Counted from the whole stretch's first letter, positions 1 through 62,085 are shown. The stretch: 62,085 nt of DNA, filler included, from Sanchytrium tribonematis (GCA_018985235.1; 8 parts of 8 records of this genome joined end to end with filler, not necessarily neighbours in it); one strand, 5' to 3'. Made by a program: numbers and translations. The notes: generated by a model from the letters alone, not told the origin.

Positions 1-50
1 TGCTTCAATTTCTATTGAAACGAATGAGTGATATCGACGTGATATCATAA

Positions 51-776
51 ATGATTGTCAAACTTTTTCCTTTATCGATGAGTCTATACAACGATATACA
101 CAAGGAGATCGCTCAATATTCCTCCAAGATAGCAAAATGTATTGGAGAGGATAAAATTTACACCACATTACAAAATCAAATCTTTTTAAGATTCACATTC
201 AACGAGAGAAAATATACAGACATTTACTTTTACAAAAACGAGTTCTTTGTAGCTCCAATGAAAACTGCCGATCCAAAGTACACTGACAAAAGTGCAAAAT
301 CTAAATTTCCTATTCAACAAATCCGCAATTGGAAAAGCTGTTCACTACATTATTTTGGTTCGGATTATTCAATAAGCTCTTCCTGTGAAGAAACAGAAAA
401 CCTTCTATGTATATTAAAAGAGCTGGACGTCCCTTTAATTGAGGACAATAGCAAGAAATTCAAAACACCACGTTATTGTAAGATCAGGTACAATTTAAAG
501 CAACGATGCTTTGAAATGCTTCTTATTAAACCTTGCAAGTCAATTACTGCTATTAAAGCTGACAAGAGTCACAGTTTATATTGCTTTTTCAAATCTAAAT
601 ATCTTGCAAAGAAATTTAAAGAACTTCAATTTCTGATAACAGTGGGATTGATGTGTTTTGTTTATGTTATTGGAATGAGGCGGATATCAGTTTTTGCTAA
701 GCCAGACAAAAGTGTCATGGTTGACTTTATTTTGTCCATATGGATCACAGCTGCCATTTGTTTAAAATCAAAATAA
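51..776 (+). CDS. Hypothetical protein with two C-terminal hydrophobic segments
   Basis: 241-aa ORF; stop embedded in AATAAA like most genes here; no family recognised. Confidence 0.5.
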   Translation: MIVKLFPLSMSLYNDIHKEIAQYSSKIAKCIGEDKIYTTLQNQIFLRFTFNERKYTDIYFYKNEFFVAPMKTADPKYTDKSAKSKFPIQQIRNWKSCSLHYFGSDYSISSSCEETENLLCILKELDVPLIEDNSKKFKTPRYCKIRYNLKQRCFEMLLIKPCKSITAIKADKSHSLYCFFKSKYLAKKFKELQFLITVGLMCFVYVIGMRRISVFAKPDKSVMVDFILSIWITAAICLKSK

Positions 777-782
777 ATTTTA

Positions 783-2087
783 CTAAAAGTTCCACTCCCT
801 ATCTGGCATCAGTATCGGAGCATAGAGTGTCCACAAATATAAAAGAATCACACACCAGGAAGATACAACTTTTACCCAAACAGATGCCCAACTATTTCCA
901 ATTTCTACAAATTGGCCATCTTGATTTTCATGAGTGATCAAATTATTCCAATTCGTAAGAAGCATGGATAAATACATGCATGCGATTGCAAATACAAAGT
1001 GAAAAAATGCATAACTATATAGACAACCATCTTGCTCATCATCCTGTGGGTACTTTTCAGTGACATTAGATTCCATCCTTTCCCGTTCCCCAATTAAAGG
1101 AACTGCTGCTTCTGTATCAGTAATACTACTTAGTGTAGAGCTTTTAGTAGCAGCTGATGAAGTAGAGTATAATATTGCAATAAATGTAAACAGAGCACCC
1201 AAAATGACAGTTGTATTTTTAGATCCATAAGAATTTGTATATGGATTGCAGGTATTCTTTGGTTCATTGACAATTGCACTGAATATCAGGTAAGTACTAT
1301 AGGCCATGACAATGCTGGCCTGAGTCAATCCAGATCTCGGATTACTTTCTTGAACATTAGGCGCAACACTTGCAAGTGTAATCGCGAGGCATAAAATAAT
1401 ATTAAAGGATATAAAGAATTGATTCAATCCACATTTTTCAGTACCATACCAAACAAACATTAGTACTGTAGCAATTATAGTTCCAATCATCAAAATCAAA
1501 CTAGTAGAGATCAAAACTCCCAAATAAAAATTATTTTGCTCCATATCCCAATGTTCTATCATTCTTTCAGTAAATGAGTGTGCCATATCCGTAAGTAAGA
1601 TTAACTGTATTAAAACAAACAAAAAAGCTCCTATAATAGCGATGTATTTTGAGTAAAAAATAAAAAATCCGTTTGGAATAAAAAATGACCCAACGAGCAA
1701 ACCAATATAAACTAACATCTTCGGACCCCAATATCCTGTCTGTATCGGACTTCTAGGATCTTTACTAGATTTGACGTTTAACATAAAAAGACTCAGAATC
1801 AAATGAAATAGTGTAAGTGCAAATTGAATTCTATGTACAGATAAAACACCATAGCATTCTCCCTGAGGACATTCGATTTTCAAGTAACCATGTGCCATTT
1901 CTTCTAATTTCTTATTCCAAGCATCACTTAGTGATATCCAGGCTAAAATTGCATTTAAAAGGAAAAGTATACCATAACCTGCTCTGGTAGCTACCGAACT
2001 CCCGATATTGCCACATAATCCCATACAGCACCTACATGCCATTCCACTCACACAACAAGCACATTCGCTAAATAGGAAGGTACACAT
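783..2087 (-). CDS. TMS1: Serine incorporator (SERINC/TMS1) membrane protein
   Basis: Cys-rich N-terminus; CYGVLSVHRI, IQTGYWGPK, YSYAFFHFVF, WVKVVSSW, LYLWTLYAP..PDR motifs. Confidence 0.95.
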   Translation of the reverse strand: MCTFLFSECACCVSGMACRCCMGLCGNIGSSVATRAGYGILFLLNAILAWISLSDAWNKKLEEMAHGYLKIECPQGECYGVLSVHRIQFALTLFHLILSLFMLNVKSSKDPRSPIQTGYWGPKMLVYIGLLVGSFFIPNGFFIFYSKYIAIIGAFLFVLIQLILLTDMAHSFTERMIEHWDMEQNNFYLGVLISTSLILMIGTIIATVLMFVWYGTEKCGLNQFFISFNIILCLAITLASVAPNVQESNPRSGLTQASIVMAYSTYLIFSAIVNEPKNTCNPYTNSYGSKNTTVILGALFTFIAILYSTSSAATKSSTLSSITDTEAAVPLIGERERMESNVTEKYPQDDEQDGCLYSYAFFHFVFAIACMYLSMLLTNWNNLITHENQDGQFVEIGNSWASVWVKVVSSWCVILLYLWTLYAPILMPDREWNF

Positions 2088-2113
2088 TTATTGAAACTTG
2101 GGGAATTTTTGGA

Positions 2114-2941
2114 TCAAATAAGTTTAAGAATTTTTTCGTAAAAGAAAAAAACAATCCCACCTGACATGCTTACTCTGCATAGTCTCGGCAACATTCCAGA
2201 CCATAAAGCACCAACTCCTGATTCTTTTACCACCACGTAACCACAATGAAACAAATTTTTGTATCTATGAGCATCAAAGCCTTGCATTCTTGTTTTTACG
2301 ACATCAAAGGGCATTGTTGCAAAAGTGGTTATACTTCCAGCTATAAAACCTAGACCAAATATTACAAATCCATTTTTCATTTCACGTTTATCTGCTTCTT
2401 CTTTCAACATCGCATAAGTAGTGAATCGAATCATTTGATTAGCACCTTGTCTCATTATTACGGGCATCAATCCTCTATACACTCCTTTCAGACCTTCAGC
2501 TTTAATTATCTTTGAAATACCATCTATCATACCGTGAAATTTAGGATTTTCTCGTCTAGAATCATGTATCAATTTCGTTTTGATAGTTTCTGATGGAGTT
2601 ACCGCTATGATTGCTTCTGTCACGCCACTCAAAAGGCCCGATAATAGAAGATTTGGCTTTGATAAATTACCATCCATTGTTAATAAATCTTTGAAATACC
2701 CATACGAGTAAAAACGAACCCCCGCTTTTAATGCAGTTCCTGCTATGTGAATATCTACTCCTTTGTAAATAGACTGTATGCCTTTGGTGGCAATAGTGCG
2801 TTTTAGTATTAAAATTGGTTTTTCTTTTTTTAACTGGGTGTTAGTCTTCACAAATTCTGTGGGATATGTGATAAATGCCTCGATAGCGCCCGCTAATGCA
2901 CCTGCAATAAATTTTCTAGATTTAGATTTTTCTTTGTCCAT
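2114..2941 (-). CDS. CTP1: Mitochondrial carrier, citrate transporter (SLC25A1/CTP1)-like
   Basis: Three PxExxKT carrier repeats (YPTEFVKT, TPSETIKT, MPFDVVKT); KAGVRF, RQGANQMIRF; first ATG at 2941. Confidence 0.85.
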   Translation of the reverse strand: MDKEKSKSRKFIAGALAGAIEAFITYPTEFVKTNTQLKKEKPILILKRTIATKGIQSIYKGVDIHIAGTALKAGVRFYSYGYFKDLLTMDGNLSKPNLLLSGLLSGVTEAIIAVTPSETIKTKLIHDSRRENPKFHGMIDGISKIIKAEGLKGVYRGLMPVIMRQGANQMIRFTTYAMLKEEADKREMKNGFVIFGLGFIAGSITTFATMPFDVVKTRMQGFDAHRYKNLFHCGYVVVKESGVGALWSGMLPRLCRVSMSGGIVFFFYEKILKLI

Positions 2942-2971
2942 TTTGCAGGGGAACAATAAAACGGCACGACA

Positions 2972-3550
2972 ATGGTGACGAAAATCAATTCCTTTATTCC
3001 AAAAATATCACCAGAATTGTGCAGAGAGTCCAATTCTGCAGAGGATTCTTTATCTTGTTATATCAACTCAGGCTTCCTATCTAATTGTCATGGGAGTTGC
3101 CTTTTAGAAAATGGGCCAAATCTTCTAATTGCCAGAGTAATTGTACATCCTGTTGTTAATAAAAGTGAAGAGAGATTCGTTGTAGAATTTAAAGAAAATG
3201 CGCAATTGTCCCATGTTATTAGAAAAGCACTATTTCCATGCATAATTTTTGAACAATTACCTAATACAATTTTACGGGTTCAAGTGGAGGCATTGAGTGG
3301 TGTAGACTCATTCCACTGCATAAATGCGGTTTCTCTGGCTTTAGTAGATGCAAATATTCCACTTTTGGGGATTATATCCGCATATCAGGAAGAAACTGAT
3401 AATGAAAAGTCGTTAATGGTTTGTTGCAATGATCAAATTACACACTTTAAATTAAAGGGCGAACTGAATTTATTTGACCAATGCTTTGAAGGCTGCCAAC
3501 AAGTTAGAAAGCTTATACAAGATCATATTAAAATAAAACTTAATTGTTGA
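2972..3550 (+). CDS. Exosome RNase PH-domain subunit (Mtr3/Rrp41/Rrp46-like), divergent
   Basis: GFLSNCHGSCLLENG and CINAVSLALVDANIP match RNase PH motifs. Confidence 0.75.
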   Translation: MVTKINSFIPKISPELCRESNSAEDSLSCYINSGFLSNCHGSCLLENGPNLLIARVIVHPVVNKSEERFVVEFKENAQLSHVIRKALFPCIIFEQLPNTILRVQVEALSGVDSFHCINAVSLALVDANIPLLGIISAYQEETDNEKSLMVCCNDQITHFKLKGELNLFDQCFEGCQQVRKLIQDHIKIKLNC

Positions 3551-4976
3551 TTGAATCCTGCGTCTGGTCTTTTACCTTGTCTGCAAGATATCTATTGATA
3601 AACCATTCTACAATCATGAGAAGAAGTACCATACTAGTTAATATTGTTAAAGCTGCGAGGTATTCTCCAAAATTTGAAATATTGATTGAAATAATTATTA
3701 TCATTGAGCCAAATGAACATAACACCCTGCAGACTATGAATGGAATACCTTTCAAAGGATCATTGTCTAGAGAGTTTAAAGCAGCTAAGACGGTGAGTGC
3801 AAGACATAACGCATATAATTCTAATTTCATTTCACTAGTAATTTGTCCCTGTAATATATCGTAAGCGGCAGACGTGCCAATGAATAGTAGCAAGTGAAAT
3901 ACAAAATGACAAAACAGCCAGAAGATTTTTGATAGATCAGTGCAATTCATATCCGAAATTTTTGTTGAAAAATAATATATTCGCCAAAAACAAAAAATCA
4001 ATATGGTGTGTAATATTACCATCAGCAACGCTGGATAGCTAAAATCATTTAAAAAGATAGTTATACCAAACCATAATTTACCAAACATAGCTACGGTTAG
4101 TAATCGACATCTATCCTGCAAAAATAAGCATTCTCTTGTGTTACTTTGAGACCCAGAATAAAGAGACCCTAGAAACTCTAACATTACACCAATGCGCCAG
4201 AGCCAGATAATTTCATTGTAGTCATTATCAGTGACAGTCAAATATTTTAAAGTTAATCCCCAAAGAATCAATTCAATCAAAATTGACAAGATCCAGAACG
4301 AATGCTTCAAAATTGCTCTTTTGCCATGCGATAGAAGAGTCACGAGTATTTGGAACAGTAAAATAACTTTGGATAGTAAAATGGTACTCACAAAAGTAAA
4401 ATAAGCATCAAAGTTTGTATTTGCATAAGGCCTAGTGATTCCAATTGTCATAATTGCAAGTACTTGGACTAACTGAAAAAACTTGAAAAGCATATAGTCG
4501 GTATCAAATTGACTCATTAGAATAACTTGTCCATACCAAACTTGCCATATAAACATAAATTTTGCGATTATTCGAAAACCATCTTCAATCGACTCAAAAC
4601 GATTCTCAAGACTCATTTTGTATAAAGCAACTAATATCATAATATCTGATAGTAGTTCAAACCACATCGCATGATGCCAATTTGTCTTCTTTCCTTTCAA
4701 TTTCCACTTAATGGTCCTAGGTTCCTTCACGTGTACCGTAGAATTGCTTTTTGGTCTTTGTTGAAAATAGTTCTGAAATAATTCCTCAAGATCGTCGGAT
4801 GGTGGACTTTCTGGGTGGTGATTGCCTCGTGCAACATTTAGACCAGAAGCATGAGTAAAATCCACAAAACTGAGCGGTCGTTCATAAAGTTCATGAGAGT
4901 TGGTATTGCTGTTTCCCTCAATTTCAGATGACACGGACAAGTTCTCATTGTCTTCAAAATAATAATTATGTTCCAT
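3540..4976 (-). CDS. LtrA (low temperature requirement A)-like multi-pass membrane protein
   Basis: WFELLSD, IWQVWYGQ..SQFDTD, FWRIYY, WLFCHFVFH; many TM segments. Confidence 0.7.
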   Translation of the reverse strand: MEHNYYFEDNENLSVSSEIEGNSNTNSHELYERPLSFVDFTHASGLNVARGNHHPESPPSDDLEELFQNYFQQRPKSNSTVHVKEPRTIKWKLKGKKTNWHHAMWFELLSDIMILVALYKMSLENRFESIEDGFRIIAKFMFIWQVWYGQVILMSQFDTDYMLFKFFQLVQVLAIMTIGITRPYANTNFDAYFTFVSTILLSKVILLFQILVTLLSHGKRAILKHSFWILSILIELILWGLTLKYLTVTDNDYNEIIWLWRIGVMLEFLGSLYSGSQSNTRECLFLQDRCRLLTVAMFGKLWFGITIFLNDFSYPALLMVILHTILIFCFWRIYYFSTKISDMNCTDLSKIFWLFCHFVFHLLLFIGTSAAYDILQGQITSEMKLELYALCLALTVLAALNSLDNDPLKGIPFIVCRVLCSFGSMIIIISINISNFGEYLAALTILTSMVLLLMIVEWFINRYLADKVKDQTQDSINN

Positions 4977-5116
4977 TTTGATTTTCAAGGGGAAGAGTTT
5001 CTCTATATAAAATAGATGAAATAATTTGAATCATTTAAGCATTGTTCAAACTTTTGATCGAATTTCAAATACAGAAATTTTTATTTGCCAGCTTTAATAA
5101 ATGAAATCAAATCTCC

Positions 5117-6283
5117 ATGTTTAAGAAACGTCAGAGAAAAGCAGCTAACACAAAACGTGTCCTAGAAGATAATAATAAGCAGATCATATTAACAAGCTCT
5201 AAGAAAAAGAAAATTGAAGAAGAGGATGACGAAAATATACATGACATATTAGAAATTGATTTTACTGATAAATCAGAAACTGAAGAATTAAAAGATCTTT
5301 ACTTTGAGGATAAAACTTCTCAAATTGAAACCCCAATAACATATAGACCAGTAGTAAATAACTCATCAAATGAATACCAAGATTCAATTGAAGTTGACGA
5401 TTCGGATTTGCACATTTTAAAACGGCAAGGTATTGCTGTGATAGCAGAGGAAACTGAGGAAATTAACTTGAAAAGTATATTCAATGAGGTCAATGAATTA
5501 GAAGCAAAACTGCATACTCAAGTTCAAAGTTTTACGCAGGATTACGAAATTATTGAAAACCGACTGAAAAATTTTCCATCAGCAACATTAACAAAAAATT
5601 TCTCAGAAGAAGAATTTTTAGGCCTTCAAAAAATGTCTCATCTGCTAAATTCTCTGTCTTCGATAGTATTGGATACAGGTGAATTGATCAGCGTTGCAAA
5701 TGCACACTCTAGAAATGTTTTTAAAAGAAAGCTCAATGCCAACATGATGTTATTGAATAGCATACTGAAGCCAATCGAAACGGTTGATTTGGAATTTATG
5801 ATGGATAATACTTCAAATTTAGACGCCAACAAATACTTTCCTCACTATGCTTATTTAAAAAAACTATTTACTGATGCTCCATTAATTGAAACTCCGCCTT
5901 ATATTGAAGTGTGGCAATATTGGTTTACAATAGATTATTGCTATAATGTAATTTTTAATGATTTAAGTGATATTCAAAAACTTTCGAGTATCATAGCAAA
6001 GAAAAACTTTTTAGTTCCTAAAAATTTACAGCTTTCATCATGTTTACTATTTCAAACCGATTGCAAAAAATGTGACTTTTTTGAAGATTATCTCATTGCT
6101 ATCTTAAATTGTGCAACATATAGCACTACGGCTTGTAATATAGACAAAATTCTAGATTTAATATTTGTATTTCCGATGGAATGGTACAAAGAAGAGTACA
6201 CCTTTATTTTAGAGGAGTTGATTCAAAAGTTGCCATCCGGCTTTGATACCTCGTACAAATTAGAGATTTTAAAGTCTAAATAA
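5117..6283 (+). CDS. Hypothetical nuclear protein, possibly divergent GCFC/Ntr2-like
   Basis: Basic N-terminus MFKKRQRK, acidic tract, coiled coil; family is a guess. Confidence 0.5.
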   Translation: MFKKRQRKAANTKRVLEDNNKQIILTSSKKKKIEEEDDENIHDILEIDFTDKSETEELKDLYFEDKTSQIETPITYRPVVNNSSNEYQDSIEVDDSDLHILKRQGIAVIAEETEEINLKSIFNEVNELEAKLHTQVQSFTQDYEIIENRLKNFPSATLTKNFSEEEFLGLQKMSHLLNSLSSIVLDTGELISVANAHSRNVFKRKLNANMMLLNSILKPIETVDLEFMMDNTSNLDANKYFPHYAYLKKLFTDAPLIETPPYIEVWQYWFTIDYCYNVIFNDLSDIQKLSSIIAKKNFLVPKNLQLSSCLLFQTDCKKCDFFEDYLIAILNCATYSTTACNIDKILDLIFVFPMEWYKEEYTFILEELIQKLPSGFDTSYKLEILKSK

Positions 6284-6340
6284 AATGATAAGTTTCATCA
6301 TTTCAGAAATTTTTTTTGAAAAACTTTGTCATTAGGCCAA

Positions 6341-7496
6341 ATGCTCAAAGATTTCTCGATTCCGGCTTCTCCTGTGAAGCAGCTTTCAAATTTACAATAC
6401 ACTCGCAAAATAGATTGTTTAAAAATAATACAAAATTTTTGGGAAAGTCAGGAGTATAAAACGATACAAATAGACAAGATTTTTTCTAGCGTATGGATAA
6501 ACGAACGCGATATTTTGGTCGGCACTAAATGCAATCACTTGCTACTTTTATCAAATGATAAAATTATAAAGATTCCCACCTTATTTCCTGAGCCTGATCC
6601 AAATTATATCAAGCATACAAGAAATTATTGCCAAGGAATTCATTCGCTAGAGGTAAACCCTAGCAAAACGCTGATGGGTGTTAGTGGCGGCAAACCCTAT
6701 GAGATCGTAATTATGAGATTACCTGAATTAGTGCCCATGGCGGTCTGTTTAGGTCATGATGATTTGGTATTTCAACTTGAATTTATTGATGACCATACTT
6801 TGGCTAGTTGTTCAAGAGACATGAAAGTCGGAATATGGGAATTGAGCTCTGCCTATTATTGCGGATTGACAGAGTCTGGACTTCCAATTTTTAAGCCCAA
6901 AACTATGATGGAAGGGCATGCTGCCCGAGTTCGAGACCTTTCAATTGACCATATAAAAAATCAAGTTTTTACTTGTTCCGCTGATCACAGCTGTAAAGTG
7001 TGGGATTTAGAGACTAGCCAAGCAATTTTGTCATTCCAACCAAATTATTGCGAAGAAATGATTTGTTCTTCGATAAGCCAAAATCTGTATTCTGTTGGTA
7101 GTCAAACTCACGTGACTCTTTTTGATAGTAGAATTAAGCAAGCTATTTTGTCTGTGGAAGGAAAAGATGAAGGTTGGGGAATTCGTAGCTTGGACCTTCA
7201 CAATGAGACAATAACGATAGGTGGTGGGAAGGGTCGAATTTCATTTTTTGATATAACCGCAAGCAAATATCTGCCAGTCAAAGACAAACCATACCATGTT
7301 AGTGGAGATGGTTGGTTCGTACTTTTCTTTCACATAGGATTATAGTAACCACGAGTACTTACGGACTATGTATGGAATAAGACTAAGAAACGCAATTTAT
7401 ACCATGTCGTACGATACTGACAGAACCCGATTATTTACTGGCGGCGGACCACTTGCTTTAGGTCTAGTTGGCAGTTATGCGTCATTATGGCACTAA
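6341..7496 (+). CDS. DCAF12: DCAF12/WDR40-like WD40 protein; 2 exons (intron 7319-7337)
   Basis: DKIFSSVW, VGTKCN, GIHSLEVNPSKT; after splicing the frame gives the family C-terminus NAIYTMSYD..RLFTGGGPL..GLVGSYASLWH*. Confidence 0.85.
7319..7337 (+). other. 19-nt spliceosomal intron GTACTTTTCTTTCACATAG
   Basis: Removal joins GDGWF to DYSNHE... and restores the conserved DCAF12 tail. Confidence 0.9.
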
Positions 7497-7561
7497 TCTA
7501 ATTTAAATAGAAATAAAATATCGTTATTCGCTATTTATTTAGAATTTGCATTGTTTTGGGT

Positions 7562-7729
7562 CTAGTGTGAAAGGTATTTTCGTCCCTTTAAAACTCTTCT
7601 GAGCAGAATTTTTTGGCCCATCCTGTCCTTCCATCTAGATAAAAAACCCCAACGCCTTTTTCTTCTGATGGTCGATGGTTGGTATGTTCTCCCATAACTG
7701 GTAAATCTTTTGAATACAATTGACAACAT
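7562..7729 (-). CDS. MRPL34: Mitochondrial ribosomal protein bL34m (55 aa, missed by the ORF track)
   Basis: Hand translation [55 protein letters not shown] fits the L34 signature. Confidence 0.9.
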
Positions 7730-7741
7730 GAGGAGTTTGCA

Positions 7742-8275
7742 ATGGGGAAATCAAAGAAAACTCGATTGATTAGAGTAAAGAAGATGGCAGCGGTGCCTAA
7801 AAAGCCGGCAGAAAAGAAAGAAGAGGTTAATCATGTCCCACAAATTCCAACTTCTATGTTTCTTAGCTATAATTCGGCACTTGTTCCACCATATTCCATT
7901 TTAGTGGACACCAATTTTATCAATATGTCTATAAAAAACAAGTTGGATGTCGTTGAAAATGCCATGACTTGCCTTTACGCTAAAGTTGAAATTTTACTTA
8001 CAGATTGTGTTGCAGCGGAACTGGAAAAACTTGGAGAAAAATACCGGTTAGCGCTAAAAACATCCAAGAGCTTTGAAAGACTTCCATGCTCTCACAAAGG
8101 AACTTATGCAGATGACTGCTTAGTCCAACGAGTTGAAAGGCATCGATGTTATATTATTGCTACTTGTGATAGGGATTTAAAGAAAAGAATTCGTAAGGTT
8201 CCAGGCGTGCCTATTATGTATGTAGGAAATCACCAATACAAGATAGAAAGACTTCCAGACGCATCATTATTTTAA
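7742..8275 (+). CDS. FCF1: rRNA-processing PIN nuclease FCF1/UTP24
   Basis: [43 protein letters not shown]. Confidence 0.97.
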
Positions 8276-8296
8276 TAAATTTATTGATCAGAATGT

Positions 8297-8713
8297 CTAC
8301 GCATATGAATGATTAGATGCTTTTGTGTAACAAATCTTTTCTCGCAAATATAACAAGCAAAATTGCTTGTTAAGTATGGCGCTTTTAACATATGTTTGAA
8401 CCTGTGAAATTTGCTCATCCAACTCCCCCAAATTAGCATATGGTAAGTTCATATGGGAAACAAAGGCATAAATATTTCTCGCGTTAATTCTAGTGTTATG
8501 AAAATTGCAAGTCTGCGATAGAATGTAAATGTTTGATAGGCAGGCACATGATAGCTCTGTAATAGTGGATTCATAATCGAAGCAACCAAATATGTATTTG
8601 AACAATGATAAATGGATCTTCAATAGCAGGATTGATTGATAAAATTCATTTTTCTTCTTGTTTGTAGAGTATTTAGAAATTAAAGCAATTTTATATATGC
8701 CCCAATAATTCAA
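8297..8713 (-). CDS. Possible hypothetical protein; start unresolved
   Basis: 138-codon open frame filling an otherwise empty interval; no upstream ATG or consensus intron found. Confidence 0.3.
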   Translation of the reverse strand: MNYWGIYKIALISKYSTNKKKNEFYQSILLLKIHLSLFKYIFGCFDYESTITELSCACLSNIYILSQTCNFHNTRINARNIYAFVSHMNLPYANLGELDEQISQVQTYVKSAILNKQFCLLYLREKICYTKASNHSYA

Positions 8714-8894
8714 AAATGTCGTCTGTGTTTGATTGCTCGGACGAGAATATTTGTAACTTATTTGTTATTTTGATCTTGATTCTTACTGCTCATGTTCCGA
8801 AGATCTGAATTTCTTCAGAGGCTGAGGAGTAGACCGAATTTCAATTACTAAATGTCTCACATACTCCTTAAATGAATTCAGATTAAAAAATTTA

Positions 8895-11139
8895 CTAATT
8901 ACTTTCATCGTTTTCTTTACGTACCTGGTCGAATGCTGTTGGGGACCACTGCTTCCAAGGATCCGATTTTGGACTAAATGGTGCAAAACCCTGTGTTCTG
9001 GGAGAAACAATGGATTCGAAATTAGGCGATGCGGATGGAAATATATTAAGAGGGCTTGCTGGTTGTTGCATTGCTGAAATTGCTGCAACATGCGCAGCTG
9101 CATAAGCATGTTGAATGTACCGGTGACCTGGTGCTTGTGAAGCATTTAAATTATTCATAACTTGTTGTACACGCTCTTGTAAAACACGATTTTCTTCTGG
9201 GTCGGCAATGGAATTAAGAACGCGTTGCACGAATGGTGCCCCGTACATTTGGTCGGATAATATGTCCTCCAAAATAAGGTATTCTTGAACATTCATACTT
9301 CCAGGAGTTACTGTAGTTGCAAAGAATAACTCTTTAAGAACCATCTGCCGAGCATCAGGGTCCTGAGACTGTTGAACTATTTTGAAAACAATCTGAGATG
9401 CCAATTTGTGCGTGCAAAGTTGGACCAAATGAGATACTATTTGAGGAGCGACTACTCTGTATCTTCCAGGCAAATTTGAAGAATCTAGTAGCCAATTAAC
9501 CAGTAAAATTCCATTAGGATTAGTTGAAAGTGTTAATACACTTCTAATTATAGCTAAAGCGACATGCTTCTTCTGTTTCATTTCTGCGTATTGTGAGTCG
9601 AGACAAGCTCTCATAGCTCTTGCTCCAAATCGACTTTGTCCAAGATCCAAGCATCTAGTATGCATTGCGTCATAAACAAATTGATTTTTAGAAGCACCTA
9701 ATCTTAAACAACATTGAACAACATAATTTCCAAACTAAATGAAATATAATTACTTGATCAATCATAAGCGGCGGAGTATACGCTTTAACTGCATTGCATA
9801 AAGCATCCATCTGCTCTGGAGTATCTGCTATATCTATTAGCTTTTGAACCACCCAGGTACCATGTTTGTGTGCACCCAATGTGGCAAAGTATGGTGCTAA
9901 AGATTTGATAATACGGAGTCTCTTTTCATTTGATCCCTTCAAAGCCAATTTTTGAACTATTGTGTTGCCAATATAATCAGCAGATAAAACTAAGACATCA
10001 TCTATTAATTCTTTATAAATAAATTCGTAATCCCTTTGCGTGTGATTACTGTCAAGTTTTCTCCTATACTCGCGAAGTTTGCTTTGATCTAGTTTTTTGA
10101 ATTCTGGAAGAGAAGGTAAAACGTCTTTGAATTCATCTTGCTGGCCTCTGAAATCTCCGAATCCAGATGGCGCCACCAATGGGGAAACTATGCTCTGATC
10201 TGTTCCCAAATCTTTTGGAATGTTTGGTTGGATTCTATTTTGGTAAAATGTCAAAGGCGTCATAACCCGAGGTGAAAAACTTGCACTTTGCGAAGAGTAC
10301 GAATTAGGCGACATAGGCTGAATTGTTGTGTTCAATTTCAAAGCACCTCGAATTGGAGATGAGACAATTGGCTCAGCTGATTTTGGAGACTTCGCGAAGC
10401 CGATTTTAAGGGTAACACCAAAAACTTCAGTGTTGTTCAATGATTTTTTAGCAATCAATGCGTCTTCCTCTTTTACAAAATTTACGAAACCACAATTTTT
10501 GTTTGTCAAAACACGACAGCTTTCAACATTTCCATACGGTGAGAATACAGTGTGAAGCATTCCAACGGAAACAGTCGCTGGTAAATTTCCGACATATAAT
10601 GACCTGCTTGAAACTACTGAATGATCGCTCTCGATTGCTTTCCCATAAGAAACACTGACTTTAATGGTATTTCCATCACTTAAATTAATGGATCCATTTT
10701 TGTCCAATTGGTCTTTTGCTGTAACAGCGTCTTGCGAGTTAACAAATGCAATTTGCATCAAGCTTTCTTTCTTGCGGTATGTCTCCAACTTATAGTTTCC
10801 AAATGCTCCAAGAACGACGGGACTTAATTCAGACTTGTCCATTGCTTCAATTATTAAAAACCGGGAAGCTTTTTCATTTGCTTCTAAATCTCCAAAACCC
10901 AACGTTTTTGTTGGAGTAACGGGTTCTTCGGTATCTATGTTTAATTTTTTAGTGTCCAAACCGAGTAATGACATAGTTGTTTGTGCGTGCATATAATCAT
11001 CCATTAATTTGTCTTTGAATGAACCTTCAACTGCTGACATGGGACCAGTGTGTGGGCGATGCGTCTTTTTTATGTCGTTATCATCTCTTGTTGTCTTTAA
11101 CGCAGCAGCGAAAGATTTTTGAGTATTTTGGGAAGACAT
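8895..11139 (-). CDS. RRM + Pumilio-repeat protein (Jsn1/Puf2-like); 2 exons (intron 9735-9753)
   Basis: RRM (SRSLYVGNL, KNCGFVNF) and PUF repeats (DYIGNTIVQK, HKHGTWVVQK); splicing gives DQ|FGNYVVQCCL, merging two ORFs. Confidence 0.92.
9735..9753 (-). other. 19-nt spliceosomal intron GTAATTATATTTCATTTAG
   Basis: Removal restores the PUF motif DQFGNYVVQ. Confidence 0.93.
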
Positions 11140-11403
11140 AAGATGGCTCTCCAGTACGCGTTTACAATAAAAGTGGATTTATTAACTTTGTGATTGGCCA
11201 TTTTATCATTTTTTATTGGAATATATAAAGGCAATGAATCAACAGCTTGCAAGCAATATTGCTTCCCTTACATTGGTGAGTTTTTGTCTTTCCAAATTGA
11301 AGTTGAAGTAAACATTAGCCATTGTCATGTTTCATTTTTGTTAGAAAAATTATTCATTGGTTACTAAGCCTTTCTTTAATCCTTACACTATAGCAAAAAT
11401 AGT

Positions 11404-11892
11404 TTATTTTTTTAAAGCAGATATGACAGTGGATAAGTCAACACCGTGAATAGTCTGTAAATTTTCATATTTAGATATTTTTAAAGCTCTTCGTTCTTCA
11501 CTTGTTTCTAACTTTCTTTTACTCTTAAAGGTGGACACTCTTTTTGACTTCATTTTTCTTACATTATACTGTTTAAACAAGCCATCATGGATTTCATCGT
11601 CAGTTAAAATTTGACATTTAAGAACACGATCTCCCAGAATATAATTGTTCATAGTTTCCGCAGCAATTTCAGCAACTTTGTCTTCTTCAAAGCAAATCCA
11701 GCCATAGTGTCTAGACTTTAAAGTCTGTGGATTTCTAGCCACTTTAACTTTTAAAACTTTACCAAACTGACTGAAATAACTTTTAAGAGCTGAGTCTTCA
11801 AATCCTTTGGGAAGGTGTGAAATAAACATTACAGCATGTTTTTTTTGAGCAGCGAAAGGATTGTCATTTAAAGTGTCAATCGCAACAGTCAT
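11404..11892 (-). CDS. NOP15: Nucleolar RRM protein Nop15/NIFK-like
   Basis: FISHLPKGF, YFSQFG, SRHYGWICF, AEIAAETMNNYIL. Confidence 0.88.
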   Translation of the reverse strand: MTVAIDTLNDNPFAAQKKHAVMFISHLPKGFEDSALKSYFSQFGKVLKVKVARNPQTLKSRHYGWICFEEDKVAEIAAETMNNYILGDRVLKCQILTDDEIHDGLFKQYNVRKMKSKRVSTFKSKRKLETSEERRALKISKYENLQTIHGVDLSTVISALKK

Positions 11893-12040
11893 TCCTTGTT
11901 AGATCCTTTAAATTGAAAGTTCCGAAAATAAATTTTACAGTCATTATTATCCAAGGTATTATCGTTCATAAAAAATCTATTAGTCCTGATACGTTCAACT
12001 AATTCAAATGTGTAAATTTGAGGAAAATCCGTGAAACTTC

Positions 12041-12535
12041 ATGACCACACTTTCTTCTCCATTTGCCCGCGCCAAAAAGGACAGCGTAATGAATGCCGTT
12101 CTAAATCCAAATCTAGAAAATTTCTTTACAGTCAGTTTCTTTGGGGCCGCAGTTGGCACTGGAATTGGCGTCTTTAAGCAATTAAATAATCCTGGACTTA
12201 CAAATTTTCCTGGAAAAATGATAACACGATATACATTAAAATATGGAGGGTTTGGCGCTGCAATTATGGGTGCACAAATGCTAACTTCTAATATAACGGA
12301 CAATGCTCATGTTATATTTGGTGCTGGGCTTTTTGCTGCTGGTCTTTTTCTGGGTGTGAGAAAAGGACAATTAGCAAATGGAATTGCTTATGGTGTGTCG
12401 TTTGGATTTAGCGGCTTGACATGCAGCTACTTCATGACAGAAGAGTGGTTGGATGGTAGATACCAAAAAACTGCTTTTCTTGGCGATTTGCAAAAGCATC
12501 AACAAGTTAGAGAACATTACTCTAATAAAATATAA
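12041..12535 (+). CDS. Tim17/22/23-family membrane protein (NDUFA11-like)
   Basis: Four Gly-rich TM segments with GxxxG patterns. Confidence 0.55.
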   Translation: MTTLSSPFARAKKDSVMNAVLNPNLENFFTVSFFGAAVGTGIGVFKQLNNPGLTNFPGKMITRYTLKYGGFGAAIMGAQMLTSNITDNAHVIFGAGLFAAGLFLGVRKGQLANGIAYGVSFGFSGLTCSYFMTEEWLDGRYQKTAFLGDLQKHQQVREHYSNKI

Positions 12536-12550
12536 ATTGAAAATAAACAT

Positions 12551-12733
12551 TTATTGTGATCTGCTTTTATATATAAAGTCAATTAAACAGTCCATTTCAT
12601 TTACTTCTTGCTGTGCAAAATGTTGCTTAACAGAAATTAGTAAATTTATCCGACTTGGCTTTTCTGGTAAAGGTAAATTAAATACAGTCATATATTGCAA
12701 TAGTTCAGGTGTTGATAACCTAGAAAAGTCCAT
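12551..12733 (-). CDS. SAP30 Sin3-binding-domain small protein
   Basis: DFSRL..L..Y...FNL, VKQHF..QEVNEMDCLIDFIY. Confidence 0.8.
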   Translation of the reverse strand: MDFSRLSTPELLQYMTVFNLPLPEKPSRINLLISVKQHFAQQEVNEMDCLIDFIYKSRSQ

Positions 12734-12765
12734 GAACGATCTGGAGTGTTTCAAAAGGACAAGAT

Positions 12766-14496
12766 TTATTGTTTGTTATCCCGCAAATAAACAGCCTGCT
12801 CTTGCTGAAGAAACTCAATGGCTTTCAAAGAATCGTGGGAAGAACAAAATAATTCTTGTGGTAGCTTGGGAAATTCAAATTTTGATGGAAAGAATCTAAA
12901 TTCCAAAAAATGTTCCACCTCGCTTATGAAATAAGAAAAAGAATTTCGAGTACGCTCAAAAAATAGCTGATCAAAACCGGGTCCATTATTAATTGTCAAA
13001 TATTGGATGGTTTTTAAGAAAGGAGTCTGTGTATTAGAATGTGGTTGTTTACGACTTAAAAGTTCAGACCTAATCTTTTCGACAATAATATTTTCCACAA
13101 AGTCAAATTTTGACCCCAAGACTACGGGACTCAGAGTCAAAGCACTGTATGTAATTTCTTTTGCAGAATTGAGGTCAAAAAGTTTTTCAGAGCAAACACC
13201 ATTTTTCAATAAAATTATGTTTATGCTAAACTTTATTCCGCATGGGTCAATTAATTCAATTAAATCTTCTTTCTTTTTGTCACTTAAAGATAATTTCTTG
13301 GGTGTTTGCTTCATTTTGGATGAATCTAAAATCGGCTTAATTGCTTTTAGCTCTTCAAATGAAAGAGTGGATGGACTTCCGATAAAGTCCATTTCTTTGA
13401 ATAGAATGTTTAACAGCTCCTCGTTTCTTGGACTTCTGAATAATTCTTTTTGGAAATACACCCATGGATGAGCCATCAATTCACAGACATAAATTTCAAA
13501 TTTTACAGCCTCGCTTGGTATGAATATATAATCCGATGACTCTAATATAAAAGAATTCTGTTCCTTGTCATGATTGAAAAATACAATTTTAAATTTCATT
13601 TTTGTTAAAAATTTAAAGTCAACTGTCATGACAATATCCACAGGCGAGCTAGCCCATGAGATTCCAAACTCGCAAATTTTCCCTTGACAAACAGGCATGT
13701 AAAATCCATTAATCTTTAGGCATTCACACAAATCTTTGTCATAGACTTGGTTATTAGTAATAAATTTGCAGTTGGAAGAAGATCTCACAATATAAGAAGC
13801 GCTTCTGTGAATTCCTCTCCTTAGGTCTTCAATTTGATTAGCATGATTGAAAAGCTCTACATCTTTGTTTAAAAGCAATAAATTACCTCGTGTCTCCACA
13901 TTTTCAACATCGACAATGGAGCACTGACAACATTCAACCAAATAGTCTTCCCGCTCTATGAAGATTAGAGAGTGAGGGGGTATTTCTATATGAACATAAC
14001 TTTGTCTTTCAAATGGAATAAAAGTCTCACTATTTTCTTGAAAATAATTAACGCCGGAAAATTGTGTGCGATAAAAGTAGAGAAAACCGGGACACTCAAG
14101 AGTCTGAAGAAACTCACCTCTACAGTCACAAATTGTATCATCAGCGCCAGTTAAAAATTCTCCAAGAATAATATTTCTTAATTCATTGTTTTCTTCCAAT
14201 TGGTAATGATAAATAATTTTGTTAATTAGCAAGTATGGAAAATCATCCAAATCACAAACAGGCTTACCATCACTTAACGCAAAGTTTTGACTTATTTCAA
14301 CAAGAATGCGAGTGTCCATAAAAATTTCACTAGGATTCAAGAATTTGACAATTTCTTCCTTTTTGAATATCTCTTTTAATTTATCAAAGTTGAATAAACT
14401 ATGATTGTAGATGCCATTTTCAGCAAATTGCAAACTATCTAGAGGCTCCCATGTAATATTATCAATATTTGGGTCATTTATAAAATATTGTTGCAT
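12766..14496 (-). CDS. Hypothetical protein (576 aa)
   Basis: Long ORF ending in AATAAA-embedded stop; no family recognised. Confidence 0.7.
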   Translation of the reverse strand: MQQYFINDPNIDNITWEPLDSLQFAENGIYNHSLFNFDKLKEIFKKEEIVKFLNPSEIFMDTRILVEISQNFALSDGKPVCDLDDFPYLLINKIIYHYQLEENNELRNIILGEFLTGADDTICDCRGEFLQTLECPGFLYFYRTQFSGVNYFQENSETFIPFERQSYVHIEIPPHSLIFIEREDYLVECCQCSIVDVENVETRGNLLLLNKDVELFNHANQIEDLRRGIHRSASYIVRSSSNCKFITNNQVYDKDLCECLKINGFYMPVCQGKICEFGISWASSPVDIVMTVDFKFLTKMKFKIVFFNHDKEQNSFILESSDYIFIPSEAVKFEIYVCELMAHPWVYFQKELFRSPRNEELLNILFKEMDFIGSPSTLSFEELKAIKPILDSSKMKQTPKKLSLSDKKKEDLIELIDPCGIKFSINIILLKNGVCSEKLFDLNSAKEITYSALTLSPVVLGSKFDFVENIIVEKIRSELLSRKQPHSNTQTPFLKTIQYLTINNGPGFDQLFFERTRNSFSYFISEVEHFLEFRFFPSKFEFPKLPQELFCSSHDSLKAIEFLQQEQAVYLRDNKQ

Positions 14497-14672
14497 TACT
14501 TCTGGCCTTGAAACGTTAACAGTTTTTGCACAATTTCAGTTAGAAATCAAACATTGGATTGTTATGCGATCCACTGGTTTCGCTCCCAAAATAATTACGG
14601 TTTCTTTACTTGAATGTTGTAATTTATGGAGAATTTCGATGAAACATTTATATTTTTCGCAGATTAATTTTA

Positions 14673-15209
14673 ATGGGTAGAAGTCGCAATGTAATAGATC
14701 TCACTAGTCCTGGTGCACTGAATCGATTAAGGCCTAGAAATAATTCTAGTTCAATAAGTCGCCATAGGCCAAATACCAACAATGTTATACAACTAATATC
14801 TAATAGAAGCCCTAGAGAAATCAATCGTTTGAGACAGCAAAGAGTGCTCAGAAACAATTTTCTTTTTTACAGGTCAGGCGCAGGCTTAGATCAGGATACC
14901 ATAAATCAACTTCCCACAAGGCTCGCTGGTTCACATGATAATATTGTTGATTTAACAGAAAGTGGACTTAATGCACAAAGAGATGTGATTGATTTGACAG
15001 ATGAGAAATGGGAATGGAAATTGACAATTGCAAAGCATAAAAATAATGATAACGTTCTCGAGGAGACCTGTTCCATTTGTTTAGAACACTACAAGCGAAA
15101 TGAAAAATGTATTGAATTGAAATGTAACCATGTATTCCATAGGGCTTGTGTTAGCCACTGGCTTCAACAAAATAACTCATGCCCGTTATGCAGATGCAAA
15201 GCGGGTTGA
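14673..15209 (+). CDS. RING-H2 E3 ligase with SUMO-interacting motifs (STUbL-like)
   Basis: CSICLE..LKCNHVFHRACVSHWL..SCPLCR; VIDLT, IVDLT, VIDLT. Confidence 0.85.
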   Translation: MGRSRNVIDLTSPGALNRLRPRNNSSSISRHRPNTNNVIQLISNRSPREINRLRQQRVLRNNFLFYRSGAGLDQDTINQLPTRLAGSHDNIVDLTESGLNAQRDVIDLTDEKWEWKLTIAKHKNNDNVLEETCSICLEHYKRNEKCIELKCNHVFHRACVSHWLQQNNSCPLCRCKAG

Positions 15210-15228
15210 AGCAATAAAGTACTGAAAC

Positions 15229-16026
15229 ATGGACAAACTTATTTATATTCCAACTTTTGCATTTGGCATATTAGCCACCAAGTCAATTCTAATAACAGCC
15301 GCACAGAATTTCCTGATATATCCTCGAATGTTCAAAAATTATGTTCCAGCAAAGCAAAACATAAGCGATTTTGTCATGAAAATTAATGAAAATTATCTTC
15401 ATTTTTACAAACTGGATAATAAAACCACCAAAAAGCTTATAATTTATTTTCATGGGAATGATGGGTATTTGCCAATGTATTCAAATGTGCTAGCGCAACT
15501 TAATATTGTTGCAAATGTAGTATCATTTGACTATAGAGGTTACGGAATATCCAAGGGTAAGCCATCTCAATATAATTTGATTCAAGACGGAAAGTCAATC
15601 ATAAGATACTTTTCTAGTTTTTATGATGAAATTTATGTTGTGGGTCACTCACTGGGCGGTTCTGTGGCAGTTCACTCAGTCGATGACAAAATTGTGAAAG
15701 GCTTGGTTTTAGAAAACACTTTTACTTCCATCAAAGACGTAGTATGTGAACTTTATCCAAAATACACAATATACCCATGGCTGGCTAATACGGCGCTTTT
15801 AAGAAGTCCCTGGAACTCAGAAAAGCAAATTTGCCAATTAAAGTTGCCAATTTTATTCGTTTCCGGTAAAAATGATGAAATAATTAGCCCTAAGCTCATG
15901 AAAAAATTATCTAAAGCTTACCAAGGTCAAAAAAAATTTGTGGAATTAGATGGCATGCATAACAACACTTGGAAGGACCCAAATTATCTAGTGGCCATTA
16001 AAAATTTTATTGAATCGCATATATAA
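15229..16026 (+). CDS. Alpha/beta hydrolase, ABHD13/Bem46-like
   Basis: YFHGN, DYRGYG, GHSLGG, LENTFTSI, HNNTW. Confidence 0.9.
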   Translation: MDKLIYIPTFAFGILATKSILITAAQNFLIYPRMFKNYVPAKQNISDFVMKINENYLHFYKLDNKTTKKLIIYFHGNDGYLPMYSNVLAQLNIVANVVSFDYRGYGISKGKPSQYNLIQDGKSIIRYFSSFYDEIYVVGHSLGGSVAVHSVDDKIVKGLVLENTFTSIKDVVCELYPKYTIYPWLANTALLRSPWNSEKQICQLKLPILFVSGKNDEIISPKLMKKLSKAYQGQKKFVELDGMHNNTWKDPNYLVAIKNFIESHI

Positions 16027-17122
16027 TTCCAGTCAGTGAAGCTATCATGGTAAATGGAGCCACAGCATAGCAAATTGCAACTAAAGTAGCCATTTCTGTC
16101 GGGTTTCCATTGGGGTGAAATATTTGTGAGAATATTAAATTCATTTGCGCTACGGGTAAGCACATTGGCAGTGCTAAAACAAATTGCATCATCTTATTAC
16201 TATCAGATACTAATCCAATATAAACAAGAGCTTTGGAATATGCAACGCCTATAAATGGACAAAAAATCATTCTGAAAAAAACCACTGCAAAAATAGGAAC
16301 AAAAATTTTTCTTGGTAGCCTGGAATCTACACCAAAGCCAAAAATACGTTTTAATGCACTAAAATCTGCGTATAGCAAATTAGCTCCAAATAAAGTAATA
16401 CCCACCGGAATGGATGCACCACCGATTGTTGAAATGGTAATAAATAAAAAATGAAGATACCCACCTTCTAAGGTAAATTGATTTTTTAATGGTGTAATCA
16501 CAGCAACAATAACGCCCAAAACAATTGCTATAATATTTGGATTTCTAAGAATTAATTTTACCATAGGATTGTCCCACATACGTTTTGTTTCGACCTCTGG
16601 CTCTTCGTTCAGTTCTTTATAGTCAGACTTGATCCAATGAATTCCAAGAGTAAAGATAAAAGGGCTGGAGATTAAAAAGAATGCAGTAAAAAGAGCCAAA
16701 CCATAGTTTGCATCCCCATCTTTAAATGGCTCGGAATTCCCTATAGCGAGAATGATTGCAAACGGAGAGTCTGCCCAGTTTCCGAATGCGGTGGAATTTA
16801 TCACACCCTTTTTAAAATAAGGCGTTTGATATTTTCTGGTTGTTAAATAAATGAGCACACCGCATAAAATGTAATAACACTGAAATATAAAAGCCGTGCA
16901 TAACACCAGCCCATACTCTGTAATATTATTAGTAGATATTGAAACAATTATCTTTGAAAACATTAGGCAAGGCAAAAAATAATTGATATCAATTCTGCTT
17001 AAGTCACTCATATTCTGCTCATTATATAATTTTTTCCATTTTAAATACATGCCTAAGAGAACCATTATCAACAAGTTTATGACCGGTTGAAATGCTGACC
17101 AAATTATCGTTGCTAAATTCAT
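16007..17122 (-). CDS. Auxin-efflux-carrier (PILS/Ecm3) family membrane transporter
   Basis: FLPCLMFSKI, FGNWADSP, GGASIPVGITLFGANL, RMIFCP. Confidence 0.85.
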   Translation of the reverse strand: MNLATIIWSAFQPVINLLIMVLLGMYLKWKKLYNEQNMSDLSRIDINYFLPCLMFSKIIVSISTNNITEYGLVLCTAFIFQCYYILCGVLIYLTTRKYQTPYFKKGVINSTAFGNWADSPFAIILAIGNSEPFKDGDANYGLALFTAFFLISSPFIFTLGIHWIKSDYKELNEEPEVETKRMWDNPMVKLILRNPNIIAIVLGVIVAVITPLKNQFTLEGGYLHFLFITISTIGGASIPVGITLFGANLLYADFSALKRIFGFGVDSRLPRKIFVPIFAVVFFRMIFCPFIGVAYSKALVYIGLVSDSNKMMQFVLALPMCLPVAQMNLIFSQIFHPNGNPTEMATLVAICYAVAPFTMIASLTGIIYAIQ

Positions 17123-17324
17123 ATTATTTTCAGCGACAGTTTTGTTTTATCCATACAATTTATTCCATTGTGTTCTGGAATAAATTAGCTAGGGGTTCGG
17201 TATTTTATTCTACATAAAAGCATATTAAACGGAATTCTGCGTTATTACAAACAATAAATCATGACGAAAGAGTGCTCTCAAAGTTTCAAAATCACAAGAT
17301 TTTTCCAACACTCCTCAGATTTAA

Positions 17325-18486
17325 ATGGACATTCCAATTAATAGTGGGTCAATATTCAACGGAAATTCTATTTTGTTAGGCGGTGGTGGTGGGTCTAGTA
17401 AAAGTGGCATTAAGAATAAGCTCATCATGCTGGATGAAAAAGTTGTAGTCAGAAAGGAACTAATTCTCGAAGATGAACATGATTCAATTATGAGTGTACA
17501 TTCTGTGGATGACTATATTGTATTCTGTGCTAATGATTCCAAGACAAATATTAAAGAAAATATCAATAACGATTTGCGGGTTTATAAATTTATTAACGGC
17601 GAATTTGAACAGCAATGGAAAGGTCAAGCAATTTTCAAACCACCATCAGAGTACGTTAGAGTCGTCAGAATATCCCCCAAAAAGGACTATATACTTTGCG
17701 GGACCACCGAAAAAACGATAGTTGCAACAAAATTGGATCGCTATTCTATTTTGAAAGGTGAATTGCCAGATGAAGTATATGACATCGATTTTATTGATGA
17801 CACAATTGCGATTTTAACAATGCCTTCTCAAATTTCAATTATAGACATTAAGCCAGAAAAAATTGAGAATTTGTTTATTTTACCACTTCCAACTTATTCT
17901 GGGAGTAAAGCCTCTCCTAATTATAGATGTGCAAAGACAATTGCTTTTAACAATAAGCAAAAACTACTGATTGCAACAAATTTGGGGAGAGATCAAGGCT
18001 ATCTTTCTTGGTTTGATATTCAAAAAGAAGAAGAAATAACAAAAGAAATTCCAGAAGAAGATAAAGAAAATGCGAGACGTAAAAGTATAGTAAAAGTAAA
18101 ATGGGGATTTAAATTTCTAAAAACAAATTGTGTGTCGAAGCAACCAATAAGGAACATTGCCATAAGGTACTTTAAGTTTATGTAGCACAACACGAGAATT
18201 AATTGCATGTGCTCTTAGTGGTGATATTATCATTCTAAATTTCAATTTTTCAAATCTGTTCAAGTATACACCTCACAAATTTCCAGCTAGTGTTCTTTTA
18301 TTTATAGACAATGACAAAAAGTTGCTTTCATCTGGTGCTGATCAAATTGTGCATGTTGAAGCATTGGAGCAGAGCAAATTTAAATCCTTTAGTGTGGCTT
18401 ACTTAATAATCATAGCATTGATTGTTGGATTACTATCAGTTCTTTACGTTTTTTTCTATCAAGACTTTATGGATCAAGAATTATAA
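17325..18486 (+). CDS. SEC12: SEC12/PREB-like Sar1 GEF; 2 exons (intron 18167-18185)
   Basis: K-loop GGGGGSSKSGIKNKL; exon 2 supplies last WD repeat (HKFP, SSGAD), TM anchor and C-terminal DQEL. Confidence 0.88.
18167..18185 (+). other. 19-nt spliceosomal intron GTACTTTAAGTTTATGTAG
   Basis: Removal opens about 100 codons containing the expected SEC12 TM segment. Confidence 0.9.
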
Positions 18487-18584
18487 TAAATGTTAACTTG
18501 ATTTTTAAATTGCTTCAAATTCCGCATGTTTCGCATTTATCAACGGAATGCGTCAAATGTGCGACGTTTTGCATATTTTGAAAA

Positions 18585-20547
18585 ATGTCTTTATCATACC
18601 AAATATTGAACCCAGTTCAAATAAGCGTACCGTGTATATATCCGCATATTAATTTTAACTACAATTTTAAATTATTCAATGGAGATTTGTTCAAGGTCAA
18701 TTTTGAGCCTTATCCTATGAATATTGAAGAAAGATTTTATCAAGCAACTATAGATTACCGAGGAATTATAGGTGGCGGTCATATGTTTGTAGATAAAGCA
18801 AAAAGTTGTGACACATATCCTGGAATTCTAATGGAATTCAATTGGAATAACACCGAATATAAATTGGAAAAAATTAATTCAAACTTTGTGGTACAAGAAG
18901 TTATTCTAGATACGAGCAATCAAGCTAATGAGCAGCTGACATGTGGATTAGAGGCTGACTTAAGTGCTTTGTCTTTTTCAGATTCAGGGAAGCAGTTTCA
19001 ATTTGTAACACAGCAATCTTCATGTCCTGCCCAAGTAAAATATGCCAGTCTGGGAATTGCAGTGGACTGCTCCGTCTCACAACAATCAAAGAATGATATA
19101 AATGCAATAACGCAAGAAGTTTTGGCTAATCTTGCAAAAACAAATGTTGCTTTTGGTAAATTTTATAATGTTCATTTGGTTCTTAGCGACTTAGACATAC
19201 GGCTTAGCTGTAGTCAAACTTATACATCTCCTACAGATAGCATTAAAGATGGTGAATTCGATAAGTGGAATATTCCTTGTTTTAATAATTATCCAATAAT
19301 GCAAAGAATTAGTGATTTTTCAAAATGGAGAGGAAGTAGGAAAGATAAAATTGATGTATGGCATTTATATAGTACATGTGCTTCAGATTCAAAAGTAGGC
19401 TTAGCTTGGCCAAGTGCTGTTTGCAATACTGGGGCTACAGCTGCAACTGGTAACTACATGTATAGCGGGACTAGTATAAGTACTAGACAGCAATCCAGCT
19501 GGAAAGTTATGGCTCATGAGATTGCCCACAACTTTGGTGCAATCCACGATTGTTTAACGACTTGTGACTCATCCTGTCATACTTGTAGCAGTAACTGTGA
19601 TTGCGCTGGCAAATATCTCATGAATCCAAATCAAAATGTTGCAACCGATGATTTTTCACCCGGTACAATCCAGGATGTTTGCAACACTATACCAAGTTTC
19701 ACATGTTTGAAATCGGATGCTTCCTTAATTTATGAATTTGCTCAAAACAAATGTGGCAATGGTGTTGTAGACCCTGGAGAAGAATGTGATTGTGGAGATC
19801 TGTGTGATTCTGATACATGTTGTACAAATACGTGCAAATTAAAGCCAACTGCTCAATGTAGTGATAAGAATCAGGCTTGTTGCAATCAATGTAAATTTAA
19901 ACCAAAAGACACAATTTGCAGACTTAAAGAAAGTGTTTGTGATTCAGAAGAAAAATGCACTGGAAATAGTGGCAATTGTCCAGCTGATTCTTATGACAAT
20001 GATGGATCGTCATGTACCGATGGCTCATTTTCTGGAAATTGCGCATCAAAATATTGCACTTCTCCAGATAAGCAATGCACTGATGCTAATCCGTTGTCGA
20101 CTGGTGCTTGCACAGGATTTGGAGCCGAATCCAATGATTGTATTTTGACTTGCAACTTAAATGGTGGATGCGCTCAATTCCAATCATTTTTAATTGATGG
20201 CACAATCTGTGGAGGTGGTTTTGGTAACTGTGAGGCTGGATCCTGTCAATATTCAAGTTCTTGTAATCAGCATTTATGTAGGGGATCAATTTCGAGGATT
20301 TGTAAGTATATATAAAGTGTTTTTTATTATAGGGGCTTTGATTGTAGGTATTCCACTGCTGATGTGTGGCTATAAAAGATTCAGAAAAAAGAAAAACAGA
20401 GTACAGACTTCAGACAATAGAAAGACTGGAGATGGAGAGGAATGGGAAGTGTGGGAAACAGAAGAACAAAATCACATTCAGATAGAAGATGACCGGCAGC
20501 CATTGTCTCCTATTAAAAGAACGCCATATAGAGATCCAGACGAGTAA
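18585..20547 (+). CDS. ADAM metalloprotease-disintegrin; 2 exons (intron 20263-20281)
   Basis: HEIAHNFGAIHD zinc motif, Met-turn, CGNGVVDPGEECDCG disintegrin; exon 2 gives TM and cytoplasmic tail. Confidence 0.92.
20263..20281 (+). other. 19-nt spliceosomal intron GTAATCAGCATTTATGTAG
   Basis: Removal joins CQYSSS to WDQFRGF..TM, merging two overlapping ORFs. Confidence 0.88.
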
Positions 20548-20549
20548 AT

Positions 20550-22076
20550 TTATTCTTTTGCTGTATTGATGTCTTCCGCTGAAATTTCGTCTTTTTTTAA
20601 AACTGAATCACTGGATGCTTCCAATATTTTATATAAATTTGAAATGTTAATCCCGAACAGTTCAGCCGCTTCGATTTCATTGCGATCTTCAGTTATGTTA
20701 CTATAAATTCCTTTGGTAAGAGCCTTAATGACGTAGGGAAGAAAATGATGCCTCAATGCGTGTAATACACAAAATACATGCTCAGCCAATAAGTAATTCT
20801 TGTTGTTAAGGTACACAGAATTGGCAGCTTCTCCGATCTTATTTAAGCACTGGCTCAAACTATTTCCTACCTGCCTGTGTATATCCAATATAGGCATGAT
20901 GTAAAGAACATTTAAACCTGCTAGTATGCTGTTTAAGCACGTAGCTAGTAATGGAAAATCGAGAAGCACTTGCGGAGGTGATTCAGCAAATCGAATGGAT
21001 GATGGGGTATTAGGTGTACTTGTAATTTCATTATCATCACCCTTTTTAAACATCTCAGATAAAACATCTACTTTTTCCGTAGTGATTAAGTTAATCAAGT
21101 GCGCAGCAATGGGATTTTTAGGATTCAATCCATTAATTCTTTCAATTTGGTCTACAAAATATTCAGAAGCAGTGGTCAAATGTATATTACACATTTCAAA
21201 AACTCTGTTTTTAATAAATTCATTTAAATTTTGCCTAAAATCAAGCTCGTACTGTTTAAGATACATACCACAGTACATGAGCTGTAAACAAATTCCATGA
21301 AATTGAATGATGTCGTCAGATTCAGTAAGTTCTTCTTTACAAATTGTCAAAAATTTCATTGTTTGTTTTTGCGAATACCAAGTCAAATAGCGCGAATGTT
21401 CTGCGCTAACTTTTGTAAATATGATATTGAACGATGACATTGTTTCCGTTATATAAACTCTGAACCATTCAATAAATTTTCGTAAAAATGGCACAGTGGC
21501 AGTTTCTGAAAGATCAAATTCTTGGCTAATCTCTTTTAAAGCTATTTCAAATTGCCGGTTCTTAAGTTCAAAGTACCAAACTATTAATGAGTCGGTCTGG
21601 TTTACTCCAGACAGTCGAACAAGTTCAAACAAAGGCAAAATAGTTTGCAAGGTACAATCTTTTAAGCTTAAATTTTGAACAAATTCATCCGTATATTTTT
21701 TCAAATCTACTTTCTCTGTATACGCAAGCTTGGCTCTCATGAAGTCTTTTGAATAAAGATAATATTGACAAAGGTCTAGCTTAATTATTTCTTCCTTTGT
21801 AGGCTGCTTAATGTTTTGCATCATTTGAAGATTTAATTGTTTTCTTTCTCTGAGTTCCTGAATTTCCTTCTTTGACTGCTCTATTTCATGGTCAATTTGC
21901 TGCAGAATTTCGGTAAAATTGTTCTTTATAAATTCTCTTTCTTCATGTGCTTTGAAAATGTCATCAATTTTAGTGATCAAAAAATCAGAACCGAGGTCTA
22001 CTTTCTCATCCTCATTCATATTTTCGTCTGCGTTTTCATCAATATAAACTTTAATGCTAGGAGCAAATGATACCAT
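20550..22076 (-). CDS. COG8: Conserved oligomeric Golgi complex subunit 8 (COG8/Dor1)
   Basis: QLMYCGMYL..LDFR and PPQVLLDFPLLATCLN motifs. Confidence 0.85.
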   Translation of the reverse strand: MVSFAPSIKVYIDENADENMNEDEKVDLGSDFLITKIDDIFKAHEEREFIKNNFTEILQQIDHEIEQSKKEIQELRERKQLNLQMMQNIKQPTKEEIIKLDLCQYYLYSKDFMRAKLAYTEKVDLKKYTDEFVQNLSLKDCTLQTILPLFELVRLSGVNQTDSLIVWYFELKNRQFEIALKEISQEFDLSETATVPFLRKFIEWFRVYITETMSSFNIIFTKVSAEHSRYLTWYSQKQTMKFLTICKEELTESDDIIQFHGICLQLMYCGMYLKQYELDFRQNLNEFIKNRVFEMCNIHLTTASEYFVDQIERINGLNPKNPIAAHLINLITTEKVDVLSEMFKKGDDNEITSTPNTPSSIRFAESPPQVLLDFPLLATCLNSILAGLNVLYIMPILDIHRQVGNSLSQCLNKIGEAANSVYLNNKNYLLAEHVFCVLHALRHHFLPYVIKALTKGIYSNITEDRNEIEAAELFGINISNLYKILEASSDSVLKKDEISAEDINTAKE

Positions 22077-22206
22077 TTTAATTGTCAGGAAAAATATTTA
22101 AAACATTATAATTAGTAAGTTCTTGGACTTCAGATTAGTCCTTAAAATTATTTTTCCGTATGCTTTTATTAATATCAATACAGTAGCATCAAAATGAAAA
22201 ATTTGT

Positions 22207-22516
22207 CTATTCTAGGTTGAAATAAATATCTGCTTTTAGTTTGGCTGCTTCTTGTAATTGCGCCTCGTCTGCACCGGCATTAAGCTTCTTGAATTCAGGA
22301 CAGCCTAAGATCAAGTGTCGAATGCGCATGTCTCTTCTATTTCCGGACTTCAGCATCTTATGACAAAGTATACATTCCTAAATTATTATAATTTACAAGA
22401 GGTGTTCCGTGGGTATTGTTGACATGTCGATCTAAATCAAATTTCCTCGGGAATGACTTGTTGCATTTGCGGCATATCAGAATCTTATTATTATTGGTGA
22501 TGAAGTCCAATCGCAT
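22207..22516 (-). CDS. Small C2H2 zinc-finger protein (96 aa); 2 exons (intron 22378-22396); missed by the ORF track
   Basis: MRLDF..CRKCNKSFPRKFDLDRHVNNTHGTPL|ECILCHKM..RIRHLILGC..YFNLE*. Confidence 0.85.
22378..22396 (-). other. 19-nt spliceosomal intron GTAAATTATAATAATTTAG
   Basis: Separates two zinc fingers; spliced CDS is 291 nt with no internal stop. Confidence 0.88.
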
Positions 22517-23000
22517 TTTGAAGTGACTCATTTTTAATTTGTTTCAAGCGAGTGTACGGACACGTCAAACGCTGGATTATAAATGTCGGGATCGACGCCT
22601 CAAAGCGGATCGTAAATAGATGCAAAGTCGAGCTGAATCGGTATACGATCTCCGTGGGGCTTAATGGGGTCTCTATTTCACTCAATTTTTTAATTTTTAA
22701 TCTTGGGGGCGCAAAACCTACCAAAATCAATTTTGAAAATTAAAACTTGAATTTATTACGAGCATTGATATTTCAAAATCCGCACCTGATATTGCGAAAC
22801 AATAATAATGCATGCGGGGGCATATTCGTGAATGCGTGTTTCACTAAGATATACCATTTATAGTTTTAGTATGGTCCGGATTTGTATATTGGATAGGAGA
22901 TTGATCGATATCATTTGAATTTATGATTGGTCAGCAATAGCCATCGAGCCACTTTCATGGCTTCCAAAAGTATAAATTTGAACGTTGTCCAAAAATTACA

Positions 23001-25280
23001 ATGTCAAATATATTGTCATTATTGCTATACTCTGCTATACAGACATACTTACCAAGTGGGGGTTTGTCGGCAGTTTTACAGGGCAATGAATATTCAGTCA
23101 CAATTGGAAGTTCCGTGGCTGCTTCCACCAGCTGTCAAGCAATGTGCACCGCAGATTCCGCTTGCGTGGCAGTTACACATAAGGGTTCTTTGACTACTTC
23201 TGAATGTCATTTGCATTCATATTTCATTCTAGACATGGCAACCAATGGAGCCTATGAAGTGTCTGATTCAACTTTAAGGTCATTTATCAAATCACAGTAC
23301 TATACAAGTGCGAACAACACAGCAGCCGTGGGATCTTTGACAAGATACAACTTTGTTAATGGCTGGTTGCATCAGAGATATGTTCTAAGCTACGACTCCC
23401 CAGTTTCATTTGCACCATCAAGTCCAAACAATTTGATCTCCGTTTTAAATTCAGATTACTCCAGTGAAGCCATTCAAGAGAATTCGAGAGCTAATTACGA
23501 AAGGGTTGCAATAACCCGTCCCTTTAATGTGTCCATGGCAGAAAGCTACACTGACACGCAAGGCAAATTAGTTGTAGACGAAGGGCCCGCTTCACTTCAT
23601 ACCTTGAATATAAAAACCGGTGTCTACAAATTGTTTGATGACACGAAATTATACGGAGATGCAGTTAGTGTTGACCTTGCAGCAGATGTCAGGGAAAACA
23701 TTCCAAACTACAGTCTATACGAATGTATGATGAGTTGTGTGGAATTGGGATCTCAGAATTGTCAATACATCGTCTACGATTATTTGACAATAACTTGTAC
23801 TCAACTTACTTACAACGAAGCATCTACATACTCTGTTGATAAAGTTTACTCCAATGAAGTTCTCACTTTAAGAAATCAAGATACCATCGATTTACCAGTT
23901 GTGGATGTAAAACTTGTCGGAACAGCATTAGGCTCTAACACCACATTGGCAATGACTACATGCCATTCAAACTGTAGAAGCTCTCAAAGTTGTGCCGGTG
24001 TTAACTTTGATGTGATGACTGGAACTTGTCAACAATTTTCTTCAATCACTTCCTACAACACTACAATGTACGGATTTATCGGTTTTAGAGTGAAAGAAGC
24101 TAAATCTGAAACTTCGGCATCTGAGTACATGTCCACTTCGTTATTCTTCTCAGAAATTGCCGCTGAGAGCGCTTTGGAATTAACAGCTAGTCTTCAAGAA
24201 TGGAGCGCTGCTGGTGCTGCTTTCACGGAGTCATTGGAATTGTGGTCAGTCATTCATTCAGTAGAAGTTCAAGCCTCTGAGGATCTTCGTCAATCATTGC
24301 AAGAATGGAGTGCAGTACATTCACAAGAAATCTACGAATCATATTTGGCAGAAGCCCAAGCTCAGGCTGAAAGCACTGCTTTGTACCTTCAAGTTCAGAG
24401 TGAACTCACAATTTCTCTTGAAGGTTGGTCCATGGAACATTCTCAAGAAATATACGAATCTTACTTAGCAAGGGTAGCTATTGAAGAGGAAAAAGCCGCT
24501 GCATTTACGCAATCTAGAGAAGAATTAAGTGCATCCTTGCAAGCTTGGTCCGCTGATCAACAGGAGCTTACAGTTTCATTGCAAGGCTGGAGTGCAGAAC
24601 ACTCACAAGAGCTTTATGAGTCATACCTCGCAAGGCAAGAAGAGGCTGCTGCTGCCTACACGCAAACTCAAATGGATATAACTGCATCATTAGAAGCTTA
24701 TTCCGCTGAACATTCCCTAGAATTGTACGAGTCCTATTTGGCAAGTCTCGAAGCTAAGCAATCTACCGCAGATTTTTTAGCAGCCAAAGCTGAATTGACC
24801 GCATCTCTTGAGGGATGGTCTGCTGCACACTCTGATGAATTGTACCAATCGTTGCAGGATTCAATTGCAGACTGGTCAATTGCTCAAGAAGAGTTGACAC
24901 AATCATTAGAAGGATGGTCAAGTTTGCACCCTATTAGAAGTCAGAATACAATGTCTGCATCCTCTGGTACGATATCGTCAAAAGTTATTACTAGCAATCG
25001 TGCCACATCTTCTAAGATTTCACAAATGGACAGTAAAATTGGTGACGAGTACCCAATAGGAACATCAGGGAATGTCAATCCAACCAAGGACTCTACCACA
25101 AACGAAAATGACAATGCTCTCAACAGTCCAACCACAACTACGTTGGATCATGAGAAGGAGTTAGCAAGTAGTTCATTGCTTTACATTACTTTGCACAATG
25201 ATATTTCCAACATTCCTCAAGGAAGTAGTGCTCCAGCAATATCTAAAATCATGTTGTCCTTGCTATTCTTATTTATTTGA
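23001..25280 (+). CDS. Secreted, probably GPI-anchored protein with three PAN/apple-like modules and a helical repeat region
   Basis: Signal peptide; three CxxxC...C...C modules; repeats of ELTxSLxGWSxEHSQELYESYLA; S/T stalk; hydrophobic C-terminus. Confidence 0.8.
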   Translation: MSNILSLLLYSAIQTYLPSGGLSAVLQGNEYSVTIGSSVAASTSCQAMCTADSACVAVTHKGSLTTSECHLHSYFILDMATNGAYEVSDSTLRSFIKSQYYTSANNTAAVGSLTRYNFVNGWLHQRYVLSYDSPVSFAPSSPNNLISVLNSDYSSEAIQENSRANYERVAITRPFNVSMAESYTDTQGKLVVDEGPASLHTLNIKTGVYKLFDDTKLYGDAVSVDLAADVRENIPNYSLYECMMSCVELGSQNCQYIVYDYLTITCTQLTYNEASTYSVDKVYSNEVLTLRNQDTIDLPVVDVKLVGTALGSNTTLAMTTCHSNCRSSQSCAGVNFDVMTGTCQQFSSITSYNTTMYGFIGFRVKEAKSETSASEYMSTSLFFSEIAAESALELTASLQEWSAAGAAFTESLELWSVIHSVEVQASEDLRQSLQEWSAVHSQEIYESYLAEAQAQAESTALYLQVQSELTISLEGWSMEHSQEIYESYLARVAIEEEKAAAFTQSREELSASLQAWSADQQELTVSLQGWSAEHSQELYESYLARQEEAAAAYTQTQMDITASLEAYSAEHSLELYESYLASLEAKQSTADFLAAKAELTASLEGWSAAHSDELYQSLQDSIADWSIAQEELTQSLEGWSSLHPIRSQNTMSASSGTISSKVITSNRATSSKISQMDSKIGDEYPIGTSGNVNPTKDSTTNENDNALNSPTTTTLDHEKELASSSLLYITLHNDISNIPQGSSAPAISKIMLSLLFLFI

Positions 25281-25325
25281 ATAAAATACCCTATATTACA
25301 AGCGCAATACGTCACAATGAATATT

Positions 25326-26084
25326 TCACATAAAAGAATCCGTTTTGGTTTTCGTTGGACCGTAAAGCCTTTTTTCATCATAGTCATAAAAATAATGTCG
25401 ACCATTCCTTTCATTAAGTCGTTCATTTTCTTCCAAGCGCCTTATCTTCTTTTTTCTACACCATGACAATGCAACACAAGTAAGAACTATAATAAGTAAG
25501 ACCGAAAATGTCCCGATAATTGCGTTTGTTACAACTTTGAAGCTATTGGTCATTAAACCAGCACCAACACAAAATTCACCTTGTTTTGAATCACAGGATG
25601 TGCAAATATCCAATTTAGTGTGAAAACCACAGTTTCCATCCAAATTATCATTCAGACCTACGCAATTTGAAGATTTTAGTGTGTTACAATACTTATTAAT
25701 ACTGCCAGATATTTTCATTTGCTGGCTTTTGAAATCACCACTACAAGTATTAGTAACGTTTTTATATTCATTCAAAAATTGTGAACAAGTATTTTTGCAC
25801 ATTCTTTTTGAGGAACCACATGCATTCTTCTCAAATAACGAATCGCATACCCAGGTTGCATAAGTCGGCATTAATATATCTTTGTCACAATTTGAATCGA
25901 TTGAATTGTAGTGAGTGTTGAATACCTCCAAGATTGACTGATCTAGGGAATTCGAGTCATTGATGATATTGTCACTATTCTCAAGTTTCGAACCTAATTT
26001 TAAATAACTACCACTCCAGGCACTACAGAACGTACTCTCTGCAACAGCAAAACATGAATTATTGTTGGATTGAGGTATTGACAT
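25326..26084 (-). CDS. Cys-rich single-pass membrane protein (possibly 5'-incomplete)
   Basis: Many spaced Cys (RMCKNTC, GNCGF), TM then RKKK. Confidence 0.7.
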   Translation of the reverse strand: MSIPQSNNNSCFAVAESTFCSAWSGSYLKLGSKLENSDNIINDSNSLDQSILEVFNTHYNSIDSNCDKDILMPTYATWVCDSLFEKNACGSSKRMCKNTCSQFLNEYKNVTNTCSGDFKSQQMKISGSINKYCNTLKSSNCVGLNDNLDGNCGFHTKLDICTSCDSKQGEFCVGAGLMTNSFKVVTNAIIGTFSVLLIIVLTCVALSWCRKKKIRRLEENERLNERNGRHYFYDYDEKRLYGPTKTKTDSFM

Positions 26085-26141
26085 CAGCAACTAATTTGTG
26101 ATTGGGTTTTTAATATTAAGGAGAGTGGTTGGTCGTCAAAT

Positions 26142-26241
26142 NNNNNNNNNNNNNNNNNNNNNNNNNNNNNNNNNNNNNNNNNNNNTTAATTAATTAANNN
26201 NNNNNNNNNNNNNNNNNNNNNNNNNNNNNNNNNNNNNNNNN
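26142..26241. other. Artificial contig linker
   Basis: N-run, TTAATTAATTAA (stops in six frames), N-run; 100 nt. Confidence 0.97.
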
Positions 26242-26601
26242 ATTGATTTCTTGAATATGCTTGGAATGTTTGGTATAAATAATTTCATGGTTTATTTTAA
26301 GTAATTTGACATATTTCTTCAATTTCTTCATGATTTTGGTACCTTGTCGTTTTCCACTGACTGGATTAACAAGAAATAACACTAATTCATTAAAATGGGT
26401 AGAATGAGTTGTTTTATTTGATTTTTCAATAATATATGAGATACATTTGGCATTATTATTTGGATTTTTGATTTCAAGATATAGATCGACATATTCTTTG
26501 CTTGTTGGGTCAACAATGTTTGATTTTAATGCTTTTTTTAATGATTTGAATGATTTAATAGAGGATTTGGAGACTGGAAGGGATGTGATCAAACATTTCA
26601 T
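26242..26601 (-). CDS. DAG kinase/sphingosine kinase family, 5' part only
   Basis: FLVNPVSGKRQG..IIYTKHSKH; cut by contig end. Confidence 0.75.
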
Positions 26602-26750
26602 TTTTCAGGGTGTTTCATAATGGTCAAAAAAATCAATTTTTCACATTGCTGTAAAATGGTCATCAAAATGGGGCCCCACATTGCAAAATAAACTTGGATT
26701 TGGGTGGGTGATCACGCTGTTTTAGAAGATATCTGTTAATAAACACAAAA

Positions 26751-26823
26751 CCAATCACAGTCTTTTCCTTTGTTTGCAGATCCAATCACAGAATATTACC
26801 TTTGGTCTACCAACAAATCACAG
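26751..26823 (+). promoter_or_regulatory. Three CCAAT-box-like C(C/A)AATCACAG repeats
   Basis: Copies at 26751, 26782 and 26814, upstream of the C2H2 gene at 26887. Confidence 0.6.
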
Positions 26824-26886
26824 AACTGCAAACAAATTGGATTCAATTTGAAATGAGTTAAAAAGCGACAGACTTCCCAGGTCTAT

Positions 26887-27483
26887 ATGGAAGACTCAAA
26901 GACCCAAAACTGCAAATGGACTGACTGTTCCGCAGGCGAATTAGATAGCTGTAAGAAGCTGTACGACCATTACGTAGAGATTCACTTGATGCCACAGCAG
27001 ACACTTGATACTTTGAAATGCCAATGGAAGAACTGCCAATACCAAGCTGCTAATTTGAGTTCTCTAAGAAGTCATGGTTTGAGACATATCCCCTACAGAC
27101 AGTATGCGTGCCAGCAATGCGGACGTACATTCAAGTGGAAGCATGACAGAAACAAGCACTTTGCCAGACTACACACCAAACAACAACCAAGTCCAATGAT
27201 GTCCATGTATTCCAATATGAGCCCAATGGCAAATCTTTACATGAATCAAATGGGACAGCAATATCAGCAGTATTCCACACCAGACTATAGAACAACATCT
27301 CCATCTCCAAATCTAACGCAATACCAGTCCCCTCAACAGGGATTTCAAGCGCCACAATTGGGAATGTTTGACTTTATGGCTAGAGGCGTCGATCTAGCCA
27401 AGTCTACATCGACACCAGCCTCTCCGAATTTGCTGGAAATGCCACCTCCAGAAGACGATTTGATTAACTTTACTGCTTTTTAA
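26887..27483 (+). CDS. C2H2 zinc-finger transcription factor (PacC/Gli-like tandem fingers)
   Basis: CKWTDC..H, CQWKNC..H, CQQCGRTFKWKHDRNKH; Q/P/M-rich tail. Confidence 0.88.
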   Translation: MEDSKTQNCKWTDCSAGELDSCKKLYDHYVEIHLMPQQTLDTLKCQWKNCQYQAANLSSLRSHGLRHIPYRQYACQQCGRTFKWKHDRNKHFARLHTKQQPSPMMSMYSNMSPMANLYMNQMGQQYQQYSTPDYRTTSPSPNLTQYQSPQQGFQAPQLGMFDFMARGVDLAKSTSTPASPNLLEMPPPEDDLINFTAF

Positions 27484-27537
27484 TAAACGATATAAAATCT
27501 TAATTTGTCGTAATAATTTTTCAAACACAGTTTTAAA

Positions 27538-27933
27538 ATGTGGTTATGGCTTTTTGCAGTTTTATTAAGCGCATTGCTTTTATTCTGCATGGTATTCTTC
27601 ATTATTCTTTTCAGTGATCTAGAATGTGACTATATTAATCCAATTGACCTTTGCAACAAATTAAACCAATTTGTGCTTCCACACGCTGGATTTCATATTT
27701 TATTGACATTTTTCACCATGTTTTTGAGTGGATGGTTATTAATCTGGAATATACCAGTATTATTATATCTGGGTGACAAATATAGAAAGCAGCAACTCAT
27801 GTTTGACGCAACTGAGATTTTTAGAGGGTTGCCAGTTCATAAAAAGCAAGCATTTGTGCTTCTTGGGTTCTATTTATTGAGTTTCTTCATTTATTTGTAC
27901 GGAATGATTGCAGATTTAGTAGGGGAAAGTTAA
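27538..27933 (+). CDS. ERV14: Cornichon/Erv14 ER cargo receptor
   Basis: FSDLECDYINPIDLCNKLN, FDATEIFR. Confidence 0.95.
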   Translation: MWLWLFAVLLSALLLFCMVFFIILFSDLECDYINPIDLCNKLNQFVLPHAGFHILLTFFTMFLSGWLLIWNIPVLLYLGDKYRKQQLMFDATEIFRGLPVHKKQAFVLLGFYLLSFFIYLYGMIADLVGES

Positions 27934-27951
27934 TAAATTGAAATATATTTA

Positions 27952-30900
27952 CTAATCCATGTAGCCTTTCAAGATTTCATCACCAATGCTTTGACGACCA
28001 ATTGTGAGGGCTGTGGATTCCCTTTGAGGTCCCTCAAACCTCTCTCTACTCAGCGTAATATCATAATTACGAGGAGATTCCAAATTAGGCGATTTTGTGG
28101 ATTCTTGTGATCTCTCTACATTTTCTATTTTTAAAGATGATTCTTTCTTTTCAGACATCTCAGTCTTGGATGACATTTCCTCATTGGAAACAGATTTGAC
28201 ATCAACCATACTTTGTGCATTTCTAAGCAGCGTGTTCTTTTTGAATTTATTGAATGGATGTGCATTTCTAAACGAAGTTCTTGGGGAATTTAATTCACTC
28301 AAAGATCTATAAGACCCACTATTCTTGTCACTAGGTAATTGGGGTAATGGTTCGACTACAATTGATTTTACCGCATTATTATCAAGTCTTGAATTCAATC
28401 TGGCTGGTTTTCTCTTTGAAATGGCAGAATTGAAGCTTTCTTTTCTGGCTTCAAATTCAGGAGCCACATAAAATGGACTGGAAGGTTCGTCATCTCTGTT
28501 GGAATCTTTAGATGAATTATTGGACCAACGAGGATCTTTTGGAGATTCTTTTGAAGAATCTTTAGACGTGCGTTGATTCTTTGATGAATCTTTTGAATTA
28601 TGCGCGTCTTTAGCAGATTCTTTTGCAGAATCTTTTTGTAATCGAGGATCCTTCTGTAGACTCTTTGTTTTTAAGCGCAACCCATCCAATTCAGTTTTTA
28701 AGATATCAAATTCCTCAGTACCAGCATACTCTTCTAAAATGGTCAACTCTAGATCCTTTAAGATGGTTTGTTCCATAAGAACTGCTCCATCTATATTGCC
28801 ACCAAAGAACTTTTGCAATTTGTTAAATTTCTTTTGTTTTGCAAGTCTATTTTGTTCGTCTAAATCTTCTTGACTTTCTGATGTTTCAGGCTCTTTTTCG
28901 TATATTTCACTGATCATGGATTCCAATTTAACCTCTTGTTGGTCGGATATCATCCTACTTAAAGATTTCATGGTTTCTAGGTGCTGCTCAGCACGATGTG
29001 CATAATCTACAGTATTATTGACTTGTTCTACAGGTACGTTTTCTCCAAATTTCTTTTGCAGCTTGTCAAATCGCTTTTTGTTGACATTCTTGCCATTTTT
29101 AACAGCTAAAGATTGAATTCTAGATTTCTCTAAAACATTAGGAGAAATGCGCTCTCCCAGAATATTGTAAAGTTTATCTATTCGCTTCATTCTAATATCC
29201 TTATTTGCCTTGTCATCCTCATCAAGATCTGCATCTGCATCTACCTCTTCCCTTTTAATTGATCTGGAGCTGACTCTTCTGTTAATATTTTCATCAAAAT
29301 AGTTTTGAAGCAATTCTGGGAATGCATCTTTCAAAAGAGAGATCTCATCTTCATTTTCTGTCAAATCATGATTAGATTCATTTAATGTAGGTTCAAAAAC
29401 TGTAACCTTCTTTTGAGATTTCATCAAACCATCATCTGGCGTAGTTCCAAGCATTTCTGCTAGTTTCTTTTGTCTTTTCTTTAAAATTCTTCTCTCGTCC
29501 TCAGTCAAATCATTCTTAGTGCCTAATTCTTCCGGTTCTTCAATCAATTCAGAACTTCTACTTTCTCCTTTGACTTCATTTTTGATCATGTTCATGATAG
29601 ATTGACGTGGTGGAGGCTCATTTTTATTTAATTCGATGTAACTAGGTGGTCTCCCGCCAAAGAATCCCTCTAATTTGTCCAATTTCTTAATTTTTTGACT
29701 CCTTAGTTCTTCTGCTTTTTTCATGAAGCTCTCTTTGCTCTGCATGCTTACGCGTTGATCACTTTCATCACTCGTCAATACGTCACTGAATACGGTTTGT
29801 CTTCTGCTTTCTACATAGACTGGTTTCTCTCCAAAGAATTTGGCCAATTTTTTATCTTTGGTGACCATCTTCATTTTGTTGATATTCGTTGACATGGAAT
29901 GAAAGTACCTTCCAGTGAATGGAAATGTGACAAAATATCGAATAACTACTTTTTCTAGAGCATTTTCACGTACATTTCTGTAATAATCTACTTGAGAAAA
30001 TGGCGTGCCTTCTGGCAATTCAGAGACATCTACAAAGTCCATTTTAGTCAATTCCAGCATGAGATTATAGTCAGGTGTATAATCAATGAAATACGACTTG
30101 ATTTCTTGGTCTAAATTAATAAATTTTTACCTTCTTGCCATTGTTGAAAATTTGGTGATTTCATAAATCCGTGTAACAAGTGCAATTTGAGCACATTGTA
30201 AGCATCCTGCTGAGTCTCATCAAAGAATGTTTGATCTTTCTGCACAATCTCATAAGTTGGTACTGGCACGTCCTCTATAATATCTGGTCTGACATTTAAT
30301 CTTAGAGGCGAGTTCTTGCGTAAATACATTTTATGGAGGTATCTCGCGAATAATAACCATGTCTCAGGTGGTGATTCTACAAATATCTCTACTTCTAACC
30401 AAAACAACAAGTATTCAATGGAATACTCCTTATAACAATATTCTGCAAAATATTTAAATCCATTTTTAGATCTGAGAATCTTCTTTAAAGTCATATCGTC
30501 CTGGTCTTGGGTCTGCCTAAATCTATCTAATGCTATTAACATGCCAGAATGAGTTAATTCTTCTTCATTTTCCTCTACTTGTTTCTCAGAGTGAATAATG
30601 ATAATCGTGTCATTGTTATTCAAGACATCTCCTACTAGCGTATCAAAGTGAATAGGCTGTTCTTGAGCATTTAACACCAGTCTAACCATCAATGGACTCA
30701 CTTGCTTGCCTTCTAATGCCTCCAGTTGAAAATTAAAATCAGCTTCAACCAATTTTGCTAAATAATCGATAGATTGGGTGGTATCAACTGTAATTTTAAA
30801 TTGATATTGCAATAATTGAATGTTGACTGAAATATTGATGAACTCTACCATTGGATTTCTTTTGTTTCTCTTGTTTTCGGCCAAAAATACGCGCAAATCT

Positions 30901-31298
30901 TTGTCCAATGGGGAAGCAGTGATTTGGTCTTCCAATTTTGGAGCTTGTTGTTGGTACATTTGTTGTTGTAAAGCATACGCATAGCTATTATAAGGATTCG
31001 GATACGCTGGTTGACTATAATTTCCAAAGTAATATGCTGGAATGGGCGGGTGAAGCTGCTGAGGAGGGAGAATTGGCCCATAATATTGCATGTAATTGTA
31101 GTAATCATCTTCATTTCGTGATTCTCGATATGACTCTCTCTGATAACCTCCCATTAGCTGGTTCTGCTGCTGTTGAGGGATCATTTGAGGTGGAATTTGA
31201 TTTGGAAGAAGTTGGTTCATTGGAGGGGGATAAAAAGTAGATGACAAAGAGCTGACTCTTCTGCGATCTAAAAGTGGTCTTTGTGAACTATTTACGCT
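27952..31298 (-). CDS. Large RGS-domain protein, 5'-partial; 2 exons (intron 30111-30130)
   Basis: RGS box F.EY..KEYSIEYLLFWLEVE..SPLRLNV; frame open to contig end; splicing joins ORFs 30111-31247 and 27952-30060. Confidence 0.82.
30111..30130 (-). other. 20-nt spliceosomal intron GTAAAAATTTATTAATTTAG
   Basis: Removal gives WQE-DQEIKSYFIDYTPDYNL-MLEL, in frame with the 702-aa ORF. Confidence 0.85.
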
Positions 31299-31398
31299 NN
31301 NNNNNNNNNNNNNNNNNNNNNNNNNNNNNNNNNNNNNNNNNNTTAATTAATTAANNNNNNNNNNNNNNNNNNNNNNNNNNNNNNNNNNNNNNNNNNNN
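31299..31398. other. Artificial contig linker
   Basis: Same N/TTAATTAATTAA/N spacer. Confidence 0.97.
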
Positions 31399-32442
31399 CT
31401 TATGGAGAGTATGCAAATCAATATTGATTTGGCAAATAAGGAAATCAAATATGCTGATTTCAGTTACAAGTATGGAACACCAACTCATCTGATTTCCTCT
31501 CTAGAAATGGACGATAATGATGATAAATTACAGATTTTAAATGTGCAGGAGGACACAAATTTAGAATCCGATTCTGATGGTGAAAATGATTTACCACCAG
31601 AACCAATCATTCCTGCCAGCCCTTGTTTTGATGAGAAACAAAGACAAGCATCCAAGACAATGGTAACAGAGTACCAGAAATTCATTGAAAGGAAACCAAC
31701 ATACATCAAGGATTACATTTTTACAAATGAATTGATTAGGGAAGTCCTAAAGAGAATAGTGAAACCGTATGGGATTCCTATTAAACTTATGAAGAAAGCG
31801 AAGAAGAAGATCAAAAAGATGATAAAAGAAGGAATGTTGAAAGAAGTTAGTGGCGCATCCCACACGGTTCCAGGATTCTTTGCGGTGAAACCCAATGGAG
31901 AATTATGGTTGTTAATGAATACCAAGTATTTAAACCGATTTTTGGCTAGAAGATCAGTCCACATACCCACCATAAATGAAGTATTGTACAGAATTACAAG
32001 ATGTATGATTTTCACAGCAATTGATCTCACAGGAGGGTACAATCAGGTCAGAATTGATGAATCATTTGCCAAATTCGTAAACATTACATTACCATTTGGG
32101 ACATACAGATATTTAAGAATGCCTCAAGGATTGTGCACTTCAGTGGAGGCATTCCAGGAAATAATGCAAAGTCTTTTTGGACATTTAGACTTTGTGTTGA
32201 TTTACTTGGATGATATTTTGATTCTGTCCGAATCTGCTGAACAACATTTAAAGCATTTGAAGACAGTGATGGATATTTTGTTTGCTCACAATGTTCGAAT
32301 CAATTTTAAGAAAAGCCAATTTACAACAAATTCCTTGAAGTACCTTGGATTTATATTGACATCAGAAGGCATTAAAGCCAATCCAGAGAAGATTTCAGTT
32401 CTGATGATGCTACCACCACCAACTTGTGTAAAGAATTAAGAA

Positions 32443-32764
32443 GTATTCCCGAGCGAAGGAGCTAATGTGAAGTCAAAGTAGTCATGTACTATCCTAGGCC
32501 AGCTTTGCGGCTGTTTCAATAAAATACATTTGTTTTGTAACATAGGTAATTTAAATCGAATTGTTGGAAGACAATATCATTTTTTTGGTCTTCCGTTGAT
32601 TGTGACAAATATCGTTTTTGGGATGGCTACTTGTTGGCTACATGTTGGCTTCTTGTTGGCTTTTATGTAAAGCCATTAAAATTTTGATTGGTAGGTGGCT
32701 CTAATTTGTAATATTTTATTGGTGAAAAAAAGCCACGTTGTCCCGGCGATTTTTATAATAGGAA
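32443..32764. mobile_element. 319-bp non-coding insertion inside pol (junction slides by a few nt)
   Basis: Splits the conserved KELR(S/R)ILGSINFF motif; internal 11-bp tandem repeats. Confidence 0.75.
32624..32664. repeat. About 4 copies of an 11-bp unit (TGGCTACTTGT-like)
   Basis: tggctacttgt tggctacatgt tggcttcttgt tggctttt. Confidence 0.85.
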
Positions 32765-34503
32765 TATTGGGCAGTATCAATTTTTTTCAACGTTTAATTC
32801 CAAATTGTGCTTCATTACTAGCACCACTGTCCGCATTAACAAAAAAAGGAATCCAATTTGATTGGAAGGAAGAACATGAAAAGTGTTTAACTGTTGTTAA
32901 GAATATTTTGATTAATAAAACACTGTTGTATTACCCAGATTTTGAATTTCCGTTTTACATTTATTGTGATGCCTATGAAAATGGCATAGGCGCCGTCATT
33001 GTGCAATACAAATATCCAGATGGACCATGTCCAATTTATTTTTATAGTAGGAAGTTTTCAGCAACACAAGTTAGATACACAGTAGTCCACAAGGAAGCAT
33101 TAGCCATGATTTCAGTGTTGCAGCATTTGCGAAAACTGTTGTTTGGATGTGAATTATTTATATTTACTTACTCACTTAACTTGTCGTACTTGGAGAATTC
33201 TGCAAGTCACAAGTTACAAAGATATTATTTAGAAATTTGTAATTTCCAACCCATTGTTTACCACTTTCCCGGTACTAGCAGTATGGTCGCAGACTATTTA
33301 TCAAGATTGAATTTTGCACAAATTACACCAACTGTGCTTTCTGTTGATTTATTTCCATTGTCCCCAAAAGATATAAAACAATCACAACACAATGATCCAG
33401 AACTTGCACCACTTCTTTTGAGAGATGCAGAGTATCTACGGAAAATCAATTACACTAAGAGATATTGAATGTTCAGAAGTATTGTGCAAGAAAGATAGCT
33501 ACAAAAGGATTATTCCAAAAGTGTTTTAAAACAAGATTCTTGAATGGACCCACAATGAATTCGGCCATCAAAGGATGTACAATACAATTAGTAGTTATGT
33601 GTATTGGAATAGATTACAAGATGATGTAAAGAGTTTTGTGAGATTGTGCCACACTTGCCAAGTGTTTAAAATGAACAAAAAGAAATATGGGAAAATAGAA
33701 TTAGGGGATATTGATAAAAATATCGGCAATTTTCAAGTAGTTGCTTGTGATATCATTGGTCCAATTATCAGTGATGAGGATTTGACAGAAGAAAACATTG
33801 AAGACGCAGATGGAAATGAATACAAGTATATTTTGAGCATTATAGACATTAAAAGTAGACTAGTAGAACTCATCGCGCTTAAAGAGACTACTGGGAAAAC
33901 TGTTGCTAAAATGTTTGATCAGAATTGAATTTTCAAATTCCCTCGCCCGCAGTTTCTCCTCACAGATCAAGGTGCCAACTTTTTAGGGAACCCCATTTGA
34001 AGAATTGTTGGAAAGTTTTGGGATAACCCACATGTAGACCACAAGCTACAATCGCCAATGCAACTCAATTTGTGAAAGAAGTCATGGAGTTGTAAATGAA
34101 CAGTTAAGGACAAAGGGGTTGGCTAATTGGCATCTACATTTACAAGCCATTCGTTGGATTATAAGATCTAGTTACCATTTAAGTATAGGCGCCACGCCAG
34201 GAAATGCAGTGTTCGGAATGGATATGGTTTAACCCTCTTCGCCAATAACTAAGAAATGAAATTGTACAATTTGAATCGAGAAAATGCAAACAGAATTGAT
34301 CACAAGTACAATGTTGGAAATTTGGTTTTATTGAAAAATCCAACTAAAAAGACCAAATTCTCTAAGTCATGGTTGGGACCTTATAAAATTATTGAATTGA
34401 AAAGTCGAAATGTGTTTAAAATTGAAAAGGAAAATGGAGAAGTGGAATCTGTGAATATTCGAAGAATTGCGCCATATTATGAAGATTCCACTGAGGGGCA
34501 GGA

Positions 34504-34673
34504 TGTCATGGATGGCATTAACGACGACGATAATATCGTTAATTACGTCGACACAATTGATTGGAATGATACAATTGTTTATTGGAGAGATGGTGTCACG
34601 CAGTTACTTGGACCATCTATTTAAGGAGACTCGATATTAATAAATACCTTGCCTTTAGCTCATTCTTGTCACA
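34504..34673 (+). repeat. Putative 3' LTR (170 bp)
   Basis: Starts TGT directly after purine tract GAGGGGCAGGA; contains TATTTAA and AATAAA; ends ACA; 5' copy not in the contig. Confidence 0.65.
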
Positions 34674-35035
34674 AGGCCTCGTATTTTCTGACTCTGTGAA
34701 AAAATAGAAGAAACTTTTCTAAACGGATCCCTGATTAACAAATCATTTGTTTTTCCCATTTAAAGATTTTAGAATGGTGATTATACTCTGTTGCTCCATC
34801 CACCAGCTGCGATAGTTTGAAATGTCTCCCTTCTATCTTCATTTCTTTTTCTTGAAAAAGATGCGGTTTGGACACCTAACTGGTAGACCTTGAATATGAA
34901 TTTATTCCAGACACATTGCCATGTCCGAATTGACTGAAAGAAAAAGAGCAGATATCCAACGCGTCATGAGATATATTCTAAAAGACTTTCATGGATTTTA
35001 CAATTAAAATTGAATAAATATTGAACAATTGAAAT

Positions 35036-35280
35036 TTACTGTTTTGATTCTTTCGGTTTCTTATCTTTTGGTTTAGCTACATTATTATTGATTTACATTT
35101 ATCAAGTTTTAATTTTTCAAGTTCTTTTAACACTCTTTCCAAATCTGTTGACACTCTTTCTAAATTTGATTTTAATCGTTCGTTTTCAGCTGCAAGATCA
35201 GGTTGTACAGGTAACATTGGTACTTGATCTACAACCGATGGTGCATCCACAAAACGCTGAGGGTAACTTCCACGACCCAT
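35036..35280 (-). CDS. Small coiled-coil protein with Lys-rich tail; 2 exons (intron 35077-35096)
   Basis: LAAENERLKSNLE heptads; splicing gives ..DKSKPKDKKPKESKQ*. Confidence 0.55.
35077..35096 (-). other. 20-nt putative intron GTAAATCAATAATAATGTAG
   Basis: Matches the THAYNTAG consensus; no homology support. Confidence 0.6.
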
Positions 35281-35479
35281 GATCTTAGAGTGTTTAAAAT
35301 CATTTAATGCATATTAGGTGAACACAACAAGAATAGATTAGGGTGTTTCAGATTTGCAAATCCAAATCCCTGATCTTTTTTGCACAACAAAGCAAAAATT
35401 GGGTCATTCATTGATTTGCAAATCTTTCAGAATTGCAAATCCGACCAAAGATTTGGAATTGCAAATCCAAGGATCAAAC

Positions 35480-36324
35480 ATGGGACAGAAATCAAAAGCG
35501 TTTTTAAACAAGGCACCAGCGTGGTTAAAATCTAACACCAATATTTTGTTAGAGGCAATGACTGTATTAAAGTTTAATAAAGATTATGCAAACTATAATG
35601 ATATTAACTTTGACGAACCATTAATGATAAGCGAAAAGACGTTTGGAAAAGTGCGTGACGTTATAATGGAACGGGTATTAGCAACGGAAGAAAATTGGCC
35701 ATATACGGTTGATCATATGAAATCCAAATGGACAGCAATTCGAAAGGTATACAATAAAGGTATTCGTGCTCAAGAAAAGACAGGAAATGGTACTTACCTC
35801 CCAGACAAAGCAGAACGAGAAGCATTAAAATTTGTTCATGAGTATACGGCAGTTAAGGCAGTTATTTCCAGATATAAACCAAGTGTAAAACCTCCCGGAA
35901 TGATTGATTCAGCCGATTTTGAACCAAAAACAAATAAAGATGAGCTGCCAATTAGACCAGCTGGATCAGATCGTGTTGGTCGCAAAAAGCGTAAAGTGGC
36001 TCATGAAGATAAAAAAAATGTTTGTAAAAACCTTTTGAATGAGATTGCAACTGCTAATCGTTTAGACAACAAAAAATGAGAGTGAAATTATTTATGGATA
36101 TGCGAAGAGAAAATGAGGGATTGTCTGCAACTGATGTCATGGCTCTTGTAAATGAAATTTTGAATTTATCTGCTGAAGCCGAACCTGCTGCTTCTGTGTC
36201 TAGTGCTCCTAGTGTAACTGACCAACAATCATCACAAATGGATATCGTCTCTTCAAGCAACAGTGCACCATTGATTGAAAGTTTTGAATCATTAGATCAG
36301 ACTTTGCAAAGTAATTTTGAATAA
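35480..36324 (+). pseudogene. Harbinger Myb/SANT-like DNA-binding protein, frameshifted at an A-run near 36071-36076
   Basis: YTVDHMKSKWTAIRKVY..TGNG; frame switch DNKK*/MRVKLF. Confidence 0.7.
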
Positions 36325-36337
36325 ATCATTTACTTAA

Positions 36338-36448
36338 TCACAATTCACGTTTATACAAGTTAAATAGAATACAACATACAACCACTAGTACTGGAACGCG
36401 ACTAATATGACAATCCAGTCGCTTCATGAGTATTCGCCATTGTTGCTT
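36338..36448 (-). CDS. C-terminus of Harbinger (HARBI1-like) DDE transposase, cut by contig end
   Basis: KQQWRILMKRLDCHISRVPVLVVVCCILFNLYKREL* fits the K.RWRIL...CC.LHN motif. Confidence 0.8.
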   Translation of the reverse strand, partial: KQQWRILMKRLDCHISRVPVLVVVCCILFNLYKREL

Positions 36449-36449
36449 T

Positions 36450-36549
36450 NNNNNNNNNNNNNNNNNNNNNNNNNNNNNNNNNNNNNNNNNNNNTTAATTA
36501 ATTAANNNNNNNNNNNNNNNNNNNNNNNNNNNNNNNNNNNNNNNNNNNN
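36450..36549. other. Artificial contig linker
   Basis: Same spacer. Confidence 0.97.
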
Positions 36550-37311
36550 CCAACAATTCATTCACTGGAAGCATCCCACAATCATTGAGACAGGTGAAAA
36601 CATTGGATATATCTCATAATTACTTGAGTGGCTGCATCAATTTCCAATTCAATGGCTCTTATTTCTATTTCAATGATAATTATTTGAGTGGCAATTTGTC
36701 ATTTCGAGCACCTTCTCAGCTGTATTTACAGAATAACAGAGTGAATGACGTGTTGATTAGCAATGCAACAGGGTTAACAAATTGTAGTTTGGCCAATAAT
36801 CCAATGGCACCTGGAGTGTTTGGTAAAACATTTAAAAATCAATGCAATTTGAATGGGATTTACACGGCTGGTGAAAGCACTTGTAGAATACTGACAATTG
36901 AAGAAGCTAAAAAACACGATTCACTTTTTCAATCTACTATAAATACAAGTTTAGATGTTTCTCAAATTTTGAAAGATAAAAGCATTATCACCCGTATCCT
37001 CAATTAATTTAGGCCCCATTCGCATGTTGACATCTGCTATAGCGTCTCAGGAATCTTCCATACCTCATTTTATTCCCAGAAATGAAACTACATCTCAAAT
37101 TTCAGTTTCAATCATCCCATTTGAATGGAAGCAAGTGGAGACATTTAAACTTGTTATTTCACCCATAATCATATTGAAATTACTTATTGATTCATTGCTA
37201 TTGATGATTGTATTAAAAATAACCCCATTCAAGAAATTATTGCAAAAGAAACAACAAAAAAGTGAAAGATCTAGTCACTATTTAAGTTTTAGCATGAATG
37301 GTAGACTCTAG
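36550..37311 (+). CDS. LRR single-pass membrane protein, copy 1 (5'-partial; intron 36994-37012)
   Basis: Paralog of 37391-39517; spliced IITRPIRM aligns to paralog IITRPIRL; shared tail HYLSFSMN. Confidence 0.88.
36994..37012 (+). other. 19-nt spliceosomal intron GTATCCTCAATTAATTTAG
   Basis: Boundaries confirmed by the intronless tandem paralog. Confidence 0.93.
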
Positions 37312-37390
37312 ATGATCTATGAATCAATAAACATAATGATATCTTGCGCCAACATATGTTCTCAAGTAGGCCAAACAGAATCCGTCAGAA

Positions 37391-39517
37391 ATGTTCCCCA
37401 ATATCAAATCCATTTTCATCATTTATATCATCTTTATCACGCGATTATTAGGTGTTTCTGTAGATTGCCCAGTCATTTTTAATTTTCTACGTGGTTTAAA
37501 TCTCCATCAAACAGATACATATTTATTTCAAAGTATTCCAACAGATTGTTGTAATTTCGTCAATTCGGATGGATTAGCAGTCATCGATATTGAATGTATG
37601 GGTAATGCTGCTAATGAGCACATATTCGCATTACAATTAGATTATGTTAATGTGAATGGGACCATTAAATCACAATATATTCCATCTTCCGTCAATTTTC
37701 TACAAATTACCAATACGCCGATGAACACGACAATCCCAATTGATTTACCAAATACCCTTCAGACCCTCTATCTTTACGCAAACAGTCTACATGGAAATAT
37801 CCCAGATACCCTCCCAAATCAATTAGTCATCAGTGATTTCTCACGGAATCAATTGAGTGGATTACCAAATGCATTTCCAATTGGGAATAATGCGTGGTAT
37901 TTATATCAAAACAGATTTACAAAATTGCCCGTTTTACAAGAAAATTTACAAGTACTTTATATTGCAGATAATTTAATAGTGGATACACTCCCTAATTCAT
38001 ATCCAAGTACCATGATTATGTTGTATATTCAGAATAATGTTATTAGTGGCCCATTTCCTAATTTACCAAATGGCATTCAAAATTTGTATTTAAGCAATAA
38101 TAAACTACAGGGCCCTATTCCGACTACTTTGCCTGCTCAATTGGTGTATTTTGAAGCATATGGGAATCAATTCAGTGGGAATTTACCAATATTACCTGCG
38201 TCACTTCAAACATTAAAATTAGATTCAAATTTATTAACTGGTAATTTGCCACAAACATGGCCAAGTGGATTAAAAACAGTCAGTTTAAGTCGAAATCAAT
38301 TAAATGGAAGTATATCTAGCATTGGAAGTGCTAGTAGCATTACAGATTTGGATTTATCTTGGAATGCGTTTAATGGAAGTTTACCTATTTTTATTTCTAC
38401 TTACTCACGAGTAGATCTGTCTCACAATCAACTATCTGGTGATATTGATTTGGGATATTCTACAATTTATGATTTAAGATTGAGTTTTAACAAATTTGAT
38501 AAATTTCCAAAATCCCTACCAAAATCATTGCCAAAATTAATTAATGCACTTAAACTGGATAATAATGGAATGCAGGGCAATATTGCGTATGATTTGTCAT
38601 CGTCCTTCACCATAATAGACTTGTCAAACAATAATTTGACTGGCAATATTCCAAATGTTTTGGGAAATCCAATTTATTTAAATATTTCCAACAATTCATT
38701 CACTGGAAGCATCCCACAATCATTGAGACAGGTGAAAACATTGGATATATCTCATAATTACTTGAGTGGCTGTATCAATTATTCATTCTCAGGCTCTAAT
38801 TTCTATTTCAATGATAATTATTTAAGTGGCAATTTGTCATTCACAAATCCATCCCTTCTATACTTACAGAATAATAATATTTTAGATGTATTCATTACAG
38901 ATGCTTCGAAAATGGGACAGAATTGCGATTTGGCCAATAATTCAATAGCACCTGGAGTGTTTGGTAAAACATTTCAAAATCAATGCAATTTGAATGGGAT
39001 TTACAAGGGTAGTAGTGATTGTAGAATATTAACACCCAGTGAAATTATTAATTTAAAAAAGATAACATTATCCTCTAGCATTCCAAGTTATCCCCAACTA
39101 CAAACAATGCCATTTTTACAATCCTCTTCCAATATCCAACTACCAAGCACTACTACTTCCAATATAGTTGATTTATTAACACAAGTAGACAAAACTATTA
39201 TTACACGTCCAATTCGCTTAATAACCACTTTAGAATCCTCTTTAGAATCTTCAAGTGATTTTTCAATTAGATTTGAATCAAAAACAACTTTATCAAATAT
39301 CACAACCACTTTTAGTATCCCATATCAACACATTCAATTACAATTATTTAAATTAGAATGGTCGTATTCCAACATTCTCAAATTATTCATCAACACGATT
39401 ATTTTAATAATAGTACTCAAATTGACACCCTTTAAGCAATTATTAAGAAAAAAGACACCTGCCAGTCAACGATCTACGCATTATTTAAGTTTTAGCATGA
39501 ATAGCAGAAGATTTTAA
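37391..39517 (+). CDS. LRR receptor-like protein (signal peptide, LRRs, S/T stalk, TM, short basic tail), copy 2
   Basis: LxxLxLxxNxLxGxIP repeats; TM ILKLFINTIILIIVL. Confidence 0.92.
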   Translation: MFPNIKSIFIIYIIFITRLLGVSVDCPVIFNFLRGLNLHQTDTYLFQSIPTDCCNFVNSDGLAVIDIECMGNAANEHIFALQLDYVNVNGTIKSQYIPSSVNFLQITNTPMNTTIPIDLPNTLQTLYLYANSLHGNIPDTLPNQLVISDFSRNQLSGLPNAFPIGNNAWYLYQNRFTKLPVLQENLQVLYIADNLIVDTLPNSYPSTMIMLYIQNNVISGPFPNLPNGIQNLYLSNNKLQGPIPTTLPAQLVYFEAYGNQFSGNLPILPASLQTLKLDSNLLTGNLPQTWPSGLKTVSLSRNQLNGSISSIGSASSITDLDLSWNAFNGSLPIFISTYSRVDLSHNQLSGDIDLGYSTIYDLRLSFNKFDKFPKSLPKSLPKLINALKLDNNGMQGNIAYDLSSSFTIIDLSNNNLTGNIPNVLGNPIYLNISNNSFTGSIPQSLRQVKTLDISHNYLSGCINYSFSGSNFYFNDNYLSGNLSFTNPSLLYLQNNNILDVFITDASKMGQNCDLANNSIAPGVFGKTFQNQCNLNGIYKGSSDCRILTPSEIINLKKITLSSSIPSYPQLQTMPFLQSSSNIQLPSTTTSNIVDLLTQVDKTIITRPIRLITTLESSLESSSDFSIRFESKTTLSNITTTFSIPYQHIQLQLFKLEWSYSNILKLFINTIILIIVLKLTPFKQLLRKKTPASQRSTHYLSFSMNSRRF

Positions 39518-39525
39518 TAGTTACT

Positions 39526-40779
39526 TTATTTTAAATAAATCTCAATTTCACGATACATGGACTCTGTCTCTTTACAATAAATAATGAAATCCATGTCATG
39601 ACATTGTATTGGCATTCTTATAATCTGAAATTGACGTGGAATTGCAATTTCAGTTAATCCTTCAAATGCAGTATATTTCAACCAAATTCGACCATCATGG
39701 TACTCAAATACAACATCATAGCCACTTATAGCAATGGGATAGGGTCTAGCCACATAATTATTTCTAAATGCATGGCCATAAACACTAAAATCTTCAAAAT
39801 TCCATCCATCTTTGTCTACATCGTTCCAATTGTCATTTAATGTCCATTGAGTGCCACTGATTAAATGAGCATCCATTAAATCATATGTCAATTGCAATTC
39901 AGTAGGAGCACTGTTTGAAGGAGGGGTGCCAAATTCAAGTAAAAACCATGGTTTATTCCATTTTATTGATATTTCATTGGCAAATTGAAAGAATCTCTTT
40001 ACAAATATGGAATGTAATCCCAATGGTTTGTAATAATGAGGGGCATAAACTAATTGATCATAATTAATTTGTTGTAAATTGGTTTGTTTGATTCCTGTTG
40101 TGGTTTGAATGGGATTTGGAGATGTAAACAAGATGCCATTATAAATAGATTTGATTTCATTTGCAAATAATTGATGAAATTGACTGATTTTGACTTCATT
40201 GGCAACTGGTTCATTTAAAATATCAATTCCTAATAAATAATCATGATTTAAATGAGAAATGACAGATTTAGCCATTTTAATGAATTTTAATTGTAAATCG
40301 ACATTATCCATGAATCTATTAAAATTTTGACGCATTAATTGGTGCCATGTCATTTTAAATTGCCAATTCGTACATTTCTCTTTATTATTAGGTGTTTGTG
40401 GGTGTATGGTCATCCAATATGGAAATCCTTCTCCACAGCCATCTAAACTGAATCGACTATACCCATCTTGATGAAAATCGAGAATAATAGAAATATTAGA
40501 TTTGCCTAATAAATTGACAATATTGGTATAATAATCAAGATATTCTTGGTTATATTGATTCTCATTGGGTTCATAAGCTTCCCAAATAAATGGAAATCTG
40601 ACTAGATTAGAATTGGTGATTTTTAATAAATTTAGTAATTTAGGGCCATTAATAAATTTGAAATGAGGTACTTTATCATTTGATGCAATATTGAATCCTC
40701 TGAATAATCTGGTTCTGTTGAATTCATCCTTGATGTACTTGGACTGGACTTGAAATGCGTAAACAAGTGAGAGAATCAT
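39526..40779 (-). CDS. Secreted GH5 glycoside hydrolase, endoglycoceramidase-like
   Basis: RLFRGFN, FIWEAYEP, LDFHQD, GFPYW, acid/base LNEP, APHYY, nucleophile LEFG, RPYP. Confidence 0.88.
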   Translation of the reverse strand: MILSLVYAFQVQSKYIKDEFNRTRLFRGFNIASNDKVPHFKFINGPKLLNLLKITNSNLVRFPFIWEAYEPNENQYNQEYLDYYTNIVNLLGKSNISIILDFHQDGYSRFSLDGCGEGFPYWMTIHPQTPNNKEKCTNWQFKMTWHQLMRQNFNRFMDNVDLQLKFIKMAKSVISHLNHDYLLGIDILNEPVANEVKISQFHQLFANEIKSIYNGILFTSPNPIQTTTGIKQTNLQQINYDQLVYAPHYYKPLGLHSIFVKRFFQFANEISIKWNKPWFLLEFGTPPSNSAPTELQLTYDLMDAHLISGTQWTLNDNWNDVDKDGWNFEDFSVYGHAFRNNYVARPYPIAISGYDVVFEYHDGRIWLKYTAFEGLTEIAIPRQFQIIRMPIQCHDMDFIIYCKETESMYREIEIYLK

Positions 40780-40816
40780 TTGCAACACGGAGATGGATTT
40801 TAGAGAAATTTAACAT

Positions 40817-41392
40817 TTATTGAAAGTAATGAGTATCTTCATCTGTCACTTGATGCTGCTTTTGTTTAGTAAAGACAAGCTTGACATTAGTTCGTAATAA
40901 TTCATTGTTTAAAGGTCTGCCACGTTCAACAATCGTTTTCATTATTTGTCTTCCATACAGAAAATGAATAGTAAATTCTGAAACTGGTAATCTAGCCATA
41001 TCTACTCGAATTGAATTCAACGCCGTATCTAATGAAGATCGTATATTAAATTGCAACATATTTTGATCATCACGAAACTCAGTTGATTTAAAATACCATG
41101 GTCTATCTTGCTCAACAATTGAAAAGGAACTTACTTTTATGGGGGATGTGGCCATGTACAAGATCAATTTATCATTCAAGAATTGGATGACGTATTTCCT
41201 TTCAGTACCCTTGCCAGATAAAACGCTAATGAACAATTGATTATCATTTGGCACGGCTTTATTAATGATCTGAGAGATAAATGCTTCTTCCGGATTCATT
41301 GTAACTGGTCGAGAGGATGGTGGGAGTAAAGGCTGCTTTAGACCTTGATCTTTAATTTTTGGAATTGCAAAGAGCATCAACCAGTAGAACAT
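40817..41392 (-). CDS. Hypothetical protein with short hydrophobic N-terminus (candidate secreted)
   Basis: MFYWLMLFAIP start; stop in AATAAA. Confidence 0.65.
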   Translation of the reverse strand: MFYWLMLFAIPKIKDQGLKQPLLPPSSRPVTMNPEEAFISQIINKAVPNDNQLFISVLSGKGTERKYVIQFLNDKLILYMATSPIKVSSFSIVEQDRPWYFKSTEFRDDQNMLQFNIRSSLDTALNSIRVDMARLPVSEFTIHFLYGRQIMKTIVERGRPLNNELLRTNVKLVFTKQKQHQVTDEDTHYFQ

Positions 41393-41594
41393 GTTTGACC
41401 CTCAAATTAGCAGTGTCCCAGTTTATTTTTTGATGTAATATTCGCAATGATTTACCTATCAATTCTTTATCTACCCCTATGTGATGAAAATGCAACAGTC
41501 AGCCCCCTTTCAAACATGTTGACTAAATATTTATTTTTATTTGATAGTCTCATTAGCAGACTCTGTCACAACAGATTGTCGCTTCTTTTTAGAT

Positions 41595-41694
41595 NNNNNN
41601 NNNNNNNNNNNNNNNNNNNNNNNNNNNNNNNNNNNNNNTTAATTAATTAANNNNNNNNNNNNNNNNNNNNNNNNNNNNNNNNNNNNNNNNNNNN
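41595..41694. other. Artificial contig linker
   Basis: Same spacer. Confidence 0.97.
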
Positions 41695-41835
41695 TATATA
41701 GTCCAATTGACATTGTGGATCCATATGCCCACATGATTCTGATATATTTGCCATTAAACAGGTATTGTAATTTGACATGGAATCTCTTTTGAATTTGGGA
41801 ACAGGTGCTGCTACTATGGGTGTCACATGGATCAT
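41695..41835 (-). CDS. Possible small Cys-containing protein, 3'-partial
   Basis: MIHVTPIVAAPVPKFKR..C..C..C, cut by contig end. Confidence 0.4.
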
Positions 41836-42085
41836 TTACGAATTGAGATACGGCTTATTTTTAAGTATCCACGTTGACCATTCTCATTTCAATATCCAAT
41901 CAAGAATTGAAAAACAGCCTGTGTCATTTAAAATACAGAATCATGCGCTGAATCGTTTACCAATTGCAAAACTGATTGAATAAATGTTATTGGAATGAGT
42001 AGATGTTGTCACGAAATGATTCTAATATTTAATTGGGAACCATTTACAACAGACTTGGGATTCGATATAACAATTTATTGCTTTT

Positions 42086-42856
42086 TTATAACATTAGGTA
42101 ATCTACTTCCGTTGTATCGAATTTCAACTTGAACCATTCCAATTCGTTCAATTCTTCAACTGATTTAATTAGATTTGGATTGCAATTCATTGTACTTTCA
42201 AATAATTCTAAAAGCATCTTTGTTTGATCAGCATTCAGGCCTACCAAATTCAGTCCCAAGTCGTTTTCCTGTACTACATCTGAATCATCAATGATAAATT
42301 CATCTTTTTCATTAATACAAACACCTGCAGCATTTTCCATTTTGAACACCAATTGATAAATCATGACCCCGTAATTGTAAATATCTAACCAAATGGTGCT
42401 TATCTGAGTTTTGTCATTTAAAATCCATGCTGATGGCAATTGATAGTAAAACTCATGCGAAGTTCCAATTTTCAGATTTTGATTAATCTGAAATCCACTC
42501 AACTTGAATCCATCTTCACATTTCACAATCTGTTTATAACTCACACCTTTGGAATGTAGATATGTAATACCATTCAATATATCCACAGTCGCCGAATAAA
42601 GCTCTTTCAATGGCAAACTATTAACAATATCACTCGAAACTACACTGCATTCTTGAAATTGTACTTCAAATTGAGAAACAGTGCCCCCATATATACCGAG
42701 AACACGTACTATATTCGATTGTGGCTGCATTTGAAGATTTTCGAAAAATTCACTCCAAAAAGGAATGTTTGCATATAATTCAGCAAAATTGCGTTTGTAG
42801 AGTGATTTGTCAGATTTCAACAATGGCTGGCATAAAATAGCAAGATAGAACAACAT
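42086..42856 (-). CDS. Divergent pseudokinase with hydrophobic N-terminus, copy A
   Basis: NIVRV, DILNGITYLHSKG, IVKCEDGFKL, DIYNYGVMIYQL; catalytic loop shortened. Confidence 0.75.
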   Translation of the reverse strand: MLFYLAILCQPLLKSDKSLYKRNFAELYANIPFWSEFFENLQMQPQSNIVRVLGIYGGTVSQFEVQFQECSVVSSDIVNSLPLKELYSATVDILNGITYLHSKGVSYKQIVKCEDGFKLSGFQINQNLKIGTSHEFYYQLPSAWILNDKTQISTIWLDIYNYGVMIYQLVFKMENAAGVCINEKDEFIIDDSDVVQENDLGLNLVGLNADQTKMLLELFESTMNCNPNLIKSVEELNELEWFKLKFDTTEVDYLML

Positions 42857-42984
42857 GTGTCTCAAAATCCTCTTGAGTCTTTTTATTTGTCAAAAGACTC
42901 CCCTCATTTCTCCATCTGATCTGTGCACAGTCAAAATGGAAAATAGTCAATAATTTATTTCTTGCGGCTCTATGCTGATATGAG

Positions 42985-43824
42985 TTAACCCACGGATTGC
43001 TGGTCAACAGGAGGTATAGAGCGCGATTGCTTATTATCTGACGAGGCAAAAGATTCCTGAAACCATTGCAAATTAAATAAATTTTCCACTTTTTCAATCT
43101 TTTTCAAATCACAATTCATTGTTAATTCAAATAACTTCATCAAATAAGAATATTCTTCATCAGTCATTTCCAATACCATATTTTTTTTTTGGAATTTGAC
43201 CTTCATCTCGTCATCTGATAGATCGTAGCAGAGCTTTAAATAAATATCCCCAAATGACATTTCATACAATGATTTGGCATAGCTTACCAGATCCCAAATT
43301 CCTGAATGTAAGTAGTATACCCCCATCTGATTCCGTAGAGTAGGAGCATAAAGAGAGGCTACGAGCCATCCAGGATTTACAATCGAAATCTTTCCTAGGG
43401 AACCCAGATTCTCCAGATTTTTTAATTTGAATACATCACCACATTTTACAATATTTCTTGGTTGAATGTTCATATGATGCATTCCTAATATGTGTAGATA
43501 CTCTATCCCTTTCAACACGTCGATCGATAATCGCTTAAAAGTGGCAAAATCCATTGAACCTGAATTATAGAAATCACAAACTTCTGTGTACCAAAACATT
43601 CCATTTCCAGATTCAATCATGTGACATATACTCACAATATTAGTTGGTTTCTTATATCCGTACGTCCCGGTTGCGAAATTATAGTAATCCCGGAATACTA
43701 TCCCCTTATAATATCGCTTCTGGCAGGTCACTTGATGTCCATTATCCAACTCACAGTCTAAGTATCCTCTGCTATTTGTTCCAAGTTCTCGAAATCCAAA
43801 TAAAATGACAAATACAATCAACAT
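42985..43824 (-). CDS. Divergent pseudokinase with hydrophobic N-terminus, copy B
   Basis: DVLKGIEYLHILGMHHMNIQPRNIV (HRD to HMN), FKLKNLE (DFG lost), DLVSYAKSLYEM. Confidence 0.8.
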   Translation of the reverse strand: MLIVFVILFGFRELGTNSRGYLDCELDNGHQVTCQKRYYKGIVFRDYYNFATGTYGYKKPTNIVSICHMIESGNGMFWYTEVCDFYNSGSMDFATFKRLSIDVLKGIEYLHILGMHHMNIQPRNIVKCGDVFKLKNLENLGSLGKISIVNPGWLVASLYAPTLRNQMGVYYLHSGIWDLVSYAKSLYEMSFGDIYLKLCYDLSDDEMKVKFQKKNMVLEMTDEEYSYLMKLFELTMNCDLKKIEKVENLFNLQWFQESFASSDNKQSRSIPPVDQQSVG

Positions 43825-43994
43825 GTGTCAGAGGCACAGTGATCTTTTTAAATGTCTATTTAGCCCCCTTGTACCTCCATGTGATCTGTGCCAGTTGTAC
43901 GAAACATGAATTGTGATCTGTGCGTGTCTCACAATGAAGCACAATTTTAAAAGACATTTACAACATTCTACAACTCTTTTTACTCCATATTTAT

Positions 43995-45594
43995 TTATTT
44001 TTTACTTTTTAACAATGTAACCCCCTCTTCAATTCTACCCATCAATTTATCATGATCTCCCAATAATTCAATCACGTCACTCAATTCCATTTGTAATACC
44101 ATACCCACTAATTTACTCACTAATTCTGGCTCCATAGGTCGAATATATCCAAATAATGAATTACCAATCATCTTTTTAGCTTGCATTTCATCCATTTGAG
44201 CAACTTGAGCCAATGGGAGTGGTAATTTCACACCAGATGGCGTATCAATCAATGCAGCACCTCCTAATTGACCTGGTCTGCCAATGGGTCTACTCATTTG
44301 ACCACCATGGCCTGTATGGAGGGGTCTTGCCATGCCGCCCATACCTCTATTCATACCAGATACGCCTGTTAATCCCTGTAATGGACGCATTGGACGCATT
44401 CCAAGGGGTCTCACAACATTCATTCTTTCTCTATATTGCTGTTCCAACTGCATTCTCCGTTGTTCTTTACGCTGTGCCAATGCGACATATAATGGCTTAC
44501 TACCCACAATTTTACCATTCATTTCAGTCACTGCTTTACAGGCTTCATCACTATTCGTAAAACTGACAAATCCAAATCCCTTGCTTCTTTGATTTGCATC
44601 TCTCATGATTTTACAACTTGTAATTTCACCAAATACTTTAAATTCATTCATTAATTGGGTGTCTGACATTTGATCATCTATATTCTTAATATAACAATTG
44701 GTAGAGTTGGTTAATTCATGTTGTTTAGAGAGATTGGCTTGTCGTTGTTGCTTCTTTTGTGCGGGTGAGACATAGAGTACTAAATCAGGTAAATTAGATT
44801 CACCATTTGCATCCGATTGATCACTTTTTAATTCTGGGTGTTTCTCAATTAATTCCTTGACGGGGACATCATTTAATTGTAATGCGCTATTGGCACTTTC
44901 ATGATCTTCATAATTGATGAATGCAACACCTTGTCCATTGACAAATACACTGGTCATGGCTCCATATTCTTTAAAAATCAATTCTAAATCGGAATCTGTC
45001 CAATGTTTTGGAAATTGTTTAATGTAGATATTAGTGAATAAATCATTAGTTTGTCGTTCATTTTTAGGGATGAAGAGATGGACATGGACTTGTTGGCCAT
45101 TCATGTACTTTAAATGGACAGATTGGATGGCATTTAAAGCATCTTCTTTGGATTCAAAATGGACGAAACCATATCCTTTAGATTGGCCATTTGCAGTGGC
45201 TACTTTACAGGATATGATCTTGCCGAATTGAGAGAATGTATCATGAAGTGCTTTATGGTCGATATCCGGATGTAGATTCTTGATGAAGATATTGCCTAAA
45301 TGAGTTAAAATGACCTTCATTGGATTTACGGATGGATGGATCACGCTGAGACCACATAATTCTACATGGTTTATTCTTAATTGGGGTGTAATTTAATGAA
45401 AATGCTCTGTTGGCGTCATCAGGGTGCGCGAAATTGACATAAGCATAACCGAGGGATTGTCGGGTGATATTGTCACGACAGACTCTGACAGAGGAGACAG
45501 TGCCCACGACAGAGAACATCTCGAATAACATGGCTTCTGTGACAGATTTATCCAATTCGCCGACGTAGAGAGAGGTTGATGCTGGTTGTTGCAT
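43995..45594 (-). CDS. PAB1: Cytoplasmic poly(A)-binding protein; 2 exons (intron 45296-45314)
   Basis: Four RRMs and MLLE domain; splicing restores [21 protein letters not shown]. Confidence 0.97.
45296..45314 (-). other. 19-nt spliceosomal intron GTCATTTTAACTCATTTAG
   Basis: Exact restoration of the highly conserved RRM1-RRM2 linker. Confidence 0.95.
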
Positions 45595-45622
45595 TTGTTT
45601 AAAGGAGGGACCCCGTGAAGAG

Positions 45623-46495
45623 ATGGAATGGCCCGTGAATTGGAAAGAACGAGAGAAGCATCGTGTATTGAGGTTCTTTCATCATACTATATATGAGTTA
45701 GAGCATCCAATGGTGTCTGTGAGATGGAATAGTCGAGATCATCGAAAAGGCAAATTGCAACCCATTTCTGAATTAGAGGCGTATGAGATCCATAAATCAT
45801 TTGATTTAGTGCAGATTGATAATATATCATGGTATGTCGCACTATTATTTAGTATAGGGAGTATCTGGTGGGTCATTAATGGGATTTATTCATTTCATTT
45901 GGCAAATATGGCAAATTCATTAGAAATTGCGAATATATTTGGACTATTGGGTGGTTTGACCTTTCTATTAGGTGGCTATACCATGTATCTAGAGGGTTTA
46001 AATGTGAATAAACGACCCGTACTGATGCATCATTTGATGCTCATGAAATTACCCATCGAAAGTAGACATGAGAAATGGAGATGGGTTGGAAATGGGGATA
46101 TGCATGAATTAGGATATGCTGCAAGTGTATTACAATTTATTGGGACTATTGTCTTTGGAATTGGTCCAATTGTTGGCATTTTACAAGTAGAAAATGAAAT
46201 AATCTTATATTTGTTATATTGGCTCCCACAAGTCATTGGTGCCTTATTTTTGATACTCAGTTCATTCTGTATCATGTTTGAAGTACAGGATACTTGGTGG
46301 CATATTAAATTGACGAGTTTGGGATGGTATATTGGATTCTTCAATATTTTGGGAAGTGTAGGATTTTTCATTAGTGGATTTATTGGATTTTTTACAATGG
46401 ATGGAGTCGCATTGACCAGTTATCTAGGCAGTTGGTTCTTTTTAATCGGAAGTTTATTGCAATTCTTTGAGATTATTTACAAAGTAAAACATTAA
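45623..46495 (+). CDS. Integral membrane protein, fungal WxSRDHRKG / YrhK-like family
   Basis: [36 protein letters not shown]. Confidence 0.75.
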
Positions 46496-46520
46496 AAAGT
46501 GACTTTGTTATTTATTCATT

Positions 46521-46735
46521 TCATCCATGCATAAGTGCAAAGGGTGTTATGTCATGTTCTTTACTACATAAAGAACATTTTGGATCATTTCGTCGCTCAT
46601 ATTCTAATAAACAATTTTTATGCATCAAATTGCCACACGCGAGTCTTTCTGCTATTTTTACATTATCCGTCGGATATTGACATATGACACAGTTATTTAC
46701 TTCGCTACCTGTCTTAAAATAAGCCAATTCTTGAG
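46521..46735 (-). CDS. RING-finger protein, 3' part
   Basis: CVICQ..LACGNLMHKNCL..CSLC. Confidence 0.7.
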
Positions 46736-46835
46736 NNNNNNNNNNNNNNNNNNNNNNNNNNNNNNNNNNNNNNNNNNNNTTAATTAATTAANNNNNNNNN
46801 NNNNNNNNNNNNNNNNNNNNNNNNNNNNNNNNNNN
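46736..46835. other. Artificial contig linker
   Basis: Same spacer. Confidence 0.97.
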
Positions 46836-46940
46836 TTGAAGCATTTCTTTTAGCTTTCGAGGCATTTCCTGTTCGAGTTCATTTTGCTTTGGAGCAAAAT
46901 CTATTTTTGATTTTCTTTTTGTTAGTTTATTATTTCCCAT
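46836..46940 (-). CDS. 5' fragment of a basic protein, possibly CCDC137-like
   Basis: MGNNKLTKRKSKIDFAPKQNELEQEMPRKLKEMLQ, open to contig end. Confidence 0.45.
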
Positions 46941-47097
46941 CCCCTTTACTTTAAAACTTCAACTTGCGGCATTTTGAAGACTTTTAAAGACTGCTTGAGC
47001 TTGTCTTTGGTATCACAAGGTAAAGTACAATATTGTCAAACGCATTTGTGTAACAAAATTATTACTTAAAGGACTTGCCTGGTTTGAATAATATCGC

Positions 47098-47946
47098 ATG
47101 ATACATTTTGTATTAATCAATGCTTCGGAACTATTAAATTGTGCTCCAAATGTTGTTGTTACTGGGCTAAAATATAAAAATGGCAAACATGATCTTAAAT
47201 TGATTTGCGGAAATGGTGAAATAGAAGGACTCAATGTCGATCGCACTGGAAATTCGCTCTGGGGACACGAATCTTCATCAGTGGTAAATTGCGACGCAAA
47301 CACAGTTATGACGAGTGTTGAAACTAGCTCCGGATTTCGGGTTGGTTGTTCCAGACTTGAGCGACTCAAGGATTCAAATGTTGTGCCAGAAACAACTTCT
47401 ACATGTGTTGAAGTCGCAATCAATGATGACAGTAGTGTCAAATGTCCGTCTGGGTATGTTGGCAGAGGAATCAAAACTACCAAATCACACATTGCGAGTA
47501 TATTTTGCTGTCTTATCACAACTCCCAGTACAACAGGACCTGTACCCACTACAAAAGCATGGGTGGCGCCACCTATCGGAGCTGTTTTGCCAAGCGCGAT
47601 TGTGGTTAATGGACAAAATATTGGACCTGCACCTGTGATTTCGCAAGGACAACAGCAACCTAGTCTAGATCCATCTTTAGGCACTCCTGGACCCAGCAAT
47701 ACTCTATCAGGACAGATGGGACTTCCAAATGTCGATCCTGTAGCCATGTCTGATCAACGTCAACAGCAAAATTTAATTCAAGATGGTCAAGCTGGCGCTA
47801 CAAACGGATTTTCTACCTCTTTGTCATCAGGTATGGCACCTTCGAATTTATTTCCAAATCAATTTATGCCAAACTCCGCGCCTCAAAATCAAGGTTCTGG
47901 TGACCAACTAAGCCCGATCTCATTTCCAAATGCACCTCTTTCATGA
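47098..47946 (+). CDS. Candidate secreted protein with Cys-rich N-domain and P/Q/S-rich tail
   Basis: Repeated C-x-x-x-V-x-T-G/S..C units, CPSGYVGRG..FCC. Confidence 0.65.
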   Translation: MIHFVLINASELLNCAPNVVVTGLKYKNGKHDLKLICGNGEIEGLNVDRTGNSLWGHESSSVVNCDANTVMTSVETSSGFRVGCSRLERLKDSNVVPETTSTCVEVAINDDSSVKCPSGYVGRGIKTTKSHIASIFCCLITTPSTTGPVPTTKAWVAPPIGAVLPSAIVVNGQNIGPAPVISQGQQQPSLDPSLGTPGPSNTLSGQMGLPNVDPVAMSDQRQQQNLIQDGQAGATNGFSTSLSSGMAPSNLFPNQFMPNSAPQNQGSGDQLSPISFPNAPLS

Positions 47947-48076
47947 TCTTAAGATTGGATCGAATTAGTGCAATTTAATCATTATAGGTCAGTTGGATCA
48001 TATTATTTAAATGCAAGAAAGTATCCACTAAATAAATTTACAGTGTGATATAAGTTTCTCAAATTTCCCTTCAAAC

Positions 48077-48496
48077 ATGTACAAAAAGCTTTCTTTTGAC
48101 ATCTTGAAGCAAACTCAATTATACAAGGCGCCATCAATTGCAAAATCCCACATTGGTTTCGGTACTTTTATTCCTCAAATACAGCAATGCGAAATAAGAT
48201 ATTGCGAACACGGTGGATCCTCGCTTACATTGATAAATTTTTTAAAAAAAGAATTAAAAGAAATGGCAATCAATCATCCTTATGTTCACTTTAAAATTCA
48301 TCCAAGGCCGTGTAAACATCCACTTATTATTGGAAGATATGCGAATAATGATGTAAAACAAGTTTGCGTAAAAAATCTGACAATTGGCGAGATAAGGAAA
48401 CAGTTTTTTAATTTGTTGAATTCTCAAAGCGGTAAATCAAATAAAATAAAGCCCTCTCATATGCCAATTATTCCTGTGGAAAAAAGAGTGGCATAA
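48077..48496 (+). CDS. Mitochondrial ribosomal protein mL43
   Basis: YCEHGGSS, HPYVHF, HPLIIGRYANN..VCVKNL. Confidence 0.88.
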   Translation: MYKKLSFDILKQTQLYKAPSIAKSHIGFGTFIPQIQQCEIRYCEHGGSSLTLINFLKKELKEMAINHPYVHFKIHPRPCKHPLIIGRYANNDVKQVCVKNLTIGEIRKQFFNLLNSQSGKSNKIKPSHMPIIPVEKRVA

Positions 48497-48514
48497 TAAA
48501 TTCCTTGAAACATC

Positions 48515-49048
48515 ATGTACAAAATTGCAATACCGAATTTGAGCACTTCCCTTTCTAAAACTCAGATAAAACAGATAAAACAAAATATCATAGACAATTA
48601 TCCTAGTATGTCTGACCATATGGATGAGCTTGTGCCAAAGAAAGCCAACATTCAAATTGTCAAGAGTAAGGATGTGAAGACATTGGCGGTTGATCAGGTC
48701 CCACTATTCTTTGAATATTATGATGTTTGGCTACCAACTTTAACATTTTTGCACAAATATTCATACTTGAAAAAGGTTCAAGTCGATAAGGGTGCAATTA
48801 AGTATATTTTAAGTGGTGCAATGATAATGTGTCCTGGTCTGACATCTAAAGGTGGCATAATAGACGAAACTTTGCTGGTAGATAATATTGTAGCTGTAAA
48901 ATGTGAATCGAAAAATTTAGAAATAGGCATTGGTAAAATGAAAATGAGTGGCAAACAAGTGAAAACCAAAAATAGTGGCGAAGCAATAGAAATGATACAT
49001 GTCATTGGTGATGATTTATGGAAGTATTGTGTTGGTTTGCAGAAATAG
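48515..49048 (+). CDS. TMA20: Translation machinery-associated protein TMA20/MCTS1 (PUA domain)
   Basis: PTLTFLHKY, VDKGAIKYILSGA.IMCPGLTS, HVIGDDLW. Confidence 0.95.
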   Translation: MYKIAIPNLSTSLSKTQIKQIKQNIIDNYPSMSDHMDELVPKKANIQIVKSKDVKTLAVDQVPLFFEYYDVWLPTLTFLHKYSYLKKVQVDKGAIKYILSGAMIMCPGLTSKGGIIDETLLVDNIVAVKCESKNLEIGIGKMKMSGKQVKTKNSGEAIEMIHVIGDDLWKYCVGLQK

Positions 49049-49151
49049 TCAATAAATTTTTAAGCTACACAAAATGCAATAATACAACTCAAAGTCCGGG
49101 TGACAAGATTAAAACTTAATATTAAGATCTTTAAGTTCCCCTACAAATGAT

Positions 49152-49224
49152 GCCTTTATAGCTCAGTTGGTAGAGCGCTGCACTCGTAATGCAGAGGTCT
49201 GTAGTTCAAATCTGCATGGAGGCA
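49152..49224 (+). tRNA. tRNA-Thr(CGT), intronless
   Basis: Acceptor GCCTTTA/TGGAGGC, D-arm AGCTCAGTTGGTAGAGC, anticodon arm CTGCA-CTCGTAA-TGCAG, GTTCAAATC T-loop, TTTT terminator. Confidence 0.95.
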
Positions 49225-49232
49225 TTTTAAAT

Positions 49233-50474
49233 TTATTGACATGTAGATTTTAATAAGTGGAACGAATATTCGTATTTTTGTATGATAGGAGAACTGTCAA
49301 TATCAATAGTGTGACTGCTTGACTGAGAAATGACGCATTGTCCATGATCATCAAATAACGAATACGACTGAGTACCATCATCTTCAAAAGAGCCTTTTCC
49401 ATTTACTCCAATAGTGTAAGAAGAGATTCTTGATGTTGGAATAGCATCATCAATTGTATCACGTTCACAAAAAACAAGTTTTTGTTTAGGGAGACCATTC
49501 TCCAATCTACTTTTAAAGCCATTCAAGTGTGCAAATGCGGGAAGCCCATCAATCAGGTGCATCATGCCAACTCCACAATCTTGATTACCGATGTAGCCAG
49601 ACATATCTGGGTTAATGGAGATGATGGGAGCTGATAATTCAGGAAGGTGGATTCTAATTAGCAATGCACTAAACCAGTAAGCATCTTTATCTCCGAAAAG
49701 ATAATAATCAAAGTGAGGCTCCAAGCAAATATAATACGATAAAATCAATGTTTCTATATTCTTAGATTTCCTCATGACAATGACAGATGAATCAACTTGA
49801 CGTTGAAGGGTATAAGGTATATTCAATAGCCTGTACATCGGGTTTTCAGGGGTCATCATCCAATAATCTCTGAAAAACACTGAGTCAACAGATTCCAAGT
49901 AATGAAATACTTTAGCGAATACATCAACTGAATGGAGTAATGGAAAACAGTCAGAATCAAGATATACAAATTCTTCAAAAGATGTGCTTAACATGGCAAG
50001 TGGTTTTAAATAATATCTTCGTTCATTCGAGACTTTTTTCTGATATAACTCATGTTGTGCAAGATTAATTATTTTTATATCGAATTTTTTAAGTAAATTC
50101 ATATATTTGTCGTCTATGTCATCCGCATAAAATAGCTCAATTTTCAACGAAGTATACTCCTTTAAATAGTTGACAAGAGCTAGCAGCTCATAAATTACAT
50201 TATTATAGCCTAAAATTACAATGCCCTGCTTTTCTTTGGACGGCTCTACTTTAATATTTTTGATTTTAGGCAGAATTTCTTCAATTAAAATTTCGGTGTC
50301 AATTGTATTAACAATTTTGAAAGTTGTAGGATCTGGTGCACCAAATAATTGAAAACCATTAGGTTTGATGCCAAAATCTTTTGACTTCATTAATTCATTG
50401 GAATTTTGAGTGGAAATTCTAAGCCATAGTAAACAAAATACAAATGTAAGAGTTTGAATTATGTGTTTCCTCAT
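49233..50474 (-). CDS. GT71 alpha-mannosyltransferase (MNN1/MNN2-like), type II membrane
   Basis: GIVI, IELFY, LKPLAML.TSFEEFVYLDSD, FFRDYW, GDKDAYW. Confidence 0.88.
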   Translation of the reverse strand: MRKHIIQTLTFVFCLLWLRISTQNSNELMKSKDFGIKPNGFQLFGAPDPTTFKIVNTIDTEILIEEILPKIKNIKVEPSKEKQGIVILGYNNVIYELLALVNYLKEYTSLKIELFYADDIDDKYMNLLKKFDIKIINLAQHELYQKKVSNERRYYLKPLAMLSTSFEEFVYLDSDCFPLLHSVDVFAKVFHYLESVDSVFFRDYWMMTPENPMYRLLNIPYTLQRQVDSSVIVMRKSKNIETLILSYYICLEPHFDYYLFGDKDAYWFSALLIRIHLPELSAPIISINPDMSGYIGNQDCGVGMMHLIDGLPAFAHLNGFKSRLENGLPKQKLVFCERDTIDDAIPTSRISSYTIGVNGKGSFEDDGTQSYSLFDDHGQCVISQSSSHTIDIDSSPIIQKYEYSFHLLKSTCQ

Positions 50475-50527
50475 TTCCAAAGGAGGTTTCAACTCGTATT
50501 GGATTTTTGAAAATCTCCGTGTTTAAA

Positions 50528-51241
50528 ATGGAAAACTTATTAAGCCAATTTGCCAGGGCTCAGCAAGGTCAGTCACCAGTTTCCAGTCATCTGGTAGAAT
50601 TCAACGCTGGTAAAATGAAAGTGGAAGGAAAAAAGCTCGTGGCTGATAAGCGCAAAGGCGTTTTATACCTAGACAAAAAAGATGGAATTCTGCAATTTTG
50701 CTGGAAAGTAAGACAATCACAGGAGCCGGAAGATGAATTCATGGTATTCGGTGATGCTAAATGGGTCTGCGTAGATGAAAAACAGTTTATTTATTGTCTT
50801 AAATTTGATGGCGGCAATACTAGCTTTTATTGGGTACAAGAATATAATCACGAAGAAAAACTTAAGAAGATTTATGACCTAGTGAATGGAGATGTCTTAA
50901 AAAGTGCAGAAGGTGTTGTGAAGTCAAAAGATGGCACATCTGGCAAATCAGATATTAAATTGTCCGACGAATTTACACATGACTCTCTTAAACCTTTATT
51001 GTCTAACAAGGGTGTTGTAGATTCATTGTTTCCTTTGCTACCTGCAGACCACATTTTGGAGGAGGTTCTCCAGTCCGTACAATTTAAACAATCACTTTCT
51101 TCTCTAGATCATTTAATTCGTAATGGACATCTCAAAGATGTTTTGCAGCAACTTGGAGTTCAGTATAGTGGTGATGAAAAGGGCAGTCAGGCTGTAGAAT
51201 TGTTTTTAAAAGCTATAAAAGACAAATATTGTAAGAAATAA
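50528..51241 (+). CDS. RPN13: Proteasome ubiquitin receptor Rpn13/ADRM1
   Basis: PRU domain LVEFNAGKM, DKRKG, FCWK, FYWVQE; C-terminal DEUBAD-like region. Confidence 0.9.
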   Translation: MENLLSQFARAQQGQSPVSSHLVEFNAGKMKVEGKKLVADKRKGVLYLDKKDGILQFCWKVRQSQEPEDEFMVFGDAKWVCVDEKQFIYCLKFDGGNTSFYWVQEYNHEEKLKKIYDLVNGDVLKSAEGVVKSKDGTSGKSDIKLSDEFTHDSLKPLLSNKGVVDSLFPLLPADHILEEVLQSVQFKQSLSSLDHLIRNGHLKDVLQQLGVQYSGDEKGSQAVELFLKAIKDKYCKK

Positions 51242-51248
51242 AAGCCAT

Positions 51249-51871
51249 TTATTCCAAGATTTCTAGTACCTCCTGTATTACAAAGTTTCCATCAACTGGA
51301 GCCTCAACAATGTTATCGGGATAATCCACAAGATCGTTGATTGTAGAAACCATTTGCTTGACCCTATTCCATGGCAATTCTTTGTGGATCAGTTCTCGAA
51401 ATATTATCTTTGTTCCTTTTTCGTGGTACATTCGCATATCTCTTTGTATGTATAAAACATGGTCAATTCTAACTGTCTGCCTTAGTAACAGGAACCATCC
51501 AAATTCCATTTCTCGGCATTTTACTTCCAAATGGCTTTTCCCGTGATCCGAAAATTCATCTTCAAACAATTCCACATGACTGAAGTGTAAAATTGGAACT
51601 TGGGCTGATAATTTATCCAGAGGCATGAATGTATTATTTGGGTATTTCACATACTTTGATCTATAATTACCACAAATATCGCCAAAATAGTTCGTTAGAT
51701 AAGTCCAGTCATAAGGTTTTGCAGTAGTGTATTTAGAATGTGTCCACTCGTTATGCACTTTGTACATTACTCTTTTTTCTACGGTTTTCAAAGCGCCCAA
51801 TGAATCAAATTTAATTGAAAAATTTTGATTTTCAATCAATAAAAAATTGGTAATTAGTTTTAATGTTAGTC
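51249..51871 (-). CDS. TIP41: TIP41/TIPRL, 5'-partial
   Basis: KPYDWTYLTNY.G, LFEDEFSDHG, VKCREM, RIDHV. Confidence 0.9.
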
Positions 51872-51971
51872 NNNNNNNNNNNNNNNNNNNNNNNNNNNNN
51901 NNNNNNNNNNNNNNNTTAATTAATTAANNNNNNNNNNNNNNNNNNNNNNNNNNNNNNNNNNNNNNNNNNNN
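51872..51971. other. Artificial contig linker
   Basis: Same spacer. Confidence 0.97.
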
Positions 51972-52722
51972 ATGCTGCCTATTACAATGTAATGGACAAA
52001 TTACTTAGAAATTGTCAGTTGAAATTAAATTTATCCAATGGCATTCCAGTTGAATTTGAAATTTTGGATCATGTAATTGAGTTATTTTTGAGATTATTAG
52101 ATGTAGAAGTATTAAAAAAAACTCTTGTCCCTGATAGGCCACTTGTTCGATATAAAAGATATTTAGACAAGATTCATTTTGTGCGTCCTAATAATGATTA
52201 TTACAACAAATTACTACAAGAAACATTCTGGCAATACAAATTGGAGTTTAACAAATCTAAAGAATTAATAGAAGCATTTTTATCAGCGGAGGAACATTTC
52301 CAGAAGAACTTGTAAGACGAGCCAGTTTTAACAAACAACATGAATATTTGGAATTAATTAAAAAAGCGTCCAAGGCTAGGGATATGTATAGTGATTTTTG
52401 TTTAAATTGGTTATTGCTTGAGATTGATGATTATGATGCGATTTTACTTGATGATATTTGGAAGCAGTTCCCAGAGCATATTCCTAAATTGTGCTGCATT
52501 TTGGATGCTAAGGTGATGAATAACGAACCAGAACGAAAAAGAATTCACGATAAATACAAATTTTGCCTTAAACAAGGTCTAAAAAATCATCAACATGTAA
52601 AATCAATTCAGAGAGTCTGTATTGTTGGACTTTGCAAAAGATTAAAAATAGAAATGTCAGATGCAGTAAAAAACTCTATTCTATCAGATCCTGATCCATT
52701 CACTAGAAAAGTATTACAATAA
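51972..52722 (+). CDS. Hypothetical helical protein in two frames (break near 52246-52315)
   Basis: Two consecutive ORFs; no consensus intron explains the shift. Confidence 0.4.
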
Positions 52723-53494
52723 ATTGTAGTCGCTGCTGAGTACCCATTATTTTCAAGCCACAAATTTTGCCGAAAAGCAAATGGATATGGGGAAATTTCA
52801 GGTAAAGATAGATACATTAATAGAGTGCTCTCTGAGAAAGAAAGCAATTATTTATCTTGTAATATAAAAAAAGGGGCGATGCGATTGAGCTATTCGGCGT
52901 TTTGGCAGGTTATGACTTAACTTGGTTTGTCTATTTAACGGAAACCTGATCTACGGATAACCGTGTAGCTTTTTTCAAACACAATCCGCTTCTTATTTCT
53001 AAAGGAATTTCAATATAACAAAGGCGCCCAACTATATGGCATTCTTTTTATATGGGAATATATCAAAACTTCAAGGACTTATTATCTCATGCTTAATTTC
53101 ATGGTTATTTTGTATGGTTTTAATATTGTGAAGTGGTTCCAGAGTCATTAACAAAAACTCAGCAGATATTGATAAATGCATTAAATGAAATTCTTCATGT
53201 GGTGTTCTTCACTATGATATTCGAAAAATTTAACATTGTTGTGGATGATTGATGTTGTTAGATCTAGAACAAATGACCGCCTAGTATCTATTCTTTTGTA
53301 ATCGTTTAATTAATGAGAAGAAGCTAGAATATTTTGTTAAAAATAAAAATAAAGTTTAGCAACAGCAGATTTTAAACTAGATGATGCTTTAACATTCAAA
53401 CATTATTGATATGTAATTTGCAAAGTAAACATAAAGAGATTTTTAATTTTAGATACGATCAATTTCAAGGGCGGTTTGAAACAACTGCATTTAC

Positions 53495-54452
53495 ATGAAT
53501 TTCTTTAAAACTAAGTCAAAAACTCCCCAAGAGCTTGTCAAGTCTTTGAGAGACTCGATTACAAGTAGCAAGTTTGACGAATCCAACAGAATCATAAATC
53601 AGTTAAAAGTAAGCGAGGATGAGCAACTTTTACAAGTTTTGCAGGAATTTATTGCTAGTGACACCCTATATCTGACATTACTACATATGCAACATTATGA
53701 GTTCGAGGCTAAAAAAGATTTAGTTTATTTGGTCAGCGTTTTGTTGCGAAAGCACGCAAACACTTTAGTTGATTATATGGTTGATCGAGAATCTAAACAA
53801 ACTCAATTATTAAGTTATTGGATTGGGAATTACAGTAACGCCGATATTGCATTAAATTGCGGTATGCTTCTGAGAGAGTGCATTCGATACAATGGCCTTG
53901 CTTTTCTAATTTTAGAAAACAAACAGCTTTTGGAGCAATTTTTTCAATTAGTTGAATTACAAACATTTGACATAAGCAGCGATGCTTTTGCCACCTTTAA
54001 GGAACTTCTCACAAAGCATCCAATTGACGAATTTTTGGAGAAAAACTATGATTATTTTTTTGAAAAATATACAACTCTTTTAAATAGTCAAAATTATGTT
54101 ACAAAACGGCAATCGCTCAAACTCCTCGGCGAGATTCTTTTAGACAAACAAAATTATAATGTCATGATGAAGTACATTTCAAATGTTGACAATCTGAAAT
54201 TGCTTATGAATTTGTTAAGGGACAAATCTAAAAATATCCAATATGAGGCATTTCATGTGTTCAAGGTCGTTATTATTTACCTAGATTTTCGTTGCTAATC
54301 CAAACAAGACTGAGCAAGTGAAAGATATACTACTTAAAAATAAGGAAAAACTGCTTCTATTTTTGAGCAATTTTCACAACGATAGGACAGAAGATGAACA
54401 ATTTATGGATGAAAAAGCCTACTTAATACGACAAATACAGGACCTGGAATAG
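53495..54452 (+). CDS. HYM1: MO25/CAB39/Hym1; 2 exons (intron 54266-54284)
   Basis: [29 protein letters not shown]; splicing restores [15 protein letters not shown]. Confidence 0.97.
54266..54284 (+). other. 19-nt spliceosomal intron GTCGTTATTATTTACCTAG
   Basis: Exact restoration of the conserved FHVFKxFVANP. Confidence 0.95.
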
Positions 54453-54774
54453 CAAATCTTCAGATGAATAAATATAAAATTGTTCTTAATTGGTAAGCAT
54501 CAAGACACTCTTATTTTTAACAATTTTCGAGGGAATTTTTTGACTAGTTGGTGCGCATTATCTGTTTACTGAATATGATTCTTGGAAGCCGATTGATTGT
54601 TTTTCAATATAGAACTGGAATTGTGGGACGAATTCATTTTTTTGCTTGCATATTCGTTCATTGAAATTTAAGGACTTTCCGACAATATGATTGGGTGGAA
54701 GGCACTTGGTGGTAATTGATTCGTTATAAACACCTAATTGAAGATTAAAAACTAATTGTTCCTTTAATTACACG

Positions 54775-55470
54775 ATGTTTTGGATCAACGCAATACTAGC
54801 TCTAGATATCTCGTCAATTCTCTCAAACCCAGAAATCACTCAAATTGCATCACAATTTATTCAATCCCCGCAACTTACAAGCTTGTTGAGCAACCCAGAA
54901 CTTTCCGGAATATTTCAAAATCCAAATATTCAAAGCATTTTGGCTAGTCCTCAAGTTCAGTCACTTTTACAGAATCCAGAAGTACAAAAGGCAATTTCAA
55001 GCAAGGAAAATCTAGTGGCATTTGCGAATTCCGAACAAGCTCAACAAATGCTCTCTCGGTTACCCCCTAGAGATCAGACAGTAGTCCGAAATACTGTACG
55101 ATCATTCTTGCACCAAGATACCCTAACAACTTCTATACCAGATGCCTCTACTCCAAATCTCGAATCACCCAAGGCAGATGCCCCTTCACCATCTTCAACT
55201 AAATCTTCTGATCAATCTTCATCAAATTCTGACGCAAAAACTGAAAGCACTCCTTCACCATCATCAAGTTCCGATACCCAACCTTCAGAAACTAAAAAGG
55301 CAGACCCTTCTCAAACACCGTCATCAGCTAATCCATCACCAAGTCCGACCCAGGCACTAGATGGCACAAAATACCAAGAATCGGCAGATTCCTTTCAACC
55401 CTTGGAATCTTCCTCATCGACTCTAGTGCTGAGTGTATTTGGAATATTAGCAATAAACACTTTTTTCTAG
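54775..55470 (+). CDS. Secreted, probably GPI-anchored protein with LLxNP repeats and S/P/T stalk
   Basis: Signal peptide, 9-aa periodic repeats, hydrophobic C-terminus. Confidence 0.75.
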   Translation: MFWINAILALDISSILSNPEITQIASQFIQSPQLTSLLSNPELSGIFQNPNIQSILASPQVQSLLQNPEVQKAISSKENLVAFANSEQAQQMLSRLPPRDQTVVRNTVRSFLHQDTLTTSIPDASTPNLESPKADAPSPSSTKSSDQSSSNSDAKTESTPSPSSSSDTQPSETKKADPSQTPSSANPSPSPTQALDGTKYQESADSFQPLESSSSTLVLSVFGILAINTFF

Positions 55471-55474
55471 AATA

Positions 55475-55699
55475 CTACTTTTGTCTCGGAGTTTTTAGAT
55501 GGTCTCTGGCTTGCTTAATATCATCTTGAAGCGGCTTTAAAACATCTTTTAAGCAATTTTGGTATGTTTTAAACAATTCTTCACAGGGAATATAATTATC
55601 ATATTTTGAGGGATTCTTGATAAATTCTTTTTGCCAATTCTGGAAGCATTGGTCATACGCTTTCTTGGATGGAGTGCATTTAGGATCAAGAGATTCCAT
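55475..55699 (-). CDS. MDM35: Mdm35/TRIAP1 twin-CX9C protein
   Basis: MESLDPKCTPSKKAYDQCFQNW..CEELFKTYQNCL. Confidence 0.92.
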   Translation of the reverse strand: MESLDPKCTPSKKAYDQCFQNWQKEFIKNPSKYDNYIPCEELFKTYQNCLKDVLKPLQDDIKQARDHLKTPRQK

Positions 55700-55861
55700 T
55701 TGTAAGAAAAAATTTCTGCAAAAATCAATTAAATTCTAGAGATTTATAAATTTCTTACTGAAGGCCTTGTCATTCCAGTTCAAAACTATCACTGATATGC
55801 AGTATTTGATGCATCACACACCGCGTTTGAAATAAATAAATCTGAAACAAAATATCTTTAT

Positions 55862-56983
55862 ATGCCTATTTTTCCAACCTATAAAACAACTCAAGCTAAC
55901 AGCTATATGGCTATCACTGGAGCATTCATCAAGGGAGTCAAGATCACAAGGAAAGCATGGATCCTTCCTGGTCAAAAAGTCGTCGCTTTCTCTGTTCAAC
56001 CACAAAATTATCATTTGACTGTTGAAGCAATGTCTATCGAGAAGCTACCATTTCTTCTGCCAACTACATTCACTATTGGACCAAATGTCGATGTAGCTTC
56101 TCCATTTGACTTGGAAGCCTATGCAATGTTGTTAACTGATCAAGCTAACCCAGATCATTTGAAAACTATCATACTTGGTATCGTTGAAGGAGAAACTAGA
56201 GTCATCGCTGCTGGATTGAAGATGGAAGAGATTTTTGAAGGAACTAAGAAATTCAAATCGGATATATTTGAAAAAATTCAGCTGGAATTAAAACATTTTG
56301 GTCTTTTTGTATACAATGCCAATATCAAACAACTTGAAGATAGTCCAGGGCATGAATATTTCTCATATTTAGGCAAGAAAATCCAAGTAGAGGCTGAAAA
56401 TCAAGCCAAAATTGATATCAGCGATGCAAATGCGCGAGGAACAATTGAAAGTAATTTGAAGCAGAATCACATGAAGCAGGAATTGTCGAAGCAAGATAAT
56501 GCAACTGCCCAATTTAATGTCGAACAGGAAACTCGCACAAAGAAATTTCAAAAGGCAAATGAGATTGAGGTCCAAAGAAACGCCAATGTAAAGACTGCAG
56601 AAATGAACATTGAGCAAACACAGCTCGCACTTACTATGGAAATTGCCACTATTGAAAGCCAGAAGAAAGGGCAAATCCGTAACCTTGAATTGGAAAAAGA
56701 ACTGTACGAAAAGAAATCCCTGGCTGAAGTTGAATCCTACAAATCCAAACTGCTTTCCAAAAATATTGTTGACAATGAAATCAAGGTCAAGGAAGCTGAT
56801 ACCTTATTATACCAAAAACAGAAAGAGGCTGAAGCTCAAATTCTGCTTGCAAAGGCAACAGCTGAAAGCGTCTCCATCGTTAAGAATGCTATGAATAACA
56901 ATATGGAATATTATCTGTACAATGAGATGATCAAAGGCGGCACCCTAGTAAAACTTGCTGAAATCAATGCCACGGCCATCAAG
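55862..56983 (+). CDS. Flotillin-like SPFH protein (plant/fungal type), 3'-partial
   Basis: YMAITG, AMSIEKLPFLLP, GIVEGETRVIAA, IYNAN-type motif, HEYFSYLG. Confidence 0.93.
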
Positions 56984-57083
56984 NNNNNNNNNNNNNNNNN
57001 NNNNNNNNNNNNNNNNNNNNNNNNNNNTTAATTAATTAANNNNNNNNNNNNNNNNNNNNNNNNNNNNNNNNNNNNNNNNNNNN
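56984..57083. other. Artificial contig linker
   Basis: Same spacer. Confidence 0.97.
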
Positions 57084-57095
57084 GCATCCTACTCT

Positions 57096-57743
57096 ATGGT
57101 TAGACCGAATATATTCAGAAGTACGAAATCAATCGAGAAGCGGTTTGCAAAGTTGGAAATCAAACGACGAAGAGCTGCTGACATTATTTACAAAGACTCT
57201 ATTACCAGTCTTGAAAGTTTATCACAATCAAGCAATTTAGCAAAAGAAACTCTTCATATCTTAAAAGTCAGCAAAGATCCCCACATGATTAATCTTAAAA
57301 AAATCAAGAGTTTGTATTCTTCACCTGATGGGATGCAATTGAACTTTTTAAACAAAAAAAGGAATGTAGTCAGTGCTTATATGAATTTTTACGCTTTAAA
57401 GTACCCCCTAATCTTTCCTAAAACTAGGCTTTTAAGGATGTTTTCCGCATTTGCTCTCGAAGATGAAGCCTGTAGGAATCTGAATCATACAACGCCATCA
57501 GCTCATAGCACTTTGGCTCAAAGAGCACGTGTATTGGCACCACATGAACCTCACTTTGTACATACTACCCTGAAAAACATATACATCCCTATTGGAAGCA
57601 CCAAGGAGCAGGTTTCAAAAGACTATAAACTCTACATCTCACAGTTAAGATCCTTTGAGGAAAACGATTTTTTTAATTTTCCAATGTATGGAACGGTCAC
57701 CACTATTATTTCCGCTGCAAAATTTAAAAATAAAATCGATTAA
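57096..57743 (+). CDS. Hypothetical basic protein
   Basis: 215-aa ORF; no family recognised. Confidence 0.55.
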   Translation: MVRPNIFRSTKSIEKRFAKLEIKRRRAADIIYKDSITSLESLSQSSNLAKETLHILKVSKDPHMINLKKIKSLYSSPDGMQLNFLNKKRNVVSAYMNFYALKYPLIFPKTRLLRMFSAFALEDEACRNLNHTTPSAHSTLAQRARVLAPHEPHFVHTTLKNIYIPIGSTKEQVSKDYKLYISQLRSFEENDFFNFPMYGTVTTIISAAKFKNKID

Positions 57744-57748
57744 TTTAC

Positions 57749-58951
57749 TTAAAACTGGCCCAAGTATTCTACAGCCAGTTGTTCAGACCAGCTATTAGTC
57801 ATTTCAAAAAAAGGAGAAAGGCGTTCAGTAAAAAAATTAAAATATCTCATCTCAGTAGGATCATTCTTAGACGAAAGCTTATCTTTGGTTATAGAAGGTA
57901 CAACTGGAGCCCATCCAACATGCCCACCATACTTTGTCAACACAAGGCCAACATTTGGATTATCTAATATTTCCTTGAATGCAATTGTTTTCTTTGGACA
58001 GACCAGGTCATCTTCAGCGTTGACAACCAAAAATGGAATTCTGACTTTGCGAACGCATCTAGAACACGCTGCAGCTTTGTAGTAATCCTGTACAGATGAA
58101 TAATTAAACACTTTTACAACAACTTGCTCGTCTAACTCTTGTAAAGAATAAGACGATCTAATTCGCGACCAATCCAGAAAGTCAAATGTTTCTTTGTTTG
58201 ACTCCAAAAACTGCTTAATAAATGATGCCAAAACCAAATTGGTGGTGTATTTCGGGATTGTTTGTTGCAAATGTTTTTCAACAGCCGGTATGTCAAATGC
58301 TACCGAATATCCGATTGCCGCTTTTAATGGGGATTCTGGATTTTCTTCCAAATAATGAAGAAGAACATTTGCGCCCAGACTAAATCCGATCGCGAATAAT
58401 GACGACGCTGGAAACATTTGGTTAACAGTATCGATTGCTAACTTGTGATCCTTAGTATGAGTTGCACAAAAGAAAATTTTGTTGGCCAACTTATAGTCTG
58501 CACACCCACGCGCATTAACTTTGATAACACGAAATCCACTTTTCTGCAATGCATAAGAGAAACTTTTCATATAACTTGCGTAATATCCTCCACACAATCC
58601 ATGAAATAGCATAACAGTGGGAGTTTTGTCGTTTTCTAAACTACCTTGAACATGTATGCTGAAAATACCACCATCATCGTTTGTCAACATGAACGTGTAT
58701 TGTTCTGGTATTTCTCGTCGCCTCAAGACTCGAAAAAGCTCAGAACCTGCAGTGTTAATGTATGGATTGGAAAACAGCCAATTTGTCGCATATCCATTTT
58801 TAATTGTCGGTATATCCATAAAAACGTTTTTTTCTGATTTAAATGTTCTTGTAGAATTAGTTAGGCGATACTGATAAAAGCCTAATATGTACAATGTAAA
58901 CAAGATCGGTGAAAAAAGGATGGCTACAAAAAGCGAGAGCGACTTTATCAT
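57749..58951 (-). CDS. Alpha/beta hydrolase, ABHD1-3/Eht1/YheT family
   Basis: HGLCGG, NARGC, GFSLGAN, NAEDD, GGHVGW. Confidence 0.92.
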   Translation of the reverse strand: MIKSLSLFVAILFSPILFTLYILGFYQYRLTNSTRTFKSEKNVFMDIPTIKNGYATNWLFSNPYINTAGSELFRVLRRREIPEQYTFMLTNDDGGIFSIHVQGSLENDKTPTVMLFHGLCGGYYASYMKSFSYALQKSGFRVIKVNARGCADYKLANKIFFCATHTKDHKLAIDTVNQMFPASSLFAIGFSLGANVLLHYLEENPESPLKAAIGYSVAFDIPAVEKHLQQTIPKYTTNLVLASFIKQFLESNKETFDFLDWSRIRSSYSLQELDEQVVVKVFNYSSVQDYYKAAACSRCVRKVRIPFLVVNAEDDLVCPKKTIAFKEILDNPNVGLVLTKYGGHVGWAPVVPSITKDKLSSKNDPTEMRYFNFFTERLSPFFEMTNSWSEQLAVEYLGQF

Positions 58952-58997
58952 CCGTGTTTAAGACAGAATTGCAATTTTATTTATAGCAAAAATTTTC

Positions 58998-59762
58998 CTA
59001 CATCATTGATACAGCTGTTACCAATATCAAACTAAAAGATGAAATTGAAGAACTAGAATAGAATTCCGGCAAACTAGGGTAATAATCTAGTTCTTCAGAA
59101 GGCTGACTGGTGGGTGCGGGTATTTTGGGCTTTTTGTATGTGTTTGTTTCTTGAGCTGTGAAATTAGTCATGAGATTGTGGGAACTGGTATTGGAATCTG
59201 CTGTACGTGTTGGAGGATTATTTTGCAAATTACTTTTACTAGAGTTATCAAGGGGCGCCTTTCCAAAATAAGGGCTGCCTTTTACTTCAATGTTATTGTT
59301 TGGCAATTCCGAGTGGTTCCTAATACCTGGATGGCTATGTTGTTGCTTTGGCCTTCGTGAAGTGGGCTTGAATGACATTGGATCTTGATCTTTCTCGCAG
59401 GGTTTGCCGTCTTCTTTGACTGAAATGTTTGATAGCGCTGTCTCTATCCTTGTTGTTTCAGGCCAAGGCACCCTTTCCTTATCCAGTGTTTTATGTGGGC
59501 TCAATTTGGGAGATTGACTTATAAATGTTTCATTGGCTCCTGAGTATCTCCCATCGTAAGGCTGATTGAGTGGCTCATCTGAGACGTCCATTGATATCAC
59601 CTCTTCATAACCATCTCCACATGGTACATCATTTGGCACTTCCTTGATTTCCTCGTATTCATCATCACAAGGCAACTCTCCTTGAAAGTAATTGCTTTTG
59701 TCTTCCACGTTTGAGATAGATAATGCGTTAATTAGAGTCAAAAACATCAATATTTGCAACAT
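58998..59762 (-). CDS. Secreted low-complexity, probably GPI-anchored protein
   Basis: Signal peptide; two PCxDxYEE repeats; hydrophobic C-terminus. Confidence 0.7.
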   Translation of the reverse strand: MLQILMFLTLINALSISNVEDKSNYFQGELPCDDEYEEIKEVPNDVPCGDGYEEVISMDVSDEPLNQPYDGRYSGANETFISQSPKLSPHKTLDKERVPWPETTRIETALSNISVKEDGKPCEKDQDPMSFKPTSRRPKQQHSHPGIRNHSELPNNNIEVKGSPYFGKAPLDNSSKSNLQNNPPTRTADSNTSSHNLMTNFTAQETNTYKKPKIPAPTSQPSEELDYYPSLPEFYSSSSISSFSLILVTAVSMM

Positions 59763-59983
59763 TAAAGTTCACAATTGGAAATCTCTATAAATAAATAGTT
59801 GATTCTATCTGAGAAAAAACTTGCGTAGAAATTGATTGGATCAATATAATGAGGACATGACTTGCATTTAACTATATTAATTCAATTGATTGCAAATGGT
59901 ATGACACTAAAAATATCATCCATTGGAAAATTACAAATTTTTTGGTAATTGATTTAATTTTGAAACATTAATCACTCAAAAAA

Positions 59984-60628
59984 ATGAATATTCCTAAATC
60001 TTTCAAACTTCATTTATTGATTGCAGCTTTGCTATTTACAATATTCATATTGATCAACTACCTCTTAAAAATGCCATATCCCCATTTCAATGCTTTCTCA
60101 TATATTCCACTTCCAAAAAATGTTATGAGCCCAGCATTAATTTATTCCACGACAATCTTATCAATCATAGTTAATGAGACTATAATAGCTTTCTATTTTT
60201 CTCCATCAGGGTTTATCTCTTTAAAATTTACTGGTTTAACAATCTTCGTATTATCACTTATTTATGCATTGTCTACTATATTAAACTTGGCAATCGTATA
60301 CCCGTCTAATTATTACATGTATGATTGCCTACCAGTCATAAAAGACAACAAATTTGTGGATTGTTTGAAGGACCCTCATCTTGATTCTTACCATTCTTTA
60401 TTTAATCAACCAATAGTCATAACGACAAGCCTTTATGTACTAAATTGCATCATGCTCACAAAATTATATGATAGATTGATGCCTAGTGCTCTTTCTTTGG
60501 CGTTTGCATTACCTTGGCTTGTATGCGTCATATACAGCCAAGTCTTGAATGGTAATGATTACATTATTGTGTTTGCTTCTCTACTTATAAGCTGCGCAAG
60601 TTTGCCAGCCATTAAGCTATACAAGTAA
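59984..60628 (+). CDS. Multi-pass membrane protein
   Basis: About six hydrophobic segments. Confidence 0.65.
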   Translation: MNIPKSFKLHLLIAALLFTIFILINYLLKMPYPHFNAFSYIPLPKNVMSPALIYSTTILSIIVNETIIAFYFSPSGFISLKFTGLTIFVLSLIYALSTILNLAIVYPSNYYMYDCLPVIKDNKFVDCLKDPHLDSYHSLFNQPIVITTSLYVLNCIMLTKLYDRLMPSALSLAFALPWLVCVIYSQVLNGNDYIIVFASLLISCASLPAIKLYK

Positions 60629-60737
60629 AAATTTACTTAATTTTATTTTTTTTCGAGCAAAGATTGAAAACCAATCAGTCGAATCTCTAAATTTATTTTC
60701 GTTTTCTGTACTACAAATAGTTTGAAACTCTTTCTTG

Positions 60738-60977
60738 ATGGAGGATTTGGTGAGGTTAATTCAACGAAGCTTTGAGAAGCTTTCTGACGAAAACACCAAG
60801 TCCATGCTAACGAGAACGCTAATTTTGACCATGTTGGACCGTGCCTTGACAGATCATCCGTTGTATTATTGCAAGGCTTTAAAACCAAATAGTTACTACG
60901 AAATGATAGACTTGCTCCTACGAAATGGAAAGATCACTAAGGCACAGATTCTGAGTGACCTGAGAAGTAAATTTTGA
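60738..60977 (+). CDS. Small hypothetical protein
   Basis: 79-aa ATG ORF fitting between neighbours. Confidence 0.5.
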   Translation: MEDLVRLIQRSFEKLSDENTKSMLTRTLILTMLDRALTDHPLYYCKALKPNSYYEMIDLLLRNGKITKAQILSDLRSKF

Positions 60978-61000
60978 ATATTTATCCAGATACAAAATAT

Positions 61001-61678
61001 TTATTTTGATCCATAAGTTTTGATGTACTCAGCTTTAGCTGCACGGGATGCTTGAAGTTTCTTGACTTTGACAGACTGAAGTCTTCTCTTTCGTTGAATT
61101 CTGATTGGAGTCACAAGTCTTTGGATCTTAGGACTCTTGACAAATTTCTTTCCGTTTTTCTCAATTTCTCTCTTAATAACGTATTTTCTAACATCATCCT
61201 TTTTGGATAAATTAAACATTTTTCTAATATTGGAAGCACGCTTTGGTCCAAGTCGTTTTGGGACTGGAGAGTCAGTCAAGCCTGCAATTGGAGCAGGACC
61301 AGTCTTGATAATTTTAAGAGATATAGCAGCTAGATCAGGACCAGCAATACATCCTCTAACAGACTTTCGCTTTCTTTCTCCCTTCTTTCTTGCACGATAA
61401 CAATATGTAGCACCTGTGCTTGGAGTTTTCAAACCTTTGTTGTTTCCAAGTAATAATCTTGTACGGTGATTAAGTAAAACACCGTTCATCATAGGAAATC
61501 CTTGTTTGTCATTACCTCCACAGATTCTTAATACATAACCTTTGAAGTCAGCGTGTAATTTATCAGCGGCAATTTCAGAAGCAATTGGCTGATCGTACAT
61601 AATTCTAAGTGCTTGTTCATCATCAATATCGTAAGATTTGTTTTGTCCCGTAATAGGGTTGTTGATGTTCAACTTCAT
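61001..61678 (-). CDS. RPS6: 40S ribosomal protein eS6
   Basis: MKLNI, GGNDKQGFPM, RKRKSVRGCI, LGPKRASNIRK, PKIQRLVTP. Confidence 0.98.
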   Translation of the reverse strand: MKLNINNPITGQNKSYDIDDEQALRIMYDQPIASEIAADKLHADFKGYVLRICGGNDKQGFPMMNGVLLNHRTRLLLGNNKGLKTPSTGATYCYRARKKGERKRKSVRGCIAGPDLAAISLKIIKTGPAPIAGLTDSPVPKRLGPKRASNIRKMFNLSKKDDVRKYVIKREIEKNGKKFVKSPKIQRLVTPIRIQRKRRLQSVKVKKLQASRAAKAEYIKTYGSK

Positions 61679-61737
61679 TCAATGATAAATGAAATTTGTT
61701 ATTTGTCCAAAAAACACGTTTTTTGGCAATTCTCCTT

Positions 61738-61887
61738 ATGATACAAAATGCCGAAAAATATCAAATTGAAGATGGTCCATGTTCTAAATTGAATGAAAAA
61801 GTATTGTTATGTTACAATGAACACAAAGACTGGAGGAAGTGCAAAAAAGAAGTCGAAGAATTTAAATTGTGTTATATGAATCATTAA
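61738..61887 (+). CDS. COA4: Twin-CX9C COX assembly factor (Coa4-like)
   Basis: CSKLNEKVLLCYNEHKDWRKCKKEVEEFKLC. Confidence 0.82.
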   Translation: MIQNAEKYQIEDGPCSKLNEKVLLCYNEHKDWRKCKKEVEEFKLCYMNH

Positions 61888-61912
61888 CAAAAATAATAAA
61901 AAGGTGTCAAAC

Positions 61913-62085
61913 ATGGAGTTTTTACTGACTTTGTACTCTACCTATAGGATTCAAATTTTGATGGCAATTCTCGCGTTTGTGATCATCTATAAACGAAAGA
62001 CAACCAGAAAATATCCTATCGTTGATTCGCAATCATTATCTCAGAGTGTGAAAATATTTTATGCCACAACCACCTTAACTTCTAA
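61913..62085 (+). CDS. 5' end of membrane-anchored flavodoxin-domain protein (TYW1/CPR-like)
   Basis: N-terminal TM then VKIFYATTTLTS; runs off the window. Confidence 0.6.
   Translation, partial: MEFLLTLYSTYRIQILMAILAFVIIYKRKTTRKYPIVDSQSLSQSVKIFYATTTLTS

What the first reader, a model, noticed from the sequence alone, without database searches (positions are those of the whole stretch)
7319..54284. Ultra-small, length-fixed spliceosomal introns (19-20 nt) in a fungus-like nuclear genome
Seen: ten introns on five contigs. Eight are 19 nt (7319-7337, 9735-9753, 18167-18185, 20263-20281, 22378-22396, 36994-37012, 45296-45314, 54266-54284) and two are 20 nt (30111-30130, 35077-35096). I found no longer intron. 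In PABP, MO25, PUF and DCAF12 removal exactly restores conserved motifs. Known: introns this short are described from heterotrich ciliates, Mikrocytos and chlorarachniophyte nucleomorphs; fungal introns, including microsporidian ones, are generally longer. Inference: an independent origin of tiny-intron splicing in Holomycota, with a remodelled spliceosome. I do not know of a description but cannot check the literature. Default gene predictors would split or truncate these genes.
Basis: partly seen in the sequence, partly recalled or inferred. Interest (0 to 1): 0.92.

Follow-up and report, generated by a model that had tools for sequence, protein, structure and literature searches.

The report
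Tiny 19–20-base introns in sanchytrid fungi
Genes of a sanchytrid, an alga-parasitising fungus, are interrupted by 19–20-base inserts with intron ends and a fixed internal motif; they are most likely spliced out by the ordinary spliceosome, which would make them shorter than any fungal intron in the papers read, though no RNA was available to show the splicing.

Summary
Observation confirmed. All ten segments are 19–20-nt GT…AG inserts (on six contigs, not five). Six junctions are fixed by homology (MO25, PABP, DCAF12, PUF, RGS protein, LRR paralog), three rest on protein anatomy, one on motif alone. Added here: 10 of 10 end T-N-A-Y-N-TAG, so the likely branch adenosine is always sixth from the end, as in Stentor's 15–16-nt introns. 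The organism is a sanchytrid (MO25 86% identical to Amoeboradix gromovi), and A. gromovi's MO25 carries an inferred 20-nt intron at the same site. Four of five sites that could be compared lack the intron in a relative or paralog, implying turnover. The published A. gromovi annotation lists a conventional spliceosome core but no Slu7 or Prp18 tag; Stentor's table lacks both too (a lead only). Tiny introns are known in ciliates, mikrocytids, nucleomorphs, myxozoans and microsporidia (~25 nt); ten literature searches found no description in sanchytrids, whose published proteomes were predicted without splicing. No RNA run or whole genome was available, so splicing and genome-wide length fixation are untested. 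Earlier scan notes report 26–30-nt introns in Rozella, none on sanchytrids. Verdict: new variant of a known kind.

The parts
7319..7337 (+). 19-nt intron, phase 0, in a DCAF12 gene (exons 6341-7318 and 7338-7496)
   Evidence: Best of 59 junctions; relatives P0243 and P0394 are contiguous across the site; Pfam PF23760 on both exons
9735..9753 (-). 19-nt intron, phase 0, in an RRM-PUF gene
   Evidence: Exons align to PDB 6ny5_A 66-180 and 181-319
18167..18185 (+). 19-nt intron, phase 2, in a Sec12-like gene
   Evidence: Exon 1 matches yeast Sec12, E 1.5e-4; exon 2 had no PDB match of note; removal adds 100 codons with a C-terminal membrane helix. Anatomy only
20263..20281 (+). 19-nt intron, phase 1, in an ADAM-type metalloprotease gene
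   Evidence: Reprolysin and disintegrin domains on exon 1; removal adds a membrane helix and basic tail. Anatomy only
22378..22396 (-). 19-nt intron, phase 0, in a small C2H2 zinc-finger gene
   Evidence: zf-C2H2 on exon 1; removal adds a C-x2-C...H-x4-C finger-like stretch. Anatomy only
30111..30130 (-). 20-nt intron, phase 1, in a long RGS-domain gene
   Evidence: A. gromovi ortholog P0395 (1036 aa) and three other fungal proteins span both exons; best of 30 junctions
35077..35096 (-). 20-nt candidate intron, phase 1, in a short coiled-coil ORF on a retroelement-bearing contig
   Evidence: Fits the motif; removal only swaps a 6-residue end for a 13-residue end; no homolog. Unconfirmed
36994..37012 (+). 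19-nt intron, phase 1, in an LRR membrane-protein gene
   Evidence: Tandem paralog 37370-39514 is contiguous at the site; best of 34 junctions
45296..45314 (-). 19-nt intron, phase 1, between RRM1 and RRM2 of PABP
   Evidence: Best of 31 junctions; colinear with intron-less P0133 (A. gromovi), P0122 and P0241
54266..54284 (+). 19-nt intron, phase 0, in MO25/CAB39
   Evidence: Best of 60 junctions; Pfam 277|278; 4 of 4 close relatives are broken at the same site; 20 nt inferred in A. gromovi

Best explanation
The ten 19-20-nt GT...TAG inserts in this sanchytrid genome are most likely U2-type spliceosomal introns shrunk close to the working minimum, with the predicted branch adenosine fixed six bases from the 3' end. 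Shown: the ends, the lengths, the T-N-A-Y-N-TAG motif in 10 of 10, and exact restoration of homologous proteins at six sites. Inferred mechanism: U1/U6 read a short GT(A/C) donor; U2 pairs with a degenerate TNAY branch site at -8 to -5; branching forms a 14-15-nt lariat loop with a 5-nt tail; the first AG after the branch point is the acceptor, with no room for a pyrimidine tract. The donor-to-branch minimum and the fixed tail would set the length, and deletion bias would push introns down to it. Slu7 and Prp18 would be dispensable at this branch-to-AG distance and may be lost. Most sites differ between sanchytrids, so introns are likely still being lost or gained at this size.
For: Junction ranks and colinearity. 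A at -6, T at -8, pyrimidine at -5 and T at -3 in 10 of 10; chance of all-A at one position 3e-5 and all-T 7e-4 from the introns' own composition, or 0.002 and 0.013 for the six homology-fixed ones. A. gromovi MO25 tail: offset 20 scores 80 against at most 24 for the other scorable offsets 0-44 and at most 56 in 200 shuffles, and it admits GT..AG ends. Stentor's branch A lies at 10 of 15 and 11 of 16, i.e. -6 (PMC9505925, passages); Yarrowia's ACTAAC-AC-AG gives the same -6 (PMC2483917, passages). A. gromovi annotation holds PRP8, BRR2, SF3B1, K12831 (SF3B4, label recalled), PHF5A, PRP31, SNRNP40, U2AF35, K12837 (U2AF65, label recalled), K13095 (SF1, label recalled), U1-70K, PRP17, PRP22, ISY1, SNU13 and cactin (PMC8371127 supplement file 4). 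Slu7 and Prp18 are dispensable at short branch-to-3'SS distance, and Prp18 is described as a ruler for a minimum distance (PMC10711555, passages); both are N/A in Stentor's table and have no tag in the A. gromovi sheet.
Against: No spliced RNA was seen. No snRNA or spliceosomal gene lies in the window; the spliceosome list comes from a different species. Only ten introns in 61 kb were examined. The motif was defined on the same ten. The MO25 16-nt and RGS 26-nt alternatives score close. One intron has no homology support, and three rest on anatomy. Missing Slu7/Prp18 tags are weak evidence: only 3,757 of 7,220 proteins were annotated, and tags recalled for U1C and SF3B14 were also absent. One relative's MO25 intron cannot be 19-20 nt.
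Confidence: 0.86

Rival explanations
1. The inserts are real introns but are spliced poorly, as in microsporidia, so retention and decay regulate these genes or intact paralogs elsewhere carry the function.
For: E. cuniculi short introns are spliced at under 20% on average (PMC6349667); Mikrocytos introns at 63% and 37% (PMC10245619, section 7). The window's PABP exon 2 is only about 50% identical to close relatives while exon 1 is nearly identical, so it may be a diverged copy.
Against: The downstream exons are conserved and open (MO25, DCAF12, PUF, RGS). The MO25 intron site is kept in 5 of 5 clade members. This rival changes efficiency, not identity.
Confidence: 0.25
2. The genome has a broader or two-peaked intron length distribution, and this window shows only the short peak.
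For: One unnamed relative's MO25 tail admits only a 24-nt GT-AG intron or a longer one with an internal stop; two other tails stop inside the intron, so their lengths are unknown. In-frame introns without a stop and UTR introns are invisible to my scan. One frame break is unexplained.
Against: 10 of 10 called introns are 19-20 nt; many conserved genes cover their Pfam model in one ORF (Serinc 1-434 of 434, Cornichon 2-122 of 122, TIP41 6-174 of 174, Mem_trans 2-339 of 343); no frame-joining motif-bearing candidate of another length marks a new convincing site.
Confidence: 0.2
3. The inserts are amplification or assembly artefacts, or disabling mutations in pseudogenes.
For: Both described sanchytrid genomes are single-cell assemblies (PMC8371127); the window has one unexplained frame break, and a relative's contig shows an apparent 1-nt frameshift in DCAF12.
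Against: All ten have GT and TAG ends with a shared internal motif and different interiors; a second species has an inferred 20-nt GT-AG insert at the same MO25 site; three more unnamed assemblies break at that site.
Confidence: 0.02
4. The inserts are removed without the spliceosome (endonuclease and ligase, ribosome bypass, or DNA-level excision).
For: A 14-nt lariat loop is hard to picture in a canonical active site; the same doubt was raised for nucleomorph introns (PMC6009652, passages).
Against: GT/AG ends with a TNAY branch-like motif at a fixed place; a spliceosome core is annotated in the sister species; shorter introns are accepted as spliceosomal in Stentor and Mikrocytos. No fold or enzyme test was run.
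Confidence: 0.04

Closest known systems
Stentor coeruleus 15-16-nt introns (PMC9505925; passages and part of Table 1 seen)
   Same: AU-rich, GU-A start, two-length class, branch A at -6 with a 5-nt tail, conventional core spliceosome, Slu7 and Prp18 not found
   Different: Ciliate; 4 nt shorter; about 8,800 introns; here T at -8 and TAG occur in 10 of 10, whereas Stentor's branch region is described as lacking a strong consensus
Mikrocytos mackini 16-17-nt introns (PMC10245619; abstract, section 7, passages)
   Same: Parasite, two adjacent lengths, conserved intron sequence, low intron density
   Different: Rhizarian; only 17-19 spliceosomal proteins and 224 introns; A. gromovi's annotation is much fuller and the density here is about 1 intron per 6 kb
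Chlorarachniophyte nucleomorph 18-21-nt introns (PMC6009652 passages; PMC10245619)
   Same: Same length range, GT-AG ends
   Different: Endosymbiont remnant nucleus; 3.1 introns per gene; no discernible branch A or other motif
Encephalitozoon cuniculi introns, about 25 nt, and Rozella allomycis introns, about 30 nt (PMC6349667, passages)
   Same: Holomycotan parasites with very short GT-AG introns
   Different: 5-10 nt longer; E. cuniculi has 37 introns, strongly 5'-biased and mostly in ribosomal protein genes; here introns lie mid-gene or late and RPS6 has none; separate branch of the tree
Yarrowia lipolytica fixed branch-to-AG distance (PMC2483917, passages)
   Same: A fungus with the branch A at -6 and no pyrimidine tract
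   Different: Long introns (median 204 nt in that paper's table) and a strict ACTAAC branch site
Myxobolid and dicyemid short introns, median 22-27 nt (PMC13644364; parts 1 and 2 of 3 read)
   Same: Opisthokont parasites, donor reduced to GTa, U2AF retained
   Different: Animals; broader lengths; the branch A's move away from the AG as introns lengthen, whereas here the A stays at -6 in both lengths

Membership tests
U2-type spliceosomal intron | GT at the 5' end, YAG at the 3' end | tested here: met
   10 of 10 GT...TAG
U2-type spliceosomal intron | Branch-site adenosine in a yUnAy-like context near the 3' end (consensus recalled) | tested here: met
   T-N-A-Y at -8 to -5 in 10 of 10; sequence only, no lariat seen
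U2-type spliceosomal intron | Precise removal restores the conserved reading frame | tested here: met
   6 of 10 by homology; 3 by anatomy; 1 unsupported
U2-type spliceosomal intron | Absent from mature mRNA | not testable with these tools
   No RNA data could be laid on the window
U2-type spliceosomal intron | Major spliceosome (snRNAs and proteins) encoded in the same genome | tested here: inconclusive
   No snRNA in the window; no whole genome held; core proteins annotated in the sister species A. gromovi
U12-type intron | RTATCCTT donor and TCCTTAAC branch site (recalled), minor spliceosome proteins | tested here: not met
   Only 1 of 10 starts GTATCCT and none holds the branch site; no K1315x, U11 or RNPC3 tag in the A. 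gromovi sheet
Fixed-length tiny-intron genomes (Stentor, Mikrocytos type) | Nearly all introns of the genome fall in one or two lengths of 21 nt or less | tested here: inconclusive
   10 of 10 in 61 kb and one inferred 20-nt intron in A. gromovi; one relative allows only 24 nt or longer; no whole genome
Microsporidian-type reduced splicing system | Few 5'-biased introns and a strongly reduced spliceosome | tested here: not met
   Introns are mid-gene or late; 61 K128xx tags in the held part of the annotation file, 8 of them seen
Sanchytriomycota (host lineage) | Groups with Amoeboradix gromovi to the exclusion of other fungi; GC about 35% | tested here: met
   MO25 86% to A. gromovi against 42-59% to the other 115 listed hits; clade support 1.0 in a 34-sequence FastTree tree; contig GC 32-36%

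The most novel reading that the evidence does not exclude
Sanchytriomycota is a whole fungal phylum whose introns are almost all 19-20 nt, the shortest in opisthokonts, spliced by a Slu7/Prp18-less spliceosome that measures 5 nt from the branch A to the acceptor. It converged on the Stentor design, and it still gains new introns at this minimal size.
Probability: 0.35. Interest if true: 0.88.

Novelty: new variant of a known kind. Interest (0 to 1): 0.72.

Why it matters
It would add a true fungus to the few lineages with introns of 21 nt or less, and push the fungal minimum below the roughly 25 nt of microsporidia. The same -6 branch position in a ciliate, a yeast with long introns and this fungus points to a physical floor of the spliceosome; paired with possible Slu7/Prp18 loss it can be tested in yeast, whose splicing factors are close homologs. 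Site differences among sanchytrids give a small system for asking whether minimal introns are gained or only lost. In practice, the published sanchytrid proteomes were called without splicing (PMC8371127, section 18), so about one gene in five or six (10 introns in roughly 55 candidate genes here) may be truncated, which bears on claims of gene loss in this phylum.

Tried and rejected
No whole genome is held. RNA runs: none was listed for 51972-56983; this is no evidence either way, and no reads were laid. Metagenome scans gave no sanchytrid DNA: 197 pattern matches and none confirmed for MO25; 65 PABP loci, none above 76% identity, not analysed further. Neither protein search showed a close full-length MO25 that could come from a spliced transcript. 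The protein atlas gave no answer twice. PDB searches gave nothing useful for Sec12 exon 2 or the ORF at 52261-52719. Further 17-22-nt motif-bearing candidates were listed; none joins two frames convincingly, and 7523-7542 (+), 41477-41496 (-) and 51989-52008 (+) were left as untestable. The A. gromovi PABP ends before its MLLE domain; I did not test whether an intron causes this. The single-gene MO25 tree does not resolve the deeper position (the clade sits by Rozella on a long branch); the sister relation to Blastocladiomycota is taken from PMC8371127. I found no intron lengths for Blastocladiomycota. U12-type identity was rejected. Literature: ten searches pairing sanchytrid, Sanchytrium, Amoeboradix or Sanchytriomycota with intron, splic or spliceosom, plus tiny/short-intron terms; none showed a description. 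The library lacks most subscription papers, and two supplements of PMC8371127 (MOESM1 pdf, MOESM4 xlsx) were too large to read and one was a scan.
Full report
What the window is. It is eight contigs joined by spacers, 32-36% GC, densely packed with eukaryotic genes; Pfam names Serinc, DCAF12, Fcf1, RRM-PUF, ADAM, RGS, PABP, Rpn13, MO25, RPS6 and others among 70 ORF pieces. The MO25 first exon has four close relatives at 86-89% identity, one of them named Amoeboradix gromovi, while the other 115 listed hits are 42-59% identical. The five form a clade with support 1.0 on a long branch in a tree of 34 sequences (34 of the 120 hits). The organism is therefore a sanchytrid other than A. gromovi. 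Sanchytrids have 10.5-11.2 Mb genomes of about 35% GC and are sister to Blastocladiomycota (PMC8371127; abstract, passages, section 18).

The observation. All ten segments are present, GT to TAG, eight of 19 nt and two of 20 nt, on six contigs. To test boundaries I removed every GT/GC..AG candidate of 10-90 nt near each site and scored the product against homologs. The stated intron came first for MO25 (1 of 60) and PABP (1 of 31), DCAF12 (1 of 59), the RGS protein (1 of 30) and the LRR gene against its tandem paralog (1 of 34). The margins are narrow for MO25 (415.9 against 410.6 bits for a 16-nt variant) and RGS (718 against 712 for a 26-nt variant). PUF exons meet at residues 180 and 181 of PDB 6ny5_A, and MO25 exons at Pfam positions 277 and 278. 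For the Sec12-like and ADAM genes removal adds a membrane helix (peak hydropathy 1.1 to 2.8 and 1.0 to 2.4), and for the C2H2 gene a second finger-like motif; these have no junction homolog. 35077-35096 has only the motif. A blind scan of lengths 12-60 nt for frame-joining GT..AG segments peaked at 19 nt (11 hits; 0-9 elsewhere), and 19 of 21 motif-bearing hits used acceptors of eight listed introns. One frame break at 52261-52312 has no 19/20-nt solution.

Aligned on the 3' end, 10 of 10 have T at -8, A at -6, a pyrimidine at -5 and T at -3; the donor is only GT(A/C); interiors are 84% A+T. From the introns' own composition, all-A at one position has chance 3e-5 and all-T 7e-4; for the six homology-fixed introns 0.002 and 0.013. 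These positions were chosen after looking. The 20-nt introns add their extra base upstream of the A. This reads as a degenerate branch site (yUnAy consensus, recalled) with a 5-nt tail and no pyrimidine tract. Stentor's branch A is at position 10 of 15 and 11 of 16, also -6 (PMC9505925, passages), and Yarrowia's ACTAAC-AC-AG gives the same spacing (PMC2483917, passages).

Relatives. No sanchytrid DNA could be fetched, but public ORFs called without splicing run into introns. All four close MO25 relatives stop 2-23 residues after the conserved FHVFK motif. The A. gromovi tail hides the second exon in another frame at offset 20 only (score 80; other scorable offsets 0-44 at most 24; 200 shuffles at most 56) and admits GT and AG ends, so a 20-nt intron is inferred. 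P0003 admits only 24 nt or a longer intron; P0002 and P0004 stop inside the intron. A Gonapodya model has a 25-residue insert at the same site (P0079), which suggests an old fungal intron of about 75 nt there. The other four testable sites differ: PABP is contiguous in 3 of 3 relatives including A. gromovi, DCAF12 in one unnamed cluster (P0243, P0394), RGS in A. gromovi (P0395), and LRR in the adjacent paralog. Sanchytrid identity of the unnamed records is inferred from similarity. Whether these are gains or losses is not resolved.

Machinery. The window has no snRNA. The eggNOG table of PMC8371127 (supplement file 4: the A. gromovi sheet of 3,755 rows plus 171 rows of the second sheet) holds PRP8, BRR2, U2AF35, SNRNP40, SNU13 and cactin, SF3B1, PHF5A, PRP31, PRP22 and K12831 among 8 seen of 61 K128xx tags, U1-70K, K12837 and K13095, PRP17 and ISY1. 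It has no hit for Slu7 or Prp18 by name, KEGG or KOG number (numbers recalled), and none for minor-spliceosome tags. Against reading much into this: recalled tags for U1C and SF3B14 are also absent, and only 3,757 of 7,220 proteins were annotated. Stentor's table lists Slu7 and Prp18 as not found, and in yeast both are dispensable when the branch-to-3'SS distance is short, with Prp18 described as a ruler for a minimum distance (PMC10711555, passages).

Mechanism. Most likely (0.86) these are U2-type introns at a working floor: a 14-15-nt lariat loop, a 5-nt tail, the acceptor set by distance, a largely conventional spliceosome, and possibly no Slu7/Prp18. Ends, lengths, motif and restored proteins are shown; splicing, branching at -6 and factor loss are inferred. 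Poor splicing efficiency (0.25) and a wider genome-wide length range (0.2) remain open and are compatible with intron identity; artefact (0.02) and non-spliceosomal removal (0.04) are unlikely.

What is known. Introns of 15-16 nt (heterotrich ciliates), 16-17 nt (Mikrocytos) and 18-21 nt (nucleomorphs) are described (PMC10245619, abstract, section 7 and passages), as are median 22-27 nt in myxobolids (PMC13644364, parts 1-2 of 3), about 25 nt in E. cuniculi and about 30 nt in Rozella (PMC6349667, passages). The 2026 myxozoan paper lists ciliates, microsporidia and dicyemids as the exceptions and does not name sanchytrids in the parts read. The sanchytrid genome paper used TransDecoder on contigs; 'splic' occurs 0 times in its main text and 'intron' once, in a reference title. 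PMC10459994 and PMC10470594 say nothing on sanchytrid introns (passages); PMC9730499 and PMC8476143 gave intron counts or densities for blastoclads, not lengths (passages). Ten searches found no description; subscription papers and three supplements were not visible. The scan's own notes hold nothing on this genome or sequence and report 26-30-nt introns in Rozella.

Verdict. A real class of 19-20-nt introns in a true fungus, apparently undescribed: a new variant of a known kind. Density is about 10 per 61 kb, which would be some 1,700 per genome if the window is typical (inference). Interest 0.72.

Noticed in passing
window 31399-34621 (+): Broken LTR-retroelement pol remnant: RVT_1, RT_RNaseH and integrase zinc-binding domains in separate ORFs.
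   Followed up: no
window 52261-52312 (+): Two long ORFs (51974-52312 and 52261-52719) overlap in different frames; no 19/20-nt GT-AG joins them; 14-, 17- and 26-nt candidates exist without the motif. Possibly a frameshift or sequencing error; no Pfam or PDB match.
   Followed up: partly
window 36552-39514 (+): Two tandem LRR membrane-protein paralogs with a near-identical DNA stretch; one has the 19-nt intron and the other lacks it.
   Followed up: partly
window 36994-37012 (+): This intron starts GTATCCT, like a U12-type donor (consensus recalled); 1 of 10, no U12 branch site, probably chance.
   Followed up: partly
window 43998-45594 (-): PABP: RRM1 is nearly identical to close relatives, but the part after the intron is only about 50% identical, suggesting faster change or a diverged copy.
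   Followed up: no
P0133 (A. gromovi PABP): Ends before the MLLE domain that P0122, P0241 and the window have; may mark an intron at another site.
   Followed up: no
window 7523-7542 (+), 41477-41496 (-), 51989-52008 (+): 20-nt motif-bearing GT..TAG segments outside coding frames or at a contig end; possible UTR or extra introns.
   Followed up: no
window 42089-43827 (-): Two tandem, highly diverged kinase-like ORFs with weak Pkinase matches below the Pfam cut-off.
   Followed up: no
window 3543-5030 (-): LtrA-family membrane protein (Pfam describes it as bacterial low temperature requirement A) in a fungal contig.
   Followed up: no
window 49151-49225 (+): tRNA-Thr(CGT) without an intron.
   Followed up: no
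P0392, P0393 against P0394: A relative's DCAF12 is split in two ENA contigs by what reads as a 1-nt frameshift, not an intron (judged by eye).
   Followed up: partly

What the first reader, a model, noticed from the sequence alone, without database searches (positions are those of the whole stretch)
9735..9753. Fused branch point and 3' splice site: invariant T-H-A-Y-N-T-A-G with A at -6
Seen: the last 8 nt of the ten introns are TCACATAG, TCATTTAG, TTATGTAG, TTATGTAG, TAATTTAG, TAATTTAG, TAATGTAG, TAATTTAG, TCATTTAG, TTACCTAG. T(-8), A(-6), Y(-5) and TAG are invariant, with no CAG acceptor. The 5' site is weak beyond GT(A/C) (two GTC starts, no G at +5) and there is no room for a polypyrimidine tract. 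Known: TNAY is the core branch motif, and Stentor tiny introns also place an A 6 nt from the 3' end. Inference: the 3' site is set by distance from the branch A, the lariat loop is only 14-15 nt, and the geometry is convergent with ciliates.
Basis: partly seen in the sequence, partly recalled or inferred. Interest (0 to 1): 0.82.

Follow-up and report, generated by a model that had tools for sequence, protein, structure and literature searches.

The report
Nineteen-base introns in a sanchytrid fungus
Ten genes of this small-genomed fungus (a sanchytrid, a parasite group of algae) are interrupted by introns only 19-20 bases long whose last eight bases follow one fixed pattern, which likely merges the branch point and the acceptor into a single signal, a layout described for the ciliate Stentor but not, in the papers searched, for fungi.

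Summary
The ten elements exist at the stated places. Their last eight bases are exactly as listed: T(-8), A(-6), Y(-5) and TAG in 10 of 10, donors GTA (8) or GTC (2), no G at +5.

They are real introns. Removing them restores exact colinearity with homologues in four genes (PUF, PABP, Mo25, DCAF12-like) and long reading frames in the other six. A motif-blind scan shows an excess of frame-bridging GT..AG pairs at exactly 19 nt (10 of 338, about 2 expected).

The organism is a sanchytrid-clade fungus, closest to Amoeboradix gromovi (86% and about 70% protein identity). The sanchytrid genome paper used plain ORF calls and does not mention introns.

Relatives' ORFs break at the same two positions. 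Their read-through tails fit the same octamer at inferred lengths of 19-24 nt, so the motif is anchored to the 3' end.

T-H-A-Y matches the yUnAy branch consensus in the U2-pairing register with A(-6) bulged. That this A is the branch point is inferred; no RNA or lariat data were available.

The geometry is already described for Stentor (A at -6), so this is a new member of a known kind. Interest is moderate.

The parts
9735..9753 (-). Focal 19-nt intron (phase 0) in an RRM + Pumilio-repeat gene. Exon 1 is 11139..9754 and exon 2 is 9734..8898.
   Evidence: Removal gives ..LMIDQ|FGNYVVQCC.., the sequence that Syncephalis and Spinellus homologues carry uninterrupted. Unspliced, the frame stops after 21 codons.
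9735..9742 (-). Composite 3' octamer of the focal intron. T(-8) is at 9742, the invariant A(-6) (predicted branch point) at 9740, and the TAG acceptor at 9737-9735.
   Evidence: Position counts over ten introns; U2 register test. The branch function is inferred.
7319..7337 (+). 19-nt intron, phase 0, in a DCAF12-like WD40 gene
   Evidence: Pfam Beta-prop_DCAF12 covers profile 14-302 before the intron and 345-380 of 381 after it, in the shifted frame.
18167..18185 (+). 19-nt intron, phase 2, in a gene of unknown family (280 + 99 codons)
   Evidence: ORF continuity only. Exon 2 ends in a hydrophobic C-terminal segment.
20263..20281 (+). 19-nt intron, phase 1, in an ADAM-type (reprolysin + disintegrin) gene
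   Evidence: ORF continuity: 560 + 87 codons. Exon 2 supplies the expected membrane span and basic tail. An alternative GTT donor at 20257 uses the same acceptor.
22378..22396 (-). 19-nt intron, phase 0, in a small C2H2 zinc-finger gene (49 + 56 codons)
   Evidence: ORF continuity; zf-C2H2 in exon 1. Not proven by homology.
30111..30130 (-). 20-nt intron, phase 1, in an RGS-domain gene
   Evidence: Joins open frames of 389 and 718 codons. The RGS domain ends just before it.
35077..35096 (-). 20-nt candidate intron, phase 1, in a small coiled-coil gene. This is the weakest of the ten.
   Evidence: Only 12 codons follow it. It is accepted on motif and position only.
36994..37012 (+). 19-nt intron, phase 1, in an LRR protein gene cut by a contig end
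   Evidence: ORF continuity: 147 + 98 codons. A motif-less GTT..AAG alternative at 36957-36975 would bridge the same two frames.
45296..45314 (-). 19-nt intron with a GTC donor, phase 1, in the poly(A)-binding protein gene
   Evidence: Exon 1 residues 5-91 align to yeast Pab1 (6r5k_D) 40-127. Exon 2 starts at Pab1 131. Two residues plus the split codon fill 128-130.
54266..54284 (+). 19-nt intron with a GTC donor, phase 0, in the Mo25/Hym1 gene
   Evidence: Removal gives ..HVFK|IFVANP.. as in other fungi. Pfam Mo25 covers profile 2-280 before and 278-332 after.

Best explanation
These are real GT-AG introns of 19-20 nt in nuclear genes of a sanchytrid-clade fungus, and their shared 3' octamer T-H-A-Y-N-T-A-G is most likely a yUnAy branch site placed so that the branch A lies 6 nt from the junction, so that branch site and acceptor would be read as one composite signal.

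Inferred course of splicing:
1. A weak donor (GTA or GTC, often after exonic AAG) is paired.
2. SF1/BBP and then U2 bind positions -11..-5 with A(-6) bulged.
3. The first step would make a lariat with a 14-15-nt loop and a 5-nt tail.
4. The only AG downstream, 5 nt away, is used in the second step without a pyrimidine tract.

Length variation sits between donor and motif.

Shown here: the introns, their positions, the motif and its 3' anchoring.
Inferred: the branch nucleotide, the factors involved and the lariat size.
For: Introns are real:
- Exact colinearity with homologues after removal in 4 of 10 genes: PUF, PABP, Mo25, DCAF12-like.
- All ten shift the frame and give a stop within 21 codons if retained.
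- The motif-blind excess lies only at L=19.
- An independent assembly of a DNA run carries 6 of the 10 without change.

Same positions in relatives:
- All 4 close relatives of Mo25 and all 4 of the PUF protein break after the same residue.
- 5 of these 8 tails fit GT..THAYNTAG, at 24, 20, 21, 21 and 19 nt. The other 3 stop within four codons, before the motif could appear.
- A random tail fits in 7.5-8% of trials.
- For the two tails that run on into exon 2, the inferred length restores the exon-2 frame.

Branch reading:
- A(-6) is 10/10, T(-8) 10/10 and Y(-5) 10/10; -9 is Y in 8/10 and -10 is A in 7/10.
- This is the yUnAy/UACUAAC register (consensus recalled).
- The bulge at -6 gives the most U2 pairs, 4.4 of 6; the next best is 3.8, at a register with A in only 2/10.

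Machinery: the published eggNOG table of A. gromovi lists U2AF1, U2AF2, BBP/SF1, SF3B1, PRP8, BRR2, BUD13 and SNU17 (PMC8371127 supplement file 4).

Precedent: Stentor's putative branch A is at -6.
Against: - Excision and the branch nucleotide are inferred from DNA alone.
- The sample is n=10 from one 62-kb window.
- Six junctions rest on ORF continuity. One (35077) has only 12 downstream codons. One (36994) has a motif-less alternative.
- The relatives' evidence is at amino-acid level, so it is degenerate. It concerns homologous introns of two genes, which are not independent samples.
- A(-7) is present in 4 of 10 and A(-10) in 7 of 10, and either could branch in some introns.
- The spliceosome gene list is for a relative, not this genome, and the stored table is cut.
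- A 5-nt branch-to-acceptor tail is shorter than budding yeast tolerates (recalled, not checked).
Confidence: 0.7

Rival explanations
1. The introns are real, but the octamer is an extended acceptor signal read by proteins (U2AF small subunit or second-step factors). The branch would form at another A, or at variable As such as -7 or -10.
For: A(-10) occurs in 7/10 and A(-7) in 4/10. No branch was mapped. In myxobolid and dicyemid ultra-short introns the putative branch As move away from the AG as the intron lengthens (PMC13644364, passages).
Against: Only A(-6) is invariant. Its neighbours match the U-n-A-y spacing and the U2 register better than any other register does. In relatives the motif stays 3'-anchored over inferred lengths of 19-24 nt.
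Confidence: 0.15
2. Length-measuring ('caliper') excision as proposed for chlorarachniophyte nucleomorph introns. Any AT-rich 19-20-nt GT..AG segment would be removed, and the octamer would be a by-product of composition or shared descent.
For: The length class is the same narrow one (18-21 bp in the B. natans nucleomorph; PMC6009652, passages), and the introns are AT-rich.
Against: Column invariance is far beyond what composition gives. 338 GT..AG pairs of 19 nt exist in the window and most lie inside open frames unspliced. Inferred lengths in relatives reach 24 nt.
Confidence: 0.07
3. These are not introns but frameshift errors, pseudogene lesions or chance motif matches.
For: The window does hold one frame switch that is not an intron (about 52270-52285, at a run of five T). 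About 2 chance ORF-bridging pairs are expected at L=19.
Against: Ten breaks all coincide with GT-N-THAYNTAG. Essential genes are affected (PABP). Four relatives break at the same residue with different tails. An independent assembly agrees.
Confidence: 0.03

Closest known systems
Stentor coeruleus 15-16-nt introns (PMC9505925, passages read)
   Same: GT..AG ends, AT-rich sequence and a very narrow length range. The putative branch A is at a fixed -6 (position 10 of 15), giving a 5-nt tail with no pyrimidine tract. A canonical U2 branch-binding site and U2AF are present.
   Different: Here the introns are 19-20 nt (loop 14-15 nt, against 10-11). The organism is a fungus, not a ciliate. Introns are sparse (about 10 in roughly 55-60 genes). 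The motif around the A is clearer (T at -8 invariant), whereas the Stentor paper reports no strong branch consensus.
Trichomonas/Giardia fused branch site and acceptor (PMC12316389, passages read)
   Same: The branch site and the 3' splice site form one conserved block at the intron end. The genome is intron-poor. A short class exists (23-28 nt).
   Different: There the block is 12 nt with the branch site ACTAA at -12..-8, plus a conserved 7-nt donor. Here the block is 8-10 nt with the A at -6, and the donor is weak.
Bigelowiella natans nucleomorph introns, 18-21 bp (PMC6009652, passages read)
   Same: The same length class, an AT bias and GT..AG ends.
   Different: No discernible branch A or other motif is reported there. 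Density is about 3.1 introns per gene, in a relict endosymbiont nucleus. Here the branch-like motif is explicit, the density is low, and the gene set is an ordinary nuclear one (Serinc, ADAM, RGS, a Ty3-type element).
Microsporidian short introns and the ultra-short introns of myxobolid myxozoans and Dicyema (PMC13644364, passages read)
   Same: Reduced parasite genomes among opisthokonts with introns under 30 nt, weak splice-site motifs and U2AF retained.
   Different: Median lengths there are 22-27 bp, with weakly conserved As whose distance from the AG grows with intron length. Here the A-to-AG distance is fixed. The microsporidian lower limit of about 23 nt is recalled, not checked.

Membership tests
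U2-type GT-AG spliceosomal introns | GT at the 5' end and AG at the 3' end | tested here: met
   10 of 10
U2-type GT-AG spliceosomal introns | Removal restores the reading frame and colinearity with intron-less homologues | tested here: met
   By homology in 4 of 10; by open frames only in the other 6
U2-type GT-AG spliceosomal introns | Branch-site motif (yUnAy) upstream of the acceptor, able to pair with U2 | tested here: met
   Positions -9..-5 read y(8/10) U(10/10) n A(10/10) y(10/10); the best U2 register has the bulge at -6. This is sequence only.
U2-type GT-AG spliceosomal introns | Excised from RNA as a lariat | not testable with these tools
   No transcript or lariat data could be laid on the window.
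U2-type GT-AG spliceosomal introns | Spliceosome genes and snRNAs in the same genome | tested here: inconclusive
A relative's published annotation lists U2AF1/2, SF1, SF3B1, PRP8, BRR2 and RES subunits.
Stentor-type tiny introns with the branch A at -6 | Narrow length and a conserved A six bases from the 3' end | tested here: met
   8 introns of 19 nt and 2 of 20 nt; A(-6) 10/10; Stentor figures
Stentor-type tiny introns with the branch A at -6 | Length of 15-16 nt | tested here: not met
   19-20 nt here; 19-24 nt inferred in relatives
Trichomonas/Giardia fused 12-nt branch-acceptor motif | ACTAA at -12..-8 followed by a conserved run to the AG, plus an extended donor | tested here: not met
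   Positions -12..-9 are variable, the A is at -6, and the donor is conserved only to +3
Chlorarachniophyte nucleomorph introns | 18-21 nt, no internal motif, very high density, nucleomorph gene set | tested here: not met
   The length fits. However, a motif is present, density is about 10 per 61 kb, and the gene content is that of a fungal nucleus

The most novel reading that the evidence does not exclude
Sanchytrid fungi splice introns of 19-24 nt, as short as any reported for opisthokonts, with a complete canonical spliceosome (U2AF, SF1, RES). The signal is a minimal composite yUnAy-N-UAG with the branch 6 nt from the acceptor, reached independently of Stentor. Because the published sanchytrid proteomes were called as plain ORFs, roughly one gene in five or six is split or truncated there.
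Probability: 0.6. Interest if true: 0.65.

Novelty: new member of a known kind. Interest (0 to 1): 0.55.

Why it matters
It adds a third, unrelated lineage to the very small set with introns below about 20 nt. Here, unlike the nucleomorph case, an explicit branch-like motif is visible, and the closest named relative keeps an ordinary set of splicing factors. That makes questions about the smallest lariat, and about acceptor choice without a pyrimidine tract, testable in a fungus.

There is also a practical consequence. The sanchytrid protein sets used in fungal phylogenomics and gene-content studies were derived from uninterrupted ORFs (PMC8371127, methods passage). In the protein collection, the window's own Mo25, PUF and PABP entries carry read-through tails (P0001, P0121, P0135). 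Proteins such as PABP, Mo25 and the PUF protein are therefore truncated or split in those sets.

Tried and rejected
- **RNA evidence.** No RNA holder is listed for the stretch, so splicing could not be checked on reads.
- **Whole genome.** None is held, so there is no genome-wide logo and no snRNA search. Rfam on the window found only a tRNA.
- **DNA of relatives.** Two scans of JGI metagenome contigs, with PABP exon 2 and with the five-sequence PUF alignment, found no relative.
- **Third protein search.** PABP exon 1 found no close relative; the best hit was 68% identical.
- **Codon-usage scoring of candidate junctions.** It was too weak over 30 codons: only two of the ten passed, along with many false ones. 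It was dropped in favour of homology and the control-dinucleotide scan.
- **Candidate +52711-52729** (ends AATTGTAG, no T(-8) or A(-6)). It bridges 150 + 45 codons. The one close relative, P0131, ends with the same three residues and a stop. About 2 chance bridgings are expected at 19 nt. No ORF support lies downstream. Judged more likely a true C-terminus, but not excluded.
- **Other rejected candidates:**
  - -42975-42993 (ends CAG) lies at the end of the first of two tandem kinase-like genes.
  - +36060-36082 lies at a gene end next to a new ATG.
  - The frame overlaps at 12438-12532 and 14643-14677 are gene ends or starts.
  - -27630-27648 fits the pattern but is antisense to the Cornichon gene.
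  - -25291-25310 lies after a stop codon, and +51989-52008 lies 17 nt from a contig start; neither can be verified.
- **Nucleomorph or ciliate origin.** Rejected on gene content and closest relatives.

Full report
**What is at the coordinates.** Positions 9735-9753 read on the minus strand are a 19-nt GT...TAG element. It lies between two long minus-strand open frames, 11178..9691 and 9734..8898. All ten elements of the finding were located.

**What the window is.**
- GC is about 0.34-0.36 throughout.
- Open frames in the standard code are packed at roughly one per kilobase, with most start codons within about 20 codons of the preceding stop.
- Pfam content is that of an ordinary eukaryotic nucleus with a fungal flavour: Serinc, mitochondrial carrier, ADAM-type protease, RGS, GH5 glucanase, MNN1-type mannosyltransferase, Mo25, TIP41, Rpn13, PABP, S6e, and a decayed Ty3-type element.
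- The Mo25 exon is 86-89% identical to three metagenome ORFs and to a EukProt protein of Amoeboradix gromovi. The next hits, at about 50%, are chytrids, Glomeromycota and other early fungi.
- The PUF exon gives the same picture at 69-76% identity (70% to A. gromovi in the alignment).
- The source is therefore a sanchytrid-clade fungus, not A. gromovi itself. Published sanchytrid genomes are 10.5-11.2 Mb with GC of about 35% (PMC8371127, passages).
- From 26142 onward the window is a chain of contigs of 5057, 5051, 5045, 5041, 5036 and 5012 nt. They are joined by 100-nt spacers made of 44 N, a twelve-base all-frame stop linker and 44 N. Frames that cross spacers are artefacts, and I did not use them.

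**Are they introns?** Four junctions are proven by homology.
- PUF (the focal intron): removal gives ..LMIDQ|FGNYVVQCC.., exactly what the Syncephalis and Spinellus proteins have uninterrupted.
- PABP: exon 1 aligns to yeast Pab1 residues 40-127 and exon 2 starts at 131. The two remaining residues and the split codon fill 128-130.
- Mo25: removal gives ..HVFK|IFVANP.. as in other fungi. The Pfam profile runs 2-280 and then 278-332.
- DCAF12-like propeller: the profile runs 14-302 and then 345-380 of 381 in the shifted frame.

The other six rest on open frames. They range from very strong (RGS gene, 389 + 718 codons) to weak (35077, only 12 codons downstream). All ten are 19 or 20 nt long, so retention shifts the frame and meets a stop within 21 codons.

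A scan that ignores the interior asked for GT..AG pairs joining at least 100 open codons to at least 40, with an early stop if unspliced. It passes 10 of 338 pairs at L=19. All other dinucleotide pairs pass at 5.97 per 1000, about 2 expected. Lengths 12-33 other than 19 are at background. Seven of those ten carry the octamer. The other three are a gene end (42975), a motif-less alternative at the 36994 junction (36957), and 52711.

Contigs assembled independently from a DNA run differ from the window at 22 bases and one 3-nt gap in 16 kb. They carry the five introns in that 16-kb stretch unchanged and, on a second stretch, the Mo25 intron.

**The motif.**
- T(-8), A(-6), T(-3), A(-2) and G(-1) are each 10 of 10.
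- Position -5 is T in 8 and C in 2. Position -9 is a pyrimidine in 8 of 10. Position -10 is A in 7 of 10.
- Donors are GTA (8) or GTC (2). Position +5 is never G.
- Both GTC donors and two of the GTA donors follow exonic AAG.
- Under the inner-intron composition, ten of ten A has probability 3e-5 and ten of ten T has probability 7e-4.
- T rather than C at -3 is not remarkable in introns with 12% C.
- The full 19-nt pattern occurs 9 times against 1.15 expected, and the 20-nt form 4 times against 1.14. That pattern was derived from the same data.

**Relatives.** All four close relatives of each of the two proteins end their ORF after the same residue as the window's exon 1. The few residues that follow are a translation of their introns.
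- A script enumerated codon choices. Five of the eight tails fit GT...T-H-A-Y-N-T-A-G, at 24 and 20 nt (Mo25) and at 21, 21 and 19 nt (PUF).
- The other three stop within four codons, before the motif could appear.
- Random AT-rich tails fit in 7.5-8% of trials.
- For the two tails that run on into exon 2, the inferred length gives back (I/V)FVANP and FGNYVV.
- The octamer is therefore kept at the 3' end while length changes on the donor side.
- These are homologous introns read at amino-acid level. They show conservation; they are not ten new samples.

**How it most likely works.** T-H-A-Y preceded by a pyrimidine is the yUnAy branch consensus (recalled). I scored the six positions around a bulged base for pairing with the conserved U2 branch-binding hexamer. 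The register with the bulge at -6 is best, at 4.4 of 6 pairs with A in 10 of 10. The next best is 3.8, at a register with A in only 2 of 10.

With A(-6) as the branch, the lariat loop is 14 nt (19-nt introns) or 15 nt (20-nt introns) and the tail is 5 nt. Only Y-N-T lies before the AG, which leaves no room for a pyrimidine tract.

The closest named relative keeps the usual factors. Its published eggNOG table lists U2AF1, U2AF2, BBP/SF1, SF3B1, PRP8, BRR2, PRP21, PRP40, BUD13 and SNU17 (PMC8371127 supplement file 4, which is cut as stored).

All of this is inference from DNA. Neither excision nor the branch nucleotide was observed.

**Comparison with what is known.**
- Stentor's 15-16-nt introns have the putative branch A at position 10 or 11, i.e. 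-6, with a 5-nt tail (PMC9505925). The geometry itself is therefore not new.
- Trichomonas fuses ACTAA at -12..-8 with the acceptor (PMC12316389).
- B. natans nucleomorph introns of 18-21 bp show no branch A, which led to a 'caliper' model (PMC6009652).
- A 2026 survey lists ciliates, microsporidia, dicyemids and myxobolids as the lineages with introns under 30 bp (PMC13644364). Sanchytrids are not among them.

**Is it in print?**
- The sanchytrid genome paper predicted proteins with TransDecoder on contigs. In its main text 'intron' occurs only in a reference title and 'splic' not at all. In the supplements that could be searched, these words occur only inside annotation strings (one scanned PDF was not searchable).
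- A search for papers holding both 'sanchytri' and 'intron' gave 9. I read matched passages of two. The titles and abstracts of the rest concern other topics.
- A six-phrase search for tiny or ultra-short introns gave 249 papers, of which 40 were listed. None of those listed concerns this group.
- I therefore found no report of these introns; this is limited to that library.

**Verdict.** It is a new member of a known kind, of moderate interest, with a practical consequence for sanchytrid gene sets.

Noticed in passing
window 26142-26241, 31299-31398, 36450-36549, 41595-41694, 46736-46835, 51872-51971, 56984-57083: 100-nt spacers (44 N, a twelve-base all-frame stop linker, 44 N) join separate contigs of 5057 down to 5012 nt. 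Open frames that cross them, such as 51920-52312 or 55796-57028, are partly artefacts.
   Followed up: yes
window about 52262-52290 (+): A gene switches frame at a run of five T with no possible intron. One extra T would keep the frame. A relative (P0132) has a single ORF across this point with about 28 extra residues. This may be an indel, a pseudogene or an assembly error. The DNA run laid did not cover it.
   Followed up: partly
window 45832-45852 (+): A 21-nt GTATGT...TTATTTAG element directly follows an ATG inside the unannotated ORF 45569-46492. It fits the octamer, is a multiple of three and has no in-frame stop, so ORF logic cannot say whether it is spliced.
   Followed up: no
window 31399-34621 (+): A decayed Ty3/gypsy-type retroelement. 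Its reverse transcriptase, RNase H and integrase zinc-finger pieces lie in different frames.
   Followed up: no
window 52720-53480: About 760 nt without any long open frame on either strand, in an otherwise tightly packed sequence. Rfam found nothing there.
   Followed up: partly
window 42089-42889 and 42988-43827 (-): Two tandem, weakly kinase-like genes about 130 nt apart. The overlapping third frame between them is not an exon.
   Followed up: partly
window 7000-23000 against run X1: The DNA run's contigs differ from the window at 22 substitutions and one 3-nt gap (at 11953) in 16 kb. This suggests a very close strain or allele. None of the differences lies in an intron.
   Followed up: partly
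relatives P0122, P0124 (PUF) and P0003 (Mo25): The inferred intron lengths of 21 and 24 nt are multiples of three. In each, the terminal TAG of the intron is in frame as the stop, so retention would still truncate the protein.
   Followed up: partly
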